NCBI GenBank assembly: GCA_038496445.1
Contig: JALMLS010000564.1
Coordinates: 62,001-126,000, forward strand
Source of the DNA: Trichosphaerium sp. ATCC 40318
Lineage: Eukaryota; Protista; Tubulinea
DNA: 64,000 nt
Direction of reading: 5' to 3'
This document shows positions 1 to 64,000 of this stretch, one piece after another (within the stretch, counting starts at the first letter, position 1; the number at the start of each line of letters is the position of its first letter). Below the pieces are notes generated by a model. It saw only the letters and a list, made by a program, of their open reading frames with translations. It searched no databases and was not told where the DNA came from. Both the position numbers and the translations under genes were made by a program.

Positions 1-1195
1 CAAGGCTGTAGCGCTTTGTATCAGATTAAGCCTAACGACCCTATACACGTGTGAGACATACGTTGTACGTATTTCGTCATACCTGGAGAGAGCCTTTACG
101 TGAGTCGCTTCAAATTTACCGTTCGTATAAACCAGCTGTTTCAAAAAGGTAGTTTTCCCGCTGTTACCCGCCCCAAGTAGTAAGGTGCGGACCGGTGGGG
201 CTTGTTTTCGTTCATGAGCGATAAACTTTTGTATCGCGTTGTGCGCTTCGTTCTTTTGGCTACCTGTAGTATTGTTAATCACTTTGCTCGTAAATCGATG
301 TTTTGGGCTCCTGGAACGCACCTCCGAAACAACAACTCATCAAATGTATTATCTAACCATGTAATAGAAGGGAGGTGTTGTTGCTGCAAAGCTTTTTAGG
401 AGTTCTTTTTGGTACTGGCGTTAAGTCAAAACGATCAATTGTAAATAAAATGCCATTTTTACTGTTTTGGATTTGTTTTATCTGCAATGAGTATACTGTT
501 ACACACGTTTGTACCAGCGTTTTACAACTTTTATCTATTTTGTACTGGCTGTGCAGTATATTGCAATCACTACATTCTAGAGGTAACCACGCGTTCACCA
601 AGGATAAATGGGTACCTTTGGCTATATTAGTACGCCAGAAATTAATTGTTTGGGCGAAGATGCATTCAAAAAGGAGGTGCTTTACAGATGCAACTCAGTA
701 TCTTTCCTTTGCTAATACAAGAACTGAAATAGCGTTTTATTTTGTTACGGATCGCGTTAACAATTTTCTGTTACAGAAATTATTACGGCAGACAAAGTAC
801 GTTTTCATCTCGGTTCTGTAGCCGTACGAAAGACGAATTGCACTTTTAACTTATGAACTCGCTGGTGTCACCTACTCGTTCTACAACTACCTCAATACGA
901 GCACCGCACGTAGAGATACCGTACGCTTACTCCGCTAGGCGAAAATGCTCGGAGGGCGTTTAGATCTCCGTTGGGACTCAACAAAAAAATAATATTATCA
1001 AACAAATTTCGCTCATGTCGGCCCTATTGAAACCGCCTTACCGCTTATAGTGATTATATTGGAAATATTTATCGAAAAGGTTTGGTTGCGCGACAAGAGC
1101 GCGGCATAAAAATAAACCACGTGCACACAAAATTCAGGTAATTTTCCCTTCACAAAAACCGCTAAGCACAATCTAATAAAAACACTTATTACATC

Positions 1196-1567
1196 ATGCA
1201 ACGCCTCTTCTCCCGTAACCAACAATGCGAAACACGCTCTCCAATCTTTGATGACCACACTGGTGATACCGGACATGGCAAGCCTCAATCTCTTGAGCCG
1301 AAGACCAAACGAGCCAATGTAGATGACCTCGAAGCTGTGGTACGTTCTGTTTGCTAACGATTACATTTGTAAACTGAAAAACCGAACTACCGTTTTAATA
1401 CAGTGAAACTGTGTTAAAATCATCTTTGTAATGACGATACTGACTCCCGCGCGTAGAACGACAAACCAGGTTTTTTCTCGAAATCGTGGTCTCACCTCTT
1501 TAACCGCGAGGCAGCATACGCCCGACTGACGTGCGGAGAGGAAGAAAATCTAATAGCAAACAAATAA
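1196..1567 (+). CDS. small two-exon hypothetical protein (~84 aa)
   Basis: ATG 1196 opens MQRLFSRNQQ...DDLEAV, followed by a GTACGT donor, an ACTGAC branch-like site and a TAG acceptor. The second exon NDKPGFFSKSWSHLF...ANK* is in frame. No recognisable domain. Confidence 0.4.
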
Positions 1568-1932
1568 AAAGAAAAACCACACCAGACATTTGTACATAGT
1601 GGACTAAAACAAAAAAAAACCCTTTGTAAAGGCCAATAAAATAAACTGGCGCCATATCTTATTTCTTAGACTTTTTGTTGAATGATTTCTGGCAGAGTTC
1701 AGGTTAGGAGTTTTTGTAGTTTTGAACTTCTCTCAAAACGCCATTCCTGACTTGTCAGCAATCATTTTATGGCTGGAGTTTAATGAAATCACGCACTCTC
1801 TGTTCGTTCCGCACAAAATGAAAAGAAATCTGGTATTGGTTTTTCCCTTTGCTTGAAACAACGTACTGATAGGTAATTTACATTTATTCGCCTGTTTACA
1901 TCCTATGCATGTTATTTGTGCGTTTACTTCAT

Positions 1933-4900
1933 TTACACATCATGGAAACTTTCGTTTATGCTTCTTACTGGATGCGTAGCTATCGGATCTAGACTTTGAA
2001 CGTTGCTAAGCAGCCCTTATTAGCCAAAGAAAGGTAATAAAAATGAAAAAGAAAAAAGACTAAACTTACACGTTGTAGGTCGAACTGCATGCGGTCCTTC
2101 TTTGGTAACAACATGCGAGAACGATCAAAAGCATCGTCATCATCAAGGTAATCAGGTGTATTAGCAAAATAATTATAGATTACAGGCACTTTATGGAATG
2201 TATAGGATTCCTTTTGAAAGCTTTGAACTTGACGAATTACATTCGCAACAAGCCTCATTTTTTGGAAATTAACGATTTTCGGTTCGCCTGATTTCACTGT
2301 GAGATAAGGACGATTACCGTCTTCTATTCTCACTAAATCCGACAAGAATAAACCTATTGGAACTGTGAGCCAAAGAGAGGTATTTTTTGGAAGAAAGAAA
2401 ACAAAGAGATCATACCGAGATAAGGAAGACGTGGTGGTGATATATTAGCGAGTTGGGTACGGTACGTTGAATAACTTGATTGTGGTGACATAATACGCGT
2501 GAGATTTTGCCAGTCTCTAAATGTCTTTGTCTCAGACGTCTCTAGTTTCTAAAAGAACAAATAAATAACCAAGTTTTAAAGCGGTTTTTTTTTTGGACGG
2601 TTGACAATAAACTAGAATTCTACGTACATGCCACGTTAACCGCAAACGCTTAATTGGCGCTGAGATAAGTCCAAGTAATATCTCATGTAAAGCAAAGAAG
2701 TTATGATATTCGTAGCAACACTAGAGACGCATTAGTATTTAACTGACATAGTTAAAAAAAAAAGAGCACATACTTGCGCGAGCCGGATTAGTTTTTTCAC
2801 CATTTTGACTCTAGCTGTCTTAGAGTCACATTCGAGAACTTTGGTTGCTACCCAGTGCGTCATAATATTACACCAAGACATTAAATGTGCAATGTTTGTA
2901 GACAGCTCAGTTTTGTTTTCTTTTTGCCAATTAGTGTCCAGCAGCTCTTTTGGATGTATTTTGCTGTAAACAATGCGTAAACATAAAAAACTGTCAAGAG
3001 TTTTTGTAGACGTACGCGTAAATGCTTTGTTCATAGATACATAGCTGCCTAGCTACCTCTTGAGCGTCAAAAAATTCAAATGCATCCCCTTTAGGTATAA
3101 TAGAGTCTGGGATAGGGTGATCCTGCATTACAATAATCTTTTTCCTCTCAGACTAGGGATAAATAGTCAGCAAATATTGTAGCGGAGTTAAAACTTACCT
3201 GAGACGCGGTTTGGTCCATGAATACTTTGAGTAGTTGAGCTCCGTTCTGCTCATAACCACAGCAACTAGCTATTTCCTTTACGCCTTCTCTAAGCAACTT
3301 AATAGCTGCTGGATCACTTTCAAAATCATGGAAATGCTGTAACATCCAACGTTTCAATACATTGACTACCCTACAGAAAAGAAAGCGCATTAGGCTAAAA
3401 TAGAACGAGTACACATTAAACGGTTTTTTTTTGCTAACGGTCCTCAGTTGTTTACCTTAACCCAGCAATGTTTGCTTTCAGTTTACCATCGATCATAAGC
3501 TTTCCAGGTGTTTTTTGATCCTCCGCGTAGATATCACGAAACTGTTGTAAAGTCCTACGGAATAACTCATACGGCGTCAAGTGAGATCTATACGTAAGCA
3601 AGAACGTCACAAGGTAGTTATTATCTAAAGATCACAATTATTTCGGGTGCCACTTTAAACCCGCTTTACGAACCTTGTCCAGTATAGTCACGAGCCAAAA
3701 GCTCAATAAGCTTTTCTAAACGTCCTCCCTTTACAATTATCTGAAAGTTCTTTGACATCCAAACAAGACCATCCTTGGCTTCATCGGTAGGTCCTTTATT
3801 AACGTTAGTACAACGAGTAACAAAGTTGCATTTCAAGAAAATCGCACCAGTGATAGTACATTTGCCTTTAGACACTTCACCAGTTCTAAACAGTGTAGTA
3901 GGTGTACTACCAACTCTTGAATGGCTTTTGGGAATAAAAAACCCAGCATTAACTGCCGAAGCTGGAGTAGGGCTTGTATGTCCTTCACTCTAACGCAAAA
4001 CAAAGTCAGGAAAGTTGGTCGCTACAGACAAAAAAACCAGATCGAACAATTCTTTTTGATTGATTAACCACGTACATCACTATCGTTACTTCTAGCGCTT
4101 GTCATTCTATCGTATCGTACATGTCTTGGATTTGATTCAACCCATTTCTTAATTGCCTCATTAACAACCTTGTATTGTGCTTTAATATCTTGAGCTGTGC
4201 TCTTATCAAGTCTTTTACGCCTCCTCGAAACACTATTTTGTCTTTTCTTTCTACCAGTTTCCTTGACGTTCTCTCTAGGAGAAGACTTCTTCTTTTTAGC
4301 TAAAAGGCTCCATTAATACAGTAACTGAAAAAAGAAGATCCATCAAGTTTGTTAACGTACATTTGAACTCAACTCCAGCTATTTTAAGCGACTTCTTAAG
4401 TCTATCTCTCACCAAAGTGAGAGTTTCAGCCTCATAGACATTCTTTGCGTTATTCCTTGATTTACCCTTAGTGAGAGGAATTAAGAAGCATGATCCTGAA
4501 CTAGAGGCTGCTTCTTCGCTATCTCCAGAATCTTTAGCTCTAGCAGCCTTGAAATAAACACACTTAGCAAAGATCTTTGTAGAGTAAGGTTAATAACATA
4601 CTTGGTAATCGATCAATGCTTTTTCTATTACGCTATCACCCAATGTAACAGCTAGGTCTAAAGGTGTTTGATTACTGGCGTCTTTAAGAGTTTCAATATC
4701 AGGTTTTGTCTCTTGGCTTAGTAGATACGAGAGTATGTTCTCTACAATATCCTTATGCCCACAATGTACAGCTAAATGCAATGGTGTGATATTATACATA
4801 TCAGCTTTAACAGGGCTAAACCGTTTGAGAGTAATAAGTGCCTATAATCCGCTTAGATACAAGTCAAACGAAAACATACAAAAAACTTTTCTTGTTTCTT

Positions 4901-6460
4901 ATTAGTAGTATTACCTGCACAGCTTCAGTATATCCGAGCCAAGTAAGTTGATGTATTAATGTGGATTTAATAGCATCAAGTTGAGAGCAATCAACGTAGA
5001 ATACAGCTCTAGAAACATATTAGAGTGGTAAAGATAACAAAAATACTTACTGTTTCATGATATCTCGCAACACGTTATTCTTTCGCTTGGACAAATGCAA
5101 ATCTAAGAAATTTAATATCTTAATGACAGGTTCTGTAATATCGCCTGGGAGATCAAGAAGTGGTATAAGAGACGCTTGAGGTGCTGTAAAAACTAAGTTA
5201 GTAATGAAAAAGCAAAAAAAAACAAAGAAAAGACATACAATAATTGTACTTGTAGTCGTGCGTCGAATTTATGCGATCAGGTAATAATAGCAGCTTAGTT
5301 CGAAGTTCTCCTTTAGGGTATGCAATACCAAAGTCTTGTATAGGAGGTATAGGTACTTCAAGACCACTATCACCACCTTGACCAACACGACAACAAATAA
5401 CTGATTGAGAACAGTTTGATTGCATCGAGAATTCAACAGTACGATTAGACGCAGTATTAATACTACTACTAGAAGGTGACAAAAGCAGTGATGCTTTTGA
5501 TTGAGAATGAAGACCAGTCTGTTTTAATGAAGGTGATACTCCTTTGAATACTAAGCTAGAAGCCTTTGTAGGCTTACCCTGTGAGCAATACTTTACGCTT
5601 TCTACAGGAACGGTGTAATTACCCTAAAAAAAGAAAAAAAAATTAATAAGTTATGAAAATGTTAAGTGAAAGAATACGCGAATTGTAGCGTTGTACTTAC
5701 ACGCCCTCGCCCAGTAGAGAATGACAATGGAAATTTAGAGTCATCAGATGCGCCACCTATGCTAGCGCAAACGCTACCCTCAACAGATTCTCCGTTTACC
5801 GGTTTTAAGAATGCACCAGTTATACGAACTGTAAAACGACTTGATGTATCGCCAGAGTCTATTTTGCCCTCAACGCACGCCTCAGTACATGAAAAATATC
5901 TAAAACGACAAATTGGGTTAAAAATTGCTATGTAGGGTTTAAAGCACTGGGTTACGCATAGGGAACGTATAAATAGCTTTCTTGATTAAAAAGACGTACT
6001 CATCAGCGTTTAAACGTGATTCTACAATTGAAAACCATAGCCCCAGTATGTTTGATTCTTCTGCTTTAGTAGGCGTATAGCGTACTGCAGGTGAGTATAA
6101 AATTGGAGGTCTTGTTTCTATCTGAACATCTATCTGTGTTGTTTGAGGGCTTTGTTTTATCTCTGGATCGCTTGAATCTGAGTTTATTTGTACTCTGAGA
6201 TGTAAATAAGTGGATCGTTTGCTTTATTTTACGCACTGTAAGATTTGTATTGTCCTATTAGCGGTAGTTCCATTAGCATCTACGCGTGGTTGATCCCTAG
6301 GAGTAGTATTGAGACGCTTAAGCAAAACCACGTAATAACACGACCGTACACCAACAATTCGTGTTGATGTGGTAAGTTGTGGCACAGCAGTGCCAAAAGG
6401 CAATTTCACGTACATGGAAAATGAATATCCGTTTTCGCCAGAATTTACTTCAGTGGTTGC
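1933..6460 (-). CDS. multi-exon ankyrin-repeat RasGEF (RasGEF_N/REM + CDC25 domain); 5' end uncertain
   Basis: Exons encode ankyrin motifs (ITPLHLAVHCGHKDIV, QTPLDLA), REM (VKGGRLEKLIELL; RVVNVLKRWMLQHFHDF) and CDC25 motifs (HWVATKVL..RVKMVKKLIRLA; LSDLVRIEDGN..VNFQKMRLVA). Confidence 0.9.
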
Positions 6461-6842
6461 CTAACTGCATGAAAACATGAACAAAAGATGCAATTGCCAA
6501 CAAGAAACTTGAACCGTTTCAATTCATACAATAGCCTTTTACTGTAGCTAAATGTAACGCGCTTACCTTTTAAGTGTTCAATAATGTGTTACTTGCACTT
6601 TAACGCTAGTTGATATTTTTATAGGCCATTGGCTGATATGATGGTTAGGAGGTGCAAGGAGTTATACTTCTTTTTGAAGCAGATTTGACCGTAAGGAAAC
6701 CAAAACTTTTACTTTTTATGAAAATTGTTCTGAGAAGCTCTTATAGTTGAAATCGTATACGATTACAATGCCCACAGGCATTAAATCAAAAAAAGGGAAG
6801 GTTAGAAAAGCAATTCGCTTTGTTTTTTTTGGTTTTTTTACA

Positions 6843-7688
6843 TTATTGTGAGAGACCTTGGTTTGCAAGCCACTCTCCTTCGCTCTCTTTGTCCTTAATA
6901 AAAGGCAGATGATCCAAACTACGCGATCTGTCTTTTTCTTCTTGTGCTGCTTTCACTGCAGCCTTGTTCTCCTCCTTACGTTTAGCCTTCTCGTCAATAA
7001 GGCGTTGCTAAAAACCAATAAAGTTAGTAGTGAACCAAACGTCATAATAAACGTGCCAATTTTGGAGGGTTTTTATTGTGTTCCTTACGGAACAACATAA
7101 GGGCCAATTGAGTCATTTCGAAATTGTTCAATTTACGTTCTTCTTTAGCTTCAATTTTTTTTAGAATTTCGGTTGGATTCCTATCCCCTTGCTCCCATAT
7201 TTCCCTTACGAACGCTTTGCTACAAAGTGTCATTTTTTTGAACAAGAAATTTAAAAAAAATGTTGACAAACACTGTGTAGAGCGCTAAAACGTACATTGG
7301 TTTAAGAACTGCGTGTTGTTCAAGTAGTCTATCGTGATCATTTCGTTTTGTAATGCGTTTAGCCCAGTCAGCCCGCTTTTTTTCCTCATGGATTTCCCTG
7401 GTGTAGGATTAGCTTTATTAGGTGTAACCATCGCTCAACCTTGATTTTAGTTTCTTTTCAGCTTTAATCTTCCTTTTCTGATCATGGGACTCTTTAATAC
7501 GTCTAACTTTCGCTATTTGCGTTCGCCCATTAGAGTCGCGAAAGCGCACTTGCGTAATTGGCCTACAATCTACTCTAGCCGCACGATCTGGTAATAATTA
7601 GCGATTACGTGCATAATAATGGCAATCTTGTCGTACAGCGTAGATTATGGTTATACGAGATACTTGTCGCCCGCACAAGGAAACTCAT
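6843..7688 (-). CDS. multi-exon basic coiled-coil protein with probable mitochondrial presequence
   Basis: Spliced model MSFLVRATSISYNHNLRCTTRLPLLCTPITQVRFRDSNGRTQIAKVRRIKE...NQGLSQ*. The N-terminus is Arg/Ser-rich and acid-free and ends in QVRF. Confidence 0.6.
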
Positions 7689-7768
7689 GAGCGTTTGTAC
7701 ACGATGGGGTAAGTTTATGAACAAATTTTTCAAAATGATTAAGTCTGCATCATTTCGTTTAATTTGAA
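7689..7768. promoter_or_regulatory. compact bidirectional promoter region
   Basis: Only 80 bp separate the divergent predicted ATGs at 7688(-) and 7769(+). Confidence 0.5.
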
Positions 7769-10700
7769 ATGGCATTGAATGCACAAGATCAGTCGAATAT
7801 ACAGGAGCTCATAGGGATATTCAAAGCCTTGCAGTCACCTCAATTACCACAAAATACTCGCGTACAAGCCCAAGAAGTACGTTAAAGTGACTTTATGGAC
7901 CTCACAGTGCCAAGGCTGTAGCAGCGTTCAAAAAACACGCCAGAATTGGTATTTATGCCTTCCATCTGGTACATAAGCGTAATGATGACGCTACAAGACA
8001 TTTTGGGTTCCATTTACTGGAGGACGTTGTAAAATCTGATGAATGGTACCAAATGACAAATAAAAGGCGTGATTTCTTTAAGTCTTCGCTCATACAATAC
8101 GCTGCAACTGTACGCACGCTTTTATTTGAGAAAGTTTTTCAATCATCACAAAACGATATTCTGTTCGCTCACAGCGCTTTAAAGGGAACCAAGGATTTTT
8201 TTCAAGAGGCACATTTCGTTAAAGGAAAGCTTGCAAGTGTAATTGTACGTAAAATTCTCAATTTTCGAAATTTCGGGAAGATTGATTATTACATTCTAAC
8301 TTGTACGTAAAGTCTCAAATAGCAAAGAGAGAATGGCCTCAAAGGTGGCCACAACTTATAAAACAACTATCAGATATTGGGTCTGGTCAGGTACGGAAGA
8401 AATGTGGATGGATGTTTATTTTTTGATTTTCAATCTCTAGGCTGTTCAGAAAGATGTTGTGCTTGTTATTTTGAGGTATCTCATTGAGGATTTTTATGAA
8501 ACAAATGAGAATATACCAAAAGATAGGCGCAGGTATAAGGGAACGTTATGTATTCCTCACTTAAAGATTTTTAGAGCGCTTGTTGTAGGATTGAAGCAAA
8601 ACTTTGGTGATGTTTTTCCTTTTGTCTTAAACGTTGTCAAACAAAGTTATTCCAACTTTACAAGACTCAACACGGTACATATTCGCTCGTACAATATCTC
8701 AGTGATACTGACACTTTAAAAGCCGGAGAATAAAAATAATCCAGAGCTAGTAGTGGCTTACAGATTATGTAATCAAGGATTAGAAACATTGGCAAAATAC
8801 TTAGAGTTCGGGCCTTCAAAGTACACTTTATTCTTTTTATAACAATGTAATCAGTCTCATTATTTACTCTTTCTTCAGGACAATTGTAAACTCGAATGTT
8901 ATACAGTTGTTGGTTGAGCTGTTAGGCTCTGTTCATTTTCGTTTGGTATGTCATTTTTTTTACTTGTATTTGTTAACGGATTGGCTCCTACCTATGCTGT
9001 GTTGTAGATATTTATTGATTTATATTGTTGTGTCTAATTTTATATCCTTAGGTGTCTATAAGGAGTATATTGACACTAGTAGACGTTCCATTAAGAGAGG
9101 ACAAAAAGATACTCGTTACAAAATGCTTTGATTTTGTACCAGAAATATCAAATGCCGTTATGATAAACCCAAACGATGAGGGTGCTTATGAGTTTGTAAA
9201 AGTATTAGTTGAAGCAATGACAATACTCGGATGTAAATATATTGGATTTGTTAGTGCAAACAAAATCAAACAACTACACCCAAAGTTTGAGGCGTACGAG
9301 AAAAAAGCAGATACCCAAAAACTTTTTTTTTTAAATAATGTTTGTAGGTACTTTAGCTTTCAGATAAATGTTCTCAAGATGTCAATGTTAAGATTAAATA
9401 TGCACGCAATGAACTACTTTAGTCTTATGATTCGTTGTCATCAACTATTGGGCTTGGCAGTACGTAATTCTATTATTAATTTGCTATGCATTATCTCGTA
9501 ATATTCTCACATTTGTTCAGACAAAACGTGTTGTTGATTCGGTTCTGGTACCTAAGATTATGCAAGCCATTGCTCCAAAGCTTGAGAAGGTGACTAAAAA
9601 GAAGTATGCTTGACAATATGGAGTTGAAATTACGTAGTCTAACACTATGTAACAGGTTTGAGGAAAATGTTTACAACCAAGCAGATTTCGATAGCTATGA
9701 AGAATTTCAAGATTTCTTCTCCTCAAATATCGCAACTCCTGCAGGCACGATAGCACGTAAATGCTCTATCAAAGCACCTGTGAGTATGTGTTCATTCTTA
9801 GCGAATATGTGGTCCTCGTATGAAGGTCAAATAGCACAGATCAAGAATGGTACAGTGACGAGTGTTCAACAGTGAATTCTGGCTTACTTTTTTTAAGTCT
9901 CAGGGTTGACAACGTCCAGCCCAGAGTATACCTTTTTTGCTGCTTTAGTACAAATCACAACACCTGCTGTATCTAGTCTCTCAGATGTTAAAATTTCACA
10001 GAGACAACAAATCAATGGTATGCTTCAACAACTATGTGGGTGTATCTTTGCTATAAAGCCAAAGGATCCTCTCCTTATTATGGAGCAAATATCAGCCATT
10101 TCTTCTTTTAAAAAACATTGCGGAGCAAACCAAGTCATACTACAACATGTAATTGAGATTGTCATACAGTATTCTACTTTCTTACAACCCAATGAAACGA
10201 TACAAACTATGTCAAAGGAAACAATCAAAACGAGAAGGTACCATACATTTTCTGACTTTGTACTGATATAATTGTACAATAGAAATGCTGCTACAACTTT
10301 TGCATCGCTTTGTAAGAATCAGAAGAAAGAATTAATGGTATGTTCGGCCCTCTTTCACTAAGCTCATATCGTAAAAACACCCACTTATGAATTAATGTTT
10401 AGCCGTTTTTTGAGAAAATTATTTCTTCAGTTAATCTCTTGATAACAAATGAGAGACTTAACTATGCAGAACAAACATGGATGATACAAGGTCTAGTAGC
10501 CCTAAGGTATCCAAAAAATCACTTTTACAGATGAAAGCTTACGTTTTAATAGCTCTGAGATTCCATCATTTCAACAACAAGCACAATTTTTAGAATCACT
10601 TTTTCAGAAGTTTGAGAAGGTAACTGCCTTTGAAGATAGCGTTTTTAATTAATAACCTCCAAGCAATGGATTGAACTTGCGTCACTCATTAAAGACCCAA

Positions 10701-12747
10701 AAAGAATGATTATGATCCTTACTCAACCAAACAATCCAGAAAAAGAGGAAATGACTGTAAGTCCTTTTTTTTGTTTCTATAACTTGTGGTTTTTCTTACG
10801 CTTTTGTTAGAGAATGTTTCACATAGTACGAACGTTCAAAACGCTATGGGGAACCTACAGATCCTCATCCGAACTACAAGTACGAATTGCCTAACTATCA
10901 TAGCCTCTGACACCTTTTTAAAGTCACCTGAGTTTGGTCAATATGTTTCTAATGGAATAACATTCCAAAAGCGAAGTCCAATGACTGAGCATGACAAGGT
11001 AAACCCGTACATAATATATACGCCCTAACATAAATTTAATATATAGAGGATATTACCACTTATATTTGAACTTACAGCATCAATACATACAATGTGGACG
11101 CCTCAATTCAGAGCTCAACTTGGTCCTGAATACCAAAGTATTTTCGAACCTCCGCTTGAAGTTGTTCCCAATCATGGTACGTAGATTACCATACGAGCCT
11201 ATTTAAATATCCCTTTATTTAAAGACGTTATTCTAATATTTCTTTCCGTACTTAGTTTCAAAGCTTGTGCTTCAGAGACCTCATCAAATCAATCAAATAA
11301 TAGATCATATGCACTGCCTTCGTTGTTTTGCATACGATGTAATTGGAGCATCCTCTTGGCGTGGAGAAGCTATATATGCAGCAAATGACTTTCCTAATTC
11401 ATTGATCAAAGGCGTATTGTGTAACTCAGAATGCTTACAGCTTCATCACATCTCAGCTTTAATGAGTATCCTTTCTCCATTATTTTTAGAATGAATTTTT
11501 GAGGATTTCTTTCTTGGTTTTAAATGTCTTGACTCTACCGAGAATCTGCTTTAATCCCAGTCCTTGATAACGTTCCTAATGAAGTATTGGGGAAACTTAT
11601 ACCAAGTATAACACAATTCGTTGTGAACACTTTCAAAAGGATTGATAATGAATGGAAACAACTGTATGTAAAAAACCTTTTTCTCTATTCCTACCACTCT
11701 GCTGTGTGCCTGCTAATACTTTATAATTTAGACAATCTGGTAGTGCAAGTGATAGTAATGAGAGTATTGAAGTCATTACAGAGGCTTTACTACGCAACTT
11801 GTGCCGTAATCTAGCTGACTTTTTATTTTTAATTTTTAACCCAAAAAATAAACTCGGCTCTAATGCAACCAGTATCATGACAACAATGACAAGTACTATT
11901 CAATTACTACTACAAAGCAACCCAGGTGTATGTATTTAACATTATGAGTATTTGTATTTACATGGCTGTAGGGTATAATGCCTTTTTTGGTTGCTATTAC
12001 AGTACTCTTAAAAGTCCCCGATTCTGTAACAATAAGCAAGTCTGCTTTGATGGCTCACTCTATAATTCATACACAAAGTCTAAGAGAAGGTTGTAAAGAG
12101 TTCTTGGTGAATGGTACGGACATATTTGGGAACCATTTAACAATTGTTTTCGGTGAGTTATTTTTTTCTTACTTTTTTCAGACTTGTTTTTTTCTACACT
12201 GACAGGACTCACATCAAACTCTTTTGGAGTTGTCGAACTTGCGGAATGTGTTAATATATTAGTTGATACGTATCTATTCTTTCCGAATGAAACAGAAGTA
12301 GTATTACTACAACACTTTAAAAACGTGATAACAAAGAACAATATACAAGTACGTCACTTCACTTCTTATTTTTTTCTGTAAAACTATTTTTTACTAACTG
12401 TTTTTGTTTCACTACAGAAATTTAGACGTGATATGCAGAAGATTCCAAAAAAGTTTTCCAGGGATATAGTAAAACAAAGACGTGTATTGATGTTAAAATT
12501 ATTTTCATCAGTTAATGTACGACCTCAGAAAATAACCAAATCTTCAGTTTTCCAAAAAAAAGCAAGCCAAAAAAAAGACTTTTGATCTAATCTTTTCTTG
12601 TCATAGATACATCTCGGTGCTGATAGTCTTAAAAAGAAAACGAATATAAGAGATTTAAGCACACAATTTTATAGACAAAAAATGAGCTTAGAGGAAGAAT
12701 GGACAGGTGGAGAAGAATTCGGAACTGCTGAATTGTTTAAACAGTAG
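7769..12747 (+). CDS. XPO5: exportin-5 / Msn5-like importin-beta family nuclear export receptor (many introns)
   Basis: IBN_N/Xpo1-type motifs RHFGFHLLEDVVK, FVKGKLASVIV, IAKREWPQRWP, EDF, then long HEAT-like helical exons. Stop TAG at 12745-12747. Confidence 0.8.
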
Positions 12748-12841
12748 TTTTCAGCCTAAAAATAATAAAAAAATAACACAAATTCTTTTAAGGTTGGAGT
12801 GTGACCTCCGCTGAGAGCGTATAACTTAATGCTCTATGGCT

Positions 12842-13016
12842 TATTTTCTCGCATTATTACTGCATGTCAACCTAACAAGCTGACCAAGTTCGCAAAGGCT
12901 TAATGTTTACTGTTGGAACAAAATTCACCGCAACCCTCAAGGTTGCATATTTTCTCAAAATTACTACATGTCAAGGCAAGCTGAAGTTCAATAGGCTTAA
13001 TGTTTGAATGTTGGAA
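12842..13016. repeat. degenerate tandem duplication of a ~70-nt unit separated by a hairpin
   Basis: Units 12842-12918 and 12948-13016 share the blocks tattttctc / ttact.catgtcaa / caagctga / aagttc / aggcttaatgttt / tgttggaa. The spacer contains the hairpin gcaacc-ctcaa-ggttgc. Confidence 0.75.
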
Positions 13017-13032
13017 TACTCGTACTTCTTCT

Positions 13033-14123
13033 TTACTTTGAAGGCATTAACAAATAGAGCATAGTTAGTACAGTGTCATATGCTGTATTCCAGTCATACT
13101 TGCGGAATCCGCCAAAGGTACCCTAGCAGAATTTCATATAATTAAAAATGCCATAAACACAGAATACACATGAAACAGTAACCCACTTTGCAATAATAAA
13201 GATCATTCCTACGTTTTTGCAAAGAATAGCATCATGTTCTGTTTTTGTGTAGATCACTGTTCCAGGGATCAACCATAAAGAAATAAATCCAGTAATAAAG
13301 AAATAACGTTGTATCTTTCCAGAAAGGTTGATCCCAAAAGAAAATGCATAAACAAACAATGGTAGTATTATAAATAGCGTAATTAAAGCATCTATCAGTA
13401 TCCACATTGATGTATTAAAAGCCTCCGATAAATGTCAGTAAAACGGTCACATGTGGTAGAAATGTATAAAAGCAAATTGATTTTATTCTAATTGTATGAA
13501 ACGGAGTTAACTATCTACTTCATTTTGTGGCAAGGTGACAGGATTTGTTTACCCGAGATTGTAGGATGTAATGGTAGAATCTAGAAGATACAGGATTGTC
13601 TATTTGTAGAAAAAAAGAGGAAAAATGAAAACGCTTGTAAACAGGTTTTGAAGAAAAAATGGAAGTCGATTAGTAGTTGACTCACCGTTTGTCACTTTGC
13701 ATTCTGTAGCGCTACTATAAAATACTTGTGCTATAGTGATTGAACCAGGTGCCATTATGAAAACTAGCGCCACCAACAAGAATTTAAGGATGAATTTTCT
13801 TTGTTTTTTCTTCTTCATCTTCTTATTATGCTGTTGCGCTTTTCTTTTTTTCTTGTCATCCGTTTTCCATTGTTCAACATTTATAACCAATATACCACTT
13901 GCTTCAATGTCGTTGTACCATGATTTCGAAACCAAACGTGCATTCTTTGCAGATGTATAACAAAGGTACTCAAACAGTTCAAGTACTATTTCTTGTGGTA
14001 AATCATTAAAGTGTTGCGTTTCCCCTAGTATTGTTGTTGTCCTTGACAGGCAAATTGAGCTATTGGCGTACGCTTTGGCGCTCCAATTTCACCATATAGT
14101 ACTTCTTCAAGGTTGCTATGCAT
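13033..14123 (-). CDS. F-box protein with multiple C-terminal transmembrane helices
   Basis: Spliced N-terminus MHSNLEEV...HFNDLPQEIVLELFEYLCYTSAKNARLVSKSW is an F-box. It is followed by a basic stretch and hydrophobic helices (FILKFLLVALVFIM; WILIDALITLFIILPLFVYAF; YFFITGFISLWLIPG). The 3' end is 13033 or 13123 depending on the last intron. Confidence 0.75.
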
Positions 14124-14711
14124 TGTTGATAACAGTGGAGAGTTTGAAATAATTGTACCCGTTATTTTGTTCAATTCAGAAAAACAATGTCCGTCGAAAC
14201 ATTAAAGCAACATTCCTTGAATACCCGGTTATAGTTACATGCGAACTTCACTAATTTTCTTTCTTCATACCTTGGCATGTCTTAGCACATATCTCACATC
14301 GCTGCCTTATTAACATAAATCGTTGGTGAACTAGTTGAACTGAATTCTGTGCAAAGCATCCCAATGATCTTTAGACATGGTTTATACCTCTGCACGGCAT
14401 CACGGAACCTTCACAGAAGAAAATTTGAACAGATAAGTCGCTTTAGAGATCACGTGACATACAGTATAAAACAAGAACGAGTAGAGAAGAGGTAATTTAT
14501 TTAAAAGTATGTACAAAAAGAGAATAAGAAATTGTCAACATGAAAAGAAGTTCTGAGCACTTTGTTTTTTCGTTGTTTACCGCATAACTTAGATGTGGTT
14601 TTAACATGTTGTAAATAGTGCTGGGTATCTAATTCATTGACTAACTTTTATGCAAGGGGTTGAGGAAGTTCGAACTATCTTTCAGAAAGCAAACTATGAA
14701 TAACACGATGT

Positions 14712-15943
14712 TCACATAGGACCTGCGCGACGTCGTGGTTTCTTGTTTTTCCCTATCATTTTCCGTATTTTCATGAACTGTTTTTTGAGACCCTCGTAGT
14801 CGCAAGTCATAGCACTCAACATTGCTTTTTGAATCTCTTCCGCCTTTTCTTCCAAAAACTTCCACATGTGGCAAAAGTGAAGAAATTGTGGGTCATCTTC
14901 GCAGTGTCTACCGTGCCAGTTGATCTTGTTGAAGGTATCTACACATGTTTCATATGTTTGCGGTGGGAAAACCAATAGAATGAACACGTGTACAAGAGCT
15001 ATTAAGTCATGCGAAGGTCGGTAAGTAAGATGACCGTGAGCAGCTACTTTGTACAGAATATCTGAACTTGCGCAGAACAAGTCGCCCATGTAGTCTTGTA
15101 CTGCGTTTTTTTCATAGGTAAATCTCCAGTCAACCAAGAATGCTGTTCCGTTGTACTTCATAATAGAGTGTCGATTTATACCCCTACGAAAAAAATCAAA
15201 GTCAGTACTGATTGAATAAATTTATAAATTAAATGGCTGCCACAGGCACCACATAAAACGTTGTTAGTGCCTTACAGACAACAAAATTTACACCGTTATT
15301 TAGGCGTGCTAGTCAACGCTGAAACGATGTATAGCACCATAGTAAGAAAGTTCGAACAAACTAAATCTGGAAAAACAATATACCTGTTGACAATTCCGAG
15401 GGCGTGTGCCTGGTGTAGGGCATCCACAATAGGAGATAATGGCGGACAATCTTCAATGCTAATAATTGGTTGACAGGCAGGAGTCAACGCGAAAAAAGTG
15501 TTTCCCTGAGGAGTTACACCGCCATCTCTCTAAAAAACATCAGAACACAGACTTAATGTGCAAGCACTTAAACGAAAAATATGATTGATTTGACGTACCA
15601 ATCTTGGTATGCATTCAACTTGACTATCGTAGAGGAATTCTAGAGCCATTTTCTCTGTTTTATGGGAATCGTTATTGAATACTTTAACAGCAACAGCCTC
15701 ATTTTCAACTTGCGTTAAAAAAGCCGATATCGAGTCTGAACCTGTCTCTATTGGCCGTATTGTTCGTCTTACGATCCCACCAATAGTAAAGTTAGGTAAG
15801 GCGGTCTGTCTCCTGTCGTTTTGGGGAGCGCGGGCGTCTATAGAGCGTTAATTCGTAAAGTGTAAAAAGAAATTACAATCCGTTTAAAATGTAGTACAAG
15901 ATTGACGTAACGTACTTTGATGTTGTTGCATTGATCTATTCAT
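14712..15943 (-). CDS. protein kinase-like protein, probably catalytically inactive
   Basis: Motifs VAVKVF, EKMALEFL..CIPRL, IVDALHQAHALGIVNR|GINRHSIM, AFLVDWR and HDLIALV give kinase subdomains II-IX with a degenerate HRD and DFG. Confidence 0.75.
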
Positions 15944-16643
15944 GTTGTGTAGTTATCTTGTAATAGTTTTAGAACCTGAGGTGTTGTTGTGTTCTTTGTA
16001 GAAGCTTGTAAATTATGATAAAACACTTAACGGCCGAAACTTGCTCCGCACTTAATAAATGATTGATAAAAGTTTACTGAACTTGCACTGCGTGATGTAG
16101 AAAACACTCACAGTACTAAAAACCAGAAATCTATCAAAGGACAAGAAAGTTGAATCACGTAATTAGAAAAAATCAATCAAAAAAAGTGAACGCTTATCTA
16201 TGATTACGTTTATTCTTTTACTGGTTGCATCACTCACAATCTTTAGGAAGAGTAAATTCTATTATTTGCGTATTTTTCAATCTGTACAATTAATGTGAAT
16301 GATTTCGATTTTTGAACGATAGAAATCACTCTTTGTAGAGGTTTCTGTCGACGTAGAAGACTGAAAAAGCAAGAAATTTTCGTCGAACAACGTAAGGTTG
16401 ATAAACAAAGAGTACAAATTCTACAAACAGGTGAGCCCTGATAGAAAAGAAAACACCAGAAAAAATTGCTTGAAAAAAAAAAAAGAGTTTGTTGGAGCAT
16501 TTTTGGCAAACAGCAAGCGTAAACAATACTCTATTTCTTACATAGAAAAACATCGATACTATCATAATATACAACTATCTTTTATTTTCATCTTGTTTCT
16601 TTTCTTTCAACAAAAAACAAGTTGTTCCTCTTTTTTTTTGTAT

Positions 16644-17538
16644 TTACAGAATATTACATCGCCAAGAACTCTTTTTCTTTTTTCTTTTTTTCTTATTTGT
16701 AACCTGATCGCTTTTCTTATCAACCATAGCAGCAGGATGAGCACCAACAAGAACAGCATGATTAAATATCCTCTGTACACTACGTCTATCATGCATACTA
16801 CATTGAAAAAACTCACAAGCACCAACACTCCTAACAGCGTCTAAACCTTGTACCATAGAATTACGATTACGGCTTTTTTTAGACCTTGTAGGATCAACCA
16901 AATCAGACTTTGTTCCAACTAAGATTACTGGCTTTGAAGGGCAGTATTTTGTTATTAACTGTGTCCACTTTAAAGTAGAGGTAAGTACGTTGTAAGACAC
17001 ATAAGAATAAACGAGGGAAGTACTGTAGTACCTTGTCAAAAACGGCAATGCTCCGCAAACTGTTTGGGTCTATTAAAGAATAGCATAGAAGGACTACATC
17101 AGGTTTAGGATCGAAAGCCAAAGGATACACGCTACTAAATTGGTCTCCTCCTGCCTAAAAAGTTATAAGCATCCTCTGCGAGTTTAGTGTACGTGTTCCT
17201 TTGCAGAAACGAATGGAAAAGAAGAAACAAGCGCGAAAGGAATTCTTTCGAGGTAAAATCACTTTATACTGCGTATTGTGATATACACTTACAATGTCCC
17301 ATATATTAAGTGTAAAATGAACGCCGTCGATAAGTATATTGATCGGATGGGTATTTATTCCTTTCGAGCTGCTCTCAATAATAGTGCTATCTGAGAGGTT
17401 TACAGCAAACTTCTTGATCATCTCCGTCTTTCCTATTGATAGGCAACACAGTTAATTTCTTTCAAATAACAGAACTCCATACACTCCACACGTACCTACG
17501 CCTGCGTCTCCAAGTACAACACATTTAATAGCGTTCAT
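16644..17538 (-). CDS. divergent Rho/Rac family small GTPase
   Basis: MNAIKCVVLGDAGV|GKT P-loop, LNIWDI|AGG, PVILVGTKSDL, FFQCS, a polybasic tail and the CNIL CaaX box. Confidence 0.92.
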
Positions 17539-17881
17539 CTTGGAGGGTTTTCTCTACTCTTATTATTTTTTTTGATAGGCTGACTTTCGCGCTTTATTAA
17601 CACGTGTGGTCAACGGCAAGTTTGTTTGATCTCAATTTTCTGTTTGCTACTGGGTAATTAAGCAGGATCCATGAATGTAGAACGCGAAACATCACGTGAT
17701 ACTTTTGTTCAGCAATAAGAAGTTTAAAACACTTAATATGAACTTCAAAAGTACTGCGAATGGAAAATATTGCGTCAAAAATCTTTTTTGAAGGAGATTG
17801 ATTATGGGGATGCTTGGTGTCAAAACAAACGAGTTTTCTTTGTTCACACTTACCCAAGTACGTTTCTTTAATCAAAACCAA

Positions 17882-18705
17882 ATGTTTATTCGCAACGTGG
17901 CGGTTGGTATAATGCTTGCGAGCTTATTTGTTCATTGGTAATAGAATATTTGAACTACACGGTTTCTAACGTATTTTAGGTGGCCAAATCAAACCCCTGG
18001 TATGCAGAGAAGAAATATAAGACAATCAAACTTCAAAAGCCTTACTTCGCCTACTAGTCGTTACATTACTATCAACAGCGGCCTATAATCAAAGGACAAA
18101 GCCAATCATAGAGCCAGCGCTTCAGTATCTTGAAGAAAACGAATTGTGGTTGAAAGAGAATGCAAACGTTGGCCCAGACGCCTATAAATTGACAGGAGGA
18201 CGATTTTTAGCAGCAGGTAACATAAACTACGTCAATCTAATCGTTCTTGCTCATCCGTATCGTTTATCGTGTCACTCATGCATATTAATTACCGTGTCAT
18301 ATTTTTTAACGTTATTGTAACCTGCACAGAGCTTATCGGACTTTAGGATTTGGTATCTTTTTAGTAGGTTGCCTACTACTCGCTGTAACACCAATGGGAG
18401 GCGTACGCCTTTTTTAAACGCAAATAGAAATTATATGAAATGAAATAGCTACAATGAAGTCTTTCTGACTTATATTTAGGTTGTCGCTTTGTTTGGTACG
18501 TAAACAAACTATAAAAAAACATGTTTGCAAGCACTTTGGTACAAAAGATGTCTCTGGTCTCATTTTTGGTTTTTTTTTTGCTTTAGGCTTGATATTGATA
18601 TACTGGGTCATGCAACTGAACGATATTCCTTATTCCCCAAAATACCCTGGACCTATATTAGGCGCGTTATTTTTTTCTACATTCCGAACAAACAAACTTT
18701 TCTGA
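17882..18705 (+). CDS. small multi-exon membrane protein, unknown function
   Basis: Spliced model MFIRNVAVGIMLASLFVHW...GGRFLAAGFGIFLVGCLLLAVTPMGGVVALFGLILIYWVMQ...NKLF*, with canonical GT-AG introns and hydrophobic segments. Confidence 0.5.
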
Positions 18706-19542
18706 AGCGGTACATAAATGACTGTACTACTTGTCATCTTATTCTCTTGTTTTTGAAAAAAACTTTGTGGCGGTTCATTTGGGTCGTGGGCACCTTTTTG
18801 GTTTATGAAACGTCAAATTTTTTTTTTCTTCTTTTTTTTGATGATGTTTCGAGAAGATCTTTTTTTAACATCACCTAAAAAAGTTTTTTTCATTTGTTTG
18901 ACACTTCTTTAGCTGTTGGTGGTTCTATACTACTTTATTCTTCCTTTATCGCCGGTTCATGTTGCACAGATAATCGCTATTATTACGACCACCGGTGAAC
19001 AAAAAAAAAAAAAAAAAAAAGTGTACGCTCACGACGTTAACGTTGATGATCGAAACCGAATAAACAATAAAAAGCAGGGTAAAACAAAAAGGAGTTCGGT
19101 AACTACCCTCAAAGTTGGGAAAGTTGCTAACTTGGTTCCTCCCAATTTATAAAAAGAAGTTGTTTCTCAAGTCCAATTATGCATATTGCAATAAATAATA
19201 CATAAATTGTAAAGATATGACACTTTGTCGTAAAGATTTTCCGCAATTTGGCGAATTCTTTTTTTTTGTAGCAAGCGCGGGGTTTAGAAATGCCGTATCT
19301 TATCGTATTAAATCACAACAGCGTACCAATAAGGGCAATTTGAAAACTGCGCGCAATATCGTGTATTCCAGATTTTTGCCTGGCAAGTTTTGCTCTGACC
19401 ACAAATCGCTCGTACATTTGTTCTTTGCAGCGTGTGCATATCAGTACATATTCGTAGCAAGAAAAAACACAATTGAGGAGCTTTAAAAGCACGAACTAAG
19501 ATCTAGCTTAGAACTTCTCCCCGAAAGACCCGAAGCAAACGA

Positions 19543-22083
19543 ATGGATCCTTGGCTAGTACAAAATAAGGTTGGTGACACTATGGAACCACTTCATTTGG
19601 AAGGCTTCGACGACGAGGCGAAGTTTTTGGAAGAGATGCTAGAGGACACCCTTGTTGCTCAAACGACTCAAGAATTACGTGTTCGCAAACCAGACATTAC
19701 TGTGCTCCTTCTACATAAGCCCCGAGGCGGAAAAGGGGTGTGGAAGCAAATCCAAGCCGAGGAGCAAATAAGGGTCACCAAAGGCGTTGGTAAGAAGATG
19801 AAAGTAACTGTGGAGAGTACGAAACAATTTTCGATACAAGACGTGGAGCTACACTTGATTGATGAGGCAGCACCACACTCAAGGGAAGAAAGTGGCCGTT
19901 TCAAGATAGAAAACAATCACCTCAAGCCTAACGGTGATGGTGGTAGTACAGCGGAACTAGAGCTCAAACTATTTCATTTATCCAAAGTGCTGTATTATCA
20001 AGTGAAGGTTAAAACAGCATTGGGTCTACTAACCGGCGTTTCCTGCATTTTTGGTGCCCACAACTCGGGTAAACAACGGTACGCTTTCCAATTAAATATT
20101 TAAATACTCTCTATTATGTTATTGCATTTTTACGTGAGTAACGAAACCGTACAATGCGCGTGGCGACATTTCTGACAAAAAAAAATATCAAACAAAAAGT
20201 TTATTTCTAAAATGTGTTCTTAGGGCTCGTAAAAAAGCTGACAGTGATTCTGGACGTAAACGAAAACGTTTTATGTTTGAGCACGTTGTACCCGGATCGT
20301 TAAATGTACAAGGAACCCTTCATGCACAAAACATTGTTCAATATTCAGATTTGAGACTAAAGACGAATATTAAAGAGCTTACGGATGCCTTGGAGACTGT
20401 AAAGAAGTTACAAGGTAAAAATTTTACCTGGAAGCATAATCAAGTTTTTGACAAAGACGAACCACAAAAACGCGTTATTGGGCTTATTGCCCAAGAGGTG
20501 CAACGGTACGTTTTTTATTTATTTGTTTTATTTTTTGTTTTTTGTTTTTTTGATAAATCGTTTTTTTTGTTTTGAAGGTGTTCACGTATTTTGATGTGTT
20601 GTTGTTTTTTGACATAAATTAGGGTCCTACCTGACGCTGTTTATACTGACGAGCAAGGATTTTTATCTGTTAGTTATGTAGATATGATTCCTATGGTTTT
20701 AGAGGCTCTAAAGCAACATTTGCGTAATTATGATTCTGACAAGCGTTCGCTTAAATCTGATATGGCTGAGATATCCAAACAAGTTGATCAACTCCAACAG
20801 TACAAAGGTGAAAAGGCAGCACAGGTTCGAGCCGAATTAGAAGACCTACAACGTCAGTTAGACTCTATTAAAAAGAAACATAATACTGGCTTCCCATTGA
20901 ACGGTGGTTCTGTTTCTGCTCAGAGGGAATATTTACAACGTATTGCTCAACGGATGAAGGAATTTGGACGTCGGCGGATTCTTCCTGAAGCACAACGACA
21001 AAACGCAAAACTTTCAATTTGTGCAATACAGCGTAATCCTAATGGCGATTTGGATGATTTTTATTTGGTGTGCTATAAGCACGATGGGTTATTACCTGAT
21101 GTAGCAAGTACGACACGCGTCCTTTTTTTTTTTTGTTGTTGTTGGGTTTTCCTTCTTTTCTTCTTTTGTGACGTCATGAACTCAGTTTTATTTTGTACTC
21201 ATGTTATGTAATTTAGCTACTATTGGTAAGGGTCCTCACATGGGCCGCTGTATTTCTATTGGGGGAAGTGGGTCTGATTATACTGGTATTTATACCGCTA
21301 TAGTTGGTATAGATAAGGCTAAACACCCAAATTTTTGTTCTCATGGTGGTATTGTAGCTCGTACGTACTAATTTGGTTAAAACTATTTTTTTTGGTTTGG
21401 GTGCTTTTTTTTGACGTTGTTGCAGTTTTTGATTGGCGTAAATATGGTATGCTTGAAGAGATGAAGCTTATACCTTGCACACCAGTAAAAATAGCAACTA
21501 CTGCCACTGAAGGTAATTTATGGCTTGTTGGGCGCTTTGTGGTCACAAACTTTGACTCTTTTTGGGTGTCAACTGGTCCTCCACCAAGTAAGTTTTTTAA
21601 TTCTCCGCTTTTGAAGAAAACCTTTTTTTTGTTTGCGGTTGTCTTCTAACGCGTTTTTTGCTTTAGGTCAGCAACAACCTAACCAAGAAGCTGCAAATAC
21701 AACGTATCAACAACAAGGCAGAAATGCTGATATTCGTGGGCCACCGTTACATAGCAGTATTCAAGGTTATGGTCCGCCAGGCGCTCAAGCTCAGCCTAAC
21801 GGTGTATCTTATGCTTACCAACCTCCACCACCTGTTCATGGGCGTGGTTATGGTGGCCAACCAAATTATGCTGGCCAAGTTCAGTATGCACATGCTCGTG
21901 GTGGGCAACAAGCTTACGTAAGTTTTTTCGAATAATTCATTTATTTTCTTTTTGTTCAGTTTTCGGAGCTTTGTTTTAACTTGTTTTCTCTAGCAGGACA
22001 TGACCTACGCACAACAACCACAACAAAGGATGCCACAAGCTGCTTGGGCACCAGATCAACAACAAGGATACTCTCAGTGGTAA
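19543..22083 (+). CDS. MYRF/MrfA-like protein: N-terminal beta-rich domain, NLS, peptidase S74 (intramolecular chaperone autocleavage) domain, coiled coil, C-terminal domain, Q/P/G/Y-rich tail
   Basis: Motifs GSLNVQGTLHAQNIVQYSDLRLKTNI...GLIAQEVQRVLPDAV...SVSYVDMIPMVLEALK are a Peptidase_S74/ICA signature with Ser at i and Lys at i+5. A basic stretch RARKK..GRKRKR precedes it. Confidence 0.88.
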
Positions 22084-22422
22084 AGAGTAAAAAAAAATAT
22101 GTAAGAAATAAAAACAAATGTACATAGCCTTTTAAAGCAAAGAACGTCTTTTACGTTTCCGAGTAACCGAGTACGTTTTTTTGAAACAGTTATCCATGCA
22201 TTTTCTTTATTATTTAAACCAACCATGTCAATTTTATCCTCTCTCCAGTCAACCTCCGCATTTATTTTGTATGTATGTATACGTATTGTTATATAATCTA
22301 TTTTCTGTGAGGCGGGTATGTACAGCCGTCAATATTGGTCATTTTTAAAGCGAATATCCAAGAATTTTGTTGTGCGAAATTTGGACTTCCGGCTTACTTG
22401 TAATTGCTGTTTCTTGTTAAAG

Positions 22423-24300
22423 ATGAAACGTGCTGCGCCAACGAAGGTTACAGCGCCCGTAGCTAAGAAACAAAAACTTCTTTCATTTGCACCGCTTTCT
22501 AAGACTGGTGGTACAGTTATTGGTGGTACCGTTACAACCGTAAGTAAGGAAAACGGCTCTTTATCAACAAACTCGACAGAAAGCACCGAAAAAAGACCGA
22601 CTGGCGTCACGACAATTGAAACAAACGGCGTATCAGGCTCTAAACTGGAAAATGGAAAAACGACCGACGTGAGCTTAACAAAGTCCGTAGAGAGCGTAGA
22701 TGACTCAAAATCAATAGACTCATCGCAAGGAGGAGAGAATATAACGATAAAAACGGAGAATAACAAAGTTATAAAGCCAAAAACTCAAGTCGAAGCAAAA
22801 ACTCAATGCGCAAAGGATATACAAGATATTATAATTAATATCGTATCTCCAGCGATATTATCACAGATAGTTCAATGCCTTATACTATCTGCATGTACAA
22901 TATGCCGTAAACGTGGTAAACTAGCTAATACATTAACATGCGACTCTGAGAAGTGTAAATCAAAGATCTTGGAGGATATACCTGGTCTTATAATTGATTC
23001 TCATGGTAAAACATGGATGGGACGTTATGTGCCTTTTGTACGTGATAAGATGGCTCCTTTCCCACCTAAGAAGTTGGCGGCTTGTTATAAGAAACTATCT
23101 AATCAGCTTCATGGTCCTTTTCTAAAGTCTATCATTGCAAGGACTTGTTTAAGTCATGGTAAAGAAGCACATTGTAGAGTTATAACAGAACATGGTAAAT
23201 TATCTTGTGGAGCGAATGCATGTCGACAGTATTCTAAGTATGTACCTGATCAGCTTGCTTTAATGATAAATGGTGCTCTTAAAAAGATTGACAGGGATAT
23301 TGCTGTTTTATTTCCACAGAAGGTACTTTGCCACTTTACATATAATCTCTTCACTCGTTATATTATTACTACTCTCTTCCCTCTTCTCTCTTCTATCTTG
23401 TCGTTTTTACAAATTGTTGTTGTACCTACAATCTCTTCATCTTCGAAACAAATACAACGCACTTACAACAAAAAAATTTCCGCATGAGTTGAAGTTTCTT
23501 CGTTGGTGATGTCTTCTTATATCATCGCTTTGTATATGCAATCTATCTTTGTAATATTATGGAGAAAAAACAAAAAGTAAATAATATCCTAGGGTGACAT
23601 TAGAGCAAGGGAGATAAGCAGTAGTCATCATGGCATTGGTAAAAAAGTACAACAGAAAAAGAGATCGTCACCCAACAGATCAACACATGAAACCAGTTCA
23701 CGGGTATCAAAGGAAGTCGAACACATGGTAAATAATCCTATCCACATTAATCACGTGGTTAAAACGTTATTCATTGTAAGTACTTATTATCTCTTTACAG
23801 CACAAACAGTTTTCTTCTTTGTTGCATGCGAAAAAGAATACAAGAAAGACAACTGAAGCTATTCTTATGGATAAGTTGAACGCAGCAAATGATGAGATTA
23901 TAGCATTAAAGGAGGTGTTAGATATGCATAAAAAACAGTCTGAGAGTTGGAAACAATCTCATGATTCTGTAAAACTGTTATTAGATAAAGAACGGCGGAC
24001 TGTTTCTTTATTGAAGAAAACGATTGCATCTAATGAAAGTACAATACAGAAACTTGAAAGAGAAAAAGCAGCGAATAAGAAGGCTATCAAGGAGGCTAAA
24101 AAACAAGCGGTATGTGTTATTTTTATGTTTCTCCATACCACCTCACTTTCAAGGTTTTACACTCACTTTTTTTCGGACCCACGTGCTTAGTGAATCTTAG
24201 TTTTTTCTTCTTTTTTTTTTTTGTTTTATTTTTTGTTTTCTTGAAATGTTCTTGAAACTGACGGAGTTTTTGTTGCTACAGAAGCTTGAAGAAACAGAAA
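22423..24300 (+). CDS. hypothetical protein with S/T-rich N-terminus, two Cys clusters and a C-terminal coiled coil
   Basis: Long first exon (MKRAAPTK..AKKQK; CTICRKR...CDSEKC; CLSH...CGANAC) and a coiled-coil exon at 23819-24110. The 3' end is approximate. Confidence 0.6.
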
Positions 24301-24812
24301 CCAATAACGAAGCTCCAATGCCTTCTTACACGTGGTTGTAAATAATATGGGAACTGTATATTGTAAGCTGTAGGAGGCTTGTTGCTTGTTAAACAAAGTT
24401 TGGTAGAAAAAAAAAAACCTAGACAAAGAAAATAAATTTGCGCTACAGTGGTATGTATACTTGTATAAGTTTCTTGTAGATAACATCCCCCACCCATTGT
24501 TTGATTCAGTGTAATTTTAAAGCGATAATGAAATACGACTTATTTATAGTGGAAAATCGATAAAAAAAGGACAAAGCCACTATTTCCTCGTTTTGTACAT
24601 TGCGTTTTACAAGCAATTTTTTTATCGCTAACCCCGGTTAAATCCTTCGTGTAAAGTAGTTTTTAAGAGCTGACAAGGTCACATTGGATTCTAGAACCAT
24701 GCCAGTGTCGGTTAACTGCTGGAGTATTTTTGAAATATGGGTTTATTGAATGTACACGAATAAAATAAAATGATCACTTGTAAACGTTTAAAAGCTATTT
24801 TTACATTGCCTT

Positions 24813-27067
24813 TTAAATGACAGATTTTCCGTTCTTTTTATTACGTTTTCTTCTGTTGAATGGCATTAGCCTATTTCTCCATGATTCTTTTGAAAATACA
24901 AGAACTACAAACAACAGAGCAACCTAACACTCCAGTTAATACACTGGTGTCATAATTAGAGGAGTGTACCATGACAACGCCAGCGACAACAATACCAGCA
25001 ATGATTCCAACATTGCTATTGTTGGACTGATGGTTACATTCATCTTTGAGCGAAAACACTATACTCAGCCTGTTGCAAGGATTAGTATGTTTACTACACA
25101 AGTGTTTTCATTGTGCTTTAGTACTTTTCTTGTGATAATTGTTGTTGGGTGCTAAAACAATCTTTGGTGCCACTCACAGAAGTGGCTTCACCAATGATAC
25201 AAGGTGATTGAATCGCAACTACCTTGTTTTTATCTATGTGATCTATATTGCTAACGTTGATATCGAATGAGCTTCCTTTTTCGAAGTTCACACAGCCTAA
25301 CAGCCAGTGAATACAGCTGGTAGATTTCAGAGTATGTGTACCTGTAACAATGAGAGTATTGTTGTTTGTCAAACTGAGTGACACATTACCCTTGTTTGTG
25401 AAGTTACCGGTAATTGTCACAGCGTCAGTTATTATCACTGGGGCAACGATTATTGTGTCGTTCATAAAAACACAACGTTGTTGCCCTGGAAGCCCACAAG
25501 ACAAGCAATCTTCTTTGTCGCATATTACTAATGAAGTATTAGTTCCATCCAATGGACAATGGCATACCGGGAGTTGTATCAACAGGCGGAGGTGATGGAA
25601 AAGTATCAATAGGCGGAAGTGATGTAGATGTATCAACAGGTGGAGTCGATAACTGTGTTGGTGCGCCATTTCCAAAACACGGTAAGGAGATGAACTCCTC
25701 ATACGAACTAAGCGGAACTAACAGGTATTAGCAGTATACCATACGCAACATGCGTACTATCACAACAAGAACCTGTTTCACCGCAGGTGAAACTTGTGTT
25801 ATCTAGATGCAATGAGTGCTAGGGCTTGTTTTGTAAGTACTTGTTAAAACGCACGTGCTATGCAAGAATGACCACAATCGCAGGTGTTTTCAAGATATAG
25901 CGTAGAGTTACAGTCATAGTTATTCGACGTGTTGTGTCCAAAGTAGGAACCTCTACCAAAGTGTTAGTGGTGCCAACACTGTATTATTTTTAAAGGTACT
26001 TTATTATTAGTGTAGACACAGCTATTGTTACTGGGCTATAAAATTGGTCAGATAAATGCGTTCAATGCGAAGTACCTTGCACATAGGTTGTTCTGAAAGA
26101 AAGAACTAGATATATTTACAGGTGAATCGAAGTCAATCAAACAACCTACCATTTGTCAACAAAAATTAACAAGGGAGAAAATGGGTATCCTGAAAGGTTT
26201 ACCTCCGTCATTGCTACTGTCAACTGTATTATCTACAAACGAGCAGTTTTTGATTACCACTTCCTTTACAAAGAGTAAGAACTATGAAAGATGTACCTAG
26301 TACATACACTAAAACCACCAAATAATCTTCGTTCTACATTGTTTACAGTGAGTTCATTACATTTTGAAAAAAAGATCAGTACCTCTAAGGATAGATTTAT
26401 AAAACGTAACAGTATTGTTAATTGATTGAACTCTTTCAATTGTCACGTGGTCACTATGTAAATGGTATTTTCAGAAAAAGTGATCTTACTTTCTGGAATA
26501 GTATTTTGGCGTACCATTCAACAAGATCTAAGGTGCTATCAGCGCCTGTGAACACTACGTTACTACAAGTCATTGTTAGCGTGATATCTTGTTTCCCTCT
26601 CTTACTCCAAATGCAAAGAAAGCGCCCCTGTGACATCCATAGAGCACGATGAAAAGACAACTCCTCGTAAGGTAATATTCTTTCCATTTGCCTGTATTTC
26701 GAGAAGATTCTTGTCACTTATATGAGGGGCTAAGACTGTATTGCTACCTTGATTTTTTTGCGTCAGATAACTACTCCGAATCTTTCGGCGTACCTTCAAT
26801 TACAATATTGTTTTGAATGTTTATGACATCAGAGGTATTTGTGATGCTAAAGGTCATTGTTTCGTTCAAAAAAAGTATGTTTGCGTTCAAGGTGAGGTAG
26901 CAACTGAATATATTACCACATGGATGCGCTGGTGAAGTGTGAACTACAATAAATTCTTTGTCAAAAAAAAAAGAACGAAGCCTGAGTTTACCTGTAAGAC
27001 AGTTTGTTTGAGTCATCAGTACGCTACATATGACACAGAAAACAAGGTTGAGTAAGCTTTTGTACAT
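24813..27067 (-). CDS. surface protein array copy 1 (signal peptide, beta-helix-like ectodomain, stalk, conserved juxtamembrane domain, TM, short tail)
   Basis: MYKSLLNLVFCVICSVLMTQTNC signal; PCGNIFSCYL; ITGNFTNKGNV; GCVNFEKGSSFDINV; AIQSPCI; LSIVFSLKDEC; TM; SKESWRNRLMPF tail. Confidence 0.85.
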
Positions 27068-27644
27068 TTTACACTTTTTGTAGTATTAAACACGTGATGA
27101 TTGTATTCGAAATGACTGTGATAAAGGCCTTGTGGTTAAGCAAAGGATGTAAATAAAATTTAGCTTTCTTCGGATTTTATGGTCAAATAAATTTTGAGAC
27201 TCAAATACAAAAGTCACGTGATACAAGCCTTTGTAGCCGTTTTTATTAACATAGATCCATTGAAATCGGGCGGGAAGCGGTAAAGCGCTTTCATTCTATT
27301 CCATGAATTTCGTAATAGTCTTTTCTAATCAAACCGATAAAACAGATCATTGAATGTCCCATAATATTATGGGAAAGGCACGAACTACAAGATGCAAGGT
27401 AATCTGTGGTACTAGAAAGGCCTTAAGGTTGCATTCAATACTATAGGAATGAGCCTTACAATGTAACTAATGCTTTTACTACCTCCACATTCCCAGTAAA
27501 ACAGGAATGCTATTCACTCGGAATTTTTACCACTTGTCTTTAAACAACGTTTATAGATAAACAGCGTTGTAAATAATTGGTAAGGTGGTACGGTATAGAT
27601 TTATTTGTGGGGAATGTATTGCAAGTTTCGGTACAAAACATCAC

Positions 27645-29952
27645 TTAATATGCAGGATGTTTTTTGTCATGACCTTTTCTGTTGTAGGGCATGATCTTAT
27701 TTCTCCATGATGCTATCGAAAATATAGCAACCAAGACCACTACTGCAATCTTAACACAAACAATTAACAATAGAGGAGGTACAAGCATTAATAAAACTGT
27801 AGACATTAATGTCTCTGGTGTACCAATATGATGACAGCAACAATGATTCCAAAAACAATACCAAGGGTGTTATTATCGGACTGGTCTTTACATGCGTCTT
27901 TGAGTAAAAAAACAATACTCAGTCTACGAAAGTAGTTGTTACGTATGTGCGGTTGTAGCGACTTTGCTTACTTGTCTTCGGACTGCAGTTTAGTGTTGAA
28001 GCAATCTTTGGTACCGCTTATAGAGAAGACGCCATCGTCGATGCATGGTGATTGAATGACATCGACCTCTTTTCCATCCACGTGATCAACATTGGCAACG
28101 TTGATATCGAAAGAGCTACCGTTTTCAAAAGTCACACAGCCTTCTTAAAGTCACGTAAACTCTTGTTAGATTGATCGTACCTTTGACATTGAGTGTGTTG
28201 TTATTTGTCAACTTGAAGATCACGTTGCCTCTGTTTGTAAAGTTACCATTAATAGACAAATTGTCCGATATGATTAGAACGCCATTGTTAACAATACTGT
28301 TATTAACAGCGCAGGGCTCTTGAGGAACAGGGCATATCAAACAATCTTCCTCTTCACATATCACTATGCTTTGTGTAAGTTGTACAGGTGCTGTATTAGA
28401 GTACATGTATTATTATTGGGAAGTGGTTGTGACACAAGCGTTGGTGGTTCAGATGGGGGTGGTATCAAGCATGGATATTTGGATACAAAGTCTTCAAACG
28501 ATGCTGGCTCGTCTACCAAGGTGGTTTTTAGCTTTTATTGTAATACGTATTCATACTTACCCTCACAACAGTCATTGGTGGATACACAAATAAAATTGTT
28601 TATGGTGCTACTAAGTTTGTTTAGATAGTAAAGTGGGAACGGCAGAATTGCTACTCACCATATTCTTGTGTTATTAGTACAATCGCAGTTATCTATGTCT
28701 AATGTGGAACAGCTATAGTAATTTGTATGTTGTATCCTACTTCCAAAGAAAGAGCTTCTTAACAAAAAACAAATGAGTTGAACAAGCACTTTATGATTAT
28801 TGATTGTGGTTTGTTGTACTGTATGGTAAGGTTTCCGGAAAGTATTGCATCATTCGTTTGACTAACAATACAACAAAAAAAGTAAGGAATTAAAACACGT
28901 GTTGTACTGTTACCACTCTGAGCATCCGTTGTCCTGAAAGTAAGTATTTAATATATCAAGAGGTGAACTTACATCAATCAACCACCCTATATTTATCAAC
29001 GATAAATCAATAAAACTTGTGTACCTGTTTTAAGTGAATTAATTAGTGTGTTATTAGTAAAAGAACAATCTTTGATTACCACCTCCTAAACGAAAATTAT
29101 GAAAAAACTCCGAAAGGCAGAGCACGTGCTTGTGTTGTATTAGTGCTTATACCTAACTAAAATTAGTGTTCAAAATGAGTTAGAACATTCAAACAATGAC
29201 GTACCTCTAATCAAATTATCAGTAATAGTATTTTTAGTGAAATGGCTATCAACAATAACAACTGCTCTTATGTCCTGGAAAAAAAGACCACACTCTGTAC
29301 TAGATTGAATTGTGTTTTCTCTAAATTGTACTCTTTCAAGGAGCAAGTGATCACTACGTAGTTTGTTATTCTTTTAAAAATTCGCAAGATATACTACCGC
29401 ACCAGAACGTGACATGCAAGATGTTGCATAAGTCTGTGTTGTTGAAAAATATGGTGTCCCTTGAAAGATTTAGTTCAGTTTTTATTTTTTTTTTTTCAAT
29501 CGTACTGTAGGTGTAGTGACACGTTTGAAATTACAACAGAGCACTCTGAAAACGCAATACCGATGATAGATAACTTTACATTAGCGTCTCCATTAATTAG
29601 AAGCTGATTGACGCCGGCTGCTGGGATAACTTCTGTTGAGTTACCTATTAAAATGGTTCAGTTAAAAGTTCTTGGGTGGGGTAACAATTGCCAATACCTG
29701 TAATAGTGAGGTTTCTTTGCATAGTTACATCTCCATGCGTTACATTTGCGAGGATGTGGCTTATTGTATTGTTTAAAATAATCTCTTTAGCGTCTAAATA
29801 GAGGTAACAAGCGACGACATTACCGCAGTCGTGCTCTATTGAAGTATGAACTAGTGGGCGTAAGTTTCAGCAGAGTCACTTCTATTACCTGTAGTGCAGT
29901 GAGATGACGCAATAATCAAGCACATAGTAATAAAAAAAAGAAGCTCGAACAT
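27645..29952 (-). CDS. surface protein array copy 2
   Basis: MFELLFFITMCLIIASSHC signal; DCGNVVACYL; INGNFTNRGNV; tail SIASWRNKIMPY. Confidence 0.85.
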
Positions 29953-30399
29953 ATTTGTGTGCACGGTCACGTGCTAATAAAAGTTAATGTAAGGAATAAT
30001 TAAGGTAGCGCGGAAAGTTTTTTTCCCCGCCTTTTTTGTGCACATTGTGAGTCTATTTACTTTTCAACTAGCTAGGCGAGCTTGAGTCTTTGTATTAAAA
30101 TAAAAATGTCTCACGTGCGTAAGTATGAGCGAAAGCCCAGACGCAACAATATTCCTAAAAAAGGCTCAAGGCACTACATTCAGCACACTATTATCATCCA
30201 GGTATTCAAGATACTGCAGGTAAAATTTACCTGGAGATCATTTCTTGCTGCCAGTCTTTATTGTTATGACATGGTCATAAAGCGATCCTCCCTGGTTGTG
30301 AATGGTGAGCAGTTATAGCCATAAAAAGTGGACGTTTTATGTAACGCGTTCACGTGGGTAACAACTCAGTTTATTTATAACAGGAAAAGTACTTGTGTA

Positions 30400-32805
30400 T
30401 CATATACTAGCGATATTGGTGCGTTCTTTCATGTGCTTCCTTCTGTTGAAAGGCATGATCTTATCTCTCCATGATTCTTTCGAAAATACGATAATCACAA
30501 ACAACACTGCAACCTTACAATACCAGTTAATTACAAGAGAACTTATGATTGCTTTAAATAAAAGAGAAACGCACTATGACAATGATTGCAACAATGATAC
30601 CAACGACAATTCCAACTGTGTTATTGCTGCTTTGGCTCTTGGATTGAGTATTGCATTCGTCTTTGAGTGAGAACAGTACACTTAGCCTATACAAGCTCAA
30701 TGTAAGTTTAAAGTATCATTATACTTGTTTTGTTGTCTTCTTGGGTCAGCATTGAAGCATGGCTCGTTTCCAGTTATTGAAGTGATATCGCCACTGATAC
30801 AAGGTGATTGTATAGCAACCACATCATTCTTATCGACATTATCAACATCAGTAACATTGATTTCAAACGAACTTTCTTCTCCAAAGGCAAGGTTCATACA
30901 TCCTTTCAAAAGTTTGTGAGAAACAAGAGAAAATAGCTATTTGCTTACCTTGAACAATGAGAGGGTTGTCGTTTGTCAACTTAAATATAACATTGCCTCT
31001 GTTTGTAAAGTTGCCAGTTATCGTAACAGGTTCTGTTATTATCAGTTGGCCTACATTAAGAACGTTACTATTAAACACACATCGGTCTTGTTTAGGAGAA
31101 GAACACTCTAGACATCTATCATTTGAACATATAACTAGCATAAAGTTAGCAAAAATTGTCTCAACAAAATCGCAGTACTGGAATCACTTGGTTGTACACT
31201 TGGCTGTACGCTTGGCTGTGAACTAGGTCGGTTGTCTGGTGTTGTTGGCATTGTAAACATGGGCGATGTTATCAGTGGAGGTGTTATACATAGGTAAGAC
31301 GACGTAAATTCGTCATAAGAATTGAGCACAGCTAGCAAGACAATAAATTAACAGAAAAAAGTAAGGCATCTTACTGTTGCAACAACCCTCTGGATACATG
31401 TAACAATTATCACGTGTTATGTTATAGCCTAGTAATTATTAGTCTTCTTTGTTGGTTAAATACCTACTTTCAGAGCAAGAGTTGGTTTTGTTACCACAAT
31501 CGCAAGTGTCTTCCAAAGTTGTATTGCAAGCAAAGTTATACGAAGTATTAGAACCAAAGTAAGAGCTCCTAAACAAGTTAGCAACATAACAATAATCGTT
31601 TTTATGTACTGTATTGTGAGGTTCTGAGAATGTATTGTTACGGATTCTTCACTGTTAAGTGACACAGTAAGTAAGGACAGATTAAATTCGTCAAAGCTAA
31701 TTTTTACGTACTATGAACACTGGGTGTTTTGAAAGAAAGAGTTTGAAATAATTAATGGAGCTTCGAAGTTGATCAAGCACCCTGTTTTCAAGATTAAATA
31801 CATCAACAGTGTTACTAAGAATAACCTGTGCTTTGGCTGTCTGATATAAAATTATTTACAAACGAGCTATTGCTGATAACCACTGGCTTTGAGAAGAAGT
31901 TTAACAACAACAAGTAAGATGAATTAAAGTACCCTTTCAAAATCATGTATTCCTCCATCTAAGTAAGGAATCATATTAGCAAAGGAATAACAGTATTGGG
32001 GTTACCATAAATTAAGGCATAAGAATCTTCAAGGTTATTATCAATAAATTGGGTGTTAGAAATGTCAACTGTTTTTACGCTTTTTAGCTGAAGGCAACCT
32101 CCACCAAGTAGCGACAGCGTAGAAATAGAGTTTCCACGAAATTCCACATTGTTAATAATCACTTGATCGCTATAAATAGAGGTTCAGTAACATCCAGAAG
32201 ATACTTCCCTTGGATATTTACTTATTTCGTACCAGCTTTCAATGCTCAAGAGACTTGGACCAATGATCGCCGGATCTGAGGAGTAGTTTAGGAACTTAGT
32301 GTTTCTAAACAAATTGTAAACTTCGCGTTGATTATTTTTTGATGTGACGCCATACTGAATACTCAAAGATTTCAGCTCGGTAAAAACTAAAGAGCATGAT
32401 TTAAACGTGATGTCTGTAAGGACAAACGACATTCTTTCCCCGAAAATGGTGAGCGTATCATTGGCTCTGTTAAGTGGAACTACTGTAGCGTTATTACCTG
32501 AGTATAAGGGTAAGAAAACACGCTTTCTGTGATTGTTTAATTTGAACCAAAAGTAGAGCACCTATTAGGTTGAGGGTGGACGTTAGCGTTATGTTGTCGC
32601 GTGTAGTAAGGTAATACGTTGCGGTTGCGTTCAATACAATCTCGGGAGCGCCTGACGATAGGTAACAATGCAAGAAATTTCCACAAGGAGGAGCTGTAAA
32701 TAATTAAATTATGTTTGTACAGAAAAAGACTTGACCTGTTTGCGCATGTGATAGGATAAAGCAAATACAATAAAACTGGAGGATTTTGAACACGTGTTGG
32801 CGCAT
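30400..32805 (-). CDS. surface protein array copy 3
   Basis: MRQHVFKILQFYCICFILSHAQ signal; PCGNFLHCYL; QPSV repeats in the stalk; ITGNFTNRGNV; tail SKESWRDKIMPF. Confidence 0.85.
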
Positions 32806-33175
32806 TATATGAAATGGGCTTTGAATATCAACGAACTGACTGGTTAAATATTATTTTTGGGTTTTAAGTGAATAAGGCTAAAACAAATAAAATGTGATTT
32901 CTTGTTGGTCAGCCCAAAGTTCACTAAACTGGTTTAGTTTTGTTGCATTGTTATTGAAAGGCTCAAAGACAGCTTGATATGATTACAAACTGACAGTGGA
33001 CTTATGAAACTATGCAGTCAAACCTTTGGGACCACAGTGACTTCATTTACAACTGGTGTTGTAAAAAGTGCGTGCTTTATTATCTTTTTATAAGATCATT
33101 CTAAGATAATTAAAGCTTCAAAGCGAATGCTTTGATTAGTGTTGATTGTAATTCTCATGTTTTTTTTGTTGCGTT

Positions 33176-35486
33176 TCATATAGCAACATTGTTGTGTTCT
33201 TTCAAGTGCTGTCTCCTGTTAAAAGGCATGACCTTGTTTCTCCACGATTCTTTTGAAAATACAACAACCACAAATAACACTGCAATCTTCAAAAGAAATA
33301 AGTTGTTGATAACCTTCATAAACTCGTACCAAGATGATGATGCCAGCGATGATTCCAAAAACAATACCCAAAGTATTGTTACTACTTTGGTTTTTTGATT
33401 GGTTGTTACATTCGTCTTTGAGTGAAAATAGAATACTCAACCTATGGTAGATGTTACTTAGATTGTGAATGACCTTAGCATACTTGTTGTTTTGAGAAAT
33501 TTGTTTTTCAGCATTGAAGCATGGTTCAGTGCCACTTATTGTAGTAGAACTTATGTCACCAGTAAAAGATTGAGATTGAATGGCTATAACCTCATTGTTA
33601 TCCACGTGATCAACATTGGCAACGTTAATAATGAAAGAACTCCCGGTTTCAAAGTTCATACTACCTTTAACGATGTGTTAAGCTAGCACTGATGTAGTGA
33701 TTTACCTTGAACAATGAAAGTGTTGCTTAGTGTTGAATTATTTATGAGCGTTAATATTGCACTGCCTCTGTTTGTGAAGTCGCCAGTTATCGTTATAGTA
33801 TCCATTAGAAGTAGTTGGCCAATGTTTAATACGTCTTTATCAATGATACAGCGCTGTTGAGAATCAGGACAAGACAGACAAGTTTCGCTAGAGCATGTTA
33901 TCACTGAAGAAGTAAAGTTAGTCTCAGCCAGTTTGAACAAAACATACACGATTGGTTTGAATTTGGTGGAGACATGGGCGCATTGGTAGTTGGCAACAAT
34001 GGTGTGCAACTACTGGCTAGAAACTCATCTATTGATGCAGGTTGATCTTTAAATATGTAAGAGTCTAGTACTTGGAAGCTAAGTGTACCGTTACAACATT
34101 CACTTAGGTCGATACAATCAGAAATAACACTAGTTCTATCTATGTTGGAGTGAGCTGTCTAAGGAAGTTATGTCATTTGAAACTCACCTGCGCAAGTGTT
34201 GTCACAGTCACAAATATCTTCAAGAAGTACTGTCATATTACAGGAGTAGTCAGTTGCTGTGTTGTTATTAAAATATGAGCGTCTCAAAAAAAAGTAAGCA
34301 AGGAGCGCCGTATTTAATTTATTTTAAGTGTACTGCATGTTTAGTCCTTGAGATACTATTGCTAATGCATACGGACTTTAAACAATTGTAAGGCAACTAA
34401 AGAATCACTTGTTTCGTACTCTGGGCATTGATTATTCTGAAAAAAACTATCTGAAATGTTCAATGGTGATTCTAATGTAATTAAACATCCTAACAATGTT
34501 AATCAACATTATCAATAATAGAAGAAGTCACCTTCGTCAAAGTTTGCAATTATGTTATTAATAAAGGAACAATTATGAAGTACCACCTCCTTGACAAAAG
34601 GTAAAGTTAAGGTTGAGAAAGTGATTATCTTTCACAAAGAATTTGCACCTGTATGTTCGGCTGTTCTGAAATGGCATTAATGAAAAAATCACTCTTTCAA
34701 AAGAAGAAAATAATGTACCTGAAATTGTAGGACCATTATTTAATTTGTTGTCTACAAATTGGGTATTGCTAATGCGTACGTGGGCAGTGCCTTGTATTCT
34801 GATACAACTGGCAGTACTGTTTAGTATATTTAGATAAAATTGTACTCCATTAAGTATCACGTGGTTGCTTTTAAAAAAGGTTAAGGATTTGTTTAATCAG
34901 ACACGTCAAACCATACCAGAAGTTGATACCCAACACATCTTTAGCACCCACATAGTCTGTAAATTTGATGTCCCTGAGTGCGGTTTAAAAAATAAAGATT
35001 GTGTTCTTAACGTACAAGAGGTTCAACGTTACAAAGGAAACACTTAAAGAGCATGACGAAAAAGAAATGCCTTCCATTGTCAACCTAATTGATTCGGTTG
35101 CGCCTGTAATTCCAATGAACGATCCCTGCAGTTGATTGTTGAGCCATTACCTACAATTATATTAGGCGGTCCTCCATATTAACGTGTAATTATGGAGTAA
35201 AGTGTGAGTAAATCGTACCAAAAATTGTTACGTTTCTTTTTAATGCGAATACCTCGTCTGCGGTACCATCAATGTACAGGACCATACTGTTGTTCAAAAT
35301 AAGTTCTGTAGCGTTCGTCATTAGGTAACAATGAAAGTCAGTGCCACATCCATGTGTTTCTGAAGGTCGAACTACGAATATCCATTACTCACACATAAAT
35401 TAATCGAAGGTACCTATTTCGCTATGCGATAACGTTATAGTAACGATAATAACGCAAGAAATTAGATAGAGCCCCATTCGTGCCAT
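33176..35486 (-). CDS. surface protein array copy 4
   Basis: MARMGLYLISCVIIVTITLSHS signal; GCGTDFHCYL; ITGDFTNRG; tail SKESWRNKVMPF. Confidence 0.85.
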
Positions 35487-35777
35487 TTGGTACAAAGCGA
35501 AAACATAATTAAAACACGTGACTTAAATCTTCTCGGTACCAAGTCACAAAGTAACTCTAAGGGACGAGAAACAATGTAGATGTAGTTACACTTTTACCTT
35601 GAAGTTCAAGAGACAATTCTTCGTGAAAATTATTTTTCGAAGAACAACTTTCTTTGCACAGGCGCCTCCAATTTTTTCGGAACATATGCAACGCCTACTC
35701 AACGTGCAGGTGTAAAACAGAAGTGTTACTTCGGTCAGTGTAAAGAAAGTGCTTTATTGGTAACCTATTTTGAGGCT

Positions 35778-38102
35778 CTAGATTCTCGTGTTTATTGCTA
35801 CTTTTTTGCGTTTGTTGTTCCCATGATTGAAAGGCATGATCTTGTTTCTCCACGATTTTTTCAAAAGTACAACGATAACAAACATTAATGCAATCTGCCA
35901 ATAATACTTAATTGTGAGAAAATATTGTCGACGGCAGTAAAGTTATCAATATTATTAGTTTTTATTGTTGACTTTGACCAGACTTTGCAATTACGCAATA
36001 ATGTTCCAGTTAAGCTGTTTTGTTCAGCAAGAAAAGTGCACCGTTGTTAATAATTGTTAATTTTTAATAACTTGACTGCCGTCGACTATAACTAGGCAAA
36101 ACTATTGTAGTATTCGTACCAAAACGATGAGTGCAAAAATGATTCCGAAAACAATACCAACTGTATTGTTGCTACTCGATTGACACTCGTCTTGTACTGA
36201 AAAAAAAATACTCACCCTATGATGAAGTTAGGTGTTGGCTACTGTTGATTACTAGCAGGTTTTTCGTACTTGGTTTGAGATGTTTGTTGTTGAGTGTTGA
36301 AACAATCTTTGGTGCCTCTCACTAAACTGATATCACCGCTGATACAAGGTGATTGAATGGCTACTATCTCATTGTTATCCACATGATCAACATTGTCAAC
36401 GTTAATATCAAATGTGCTTCCTTCTGCCAAGTTCACACATCCTTTTAAAATGTTATCAATATGTGACATAGTGATCAAGTAGACGTACCTTCAACAATGA
36501 GAGTGTTGTTGTTTCTCAAATTCAGAGTAACAATTCCCTTGTTTGTAAAGTTACCAGTTATTGTAACAGTACCCGCAATGATTATTGAATCGGTGTTCAC
36601 AACACTTCCAGAAATAGTGCATGGACTGGTTTGACACAATGTTGTTCCTACACCAACGTTGATAACTGGTAGGGAGCATAACGTACCCCATGGAAGTACT
36701 ACAGGAGTGGTCGTATTTGCTGATGTTGTTGGAGATATTGCTGGCACAGGAGTATTTGGCTGTGAGCCTAAACGAGTATTACTTTAAGTAAGCACCGGTG
36801 CTTACATTCGCAGGAACACTCGCTTTCAAGAGTGAAGATACACAAGCTACTACAGTTGTCATAGTTTGATCTTTGTGCCGTTGAATAGCAATTGTATGGA
36901 TTATATTGATCATAACATCCGTTTTTTGCCTCACAAGTATTACTGAAACAAAGTTATTATTAGAAAGGATAAAATAAATCATAACTGTATAATTGTTACT
37001 GGGTTGCCACGAAATAATGAACTATTTAACGATTGGTCTCTATCAAACAAATAAGTAATTTAGAAAATAATCAAAGCTAATAGATCACCCGCAAGTATTG
37101 TTCACAATAGTGCAATTCGTTAAGATCAAATGCATACTTGTCTGTACAAGGCAATCGTCTTTTGAGAACACATTCCGAATAAAATGTGAGTCCGTTATTT
37201 CAATACTTCCTTCATCATGTTCTTTACTGCCTATAACATAACCAGTATTGCCAGAATTTGCCATTCGGCTAGAAACATGATTGTTGTTTTTGAATATACA
37301 ACCCAAAAAGGATATCTAAGTGTTTTAGTGCTTTGTTGAGACTGCATTGTACTTCTTGTGTTATTAATTCTAACTCCACACAGATGCGGTTGTAGCTGAA
37401 CGATGTTCCAGTAATATTGACATTACTCCTAAGCACTCTCAGACGTTGAAAACGTGTTTTAAAAGAAGGCACCCTTTTGATATCGTCAGTGCGGTGTCTG
37501 CATTGTTGTCAAACTGAGCATTTCTTAAATATAGGTAAGTTAACGCAGTTTCTGTGCCATGTCGTACGTGATATTGACGAATGAAGCATTGGACACAACA
37601 AGCGCACAATGCTTAAAACAGAGACGCTCTATCGTCACATTAAACCCATTACCATTTATAGATAATACACTCCCTGTGATTGACGAACGCCCTTCAAAAC
37701 CTTATGAAAATCGGTTACAAAAAAATCACACGTGATCAAACGTTATTTTCTTTGGCGAAACGTAATAAACGTTTGTAAACTTTTTTGGTAGCTTTTTGTT
37801 AGAGTCCGTTTTCAGATCGTAGTACGAACCTGGGCGAATAAATAGGTTTTCTGTTAGGTTTATAGTAGTACTACTCTCTACGTAACAGCAGTCTTCGTTT
37901 AACTCAATGTCGCTAGTATTTTCATTTTCAAAGTAGTTGTAGCAGGGAATGCTGGTTCGACGTTCTACAAATGTGGTTGGCTCGCCGTCACCAGTAAGAG
38001 GAAAAAATAATGGAGATAATATTGTTGTATACCTGTAACATGACAGTGCGTGAGTGGAGTACTGATACCAATAATTCCAATAACTAAAAGCAGGCTATTC
38101 AT
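35778..38102 (-). CDS. surface protein array copy 5
   Basis: MNSLLLVIGIIGISTPLTHC signal; ITDSHFIRN-type beta-helix repeats; ITGNFTNKG; tail LKKSWRNKIMPF. Confidence 0.85.
35923..36090. mobile_element. MITE-like insertion (~168 bp, ~27-bp imperfect terminal inverted repeats, TA ends) in the last intron of copy 5
   Basis: tattgtcgacggcagtaaagttatcaa (35923-) is the reverse complement of ttaataacttgactgccgtcgactata (-36090) at 24/27 positions. This intron is ~220 nt versus ~40-60 nt in sibling copies. Confidence 0.65.
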
Positions 38103-38260
38103 TTGTTGATTCTGTTTTATTAGAATTCACAATCCTTAATTCAAGTAGGGTGAGTCAGGAGAAATTCGGCATCTCGCATTTGAGTTATAAACTGAGATGG
38201 GAACAGAACTTAGAAATGTTACTAACAATCTATTTATGTAGCACTAATGACGTTATAGCG

Positions 38261-40541
38261 CTATAACGTTGCTTGGCGGTGTGTTTTAGCGTTACGACTG
38301 AATGGTGTGATCTTGGCTCTCCACGATTTTTTCGAAAATACAATAAGCACAAACACCACGGCGACCTTAAACAAACCAATCAGCAAGAACTTGGCTTGAA
38401 TGAAAACGTTCATACCAAAACGATGAGTGCAAAAACGATTCCAAAAGCAATACCAATTGTATTGTTACTACTCGATTGACACTCGTCTTGTACTGAAAAC
38501 AGAATACTCAACCTATGCGAAGTTAGCTGTTTGTCACTGATTATATTTATTACTTGGTTTGAGATGTTTGTTGTTGAGTGTTGAAACAATCTTTGGTGCC
38601 TCTCACAGAACTGATATCACCACTGATACATGGTGATTGAATAGCTACTATCTCATTGTTATCCACGTGATCAACATTGTCAACGTTAATATCGAATGTG
38701 CTTCCTTCTTCAAAGTTCACACATCCTTTTAAAATACATCAATATGTGACGTAGTAATCAAGTAGATGTACCTCTAACAATGAGAGTGTTGTTGTTTGAC
38801 AAATTGAATATCACGTTTCCCTTGTTTGTAAAGTTGCCAGTTATTGTAACAGTACCCGCAATGATTATCGAATCGGTGTTCACAACGTTTCCAGAAATAG
38901 TGCATGGACTGGTTTGACACAATGTATCTACTTAAAGGTTTATCTAATTGTATTAAACAACATCACATACCATTTATCCCGACAGATGGTACTATTGGGG
39001 CGTCTGTGTTCATTGCTGGAGTTTCTGTTGGAGCGTTTGCTGGCGTAGGTACTTGTGATGGATAAGGGGGTGTATCTATTGGTGAAAGTGTATTTGGTGC
39101 TTGGGTGTATATTGGAGGAAGCGTTGCTAGTGTGCCTAAATCAATGTGGTTAGTAAAAGAAAGTTGAGTATTTAGTAGCATACAATGGCAGGAACAAATG
39201 TTATTGAATAGTTTAAAAACTGTGGAGTTACTCGGACAAATCCCGCAATCTGCACTTGTTTGTACTTGTGTTGAATAACAATTCAATGGATTTAATGAGC
39301 CCATTTCATTACATCCGTTTGGCTCACAATTATTTCTTGAAGAAGTTAGTTCGTCAATAAGAACAAAAAGTTGCGTAACTGTATTGACAATACTTCGGTG
39401 TGGAATAGTGATGATGCGCTATCATAGAAATAAGTACATACACAATAGAGTGTAGTAGAATATGAACCTTGGGCAGTTGTTATTTATAAAGAAACAGCTG
39501 TTGAACGACAAGGATGAGTTGGATACTACAAGACAACCTAATCCTTGTTGTTCTGACATGTTGTTAGTAAAATTTGAGCGTGTTATTTCAACATCTGTTC
39601 CTTCTCCAATAACTTGTATAACAAAACCTATTTCGTCTGAAGCCATTCGTTTCGTAGTGGCTACATATTCGTTATTGCTGAACTTGCAATCAGATATGGA
39701 TACCTATCGCTATGATTAGAAAACAATTTAATACCGCTCACATACGCTATCAATTATATCTAACAGCACGCTCTTTAAACGATTTAAGGAAAATACAGCT
39801 CCTGTGATGTTCACTTTATTCCTACACTCATTTAGTTGTAACGTTCAATATTAGAGGCAGTACCCTTTATATATCGACAACGAGGTTTTTTGGTTGTCCT
39901 TGAACTGGCAATTACTTAAATGTAGTTTAAGAACAAGGAGTGCACTGAGCAGAAGAAGTACCGGATGTTGGTGACTGCTGCATTTTTTATGTCAACCGGT
40001 GACGAAAGAAAACAAATACCATCAAGCGTCACATTAAACCTGTTAGCATCTATTCCAACTTTGCCCTTGCTTACTTTCGCCATTTCGAAGGGCTCTACTA
40101 AACGACATTAGACATCTATTACTCTGGAAGTACTTTTCATGAAAATCGAAAAAATTCACGTGACAAAACTTATTCTAAGATCTGGTTACTTATCGCTTAG
40201 AAGGTGCGGGAACTCTGTTTTAATCGCATAGCGAGTATCAAAAATTACTATAGGAACCTGAGCGAATTACTAAGTTCCGAGTAAGAGGTATTGGATAACC
40301 ATCTACTGGAAGCCATGCGGTGTCTGTAGTTAAAACTATTTCGCTTATATCTTTAATCTCCAAGTAACAAGTTAAGTTTGTCGTACAGAGGTGTTTTGTG
40401 CTAGCGCGTACTGTCGTTCATACCAAAGTAAGCGTTCCGGAGAGACAAATTTTTTTCTACGTTTGTACCTGTAAAACAGAGCGCAGGTTGAATAGCAAAG
40501 CTGATACACCCAAGTACACCAAAAACAAATAAGAGCTTCAT
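38261..40541 (-). CDS. surface protein array copy 6
   Basis: MKLLFVFGVLGCISFAIQPALC signal; LCTTNLTCYL; long P/T stalk; tail SKKSWRAKITPF. Confidence 0.85.
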
Positions 40542-40877
40542 AATTCGAGTAATTACCAGTTTGTTACGCTTGTGAATTCGCAATACGGCTTAATAAACGT
40601 CCAGTGACTTAACAACTCAAATCATTTGTGTTGAAAAAGAATAAAACCTACTAGATGCTGGAATTAGTTATCATCGCATCTTGTGGGTTAGGTGTTAAAC
40701 TCAGATCTTTGCGCTTACCAAAGAGTAGAAAAGTGTAACAACAGTAGCACGGTCGTATACAATTTTCTGGTGAACAAAAACGTATTATGACTCTTGATTG
40801 TGGTGTTTCTATTAACAGTGAAGAGCATTAATTCAGAGTTATACAATAACAGAACATTTATTGTGCTTAAATAGCTT

Positions 40878-41082
40878 TTATAATGCTGTTTTACAGTGCG
40901 TTTTTTTCTTACGACTGAAAGGCATGAGTTTATCTCTCCAAGATTCCTTCGAAAATACAACAATCACAAACAACACTGCGAAGGCACAATTTTGGTGTAC
41001 CTGAAACACACTGTGCCGGCTGAATAATAACGCTTAACGCCCCAATTATTATAATGGTAACAATACTAACTAAATGATGCAT
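40878..41082 (-). pseudogene. internally deleted array copy: signal-peptide exon joined directly to the last (TM-tail) exon; possible mini-gene
   Basis: MHHLVSIVTIIIIGALSVIIQPAQCVS|gtacacc... abuts ...VLFVIVVFSKESWRDKLMPFSRKKKTHCKTAL*. All internal exons are missing. Confidence 0.75.
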
Positions 41083-41899
41083 TTTATACAGTCAGGTTGG
41101 TGGCTATGTTCTAAAATTTCTACGAGAAAGTAAGACTTTTTTTCAGAAAAAACAAGAAGTGTTTTGTCGCATTAAAAACTTAATCATACGCTACACATAC
41201 GTTGGTAGTTTCCATAATGTCTACTACACCCAGACTGAATTTTTACTGTCAAGTTAACAGTAGTAATTTTGGTACCACGTGGAAAGGCGTCATGCAAACC
41301 GCTCTCAACAGAGCTGATACTCCTAGTAAATATGTACAACTAACTGTTTGTTGAGAGTGTAGCGTAAATGGGACAAATAACATCCTGTACCAGAGTTTGA
41401 CATAAATTTCTGTTCCTTGCTACCCACCCCTCCAAATCTTATATGTTCTGGAAACCAAGCGAGGGCTCTATGTGTAAGTTGATTGCGAAGAGGAACCTGA
41501 GGTTGTGCTAGCAAACTGGTGGCTATTTTTTTAACGTTAAGCCTGCTTTTAAAAGGCCACTCCCGATTTGTTGCACGCACGTGATATTCAGCCCGAATAC
41601 TCACGTAAAGTACTCTACATAGTACACAAACCATCACGAAAAATCGAGTTTAGCTAACTCGAAATAGCGATATTTCAGGTCAAATCCGTTGAAAATAGGA
41701 AGTCACAACTTGGGTGTCCTGAAAGCTTTGTTTACGCAAATAGAAAAATTTGTAATTGGCAAGGAATACATGCCACAACGGAGAAAGAAGTTGGTTCTCA
41801 CCTTTTTTTGGAAACAAGGCTGAATTATGTCTAAGTTGAAAAGCATGTGATTGACCATTGCGGTATTCATATTTACTTCGATTCAGTTTACACTGATAT

Positions 41900-44054
41900 T
41901 TATAGGGCCCTTTGGTGCCGCGTTTGTGTTTTAAGATTAAAAGGCATAATCTTGCGTCTCCATGATTCTTTTGAATACACAACAATCACAAACAACAATG
42001 CAATCTAAAAAGTAATCAATTTTGATAAGTTAAAGTAAAGTTAAAGGTCGTACCAAGATGATGATGGCAGCGATGATTCCAAAAACAATACCCAAACTAT
42101 TGTTACTACTTTGGCTTTCGGATTTAGTGGTGCATTCATCTTTGAGTGAAAATAGAACACTCAACCTACGAAAAGGTTAAGGAAGTGCTCAAGTTATGTT
42201 TTCTTACTTATTTTTAGATGTTTGCTGCTCTGTGATAAAGCAATCGTTGGTACCACTAACAGAGCTGATATCACCGCTGATACACGGTGATTGGATGGCG
42301 GTGATCTCATTGTTATCTACATGGTTAACACTGGTAACATTGACATCAAATGTGCTTCCTTCTACTAAGTTCACACATCCTTTTAAAAAGGCTATCAATA
42401 TGTGACATAGTGATCAAGTAGACATACCTTCAACAATGAGAGTGTTGTTGTTTCTCAAATCCAGAGTAACAATTCCCTTATTCGTAAAGTTGCCAGTTAT
42501 TGTAACAGTACCCGCAATGATTATTGAATCGGTGTTCACTACACTTCCAGAAATAGTGCATGGGCTGGTTTGACACAATGTACTGAGAGATGTCGTAGGT
42601 GTTTCTATCGGAGCCTCTGTAGTCGGCACTTGCGTTAGAGGCTCTGTAGATGGTATGTCTGTTGGGGATAATGTAGGAACGTCTGATAGGGTGGCTTAAT
42701 GAGTGTTCTTAGAAATAAACAAAAGAAATTTATGCAATACCGCAGGAGCAATTTGCATCGGCTTGAAGAGATAAGGAACAATTTCCGGTTACAAATTGTT
42801 GTGCGCCTAAAGTACAAGAATGTAGACTCTCATCTTGGTTATTTAAGCATCCAGTTGGTACACAATCAATATTTCTTGTACGTTGTTAGTAGCGTTCAAT
42901 ACACCGAAATCGTAACTGCATTGACAACTCCGGACTATGAAACAATGATAATGCTCTGGAGAAGAAATAAGGAAAAGAAGGAGTTGACTATTACAGACTT
43001 GTTACAATCAATATCCTCGAAGGTACAGTTTCTAAAGATCAAAGGTGCATCCGAAACTGCAAGACAACCAAAGCCTTCAATAGGGCTAAAGATGTCTTGA
43101 AACATTGATCCGCTTACCACAGCGTGTCGGTTGGCTGTGATGTCTAAAACAGCACCAATGGGACCAAAATCAAACTGCCCGGATCCTATCATTGTTTGGT
43201 AAGATACTGGCATACGAGAAGGATACTAAAATATCTTGCACACTTACTAAGGAGTCGATTATCCTCAAAATCACAATCGCTGATTGATATCTGTTTTGCT
43301 TAGTTAAAATACCTCAACATGCACTTGTACCTCATCAATTGATTGTAAAACCAGTACTCCGAATTGATTATCAATGAACTTGGTTTTACTTATCGTAACG
43401 CGTTTCCTAAGTTCGTAGTTGGAAAAAAGTAGAAATACAAGTTATGTACGCTTGTGAAATCGATAGAGAGCGGCGTATAAGAGTTTTAGAGAATCGAGAA
43501 TTTCTTAACAAAAGGTAAGATGTAAAGGGAAAGATATAACAACCAAAAAGCGTACAAGATATTGACGCGTAATGCGTTTTTTATTTCTAGTGGACCAGTA
43601 AAATTTAGATTAATTAGAGTAATATTAAAGCCACCAGCGTTTATAGCTGCAGTGGTAGGGTATGTTCTCACTGATACAATATTGAGATCTTGGGAAAGGA
43701 TCAGAATCCTGAGGTTAGAAAAAAAACACGTGATTAAAAAAAGGTTTCCATTCAGTTTAATTTTTACGAACCGGATGATTTCAAAACAATGCTTTGATTA
43801 AGTACTATATCATCGCTTGCACGTAGTTCGTATATTGTGTTAGTATCAAAAACTATTTCGCTTATATTTTCTTTCAGCAAGTAACAAGTTATGTTGTTCA
43901 TACAAGCGTCAAACAAGCTTGCTACTACTATTGTAGAAAAGTTAAATAAATATTTAGAATGTACGTATTATAGGTCAGGCGTACTTATTTGACCACCTTT
44001 GGTCGCAATGGCTGCATACCCAATAATAATAAAAGTCAATAGCCAGACATTCAT
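41900..44054 (-). CDS. surface protein array copy 7
   Basis: MNVWLLTFIIIGYAAIATKG signal; ACMNNITCYL; INAGGFNITL; GCLAVSDAPL; tail SKESWRRKIMPF. Confidence 0.85.
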
Positions 44055-44269
44055 CTTAATTGTTTGATTTGGGTTTTAGTAAAACGAAAGTCCAAACCAT
44101 CCTGCACTTACTTAATTTGTTAGGCCAAACCATCCGACTTAAAAGCTTCGGATGACGGTTGTAGATAATGGTGCAAACTGGTAGTATCCGTAGTAAAAAA
44201 ATTTAGGTACTGCTGAGATTTGAGACTTAAATACTGGTATTTACTACATTGTTTCAGTGAACGATATTC

Positions 44270-44490
44270 AACACTGCTTTGGCTGAGCGTGGTGTTAGCC
44301 TCCAGGTAGATATCAATGTCATCTAGAATTACTTCGGTTATGTTGTAGCGTTCCAAGTAACACGTTAAGCTGTTGACGCAAGGATCAGCTGAGTTTACTG
44401 TCACTGTGGTATTAAAGTAAGCGCTCCATCAAGAAGGCACAATTTTGGTGTACCTGAAACACACTGAGCCGGCTGAATAATAACAAACTG
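44270..44490 (-). pseudogene. 5' remnant (truncated exon 1, intron 1, part of exon 2) of an array copy
   Basis: IIQPAQCVS|intron|TVTVNSADPCVNSLTCYLERYNITEVIL. There is no in-frame ATG upstream, and the sequence runs into the upstream region of copy 7. Confidence 0.75.
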
Positions 44491-44872
44491 ATCTTATGTT
44501 CCGAAATAAAATTCCAAAGAGAAACTTAAGACTGACTGTTTCAGAAAATATCAGCCAACCCACAAGTTTCCAGAACAAGAAAATGGTTTTCTTGCTGTAC
44601 CCCTAATGCGAATTTACAGAAACTTAGTTGCTTCTAATACGATACAAGTGCAACTTGTAAACAAAATGACTATAAAAGTCTGAGAAAGGCACAACTAAGT
44701 TACTTGTATTTTACTTCTTAATTATAACAGCGTTCCGGCCTATCGGTTAATAGCATTGTATTTTAGCGCGGAGCACAACTGGTAGAATTATGTAAGTTTA
44801 TTTAAAGCACACGTGCAATCACGTGATTGCCATTTTCGTTATTTATAATTTTGCCTCGTTTTCAGTTTAAAT

Positions 44873-47072
44873 TTATAGTGCCCTTTGGTGCCGTGTTTGC
44901 GTTTTAAGATTAAAAGGCATAATCCTTTGTCTCCATGATTCTTTTGAATACACAGCAATCACAAACAACAATGCAATCTAAAAAGAAATGAAATAAAAGT
45001 TGAAGTAAAGAAAGGTCGTACCAAGATGATGATGCCAGCAATGATTCCAAAAACAATACCCAAAGTATTGTTACTACTTTGGTTTTTCGATTGGTTGTTA
45101 CATTCGTCTTTGAGTGAGAATAGAATACTCAACCTAAGAAAAGAGTGTTACGGAAGTGTTCAGCTATATATCATGTTTTTCTTACTTGTTTGTAGATGTT
45201 TGCCGCTCTGTGATAAAACAGTCTTTGGTTCCACTTACAGAACTGATATCACCGCTTATACATGGGGATTCAATGGCAGTGATCTCATTGTTATCCACAT
45301 GGTCAACGTTTGTAACATTGACATCGAATGAACCTTCTTCCAAATTCACACATCCTTTTAAAATACATCAATGTGTTACATAGTGATCAAGTAGATGTAC
45401 CTCTAACAATGAGAGTGTTGTTGTTTGACAAATTGAATATCACGTTGCCCTTGTTTGTAAAGTTACCAGTTATTGTAACAGTACCCGCAATGATTATAGA
45501 ATCAGTGTTCTCGACATCACCGGTAATGGTGCATTGACTGCGTTGACACAAAGGTGTCATTGGAGATGTCGGTTGTGTTTCCATCGGGGCGTCTGCAGTC
45601 GGCAGAGACTCTGTGGGACTCATTGCTGGTGTGTCTATAGGATCATCTGTTGGAGCGCCTGGTGGGGACAATGTAGGAATATCTGATAGGTGATTAATGA
45701 ACTTTCTTAGAAATATACAAAAGAGATTAATGGAATACCACAGGAGCAGTTGGCACAAAACTGATCAACCGCAAAGTTTAGGGAACAATTTCCAGCGGTT
45801 GCCATTGGTTGTTCGCTTGAAGAACAAGAATGTAGATCCCGAGTTTGGTTACTTAAGCACCCAGCTGGTCCGCAAAAAACATTTCTTGAAAGCTGTTAGT
45901 AGAATGAAGCACTACGAAAATCGTAACTGCATTGACAACTCTGGGCTATGAAACATTGATGATGCTCTACAAAGAAATAAGGAAAAAGAAAGGACAAACG
46001 TTTGCAGACAGTGGACAGGCAGTATTCCTGAAGGTACAGCTGTTAAAGATCAAAGGTGCATCCGAGACTGCAAGACAACCGTAGCCTGAAACACTGCTCC
46101 AGTTGTGTTGAAACGTTGATCTACTCACTACAACGTCTCCGTTGGCTTCAGTGATGTCTAAAAGTGCAGCAATAAAATTCGATGAGAACGGATTCATTCG
46201 TTTCGTAATATCTATGGCGTTTGTTAATACAAGCACTTGTACTATAAGATGATATAAAGACAGAAAAAACACGTACAAGTCAATTGATTATTCATAAAAT
46301 GACAATCGCTGATTGACACCTGTTTTGTTATAGTTAAAATACCTCAGAGTAACTATGTTGTACCTCATTAACTGATTGTAACACCAATACTTTGAAGTTA
46401 TTATCAGTGAACTTGGTCTGGCTAATCATCACGCTTTCACTAAGTACGTAGTTGGAAAATGTAGAAATACAAGTTACGTACACTTCTGAAACCTGTAGAG
46501 AGGGATACGGATCATAAGTTGTAGAGAATTGACAATTTCTTAAAGATGTAAGATGCAAAAGGTAACAGCCAAAAAAAAATCGTACATGATTTTGACATTT
46601 GATGCGTTTTTTATACCAAGCGGCCCTGTAATATTTAGGCCGTCTAAAGTAATATTAAAGCCACCAGCGTTTATAGATGCAGTGTCCGGAAATATAGGGA
46701 GCGTCAATATTGAAACTAGCGTATTTTGGACTTGGAGAGAAAACAAGTAAGTATCTCAGAAGGTCAGAAAAAAAAACGTGATTAAAAATAGTTCTGGGAT
46801 AAAGAACCTGCTTGTAAAATAATGTTTTGTCCGAGCACTATATCATCGTCTACATTTAGTTCGTATACTGTAACATCTTCAAAAATTATTTTACTTATAT
46901 TTTCTTTCATCAAGTAACAATTTAGGTTGTTCATACAAGCGTCATTCAAGCTCCCTTCAACTAATGTAGAAAGCTTAATCTATAATTTCCAAACTTATTA
47001 GGTTGGCGTACTTATTTCACCTTCAGTAATAGCTGCATACCCAATAATAAATGCCAATAACCAGATATTCAT
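44873..47072 (-). CDS. surface protein array copy 8
   Basis: MNIWLLAFIIGYAAITEG signal; ACMNNLNCYL; INAGGFNITL; tail SKESWRQRIMPF. Confidence 0.85.
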
Positions 47073-47851
47073 TGTTTCAGAATTTATTTTTTTTTGATTT
47101 AGCGCTAAACTAGTTGCCTGTAACTTCCAAATGGTCGTCACACGTTACTTCAAATAAGTGACTTATGACTTTTCGTACGACTAAACGCGAACTTTATCAA
47201 CGTAAGTTTCTCGTAGAATTTTTTTTCCGGAACATAAGCAACGCCACTGAAAAATGCGTGATTGGTTGCCATAGGTGTTAAGACTTTTTGCAATATCAGC
47301 CAAGCCCGCAAGTTCCCACACAAAATAGTTTTCTTGCAGTACTTCTAATGCAAATTTACAGAAACTTAGTTGCTTCTTATAAGATACAAACTGAGAAGAG
47401 TATCTGTGAAAGGTTCTGATAGGTATTTTACGTGTTGCAATGATGCTTGTACCAATATTTTTCATGAACATCGTTTGAATAACGATTGTGTTAACTGTAA
47501 ATGTGTTTGTAAGACTGTTGGTTTCTATAATGCATTGTAGTATCGCATAGATGAATGAAGATACAAGAATAAATATATTGTCTTTCGCTACAGCAAGTGC
47601 AACTTGTATAATGACTATAAAAGTCAAGTAAAATATCAAGATACTTGATGTGCAACAACCCTCAAACACTTTCTTCTATCGTTTAATGTGATAATACCAA
47701 TATGACTATGTTACTTCACATACGATGAGGGACCTCAGTGGACTTTGACAAAGAGTTGTATCAGACGAATATGATTGAAAAAGAAATCAACATTATAAAC
47801 TTAGAAAGGCACAACTAAGTTACTTGTATTTTACTTCTAGTCACTTTACAG

Positions 47852-49954
47852 TTACTTTGATAGTGCCTTTTGGTTCCTTGTTCGTGTCTTACGATTAAAA
47901 GGCATAATGGTTTCTCTCCATGACTCTTTTGAAAACACGGCAATCACAAACAACAACGCAATCTATAAACAAAGCAAATCAATTTGGATAGCCAACATGA
48001 AAGTGTAAAGTTAAAGTCCATACCAAGATGATGATGCCAGCAATGATTCCAAAAACAATACCCAAAGTGTTGTTACTACTTTGGTTTTTCGATTGGTTGT
48101 TACATTCGTCTTTGAGTGAAAACAGAATACTCAACCTGCGAAAAGAGAGTTAAGGAAGTGCCCAAAAAACACTATGTTTTTCTTACTTATTTTTAGATGT
48201 TTGCCGCTCTGTGATAAAACAGTCTTTGGTTCCACTTACAGAACTGATATCACCGCTGATGCAAGGAGATTGAATGACAGTAATCTCATTGTTATCCGCG
48301 TGGTCTACGTTAGCAACGTTGATATCAAATGAACTTCCTTCTTCCAAGCTCACACATCCTATTTAAAGTTGTCAAATGGTTGATTATTTGATGCAAGTAG
48401 ATGTACCTTCAACAATGAGAGTGTTGTTGTTTGTCAAATTGAATATCACATTTCCCTTGTTTGTAAAGTTACCAGTTATTGTTACAGTTGCCGCAATGAT
48501 GATCGAGTCAGTGTTCTCGACATTGCCCGTAATGGTGCATGGACTACTTTGACACAATGTGGTTGGAGGTAATTTAGGAATATCTGACAGGGCGAGTGAA
48601 TGAATGTTCTAAGAAATAAACAGAAAGAAATTTTGGATTCCATACCACACGTGGAGCAAGAAGCGTTTACATGAACAGCATCACTGTTTAGTGAACAATT
48701 GCTACTACATACCCCTGTGTTTGGTAATGAACAAGAATGTAGACCATAAGCGTTATCTAAGCACCCAGCTGGCTCCCAAACAATATTTCTTGCACGCTGT
48801 TAGTAGTTTTGAGTACAACCAAAATCGTAACTGCATTGACAACTCCGGACTATGAAACAATGAGGATGCTCTGGAGAAGAAATAAGGAAAGAAGGTGGAG
48901 TTGAATTTTACGAACAGTGGACATTCATTATCCTCGAAGGTACAGTTTGTAAAGATCAAAGGTGCATCCGAAACTGCAAGACAACCAAGGGGTGCAGCAC
49001 CGCTGTTGTGTTGAAACGTTGATCTACTTACTACAGCAGATTGGTTGGCTTCAGTTATGTTCAAAACAACACCAACAAAAAACTGTTCGAAAATATTTGG
49101 GTTACTAGAGTCTAGGCATTGTTTAGCGCTAGTAAATAAGAAGCAATAACTTACTGTTATTCTCAAAAGAACAATCGCTAATTGATAGCTATTTTGTGAA
49201 GTTAAAATACCTCACATGTATGCACCTGTACCTCATTAATTGAGTGCGCCACCAATACTCCGAAGTGATTGTCAATGAACTTGCTATGGCTAATCATCAC
49301 TGTTTCACTAAATGCATAGTTGAAAAAAGTAGGAACTACACGTTAAGTACACTTCTGTAATCGCCAGAGAGGGATACGGAGCATCAGTTTTTCCAAAGAA
49401 ATGAGAACGTCTAAAAGAGGTAAGATGAAGGGAAAGTTTATCAAGCAAAAAAGCGTACAGATATTGACGCTTAATGCGTTTTTTATTTCTAGTGGACCAG
49501 TAAAATTAAGATTAATTAGAGTAATATTAAAGCCACCAGCGTTTATAGACGCAGCTTTCCCATCCGTATCGAATGTCGATATTGAAACGGCGCTATTAGG
49601 TGCTTGGAAAGAAAGAATCAGAACCTTGGGCACAAAACACGTGCTATAAAAAAATTGTTGCTATTCAAAGTTTAATTTACGAACCTCGCAAAATAATGTT
49701 TTGTCTAAGTACTGTGTCATTGTTTGTATGTAATTCGTAGCTTATTGTTTCATTTTCAAAAACTATTTCGCTTATATTTGCTTTCAGCAAGTAACAAGTT
49801 ATGTTGTTCATACAAGCGTCAGACAAGCTTGCTGCTACATTGTAGAAAAGTTAAATATTTCGCCTAAACGTATTGGGGCAGGCGTACTTGTATCACCTTT
49901 AGTCGCAATGGCTGCATACCCAATAACAATAAAAGTCAATAACCAGACATTCAT
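47852..49954 (-). CDS. surface protein array copy 9 (very short stalk)
   Basis: MNVWLLTFIVIGYAAIATKG signal; ACMNNITCYL; stalk only DIPKLPPTT; tail SKESWRETIMPF. Confidence 0.85.
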
Positions 49955-50219
49955 CTTAATTGTTTGATTTGGTTTTCGTAATAATACGAATCAGGTCCAA
50001 AAAACGTTTAACCTGCTTCACTACTTACTTAATTTGTAACGTCATCCGACTTAAAAGCGTGGCTTAGGTGACGGGATTGAAAATCGCGATGCAAACTGCT
50101 AGAGATGTACAATCTACTCACAAATTTTATCAAACAAAGTTTCAGTGAACGATATTCTATAATTTATTTCCGCCTGTAACTCCATCATTTCATAATTCTA
50201 CATCACCAAACCCATCACA

Positions 50220-50856
50220 ATGTCTCTATTATTCCCTGGACTAGGAAAACACTGCCATGTTGAAGATTGTAAAGAACTAGGTACGTAAAAGCATCAAAAC
50301 GAAATCTCTTCGCGTCTCTTACGCATTTTATTAGACTTTCTACCGTATACGTGCAAATTATGTAAAGAAGTATTCTGTGGCGAGCACAGACATTTCGCAG
50401 CGCATAAATGCGCCAAAATATCACTACTGAAGGGTAAGTAAATCATTTTCGCTCTTTTGGACGAATTTTCAGTCAATCTTCTACTAAAAATTTGTAAACA
50501 CTCTGAAATACGCTTGAAACATATTCTAACGCTCTCCATTAGACAAAAAAGCACTTGCATGCCCATTATGTTCAAAACCTCTTAACTGCCTTCCTGGACA
50601 AGACCGAAACACAGTTGTTAGTAAGCATATTGATGGTGGCTGTAAAGACGACAATGATTTGAGGCATAAATGCAGCAAGAAACGCTGTAAAAAATTCACA
50701 CTTGTTCCTATCAACTGTCCTGATTGCCACAAGCATTTCTGCGTTTCACATCGCTCAGCAGAACGACACTCTTGTAAAGCAAAGCGTCCAACTATCAAGA
50801 AGCCTCTACGAAATGGAGTACTCCATTTATCGCCTCTTGTTCAAGCAAAGGCGTAA
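50220..50856 (+). CDS. ZFAND2: AN1-type zinc finger protein (AIRAP/ZFAND2-like)
   Basis: MSLLFPGLGKHCHVEDCKEL|DFLPYTCKLCKEVFCGEHR..HKC, then CPLC...HIDGGC and a second AN1 finger CPDCHKHFCVSHR..HSC. Confidence 0.88.
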
Positions 50857-51148
50857 TCCTTTCAACAAAACATGTAAAAACAAAACGCTGTAAAAAAACT
50901 CCGAAAATGTACATAAAAAATAGATTAACTCATTTCTACTCGTTTTTATACATCGCAAACACTATTTCTACGCGTGGAGATTACTCTTGCATAGTAATTA
51001 GAGCACTTGGTGAAAAACTGATAACTATTGAAAAAACCGAATAAAGGTCGTCCGAGCGTGTTTCTTGTTCGATGCTATTTATTTCGCACACGAACAAAGC
51101 AATCTGGTGTACTGGATTTTTTGCAATTTTTTTTTGTTGACCCATTTT

Positions 51149-52641
51149 TCAGTCTGACAAAGCCAACCCTCTTCTTGTGTTTCTCTTTCCTGATCTACTG
51201 GAGTGTGTTACTTGTATACCACCCTTTCTTTTCGATCTATGAGGTGTACTACTTCTTATCTCATGAGATCCTGTTCTTCTTAATTTATGAATTTTTTTTA
51301 TATCTGCCTTTTGTAGTTGTTGCTGTGGTTGGATTAGAGCTTCTTTGGCGTAAACTTTTGGTTTTAGCAATTGTCCCATATCATGAAAGAATTTAACAGC
51401 ATCAGGTTCAGTATGATAAAGCCGTGACAAGTATATCTCAGCTTCATCAGAGCCCTAATAAATCCAAGGCGGTTAACAAAAAATAGCTACAGTTTATCAC
51501 GAACTCTATTTGCCGCCATGTAATACCACTTTGCTGCACCAACGGGATCTCGTTGTGTACCAAGACCCATCTCATTTAAATAACCCATCTACAGTGGATG
51601 TTAGGAAGAAACAATCAAGATACACCATGTACATTAAACATTGCTGTCACATTTCCAGCACTTGCTGCACGTGAATACCAACGAACTGCCTTTGCTGTAA
51701 AAAAGTATAAATAAAGGAATACCGCTTTGTTTTTGAATCAAGCGCACCATAGTTGCGTTTTACTCCTATACCATCTGCGTATAACGCTCCTAGATTACAT
51801 TGAGCAGCTATATTACTGGTAGCTACCTAAGAAACACGACATTTTAGATCACATGTGACGCCACACCAAACAAACGCGCGTACTGATTTATGAAAGAATA
51901 TTTGTGCTTTTGCATATTCACGTTGTTCTAATAACAATGTAAATCCAAAGGTATTTGTCACTTGTCGTCACAAATTCCGAAATGTTAATCTAACCTTGAT
52001 ACAATAGCGCCAAATTATTTAATGCATCACCATCTCCGTCCTCACCTGCATCAAGGTACCAACTAGCTCTGTTAGCGTGAAAACCACTAAGGCGTACTGT
52101 ATAGCGTCCGGAATAGATTTAGGTGTTCCTAGACCTAGTTCACAAGAGAACCCTGTCATTTTCTTCGCTGCTGTATGCCCTTGACGCATGTCATTCATTT
52201 TTTTTTGTAAAACTTTTTTGCTTTTTTTTTAAATTTCGGAGCACGTGCGTACCTCTTATGGCGGCTCTTAGGAATATAGGATATGATTTAAGGTATGCTT
52301 TACGGTAAAAGTAAATCAGTGCGTCTTCGAAACTTTGAGCTAACGATATTTGAAGAGCTTCACCCATGAGATGCAAGGAAGGCTATAAGGAGATTAAAAA
52401 TAGCCATTCTGGCTTTGACTTGCGGAGAACTTTAAATTTCCGAACCACTTTTTGTCTAAATTAAATCCATAGGAGCCAAAAATAACACCTACGACAGCGC
52501 TCTTCTTTTGAAGATTGGGTTTGGACTGGTGACTGGCACTGCCAACACTGCAAAAACAAAAAAGAAAAAGAAAACTCCTGTAAACAATTCCAAACATCTC
52601 TCTTCAGGATCTCTACGCACGTGGTACAAATGTTTTTCCAT
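51149..52641 (-). CDS. Sel1-like repeat (SLR) protein; 5' end uncertain
   Basis: WYLDAGEDGDVDALNNLA; AAQCNLGALYADGIGVKRNY; KAVRWYSRAASAGNVTAMFN; MGLGTQRDPVGAAKWYYMAA. Confidence 0.85.
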
Positions 52642-52780
52642 CGTGAACACCTTGAATTAAAAAAAAAACCAAAAGATTCAAAATAAAATTATTACTTGAA
52701 GAGATGCTGAAGTGATGACGAAAAGAAGATTGGCGATCAACTCATGGTATCTTTACTGTATTTTTATTGCATTTACTGAT

Positions 52781-54077
52781 TTAATTTGATTTGGATTTTC
52801 TGTCTTCTCTAAAAATAATGTAAGACACGTGAATCTTATTTTATTGTTCTATCCTTTCTCATGGAAACCGAAAAAAATTTACGTACTTGTACAAGCGAAG
52901 AACATACTGTCCAAGGACGCTCTCGCGGATTTCTGTTATTTTGTCGAGAACTGATTCTGGCACTTCTTCAAATGTAAGACCTGTACCACCATATTCTGGT
53001 GCACATACAGCTACTCCAGTATAACTACATAACCTAAGATGTACAACAAGTAAAAATCTTGAGTAAGAAGGAAGCCCTACGCGATGTCCATGAGTGTTAG
53101 TTCTTTGTTATTCCAGTATTTTCTTCCATCTTTTAGAGTTTCTTCTATCTCTTTTTTAAAGTCATACACCTAAAATCTATGTAAAAACCAAGCGCTATAA
53201 GATGGGGTTACATACAACTTCCATTGATTTTTGCGCTGTTTGGGCGTTAAGCTTTAGAAGGTATCTTATTAAAAATACAACAAGTTGATATAAACCATAT
53301 GGCAGCAAAGCTGCTTGCCATTCTGGGATACGTTTACCCCATATCTTGATACAGAGCTAGTACATTAATAAGTGGAACCCAATTTAATGTATTAAGAAGT
53401 ACCTCTTTGTGTGGAATAACGTGATGGTAAAGCCACTTTCTCAAAGCTGGAGCATAATCCCTATCAAGTCTTTTTAATAAATCTTTATCTTTATCTTCAA
53501 CTTTAAGAAATCCTCTGTTATCTGGGTCTTCACCATAAAGAAACTCAAGTATTTGCTTAGAATCTCCCAAGCGTGTTCTACCACCCACATGAAGCGTAGG
53601 TACCTAAAGTGTCACAAGTCAAGAACTCGAGTACAACAGAAAAAAATCAAAAAAAAACAAGAAAAAAAACAGTAGTTCGTTCTGTCACATACTGTACGTC
53701 CTTTGAAGAGAATACCCATCACGACTACTTCACCTTCTTCAGTATATGGCATTCCAATCTTGTCAAGAGCCCATCGGACCTACAAAATCTTAGCTGCCAA
53801 ACGGAGCTACCTGGTGCCTGGTTTACCTTTTCTACAAAGTGAGAGATAGGTACACTCTCTAAGACGCGTTTGGAGCTTGATACATTCATACGATACACAA
53901 AGTTGTATATCACCTAACCAAGGTGTTAGTAGACGCATTGATCATAACGTATAGTACGTTGGCGAACAACCAAACGCAAAGATATACAAGACGTGTCAAA
54001 AAGCCGCCAGGGGCACCAAAGAGCACGTAAACAAGTAAAATAGGCGTCAAGTAATGGAGAATAGCTGGCCCAGTCAT
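52781..54077 (-). CDS. glutathione S-transferase-like protein with N-terminal hydrophobic anchor
   Basis: ESVPISHFVEK..RWALDKIG..GRTVPTL..LGDSKQILEFL is a GST N-domain. The C-terminus ends GQYVLRLYKEDR. Two hydrophobic N-terminal segments. Confidence 0.8.
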
Positions 54078-55317
54078 TTGGTTATCGTTTATTGAATTGC
54101 AGTCATCTTCACGCGGAGTTGACTTAACTGACCACAAAGTTGTTTGATTTTACCTAACTAACCCGACCTGTCAGTATTCTATAACGTTGTACCAAATGCG
54201 ATGGCACGTATAAAACTACGCTTTTACTGCATTGATACGTGTTGTGGGTAATTTATGGGTGTTAGGTGGCAGAGAATACACGTGATTTATATCGATGAAA
54301 AACCTCTGTTAGAAATACTTGCTAGTGTTTATGGAACAGTAGAAGACGCGAATATATTCGTTGGTGTCATATTACAACCGGTGGCGCAAGGTAACATCCT
54401 TAGCTTACTGCCCGTGCGCTAACTAGTCAAAGGAATGATGTGGTGACTTTTAACGATGGCGGACAATCAAAAACAACGCCAAAATTGTAAATAAAACCAG
54501 ATTTGTGTGATTCCCTCTTGTGCTTCTACATGCGCTAACAAAGCGATTAATACCTTATTTACGTATACATAAATCTATACGTGGTTTTTAGAAGCTATAC
54601 CCTTTCTTTCCAAAACTTGTCGCTGCAACTGATTGGAAAGCTTAATCAAAATTATAGCTTGGAATACCTGTCATTTTTTAAGTTGGGAGCCATTTCACGT
54701 TTAACAAAAAAAGCCAGTCACTCATCTAAACTCCTTTAAGACTCAACAAGCTACAGCTCTAATTACTTTTATAAATCAACGTGCGCGTAATATTGAGTAC
54801 AATTGAAAGTGGCTTTTGGATCACGTTTGTACGCCTAAATTGGTTGGGCTGGAGCGGCATTGCATTTCTATTCAAACATGCTGTTACTGACAAATAATTA
54901 TAAAGTGGTTGGCTGCTATGTTTGGCTTCTTTGCTTAAGTAGAGTTTTACTTGTTGCTAGTTGCACTTGGTGAGTTTGTCGGTTTGTAGCATTTCTATTC
55001 GATCATCTAAATTGTCTAAAAGCAAGTTTCCACCTCTAAAAAAATACTGGTTGTAGCTGCAATTGTCTGTGGCAGTCCGAAGTACATCAAGAAGAAGACT
55101 TTGATTTGAAATGTTGTTTATTTTAAGCTAGTAGTACACCTTTGGTACGCAACAAGTTTTGACATTGCTGACTGACGTTATCATAACCCATTACACTGAT
55201 AATACATATACTAGATATCGCCTTTACACCCTCGTCAGTTATTCTTTTACAGTTCGTCAAAAAGATAACACTTGAACCTTCCAATGCCTTGAGCACTTCA
55301 TCACTTACATTCGTGAC

Positions 55318-56811
55318 TTACAAACAAATATTAAGTACACCAGCACCATGCAAAGCATCGATACCTTCACGTGTAACAGCTGTATTAGTCAAATTTATCT
55401 TCTTCACACCAGCCAGCGCTTTTACACCTTTATCAGTCACTTTTGTATGTGAAAGATCAATTGTATGAACACCAGCTAATGCCCTAATACCTTCATCTGT
55501 TATTTTTTTACACTTCTTTAAATCGATAGAATGCACGCCAGCCAATGCCCTTAGACCCTCATCTGCTATTTCGCATTTAGTCAATTCGATGGTGTGTACA
55601 CCAGCCAATTGTTTAAAGCCATCATCAGTTATTTTCTGGCAAAAACTCAAGTAAATTGCATGTACACCTTTCAATGCCTTGACACCTTCATCTGTTATAG
55701 TGGAGCAAAACCTTAAAAAGATGGTATGTACACCTGCCAAGGCCATTATACCATTGTCTGTTATTTCGTTACAGCCAATCAAGTCAATAGTATGTACACC
55801 TGCGAGCGCTTTTAGCCCCTCATCTGTTATTTTTGTCCTTGTTATCCTGATTTCAAATGCACCAGCCAATGCCTTGAAACCTGTATCTGATATGCCTTCA
55901 CATTTGTCCAATACGATGGTATGTACGCCCTTTAATGCCTTAATACCTTCATCACCCACATTTGTTCTTGATAAATTGATATTATGTACACCCTTTAATG
56001 CCTTAATGCCTGAATCCGTTATACATTCACAATGGTATAAGTTTATAGTATGTACGCCAGTCAATGTCTTTATACTCTCATCTGTTATTTGGCATTCAGT
56101 CAAGTCGATAGTGTGCACACCCTTTAATGCCTTGACACCTTTATCAGTCACGTTTGTGTGCGATAAATTAATGTTATGTACGCCAGCTAACGCCTTTATG
56201 CCTTCATCTGTTATGCTCTGACAAAATATCAGACTGATGGTGTGTACGCCAGCCAATGTCTTTATACTCTCATCTGTTATTTTGCATTCACTCAAGTTGA
56301 TAGTGTGCACACCCTTTAATGCCTTGACGCCTTCATCGTCCACAGAACTGAATGACAAATCAATTCTGTGGACACCGGTCAACGCTTTTAAACCTTCGTG
56401 AGTAAACATTTTACATCTCCGCATGTTGATGGTATGTACTCCAGCCAACGCCTTGAGAACTTCATTACTAACATTGGTGCGAGAGACATCTATGTCGCGA
56501 CAACCCCTCAAGTCTATTGATGTTAAACTCGCAACTAAGCGTCGGCGATCTTTTGTATCACTATTACCAAGACCGTCCAATAAAATGCGTGTGTTTAGAA
56601 GTAAGGGGCTACCAGACAGACTTTTTAATTCGCTTATACTTTTAACCGATATCCAACCATATCCCACGTGGCTGTGGACTATATCTCGCAAGAAACGGCA
56701 TGTTTGGGCTGAACGGAGTGTAAACTTGCCTTGTTTTAGAATATGGACTATCATTTCAACTGGGAGTGATACGAGGTGAATCGGAGACTTGCTTGCGCCG
56801 TTGTTCTCCAT
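55318..56811 (-). CDS. intronless F-box + leucine-rich repeat protein (~15 repeats of LxGVHTIxLxxCxITDEGxKA)
   Basis: F-box LVSLPVEMIVHIL...AQTCRFLR followed by highly regular 24-25 aa LRRs in one uninterrupted 497-aa ORF. Confidence 0.93.
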   Translation of the reverse strand: MENNGASKSPIHLVSLPVEMIVHILKQGKFTLRSAQTCRFLRDIVHSHVGYGWISVKSISELKSLSGSPLLLNTRILLDGLGNSDTKDRRRLVASLTSIDLRGCRDIDVSRTNVSNEVLKALAGVHTINMRRCKMFTHEGLKALTGVHRIDLSFSSVDDEGVKALKGVHTINLSECKITDESIKTLAGVHTISLIFCQSITDEGIKALAGVHNINLSHTNVTDKGVKALKGVHTIDLTECQITDESIKTLTGVHTINLYHCECITDSGIKALKGVHNINLSRTNVGDEGIKALKGVHTIVLDKCEGISDTGFKALAGAFEIRITRTKITDEGLKALAGVHTIDLIGCNEITDNGIMALAGVHTIFLRFCSTITDEGVKALKGVHAIYLSFCQKITDDGFKQLAGVHTIELTKCEIADEGLRALAGVHSIDLKKCKKITDEGIRALAGVHTIDLSHTKVTDKGVKALAGVKKINLTNTAVTREGIDALHGAGVLNICL

Positions 56812-57150
56812 GTTGTGAATGTAAAAAATGGTATTCTTCGGTACTATTTTTAGTATTTCAATGAATGGTTACGTGAAACGTGAGGTTGACCATTTCTGCA
56901 CTGAACAATCTCTGTCATTGTACCAGTGTTGCACCTACCTACAAAAGCAAAAGCGGTTAATGTACAAGCACAAAATCGTAACATTGACCCCAAGGCACTG
57001 AAAAGAACTTCAGAATCTTGTTTTACCCTCAAACACAACTTCGACTTCTCGCATAACAGCAACAAACTTTAGGTTTGTATTTTAAGGCATACATCCTCTA
57101 AGATTGATTACCGGGCTTAGAATATTGTGAACTCTTACAAAAAAAATCTG

Positions 57151-58202
57151 ATGTTTGTATCTACTTCCCGAATAGCGCTTTTGGTTTTGGTTTTTGGTAC
57201 GTCATTTACCCTCACCTCTATAAATAACACAGCGCGCTTATACTTTTAAACAGTTTGTGTATGTTTATTTGCCAAACAAATAGATAATTTACCAGTGAGT
57301 GTATTCTCTTCAAAGGTACAAGAAGATAAGAGTAAAGGTAATATTCATTCATTCTTTTTGTCTTCATTTTCTTCGCTCTTTTAACGTCTACACAGGTATA
57401 TACCCTATTGGCGGCAGTGGGCAAATAAACGGTCACTTTTGTACAGACACATACGTTGGTTCGTCTTTTTTTTTTTTTTGTCTCAAAGTGAGACTCTCCT
57501 TCTAACTAAAGAATTAGACAAGGATATTGGCATACAAGTAGGACTTCGTGTTGAGAAACGGTATAAGGGACCTGTTTATACATTGATTGAACGCAGTTAT
57601 TACGCAGAAGTAGGTGTTGATAAAAACAACTTCGTACGCGATAATACGTCACGTGACAGCTAATTTTTTCTCATTTTTTTGTTAAAATTAGCCACTGTGG
57701 GATCTCGACTTTCACCTAGACGCTGGGACTGCTTACCTTGCTACACAGCAAAATGACTCTATAATGACTCCACACAACGCATTAGAGCATGAAGTAACAC
57801 TTTCCTTTGACTTGGATCCTTCATCTGGTATAAAATGGAAAAACGAGACATTAAACGATTACTACCAAGGCTTGCTCATTTTGGGACAAAACGCACTTCC
57901 AATGAACTTTTCTCCTTTCTTTATCAACCCAAACGTACGTCAAGCATTTTCTCTAGTGTCTACGATGTACAAAAGGAAACCTAGTCGTGTCTATTGGTGT
58001 CACGTGTATTGTTAGTATCCAAAAAAGTTTACTTAACTTTTTTTGTTAGATCAAAGGAAACTATACAGCACTGCTATCAGTTACGAACAACCAAACAAAA
58101 GCCGTAATCGTTAGCTCCGAAATAAATGTACTATGTGGGTTTACACCACCAATGACAGTAAGCACGGATAGCCTATACGCTTAGAAATGCTTGTTGGTGT
58201 GA
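57151..58202 (+). CDS. secreted hypothetical protein (multi-exon)
   Basis: Spliced model MFVSTSRIALLVLVFVCVCLFA (signal-like) ... FYKDIGIQVGLRVEK ... PMNFSPFFINPN|IKGNYTALLSV. The 3' end is 58184-58202. Confidence 0.55.
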
Positions 58203-58459
58203 GTACACAAGTGGAATAAAAAAGGACCAATTTCTTTTCTTTATCGATAATTTACCTCGCTATATAACGCACTATATTGTCATAACATAACACTGTACAA
58301 GTGGGGAATTAGGCGGACCAAAGTGGTAAAGCACACTATAAATCCGGTTGAGGATTCGCCACTCTAGGCGAAATTTACTCTTTTTTTTTTTTTTTTTGCC
58401 ACCTTTTTTTACCCGGGCAGCCACGCTGTTGAAAAAGTAACACCAGTCCGCTTTGTAAC

Positions 58460-61400
58460 ATGTCTCATCGGCCACGTATAAAGCTTCGTGATCTAAAAGA
58501 AGCACGGGTTACACTGACGCGGAGTTTATCAAAGACTGTCTATATATCCCCAGAACAACGCCTTGGTACGTTATAATGCAGAGGAGAGATAAATAAAGCC
58601 AAAATAAACTGAGCTTGATGTTTTTTTTGGTTTATTTTTATCTCTTTGCGTTTCCCTCTATGCGGCCTGTACCACGTCATTTACCTCTTTTTACCGAGTA
58701 TAGTACTAATAAGACCTTAGAGAATCATCAAATCGAGCAAATACGAACAAATCCTGATTCACGTGTCACCTTATGCGTCACAAAGGTTGCAGATATAAAA
58801 GCTTTCATGAGACCTATTATGTTCTTTTTGATGGAGAACGAACTTAGCGTTTCTATTGTAACTGTAGCTGGCGGCCAGTTAAAGCAAACACTCAATAGGT
58901 AAGGGTTTTTAACGTTAGACGATATCACGTGACACTCCAAAAACAAAAAAAATAAAAAGCTCCAAACCTTTTTTTGTTTGAACAATTTTTTTGGTATGCG
59001 CTAACTTCTCGTTAGTCTTTCGTTTCTGAAGGGAACGACGCGGTTCCGGCTATTCGTAACTACTGTAACATCAACGGGAGAAGGCTCAGTGGATGTTAAA
59101 TTCTTGAATACAGCTATGAATACAATAGAAGAAGCCGATATGTTGGATGTACCTATAATGGTTTATGCACCTAATGTTGAGTATAACAATAACTACCCGA
59201 GACATAAAAACATTACAGTATGCGGAAAATCAGAAAATACTAGCCACCTTTTGGAAGCACGTGATGATATGCGTTTTCAGAGGTTCTTTGGGCATGCCAC
59301 TATTGTTTGGATACACGAAGCAAAAGAAATCTTGATGTCTAGTCAGAGAAGGTGAGTTGGACGTTAAAACTTATTGTGGTTCTTTTTTTTGGTTTATGTT
59401 TTATGTTATAACGCTACCGCCGCATCCTTAAAAAATAAGTCATCAACTGATTAAATAGTGTACCCTTTTCTTTTTTGAGAGCAGAAGAAATCTCCTTTTT
59501 ACTGAACTATTTTATTTTAGGGATAACTCGCTACAAAAAAAGTATGTAAAGACTTTCAATAGTCATGGTGTATTCGTACAAGAATTCCCGAGGTGGACTA
59601 AGGCGACGTCTTTTTTAAACTCTATAACATCCATTCCAAATCCGTTCTTAAGACTTGTCGCTACTACTAGTAGAAACTGTGATCCAGACACGCTAGTTAA
59701 ATTCTGTAGAGTACGTTTTGGTTTTTTTTTTAGAAATTCTGACTTGATCTCTATTTTAGGCGATACGGTCTTGTTTGAATGTAGAGTATCCTATACTAGC
59801 ATACGTACACGATTTATTGAGTGTTGATAGCGAAATATTTACGTACCCTTATGTAAAAGTAACTGAACAAAAAGGTAGGCCTTGGTGAGCTTAAAATAGC
59901 TTTTTTTTTGACTGCTGTATTTTAGGTGATCTGGTACGATACGCATTAATGAAACCTCTGCTATGGGCGCCAGACGTTAGTAAAGGTCTCTTTGAAGTAC
60001 CTGAAAAATGGAAAGGTCAAATGAGTGCGTGCAGTACTGCCAAAACGATCTTTTTTGTTTGTTATGATTATTTGTGGTTTACGCTTATTTTTTTGGTAGG
60101 CATTTACGACATCACGTTAGCACACGTGCGCAAAAAAGTAAGAAAAAACGGAAAAGCTGGTCATGCAGCTCCATATGTCAAAGTATTACTTGATGGTAAT
60201 GATATGTGGCATTACAAAACAAAGCCAACTTTTGGGCCAACAGATGAATGGCAAGACTTAAACTGGCAGTTGTACGTTAGTTTATTGAGTGAGATTTTTT
60301 CTTATTTTTACAATACAGCCCTGTGTCATTAGCTACAAAGGTTGAGATTGTTGTCACTGATTGGAATATGTTCAAGGGCAACAGCAACATAGGAAAAGTT
60401 GCTTTTGATGTGAGGTACACGCCATACTATAAGTATAAAAGTAAAACTCTTACACTGTTTAAGGTCTCTTATGGAACAGCTTCCGAAAAGTGGTTCTATG
60501 AGCATACAAAAGACCTTCAAGCTAGAAAGTCAAGCAATGGATGAAGTAAAAACAAGGAAATATAGTACAAAGTCTATCGGTAGATCAATGGGAAAACATA
60601 GCAGAAGGAACTTAAGCGAGTCTTTTGGATTCGCAAAAAAAGGTAAAGAAAGAGAACATAAGCCACTCTTTTCTAACTGGTCTTAGACTCAGACCCTAAG
60701 AGCCAAGGAACTGTTGAAATCACATTCTCTTTCCAAGAGACTCAAATGAAAAATAGAAGGCGTTCTGGCCACAGTCATGTTCGAGGTACTGTCTGCTCAA
60801 AGCAATTGTTTTCGGTTTAAGTAAACTCTTACAATTATTTAGATTCTGTTCTTGGCAATAAGATTGTAGGTTCTCTACGAATGAAGGTTCATGGAAAGAG
60901 AGCTAGTTTGTTTTCAATCCGTAGAAGATCTCAAAAAACCCAGAATGGCCGATACTTCGGCGTTACACTTGAAGAAAGTATGGCTACAGCGCTTCGAGAT
61001 GGTAGCATTCATATTATAGAAGTACGCATTTAACCCTCAGTACAACTTAACCTTAAACACTCGTAGGGGTGTTGTAAGGCTCTAGAGAAACGTGGATTCA
61101 ATTTAGAAGGTCTGATCAGAGTACCTGGAAATGGATACAAGATTAAACAGCTCCGAACGCTTGTTGAGTCAAGTAAGACAACAATTTTTCTTCGTACTTT
61201 ACCAAAACAACAGAATCTGACTACAAATTAGGACAAGCGGTAAATTATGACGCTGAAGATCCTTACGACCTTATTGGCCTCTTGAAGCTATACTTGACAG
61301 AGTTACCAGATTCATTCTTACCTACAGAAAACTTTAAGAGAATAATTTCAAAAGGCACGTGATATTCACTTCACTTGCTACCAATATGTCTGTACTAATT

Positions 61401-61802
61401 TTGTTCTTGGTAGAGTATACTTCTAAATCTATCAACAAAGAGTTTGAGCTTCTTACCCAACAAAGACGCAAAGCATGGAGCAGTATTGTCCGTTATTTCC
61501 TTCATTTAGAACGACACAGTAAAGTAAACAAGATGACGTTTCACAACATCTCAGTTAGTATCTCAACAACGCTTTTACTCCCAAAGAACGGAACAGATAT
61601 GGCAGCAATGGCTATAATGGCAGGACAAGCAATAGAAGTACTAGAATTCATACTAACCAATGCCGACACTCTTTTCCCGAATGCAACAAAGTCTCTTATT
61701 GCTAGTGATGTTCAAACTGATGTCCCTAAAAAACAACCTATCCGCCATGGTATTAGAAAACGTGTATATAGTACAAGGGTAACATCTGTAAACAAACCAT
61801 GA
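58460..61802 (+). CDS. RhoGAP protein with C2 domain and N-terminal alpha/beta domains
   Basis: C2 motifs (PYVKVLLDG..KTKP..EWQD; EIVVTDWNMFKGNSNIGK) and RhoGAP motifs (YFGVTLEE; LEGLIRVPG arginine finger; GLLKLYLTELPD; VNKMTFHNISV). Confidence 0.9.
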
Positions 61803-62048
61803 TGCATAAATGTTATATTTCATAAGCTGTTTTAGAAATTGTTTTTGTTGCTAAAGTACACATTGCGTGCTTTCATATGGGAACACTACATGAAGTTTTA
61901 GTAACGCTTACACGTTTGGTAGTTGTTTCTCTCTGATTCAAGTTGTAATAGTTGTATGTGCGTCTCAAAGAACTTTTTTACTAACTACTGTTTTTTTTAC
62001 AACAAAAGTTTTTTAACATTTACTACAAGTGTATTCATTTACAAGCCA

Positions 62049-62732
62049 TCAGCTATCTTTTGATAAATCAACAATAGATTGTACCTCCCATGTAGAACCG
62101 CACACAGGACAAGTAGGCCTATACTTAACTAAGCAAACCTATGTGAATACAACCTCAAAAACCGTACCTTGTTTTAAGAAATCTACTTATACAGCAATAG
62201 TGAAAGAAATGGCCACAGACGCCCCACACTCCATAGCACTTATTTTCTGCTTTTTTACAAGTCACTGCCGAAGCTATAGGAGATAATCAATTGTAGAACA
62301 AACCTCAGAAATACCGTACTTGCGTCACAACTACGCCATGGTTCTGCTTGCATTTGTACACAGGATTGTTGATATTCTTGTCGGCATATAGCACAATTAT
62401 CATTTTTTTTTACTTAACCATAGATAAGTCATAAGAGATGTGTAAAAACTTTGAGGAGTTTTTTTTTTTTTGCTACAGGGAGCTAAAAGGTCCAGAATTT
62501 TCAAGAAATGTGGAGAACAAAATTAAGAACTGAACATGCGAACAATTAAGGGACTGTACAAGTAATTGTGTTCCGGTCCCAGTTCACGGCGGTTTAAAGT
62601 TTTTGTTGAGTTTAAATGATAACAATATGGTTTTTTTTACGAAATTTCTTGCAACCACTAAGTGTACGTACCAGCCACATACTCTTCAACTTCTTTCCAA
62701 GCTTGGATTTTAAAGCGTTTTCTCTCTGCCAT
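62049..62732 (-). CDS. divergent RING-box (RBX1/RBX2/APC11-family) RING-H2 protein, 4 exons, ~100 aa
   Basis: Spliced MAERKRFKIQAWKEVEEYVAVKKNDNCAICRQEYQQSCVQMQAEPWRSCDAKNKCYGVWGVCGHFFHYCCISRFLKTRPTCPVCGSTW. It is colinear with RBX1 (KRF...DNCAICR...[20 protein letters not shown]..CPLD). Confidence 0.88.
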
Positions 62733-63053
62733 TCTGAATTTTTTTTTTGTAAATACGATTTCACTAATTTTTTTGGTTAGTTGAAATGTGGTTGTTTTGC
62801 TAAAATAGGGTTATTTCTTTTTTACTGCGCTATCTGCGCTCTGAAGGTTCTATTACATTATGGTTTCGTACCAAGTAGTTTCGAGAGCCGTTGCCACCGT
62901 AAAAGATCGCTTTCGTAGTAAAAAAACGGCCAAAAGTCAAAAACGTTCCATAAACTACGTGTCGTTGGATTCATTCGGCGTCAGTAGTCGTAAAAACCGC
63001 CTGGTAGTGTAGTTTACAAAAAAAGTGGCAATAGCTTTTAAATACCTTCTATA

Positions 63054-64000
63054 ATGAGCTGCGACGTTCAAATGAGTACGGAGGTAACAGTAGGCTGTTT
63101 AAAGTAATACAGACTTTTTAAACGCGTCCTTTTTAGCGCCAAGCTCTACCTGCCGAATCAAAGAAACGTCCGGTTGAAGGGGACTCTAATGAACCAAATA
63201 AGAGAAGAAAAATCACGGTATGTGTCAGGTTTTGATTTTTTGAGGAAAAACAACTTCAACAAGCGCATCAGTATAATAAATACTGTTTGGCGGTTGTTGA
63301 GGTTGTCAGAAAAAACTGATTATTAAACGACGTTCGTTAGCCAGAAACCTCTGTAATTCAGCAGTCGAACACTCCCCCTCAGCAGCAACCAGATACGCCA
63401 CAAAAACCGATCTTCCAAGGTCTTGACTTGAAGAACTGGTCTCAGCACTCTTCTTTTCTAAACAGTTTTACGGCTACAGGATCAGTGTATGCTGATATAC
63501 CAAAACCTGAACCTACAAAACCACCAAGAAAAGTCTCCACCAATGAAAGTTCTGTTACTACTCCATACTGTCCTCCAATATCTACTGCTCCAGTGTATCC
63601 AGTAGCTATGGACACAACTCGCGATAAACCCACAGACTACAAAAAGGAAGCAAAGCAGCAGGAGAGTAAATCAAACAAGGACAGAGGATCTCCTCGTCCA
63701 AACTCGCATAGAACACATTCATATGGCAGTAAAAATAATCACAAGGACACATTCAAAGTAAAGAAACAGTACGTTCACCACCACTCTTCTACAGTTTTTT
63801 TTTCTTTTCAGTTTTTTTTTGACTTTCTTCCTTCAGACCTTGGTACATGATTACAACAGAAGAAGCACGTAATACAAAAAGAACTAAGCAAAATGATCAT
63901 ATTTCAAGGGTGAATTGCTTGGGTACGTAAACAGATACAGGCTGGGCGCTCAATTCACTAAAAAACACAAAAAAAATCCACCCAACCAGATTTTTCAAAA
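63054..64000 (+). CDS. 5' part of a multi-exon low-complexity protein with NLS-like motifs (runs off the window)
   Basis: MSCDVQMSTE|RQALPAESKKRPVEGDSNEPNKRRKIT|PETSVIQQ..., with canonical introns and no domain seen yet. Confidence 0.6.

Follow-up and report, generated by a model that had tools for sequence, protein, structure and literature searches.

S74-driven self-release in eukaryotes is known only for MYRF and MrfA, in which an Ndt80-type factor comes off the ER membrane in this way. The gene at 19543-22083 (+) of the window, by which we mean the whole stretch of 64,000 nucleotides of Trichosphaerium sp. ATCC 40318 that was analysed, raises the question of whether such a switch could also work with another cargo and without a membrane.

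The gene has seven exons and encodes a protein of 649 aa, and transcript contigs show it to be spliced, intact and transcribed. All six introns are of the GT..AG type. The database protein P0185 (649 aa, from the MMETSP-derived transcript L001) corresponds to the seven-exon splice, with none of the 1950 coding bases differing, and its MMETSP origin indicates a marine microbial eukaryote. No transcript contig has a joint to an upstream exon. The start at 19543 and the stop codon at the end of the frame are where an earlier, sequence-only reading of this DNA had put them. The features are as follows.

19416-19542, + strand: 5' UTR (transcript contigs start at 19416-19438; 5' end of L001 identical to the window; in-frame stop at 19504-19506)
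19543-19677, + strand: acidic N-terminal stretch, aa 1-45 (pI 4.05, 12 D+E)
19678-20078, + strand: Ig-like N-domain, aa 46-178, with motifs HKPRGGKG, RVTKGVGKK and HNSGKQ, ending at the end of exon 1 (family HMM, E 2.9e-42; 54-member alignment; AF2 model)
20079-20223, + strand: intron 1, GT..AG (joint 20077/20223 in runs X1, X2, X3 and X5)
20224-20275, + strand: basic NLS-like stretch RARKKADSDSGRKRKR, within aa 179-196, pI 11.8 (translation; KKRK-type cluster in the same linker of relatives)
20276-20344, + strand: stalk before the predicted cleavage site, aa 197-219, FEHVVPGSLNVQGTLHAQNIVQY (aligns to the stretch ahead of the MYRF ICA in 7dc3 and to the family consensus PGSLxVxGxVRA)
20345-20362, + strand: S-D-L-R-L-K, residues 220-225, with the putative catalytic Ser220/Lys225 dyad (columns invariant in 46 family S74 domains)
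20345-20505, + strand: Peptidase_S74 domain, first part, to the end of exon 2 (PF13884, 5e-15 on exon 2)
20506-20622, + strand: intron 2, interrupting the S74 domain (contig pieces stop at 20504 and restart at 20622; adjacent in X2, X3 and X5 records)
20623-20734, + strand: remainder of the S74/ICA domain, to ~aa 310, VLPDAVYTDEQGFLSVSYVDMIPMVLEALKQ (Pfam aa 220-280; alignment of the family profile to phage 6f45 reaches profile position 121)
20735-20908, + strand: coiled-coil-like helical region, ~aa 311-368 (only coiled-coil noise hits in Pfam/NCBIfam scans)
20909-21107, + strand: first part of the C-domain, a long helix (aa 369-398) and the first strands (C-domain alignment and HMM; predicted structure model)
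21108-21216, + strand: intron 3, T-rich (X2 record 8 has 21217 directly after 21107)
21217-21360, + strand: exon 4, aa 435-482, part of the C-domain (contigs of X1, X2 and X5; P0185/L001)
21361-21425, + strand: intron 4 (joint 21360/21426)
21426-21587, + strand: exon 5, final C-domain strands (transcript joints; C-domain alignment)
21588-21666, + strand: intron 5 (joint 21587/21667)
21667-21917, + strand: exon 6, end of the C-domain (to aa 540), then Q/P/G/A/Y-rich low-complexity tail (translation)
21918-21993, + strand: intron 6, 76 nt (joint 21917/21994 in all four runs)
21994-22083, + strand: exon 7, end of the tail and stop codon 22081-22083 (translation)
22084-22128, + strand: 3' UTR (contigs end at ~22115-22128; 3' end of L001)

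The single intron 21108-21426 of the sequence-only reading was a mistake, and the coding exon of 144 nt at 21217-21360, flanked by introns 21108-21216 and 21361-21425, had been missed; it is carried by transcript contigs of three studies (runs X1, X2, X5) and by L001. That reading had named an RNA-backed exon encoding a transmembrane (TM) helix in this region as the finding that would speak against it. The exon is there in the RNA, but the TM helix is not: the exon is not hydrophobic, with a maximum Kyte-Doolittle value of 0.79, and it aligns to conserved C-domain columns of the related proteins P0157 and P0160-P0162. The read-through frame of intron 3 is hydrophobic, yet this intron is removed by splicing. 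Intron 6 is read through in the database protein P0001 (625 aa, ending ...AYVSFFE), whose contig of 2240 nt differs by 76 from the 2164 nt of L001.

The order of the parts in the protein is an acidic N-terminus, the Ig-like N-domain, the NLS-like cluster, the stalk, S74, a coiled-coil-like helix, a β-sandwich C-domain and a Q/P/G/Y-rich tail. Peptidase_S74 (PF13884) matches aa 220-280 of the whole protein with 64.2 bits and E 1.3e-17, and exon 2 alone reaches 56 bits (5e-15); the Pfam cut-off is 22 bits, and the match is far beyond chance. The sequence-only reading was right about this domain and its surroundings. The S-D-L-R-L-K motif that it described as intact lies inside the match, the bridge before it is present as PGSLNVQGTLHAQNIVQY, the NLS-like stretch is found ahead of it (RARKKADSDSGRKRKR, aa 179-194, with the basic cluster RKK...RKRKR at aa 181-194), and the coiled coil that it placed after S74 is seen as a helical, coiled-coil-like stretch, with weak coiled-coil noise hits only. 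The cut is predicted to fall between Y219 and S220. All 17 columns that are invariant among 46 S74 domains of the family are kept, including S220, D221, R223 and K225.

In its S74 domain the protein also resembles the phage tailspike and tail-fibre chaperones (the endosialidase CIMCD and the S16 long tail fibre, 6f45), with which it shares the SDxRxK and GLIAQEV motifs. When the family's S74 profile was compared with the PDB, the S16 tail fibre was found at 3.7e-11 (profile positions 18-121) and the MYRF ICA (7dc3), also homologous, at 1.6e-7; the phage chaperone outscores the MYRF domain and is the best sequence match among solved structures. Contrary to the phage chaperones, the gene of the window is eukaryotic with six spliceosomal introns, one of them within S74, and the domain is found in the middle of the protein and not at the C-terminus as in phage tailspikes. 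Upstream of it there is an Ig-like domain and an NLS-like cluster, where the phage proteins have a fibre or a β-helix.

The likeness to MYRF and MrfA extends to the order of the parts: an N-terminal cargo, an NLS-like cluster, a stalk, S74 with a Ser-x4-Lys dyad and a helical region. The cargo itself is different. The AF2 model of the N-domain is an Ig-like β-sandwich of ~135 aa with nine strands (pLDDT 90), and the family's invariant columns R77, G83, K84 and G176 are all present in it (54-member alignment). Searches of the N-domain against Pfam and NCBIfam (per exon), and against the PDB with phmmer and with profiles, gave chance-level hits only. NDT80_PhoG (PF05224-type) was found neither on exon 1 at E<=1, nor in 27 scanned relatives, nor in 54 N-domains. 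The N-domain profile brought up no MYRF or Ndt80 chain in the PDB, and the DNA-binding domains of MYRF and Ndt80 are absent from the top 50 structural matches of the model. Foldseek (PDB) and the ESM Atlas shape search returned generic Ig-like matches, with TM-scores up to 0.58. Pfam, PDB-profile and structural searches thus set the domain apart, and it is not of the Ndt80/MYRF type. ESM Atlas feature searches with the N-domain and the C-domain gave scores of 0.77-0.81, a level also reached by shuffled sequences, and were rejected.

MRF_C1 (PF13887) and MRF_C2 (PF13888) are absent as well: PF13884 is the only Pfam match on the whole protein at E<=0.01, and neither of the two appears exon-wise at E<=1. 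The Pfam check proposed by the sequence-only reading thus came out positive for PF13884 and negative for PF13887, and its labels "MYRF-like" and "Ndt80-type factor" have to be dropped. The idea behind them, that the protein is a genuine member of the MYRF/MrfA type which sets free an Ndt80-type DNA-binding domain and differs only in the loss of its TM helix, could draw on the common order from cargo to coiled coil and on the homology of S74 to the MYRF ICA. With no match to NDT80_PhoG, MRF_C1 or MRF_C2 in the protein or its relatives, and with the PDB and structural searches of the N-domain void of MYRF and Ndt80, it is very improbable.

The N-domain is basic (pI 9.7), with the conserved motifs HKPRGxKG, RVTKGxGKK and HNSGK, and it adjoins the acidic stretch at aa 1-45 (pI 4.05), which may be an activation-type region. 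It is conceivable that the domain is neither nuclear nor DNA-binding but an Ig-like domain of the cytoplasm that binds proteins or lipids, for instance at the cytoskeleton or on vesicles, and that the basic cluster is no NLS but a patch for binding membranes or proteins. We regard this as quite unlikely, as a monopartite NLS motif of the KKRK type returns even in members of the family that have diverged widely; the conserved basic motifs with the adjoining acidic N-terminus, and the architecture parallel to that of MYRF/MrfA, also argue against it.

The C-terminal half holds a further difference from MYRF and MrfA, which have a TM tether, as do most relatives of the protein after S74. A 19-residue Kyte-Doolittle scan, the only method used here, found no TM-like segment in the 649 aa: the best mean is 1.38, within the N-domain, and C-terminal of S220 the maximum is 1.13, as compared to 1.9-3.5 in TM-bearing relatives. 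The protein is thus predicted to be of a cytosolic type, with neither signal-like nor TM segments, and by this hydropathy scan the claim of the sequence-only reading that there is no membrane anchor holds. So do its claims of an unrecognised globular domain, since no database recognises the C-domain, and of a Q/P/G/Y-rich tail, which covers aa 541-649 and is rich in Q, P, A, G and Y. The C-domain model is moderate (pLDDT 69.5; of five models, one was good), and no structure is clearly related to it. It predicts a β-sandwich which is unique to a small clade including the protein of the window; together with the low-complexity tail it makes a C-terminus unlike that of MYRF/MrfA. A word-indexed search with aa 375-545 returned only the protein itself, and the N-to-C alignment, used as a profile, drew so many candidates that the search yielded no further relative.

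For the N-domain as for the C-domain, the nearest relatives are proteins in which the two are joined without any S74: P0157, P0160, P0161 and P0162, and the metagenome loci L012-L014 (31-35% identity overall). They form one clade with the protein of the window (support 99/96); in them, too, HNSGKQ is followed by the same basic stretch and the tail is similarly rich in P, G and Y, but they have neither S74 nor the coiled coil, so self-cleavage of the S74 kind is impossible there. This implies that the N- and C-domains can function together in one chain without cleavage, and the C-domain may be a partner in function rather than a tether. One could go further and see S74 in our protein as a relic, or as non-cleaving, the protein working intact as an N- plus C-domain factor with S74 and the coiled coil as an oligomerisation spacer that is being lost. 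The sister clade (P0157, P0160, P0161, P0162, L012, L014), which lost S74 and the coiled coil and kept the N-domain, basic stretch, C-domain and tail, would fit this, and so would the long branch of the S74 domain in the S74 tree (1.29, median 0.51). Against it stand the 17 conserved S74 positions with the dyad among them, a Pfam score of 64 bits where 22 would suffice, a reading frame unbroken across the intron inside the domain and the transcription of the gene; we find the relic unlikely. In trees of the N-domain and of S74 alike, the protein falls into the same larger cluster, so its S74 was inherited and not gained a second time.

The N-domain belongs to a wider eukaryotic family, whose plan is an N-domain, a KKRK cluster, S74, a coiled coil and a variable C-terminal module. 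The N-domain HMM matched 75 of 184 fetched proteins at E<=1e-3, and 56 of them at E<1e-20. At least 56 database proteins, some of them from Amoebozoa, therefore share the domain, and almost all of them combine it with S74 and a cluster of the KKRK type; the cluster lies between the two in 37 of 46 members, and 7 of the remaining 9 were unscored. One to three strongly hydrophobic segments follow S74 in 32 of the 56 members, and C-terminal TM segments are lacking in the protein of the window and about 11 other full-length S74-bearing members. Other C-terminal modules are C2, PH+IQ, fascin and a lipase-like α/β-hydrolase, PF26147, a name that for the module of P0151 came from an ESM Atlas feature search. 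Such variation fits a scheme of cargo, NLS, S74 and anchor. Two proteins of Planoprotostelium fungivorum annotated as "cell wall surface anchor family protein" (P0016, P0038) and a Stereomyxa ramosa protein from MMETSP0439 (P0003) have the same N-domain, KKRK cluster, S74 and coiled coil (N-domain HMM E 1e-45 to 1e-52; 35-36% identity to our protein over about half its length). Their C-terminal ends differ, with two TM segments in P0016 and P0038 and a fascin domain in P0003, where our protein has the C-domain and tail. We found no family name for proteins of this type and no description of the N-domain/S74 family in the literature. Amoebozoa proteins with NDT80, S74 and TM are mentioned in PMC13294678, but these have a different architecture. 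Pattern-based scans of 185,579 prokaryotic genomes and of IMG/VR viral contigs for the hallmark motifs of the N-domain (12-sequence alignment) gave no hit, which excludes only relatives that carry those motifs. Three JGI transcripts that might have been paralogues in this organism turned out to stem from other samples.

We give a probability of about one half to the following account as a whole, that a trimerising S74 domain cuts itself and releases a nuclear N-fragment, with the C-fragment in the place of a tether. Three chains would come together through their S74 domains and coiled coils in the manner of phage tailspikes and MYRF/MrfA, and assembly would trigger the cut between Y219 and S220. 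The trimeric fragment of ~25 kDa set free in this way (acidic stretch, Ig-like domain and NLS) would enter the nucleus, where it would most likely bind specific sequences or chromatin. The C-fragment of ~48 kDa (S74, coiled coil, C-domain and low-complexity tail) would take the place of the TM helices of most relatives, and may bar the uncleaved precursor from the nucleus or time the trimerisation. The non-membrane holding module proposed by the sequence-only reading stands as plausible, given that the relatives carry interchangeable C-terminal modules (TM helices, C2, PH, fascin, lipase-like α/β-hydrolase).

The self-cleavage mechanism has been described for MrfA and MYRF (PMC3828593, PMC3742443, PMC3742440). 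The ancestral role of S74, in tailspikes, is that of a folding and trimerising chaperone, and cleavage of MrfA also appears to be constitutive (PMC3828593). It is therefore conceivable that S74 is a phage-style chaperone and nothing else, which folds and trimerises the Ig-like N-domain and cuts itself off constitutively, with no tether or regulation and with the C-fragment doing a separate job or being degraded. The solubility of the protein in the hydropathy scan and the preference of the S74 profile for the phage ICA over that of MYRF would agree with this. However, the S74-less relatives have kept the C-domain and tail along with the N-domain, which implies that the C-terminal part is no disposable pro-region, and the C-terminal modules of the family are mostly membrane-, lipid- or cytoskeleton-binding (fascin), which suggests that localisation matters. 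A chaperone-only role thus appears rather unlikely.

Whatever the fate of the fragments, the locus points to a sizeable protist family with the same phage-derived cutter, a different cargo domain and many C-terminal modules, several of them soluble. If cleavage and nuclear entry are true, the ICA switch would be a portable module and no peculiarity of MYRF, and the list of Ig-fold DNA-binding domains, which is growing fast, would have one more candidate. One clade would also offer a natural series, from membrane-tethered proteins through soluble ones with S74 to soluble ones that lack it, in which the contributions of the tether and of the cleavage could be separated. More tentatively, and less likely than not, the family could be a second, independent class of S74-released eukaryotic factors with a new Ig-like DNA-binding domain and interchangeable holding modules. 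In our protein a soluble β-sandwich and a prion-like tail would then replace the membrane as the site of holding or of gating the trimerisation, and the protein would be a surviving intermediate of a clade that later dropped S74. Judged from one type of C-terminal domain, the family may also reach into fungi.

Transcript contigs revealed that the S74 gene of the window is intact and transcribed, and that its coding part is spliced together from seven exons. The region is eukaryotic in character, with short T-rich introns and GT..AG borders, and the reading frame was assembled from these exons:

19543-20078, 20224-20505, 20623-21107, 21217-21360, 21426-21587, 21667-21917, 21994-22083; + strand; exons 1 to 7 of the S74 gene

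Joined, they give a 1950-nt reading frame of 649 residues. We aligned contigs from four public sequencing runs (three studies) to window 17000-22700; the RNA label of these runs is a guess, and the splicing in the contigs is what mRNA gives. Of the six splice joints, four are listed directly in the contigs, and the joints 20504/20622 and 21107/21217 were seen as adjoining contig pieces beside T-runs skipped in the alignment. The transcripts end at 19416-19438 (5') and near 22115-22128 (3'), with no upstream exon seen in the contigs of the four runs. The database protein P0185 (649 aa), encoded by an MMETSP-derived transcript (locus L001), is identical to the seven-exon product, and its coding sequence equals the window in 1950 of 1950 bases. 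The sequence-only reading had placed a single long intron at 21108-21426; this is wrong, because both P0185/L001 and contigs of the runs X1, X2 and X5 carry the 144-nt exon 21217-21360. The hydrophobic frames noted in that interval do belong to true intron sequence when it is read through, but the middle of the interval is coding. Apart from this one missed exon, the observation is real.

The sequence of another database protein, P0001 (625 aa), finishes with ...AYVSFFE, which is a read-through of intron 6 (21918-21993), and its contig is longer than L001 by exactly 76 nt, the length of that intron. P0001 probably reflects an intron-6-retaining transcript, an isoform whose low-complexity tail would be shorter by 29 residues. 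Transcripts of at least 99% identity to window 19300-22300 occur in X1, X2 and X5, filed under three organism labels (A, B and C), and the large runs of organism B have low depth over this region. The source protist may be a minor component of some runs, for instance an associate or a contaminant.

The motif S-D-L-R-L-K is intact at residues 220-225 (window 20345-20362) and lies inside a Peptidase_S74 match of 64 bits (E 1.3e-17, cut-off 22). The domain keeps all 17 columns that are invariant among 46 relatives, including the S220/K225 dyad. As described from the sequence, the motif is preceded by a stalk, PGSLNVQGTLHAQNIVQY, and a basic stretch, RARKKADSDSGRKRKR, and followed by a coiled-coil-like helical segment, for which the scans gave just coiled-coil noise matches. 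The tail is rich in Q, P, G and Y as well, the last 109 residues being 21% Q, about 13% each P, G and A, and 9% Y. The hydropathy scan found no TM-like segment in the protein: the maximum over 19 residues is 1.38 overall and 1.13 C-terminal of S220. Exon 4, in the interval 21108-21426 where a TM-encoding exon had been considered, reaches 0.79.

The label MYRF-like, Ndt80-type is unsupported. MRF_C1 and MRF_C2 are absent from the protein in the Pfam scan, and sequence searches of Pfam, NCBIfam and PDB with exon 1 (178 aa) gave no match. Searched exhaustively with phmmer, 1.84 billion representatives gave 1473 matches to exon 2 at E<=0.001. The best full-length matches are without Ndt80; what they have in common is a conserved domain of about 140 aa at the N-terminus, marked by HKPRGSKG.W, RVTKGKGKRLK, ELKL..K.LQF and THNSGK. 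An HMM of this N-domain matched 75 of 184 fetched proteins (E<=1e-3), 56 of them at E<1e-20. NDT80_PhoG was found in none of 27 family members scanned, no Pfam family recurred among 54 N-domains, and the N-domain profile found nothing in the PDB. The 54-sequence alignment yielded a confident model (pLDDT 90, pTM 0.79), an Ig-like sandwich of nine strands. Structural searches with it gave generic Ig-like matches alone (Foldseek TM-scores <=0.45), and the MYRF and Ndt80 folds were missing from the top 50. With the S74 profile of the family, the phage S16 tail-fibre chaperone 6f45 scores better (3.7e-11) than the MYRF ICA domain 7dc3 (1.6e-7); the S74 domains are therefore homologous. On present evidence the family is not nested within MYRF.

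The named members with N-domain and S74 are Amoebozoa: Planoprotostelium fungivorum, whose proteins carry the annotation "cell wall surface anchor family protein", and Stereomyxa ramosa. Among the other members are many unnamed transcripts and metagenome genes. In 37 of 46 members (7 of the other 9 unscored) a KKRK-type cluster separates the two domains. The variable part is C-terminal of S74 and its helix: 32 of 56 members show between one and three strongly hydrophobic segments there, some with a C2 domain in between, one has PH and IQ domains and one a fascin domain. The members of one subgroup, about 1000 aa long (P0151, P0152, P0024, P0153-P0155; L006-L008), have the N-domain, KKRK cluster and S74 followed by a PF26147 (YMC0/YMC35-type) alpha/beta-hydrolase, and no TM segment. 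This domain type is commonest in Mucoromycota, and the family may through this subgroup include Mucoromycota-like fungi. A WRKY-domain gene adjoins one contig of the subgroup. Since other members carry S74 without a TM segment, soluble S74 proteins are not unique to the window. The hallmark motifs of the N-domain were not found in 185,579 prokaryotic genomes or in IMG/VR viral contigs, and the gene of the window has an intron inside S74; both points speak against recent descent from a phage or bacterium. We found no description of the family in the literature.

Residues 369-540 form a conserved C-domain of about 170 aa, found among the fetched proteins only in P0157, P0160, P0161 and P0162 besides the query (E 1e-18 to 1e-22). 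A metagenome scan gave three further loci, two of which were read. The relatives read have the N-domain, a basic stretch, the C-domain and a P/G/Y-rich tail, with neither S74 nor coiled coil. These S74-less genes (the four proteins, L012:509-3178 and L014) are mostly GC-rich and intron-poor, and P0162 is encoded by a single ORF within a metagenome contig of 292 kb. In the midpoint-rooted N-domain tree, with P0162 left out, the query is sister to three S74-less proteins (support 99/96 and 100/95), and this group adjoins the hydrolase subgroup. The S74 tree puts the query, on a long branch, in the same larger cluster (94/79). The simplest reading of the trees is that S74 would have been inherited in the lineage of the window, with a single loss in the sister lineage. 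Within the data reached, only the gene of the window combines N-domain, S74 and C-domain.

Trimerisation and self-cleavage are established for S74 in tailspikes, MrfA and MYRF (PMC3828593, PMC3742443, PMC3742440). By analogy, the protein would trimerise and be cut at the predicted site Y219|S220, which would set free a trimer of ~25-kDa fragments, in which an acidic N-terminus (pI 4.05) is followed by a basic Ig-like domain (pI 9.7) and then an NLS-like cluster. A nuclear function and DNA binding of this fragment are plausible because of its conserved basic motifs, the recurrence of the KKRK cluster and the activation-region-like acidic N-terminus. The weakest step is a holding or gating role for the C-terminal fragment. 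It would suit equally well that the C-domain is a functional partner of the N-domain, as the two are permanently joined in the S74-less relatives, whereas the modular C-termini across the family speak for holding or gating. The soluble S74 switch survives as a hypothesis, now placed within a wider family.

The region upstream of the S74 gene may hold two genes, one on each strand. The neighbour at 17032-18100 is spliced and transcribed, with CT..AC-type joints (minus strand) at 17153/17292 and 17431/17495, and GT..AG joints were seen at 17936/17979 and 18214/18345. Two further ORFs were listed in the window:

22318-23487; + strand; 389-aa ORF directly downstream, Lys/Ser/Thr-rich with Cys-rich stretches
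55318-56811; - strand; 497-aa single-exon ORF with many LRR_6 repeats (E 3e-49) and a weak F-box-like N-terminus

The 389-aa ORF has no Pfam match, and the transcript contigs cover it scantly.

Follow-up and report, generated by a model that had tools for sequence, protein, structure and literature searches.

Why would a free-living amoeba carry, side by side, nine genes for surface proteins that differ so much in their outer parts and so little next to the membrane? The question is raised by a tandem array in the genome of Trichosphaerium sp. ATCC 40318, within a 64,000-nucleotide stretch of contig JALMLS010000564.1 (the window, to which all positions refer). Many protists have expanded families of variable surface proteins, and a system of this kind is in that sense no surprise. 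For prey choice, algal attachment and giant-virus avoidance in free-living amoebae, processes whose molecular basis is poorly understood, the array provides a limited and well-defined collection of candidate binding proteins with a mapped variable face and a near-constant base. It is best read as encoding a diversifying adhesin or recognition family that is like the Awp proteins of Candida and the Pmp-like proteins of trichomonads, while being a member of neither.

Organisation and transcription of the array

Spliced models bear out the nine head-to-tail minus-strand paralogues and two remnants of the preliminary description, all located between positions 24813 and 49954 (Table 1). The nine full-length genes, g1 to g9, encode proteins of 493-558 aa in 13-16 exons; all 121 modelled introns are GT-AG, with a median length of 47 nt, and the intergenic spacers within the array measure 158-1358 nt. 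The exon layout had been described as similar throughout, which is true within g1-g5 (13 exons) and within g6-g9 (16 exons) but not of the array as a whole. The two remnants have 52 nt in common at 98% identity. The bases missing from g1 and g6 relative to their paralogues (Table 1) represent either a recent lesion or an assembly error. In addition, a 168-nt sequence bounded by inverted ends of 27 nt (35923-36090) is inserted in the last intron of g5, and the proximal module of g6 has lost two cysteines together. The models of g1-g9 were built in scripts, and the queries for external searches were single exons, transcript proteins or open intron read-throughs (g9 intron 13, g6 intron 14, g7 intron 3 and g1 intron 7).

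Table 1. Positions of genes, remnants, example domains and conversion tracts in the window
Feature	Position	Strand	Description
g1	47852..49954	-	13 exons, 493 aa; one base short at ~49459 relative to g2/g3
g2	44873..47072	-	13 exons, 529 aa; transcribed (P0001)
g3	41900..44054	-	13 exons, 509 aa
g4	38261..40541	-	13 exons, 535 aa
g5	35778..38102	-	13 exons, 502 aa
g6	33176..35486	-	16 exons, 533 aa; apparent one-base frameshift near 35130
g7	30400..32805	-	16 exons, 558 aa; transcribed (P0003)
g8	27645..29952	-	16 exons, 522 aa
g9	24813..27067	-	16 exons, 513 aa
Remnant 1	~44291..44484	-	from a g4-like copy: end of exon 1, intron 1, N-cap exon
Remnant 2	~40878..41082	-	signal-peptide exon fused directly to last (TM/tail) exon; internal deletion
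Example head, g2 exons 2-8	45928..46960	-	N-cap and about seven predicted right-handed beta-helix coils; T3 loops most variable
Example proximal module, g2	45100..45554	-	~118 aa; three predicted beta-helix coils and terminal hairpin
Conversion tract g6	33324..33444	-	exon 97-98% identical to same exon in g1 (48135-48021) and g2 (45136-45016)
Conversion tract g5 ~ g3	36431..36623 vs 42562-42369	-	96%, spans intron
Conversion tract g4 ~ g2	38752..38868 vs 45497-45381	-	97%

The splice models of g2 and g7 are independently supported, as both are matched by transcript-derived proteins. Apart from one substitution, P0001 is identical to residues 143-495 of g2, after which it continues into the last intron; P0003 corresponds to g7 residues 427-558, also with one substitution; the P0003 record is labelled ATCC 40318 and is probably from the same strain as the genome. 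Two further candidate relatives, P0002 (SdrD-like) and P0004, were dismissed as repeat or Cys noise, and a search for sequencing runs returned small shares only (0.06-0.11).

An array of variable surface genes accompanied by remnants and conversion might be taken for an antigenic-variation system in which one copy is expressed at a time. This reading, one of those first put forward, finds no support here and is the least probable of those considered, given that each complete gene is equipped with a start, a signal peptide and a spacer of its own and that neither an expression site nor a set of silent cassettes was seen at the locus. Moreover, g2 and g7 are both present in bulk transcript data, although data of this type are compatible with switching.

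Protein architecture and the predicted beta-helix head

All nine models confirm the domain order first proposed: a hydrophobic N-terminus in the position of a signal peptide, an N-cap, repeats, a Cys-rich block, a P/T/S stalk, the proximal module, a TM helix and a short tail. The N-cap motif C-x5-C-YL occurs in g1-g9, with g5 lacking the first Cys, and the head repeats end in FxxN, of which there are 3-6 per head. Each protein has one TM helix (19-residue hydropathy 3.2-3.7, against at most 1.7 elsewhere), a stalk predicted to be mucin-like and 12-19 N-glycosylation sequons. The C-terminal tail is basic, and no recognisable domain was found in its 23-27 aa; the earlier term 'receptor' is unsupported in the signalling sense.

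The head is predicted to be a right-handed parallel beta-helix (pectin lyase-like), the fold initially surmised from the repeats and now supported by a domain match, a structural model and structure comparison. Pfam Beta_helix matches P0001:1-118 with an E of 7e-4, which is below the curated cut-off. The AlphaFold model is that of P0005, a paralogue encoded outside the array, at another place in the genome, with 23-25% identity; pLDDT in its head is mostly 75-94, and the array heads are in the same register. Against many solved beta-helices the P0005 model gave Z values of 21-24, with rmsd 2.3-3.8 A over 250-300 residues. Foldseek matches to giant-virus beta-helices were set aside as generic (10-11% identity).

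The nearest solved folds to the P0005 head include PL6 alginate lyases, AlgE epimerases and tailspike depolymerases, and this Trichosphaerium strain is said to digest seaweeds; both points would suit lyases or hydrolases that are tethered to the membrane and digest polysaccharides of algal or bacterial walls, with a different substrate for every copy. Such a role is nevertheless improbable. The Z values are flat across tailspikes, lyases and the adhesin PfbA, at 6-15% identity, and no family stands out. The columns kept in at least 8 of 10 heads comprise core F/I/L/V/C/G/T, the N of the ladder and the Y of the N-cap. Acidic and basic residues are absent from the positions conserved across the heads, and no catalytic-type D/E/K/R/H in the helix is common to at least 6 of the 10, a count that leaves room for subfamily-specific sites. 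Searches of Pfam and NCBIfam returned no enzyme match, no enzyme family with conserved catalytic residues was matched, and variation in the head peaks on the groove side.

A predicted second beta-helix at the membrane

The constant module is predicted to form a further, short beta-helix, similar in shape to the C-terminal end of autotransporter passengers. DSSP of the P0005 model gives the module a passenger-end beta-helix fold with a terminal hairpin, and comparison of predicted with predicted structures yielded TM values of 0.69-0.76 over 120-127 of 130 residues against autotransporter-type proteins. Language-model features of the module gave weak matches to Pertactin (0.87), rOmpB (0.86) and AC_1 (0.81), and no sequence match to PF18883, PF03212 or bacterial proteins was found. 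The likeness to bacterial autotransporter passengers with their autochaperone (AC) end (PMC5767081) concerns predicted structure. The array module differs from the AC in being disulfide-rich and intron-split, with no detectable sequence homology, and unlike type Va autotransporters the array proteins have no C-terminal beta-barrel but a single TM helix and short tail after the module. Because a Cys knot and the mucin stalk separate the module from the head helix, it cannot template the head by direct stacking.

Divergence, selection and conversion

The picture of a variable head on a constant base holds, since between subgroups the heads are 17-38% identical and the modules 51-84%. To call the heads barely alignable, as was done at first, goes too far: they share register and N-cap, and a profile alignment between subgroups reached a probability of 98.9 (E 4e-17, 207 columns). 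Divergence along the proteins is non-uniform. Among g1-g3, dN/dS is ~0.73-0.9 in the head, not far below 1, and 0.10-0.14 in the module. Head differences are evenly spread over codon positions 1/2/3 (0.26/0.24/0.23), and those in the module are 0.08/0.10/0.30.

A site test of M2a versus M1a, made with in-house code on three sequences (g1-g3), gave 2dlnL of 44.1 in the head and 0 in the module. The maximum in 56 neutral-loop simulations, which included indels, realignment and double-base changes, was 25.5; short tracts imported from diverged donors could mimic the selection signal. Masking the columns that flank gaps and fitting double-base changes freely brings the p value to 0.24, and wide masking brings it to 0.83. 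All-different or gapped columns make up 23/58 in the T3 loops versus 11/112 elsewhere (p 1e-5), and variable columns 57/91 on the groove side versus 29/79 (p 0.001). T3 loops determine specificity in other beta-helices (PMC8952511); they are also the loosest part of any beta-helix. The sequence comparisons favour diversifying selection in the head, concentrated in the groove-lining T3 loops, with a signal that fades when those loops are masked.

Conversion between copies is seen as three tracts (Table 1), 'tracts' of 20-50 nt having been excluded from the count as they are located on conserved motifs. Conversion alone is ruled out as the cause of the constant base, because module dS in g1-g3 is 0.44-0.85, as high as or above head dS (0.34-0.42), while module dN is 0.06-0.10; the constancy of the base is due to purifying selection and partly to conversion.

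These results also bear on a different explanation, a variable glycosylated surface coat whose loops diversify to escape binding by giant viruses, bacterial parasites or predators, or drift with patchwork conversion, and do not do so for the sake of new ligands. It is unlikely, though with an appreciable chance of being correct. Heavy predicted glycosylation, the mucin stalk and the lack of a signalling tail would fit a coat, as would the fading of the selection signal under masking and the patchwork conversion itself, and the many genes of giant-virus origin in this amoeba suggest long contact (PMC10521059). Pure drift is disfavoured by the neutral-loop simulations, however, and the variation is biased to the groove side, as for a binding site, even if an attacker could use the same face.

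Relatives and known systems

No relatives were found in viral, metagenome and prokaryotic genome contigs, plasmids, PDB sequences or NCBIfam, and two very large protein collections held none outside Trichosphaerium/MMETSP transcript records. Three protein searches, covering similar-length proteins with exact shared words, returned the query alone. Nor was the combination of beta-helix head, mucin stalk, passenger-end domain and TM helix found in the literature searched. Among solved structures, PfbA of Streptococcus pneumoniae is alike in head fold (Z 23.4, rmsd 2.8 A, 283 residues); across PfbA, phage tailspikes and PL6/PL9 lyases the identity is 6-15%, and there is no conserved catalytic set.

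Awp1, Awp2 and Awp3 of Candida glabrata (PMC8746771) likewise belong to an expanded eukaryotic family of tandem genes, with a Ser/Thr-rich spacer and an N-terminal right-handed beta-helix that is pectate lyase-like without a conserved active site. They differ in their GPI anchor, in an alpha-crystallin cap directly after the helix, and in long T1 and short T3 loops. In the array proteins there is a TM helix with a tail, the beta-helix is followed by a Cys-rich block, the T3 loops are long and variable, and a second beta-helix resembling a passenger end is predicted close to the membrane. No sequence match was found, and the P0005 model has no beta-sandwich after the head. It should be noted that some Candida beta-helix 'adhesins' bound no glycan and gave no adhesion phenotype (PMC8746771).

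The trichomonad Pmp-like proteins (PMC6701047) likewise lie on the surface of a protist, have a single TM helix and carry beta-helix repeats with FxxN; they are reported to raise adhesion and to lack the polymorphic middle and autotransporter domains. Unlike the array proteins, they contain GGA[ILV] in repeated form and an ATPITK motif, and their tail is often of the endocytic NPx[YFW] type (PMC6701047). GGA[ILV] is absent from g1-g9 and occurs twice in the distant paralogue P0005, and no Pfam Pmp repeat or middle-domain match was found for the array proteins.

The Dictyostelium Tgr proteins (PMC12745789) are also amoebozoan, multi-copy, fast-evolving type I surface proteins. They have Ig-like ectodomains of the TIG/IPT type and depend for their role on allelic polymorphism and a paired ligand and receptor; no TIG/IPT domain was found in the array proteins by domain search, in the P0005 model or by structure comparison, and the original view that the two are not homologous is supported by the different fold. 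A kin- or self-recognition locus like TgrB1/TgrC1, controlling for example cell fusion in this multinucleate amoeba, is decidedly improbable, and the early suggestion of kin recognition finds no support here. Tandem arrangement, rapid evolution, type I membrane topology and gene conversion are frequent features of such loci (PMC12745789), but the variation seen here lies between paralogues and not alleles, the transcript proteins are one residue each off the genome (P0003 being probably of the same strain), and neither a ligand-receptor pair, a distinct receptor tail nor an Ig/TIG fold is evident.

Proposed function

We consider it rather probable that the array encodes type I membrane glycoproteins which serve as adhesins or ligand-recognition proteins and whose genes form a lineage-specific family evolving by birth and death. 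The N-capped beta-helix would be held outward on the Cys-rich knot and mucin-like stalk, above the short disulfide-tied beta-helix with its terminal hairpin. An external ligand may be bound, without being cleaved, along the groove face of the head (T3 loops, PB1 and T1); the most likely candidates are glycans on the surface of prey, of algal walls or of the substrate. After tandem duplication, selection would push the groove loops apart until the copies bind different ligands. The base would be kept fixed by purifying selection as a rigid pedestal or shared partner site, with short conversion tracts and unequal crossing-over homogenising it further and also yielding the remnants. A conserved juxtamembrane motif, SWRxKxMPF, is present in the array proteins, and signalling, if any, would require a partner that binds it.

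A bolder scenario, which seems rather unlikely, is that a bacterial autotransporter-type passenger was rebuilt in a free-living amoeba as a modular recognition repertoire. The constant passenger-end platform would dock a shared signalling or uptake partner, and selection together with segmental conversion would have varied the groove so that it can tell prey, symbionts or viruses apart.

Gene models and transcription

Comparison of the window with itself brought out nine 3' blocks that resemble one another, spread from 24.8 to 50 kb, and splice modelling, iterated and hand-checked against paralogous exon phases, yielded nine complete head-to-tail minus-strand genes (g1 to g9; 493-558 aa) and two remnants, as the preliminary description had stated. 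The similar exon layout that it also claimed holds for domain order, which is common to all nine, but there are two layouts, with 13 exons in g1-g5 and 16 in g6-g9. Each protein starts with a signal-type sequence and an N-cap bearing C-x5-C-YL, followed by repeats that end in FxxN (the head), a block rich in cysteine, a P/T/S stalk whose length varies greatly, a module of some 118 aa (the base), a single TM helix and a basic tail of 23-27 aa with SWRxKxMPF. Introns are short and the GC content of the window is 33-41%; the published draft genome of Trichosphaerium has 37.7% GC (PMC10521059). Most donor sites begin with GTAC (GTACGA, GTACGC, GTACGT, GTACAT), in place of the usual GTAAGT.

Copies also decay. 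Both remnants, the second of which fuses exon 1 to the last exon, derive from one g4-like copy. The g1 and g6 heads are each one base short and were modelled by read-through with X; these lesions are viewed as recent or as assembly errors, because module dN/dS in pairs with g1 (0.10-0.13) is as low as in g2-g3, and because g6 has jointly lost two module cysteines, a sign of a disulfide pair and of function in the recent past.

Two copies, g2 and g7, are transcribed. A g9 module query retrieved three true relatives among 1.84 billion representatives, all from MMETSP-derived transcript data: P0001 covers exons 5 to 12 of g2, differs by one substitution and retains the last intron, and P0003, the only one with an organism label (taxon 498012, Trichosphaerium sp. 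ATCC 40318, an amoebozoan), is the C-terminus of g7 with one substitution. The third, P0005, is a complete paralogue of 616 aa that the window does not encode; it shares 23-25% identity with array members as well as their layout, and its Pmp-like GGA/FxxN repeats are clearer. No relatives in other organisms were found among viral, metagenome and prokaryotic genome contigs, plasmids, or word-sharing proteins of similar length.

Features of the window (~, approximate)
Positions	Strand	Feature	Remark
9906-10268	+	Exportin-5-like exon	Ordinary eukaryotic neighbour
16647-17048	-	Ras-family exon	Ordinary eukaryotic neighbour
24813-49954	-	Array, g9 to g1
33324-33444	-	Conversion tract	g6 exon 97-98% identical to g1/g2, almost to exon borders
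35923-36090		168-nt insert	Last intron of g5
~40878-41082		Remnant 2
~44291-44484		Remnant 1
44547-44718		Spacer block	Upstream of remnant 1
47292-47838		Spacer block	Upstream of g2
55318-56811	-	497-aa ORF	Intron-less; weak F-box-like N-terminus, many leucine-rich repeats
61359-61799	+	RhoGAP-like exon	Ordinary eukaryotic neighbour

Predicted folds of head and base

Pfam gave only sub-threshold Beta_helix matches to the head (E 7e-4 to 0.04). An AlphaFold model of P0005, made with array exons in the alignment, stands in for the array heads (mean pLDDT 72.6, with most of the head and module at 75-94 and low values in Cys block and stalk). Its head matches solved right-handed beta-helices at Z 21-24, including tailspikes, AlgE epimerases, PL6 lyases, GH110 and the adhesin PfbA, with no family ahead. 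The head is thus predicted to be a right-handed beta-helix, in keeping with the repeats first noticed. When ten heads are aligned, conservation falls on the cysteines and tyrosine of the cap, on hydrophobic residues of the core and on the asparagines of the ladder, and no charged helix residue is common to six or more, which argues against a conserved enzyme; that these are ectoenzymes is improbable. The heads, first described as barely alignable between subgroups, are clearly homologous between the two subfamilies on profile comparison (probability 98.9).

Residues 423-552 of P0005 (ESM Atlas model) match autotransporter-type proteins at TM 0.69-0.76 over nearly their full length, predicted against predicted. 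Among the module's feature neighbours are clusters of Pertactin, rOmpB passenger and AC_1, which are leads only, as all score below 0.9. The AlphaFold module has three coils and a terminal hairpin; in beta-helical passengers the autochaperone region is placed at the C-terminal end (PMC5767081). The base is predicted to fold like an autotransporter passenger end, and common ancestry is only possible, because searches including PDB sequences, plasmids and prokaryotic genome contigs found no sequence homology to bacterial proteins.

The array is real, and is a variant build of known kinds of surface protein. Most alike in working are Candida Awp adhesins (PMC8746771) and trichomonad Pmp proteins (PMC6701047), but the array lacks the defining features of either. 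Identity with autotransporters was rejected, as was identity with Tgr proteins (compared with PMC12745789). Targeted literature searches found no published description of a beta-helix head, stalk, passenger-end module and TM build.

Selection, conversion and function

The variable head and constant base proposed at the outset are borne out: between subgroups, heads are 17-38% identical and modules 51-84%. Selection tests cover the closest trio, g1-g3, where dN/dS is 0.10-0.13 in the module and 0.73-0.80 in the head by counting, and 0.14 and 0.91 by likelihood; divergence is therefore not uniform along the protein. In the trio's heads, site models favour a class of sites under positive selection (2dlnL 44.1, omega about 7.5, 28% of sites); in its modules they find none. 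The head signal holds up when codons near gaps (four) and near splice junctions (two) are masked (p 4e-5) or when double-base changes are allowed (p 6e-4). With this masking it has p 0.017 if double-base changes occur at the module-observed rate, and is lost if their rate is free (p 0.24), as it is with wide masking (p 0.83). Since masking takes out the loops themselves, neutral loops were simulated with indels, realignment and double-base changes, and the maximum of 56 null values was 25.5, against the observed 44.1. In a hand-assigned coil register, the T3 loops beside the groove hold more than their share of the variation (p 1e-5), and so does the groove side (p 0.001); in GH28 beta-helices, T3 loops shape groove and specificity (PMC8952511).

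Taken jointly, the reading that we consider probable is that the head groove would bind a ligand without catalysis, that ligands would differ among copies, and that the base may be a pedestal or partner-binding site. Coat proteins whose heads drift or are driven by escape are a less likely explanation of the same variation. Kin recognition by variable heads is about as doubtful as an ectoenzyme role, if not slightly more so, and antigenic switching among the copies is the least credible.

Conversion also acts among copies. Around the g6 tract, flanking introns and exons are unrelated to g1/g2 or 68-72% alike; a g3-g5 tract crosses an intron at 96% identity, and a g2-g4 tract has 97%. For g4-g5, dS is 1.32 in the head and 0.20 in the module, and on inspection two groups that the head tree shows, g1-g3 and g4-g5, are collapsed in the module tree.

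Spacers and neighbouring genes

The two spacer blocks are 84-92% identical, and g1 and g3 have about 150 nt of upstream DNA in common; as upstream spacers match between copies, duplication units took in promoter DNA. CACGTG occurs 48 times in the whole window, against about 11 expected (for example at 49638, 43727, 40157, 37729, 35515, 32791, 29968 and 27091), and g1, g3, g4 and g5 have a site in their second intron, which is long, whereas in g6-g9 the site is no more than 30 nt from the start codon. The motif may serve as promoter or enhancer throughout the genome, with a different placement in the two subfamilies. The g5 insert is bounded by inverted repeats of 27 nt (89% complementary) and resembles a small non-autonomous element. 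The final repeats of the 497-aa ORF continue beyond its stop in a second frame, which suggests a frameshift.
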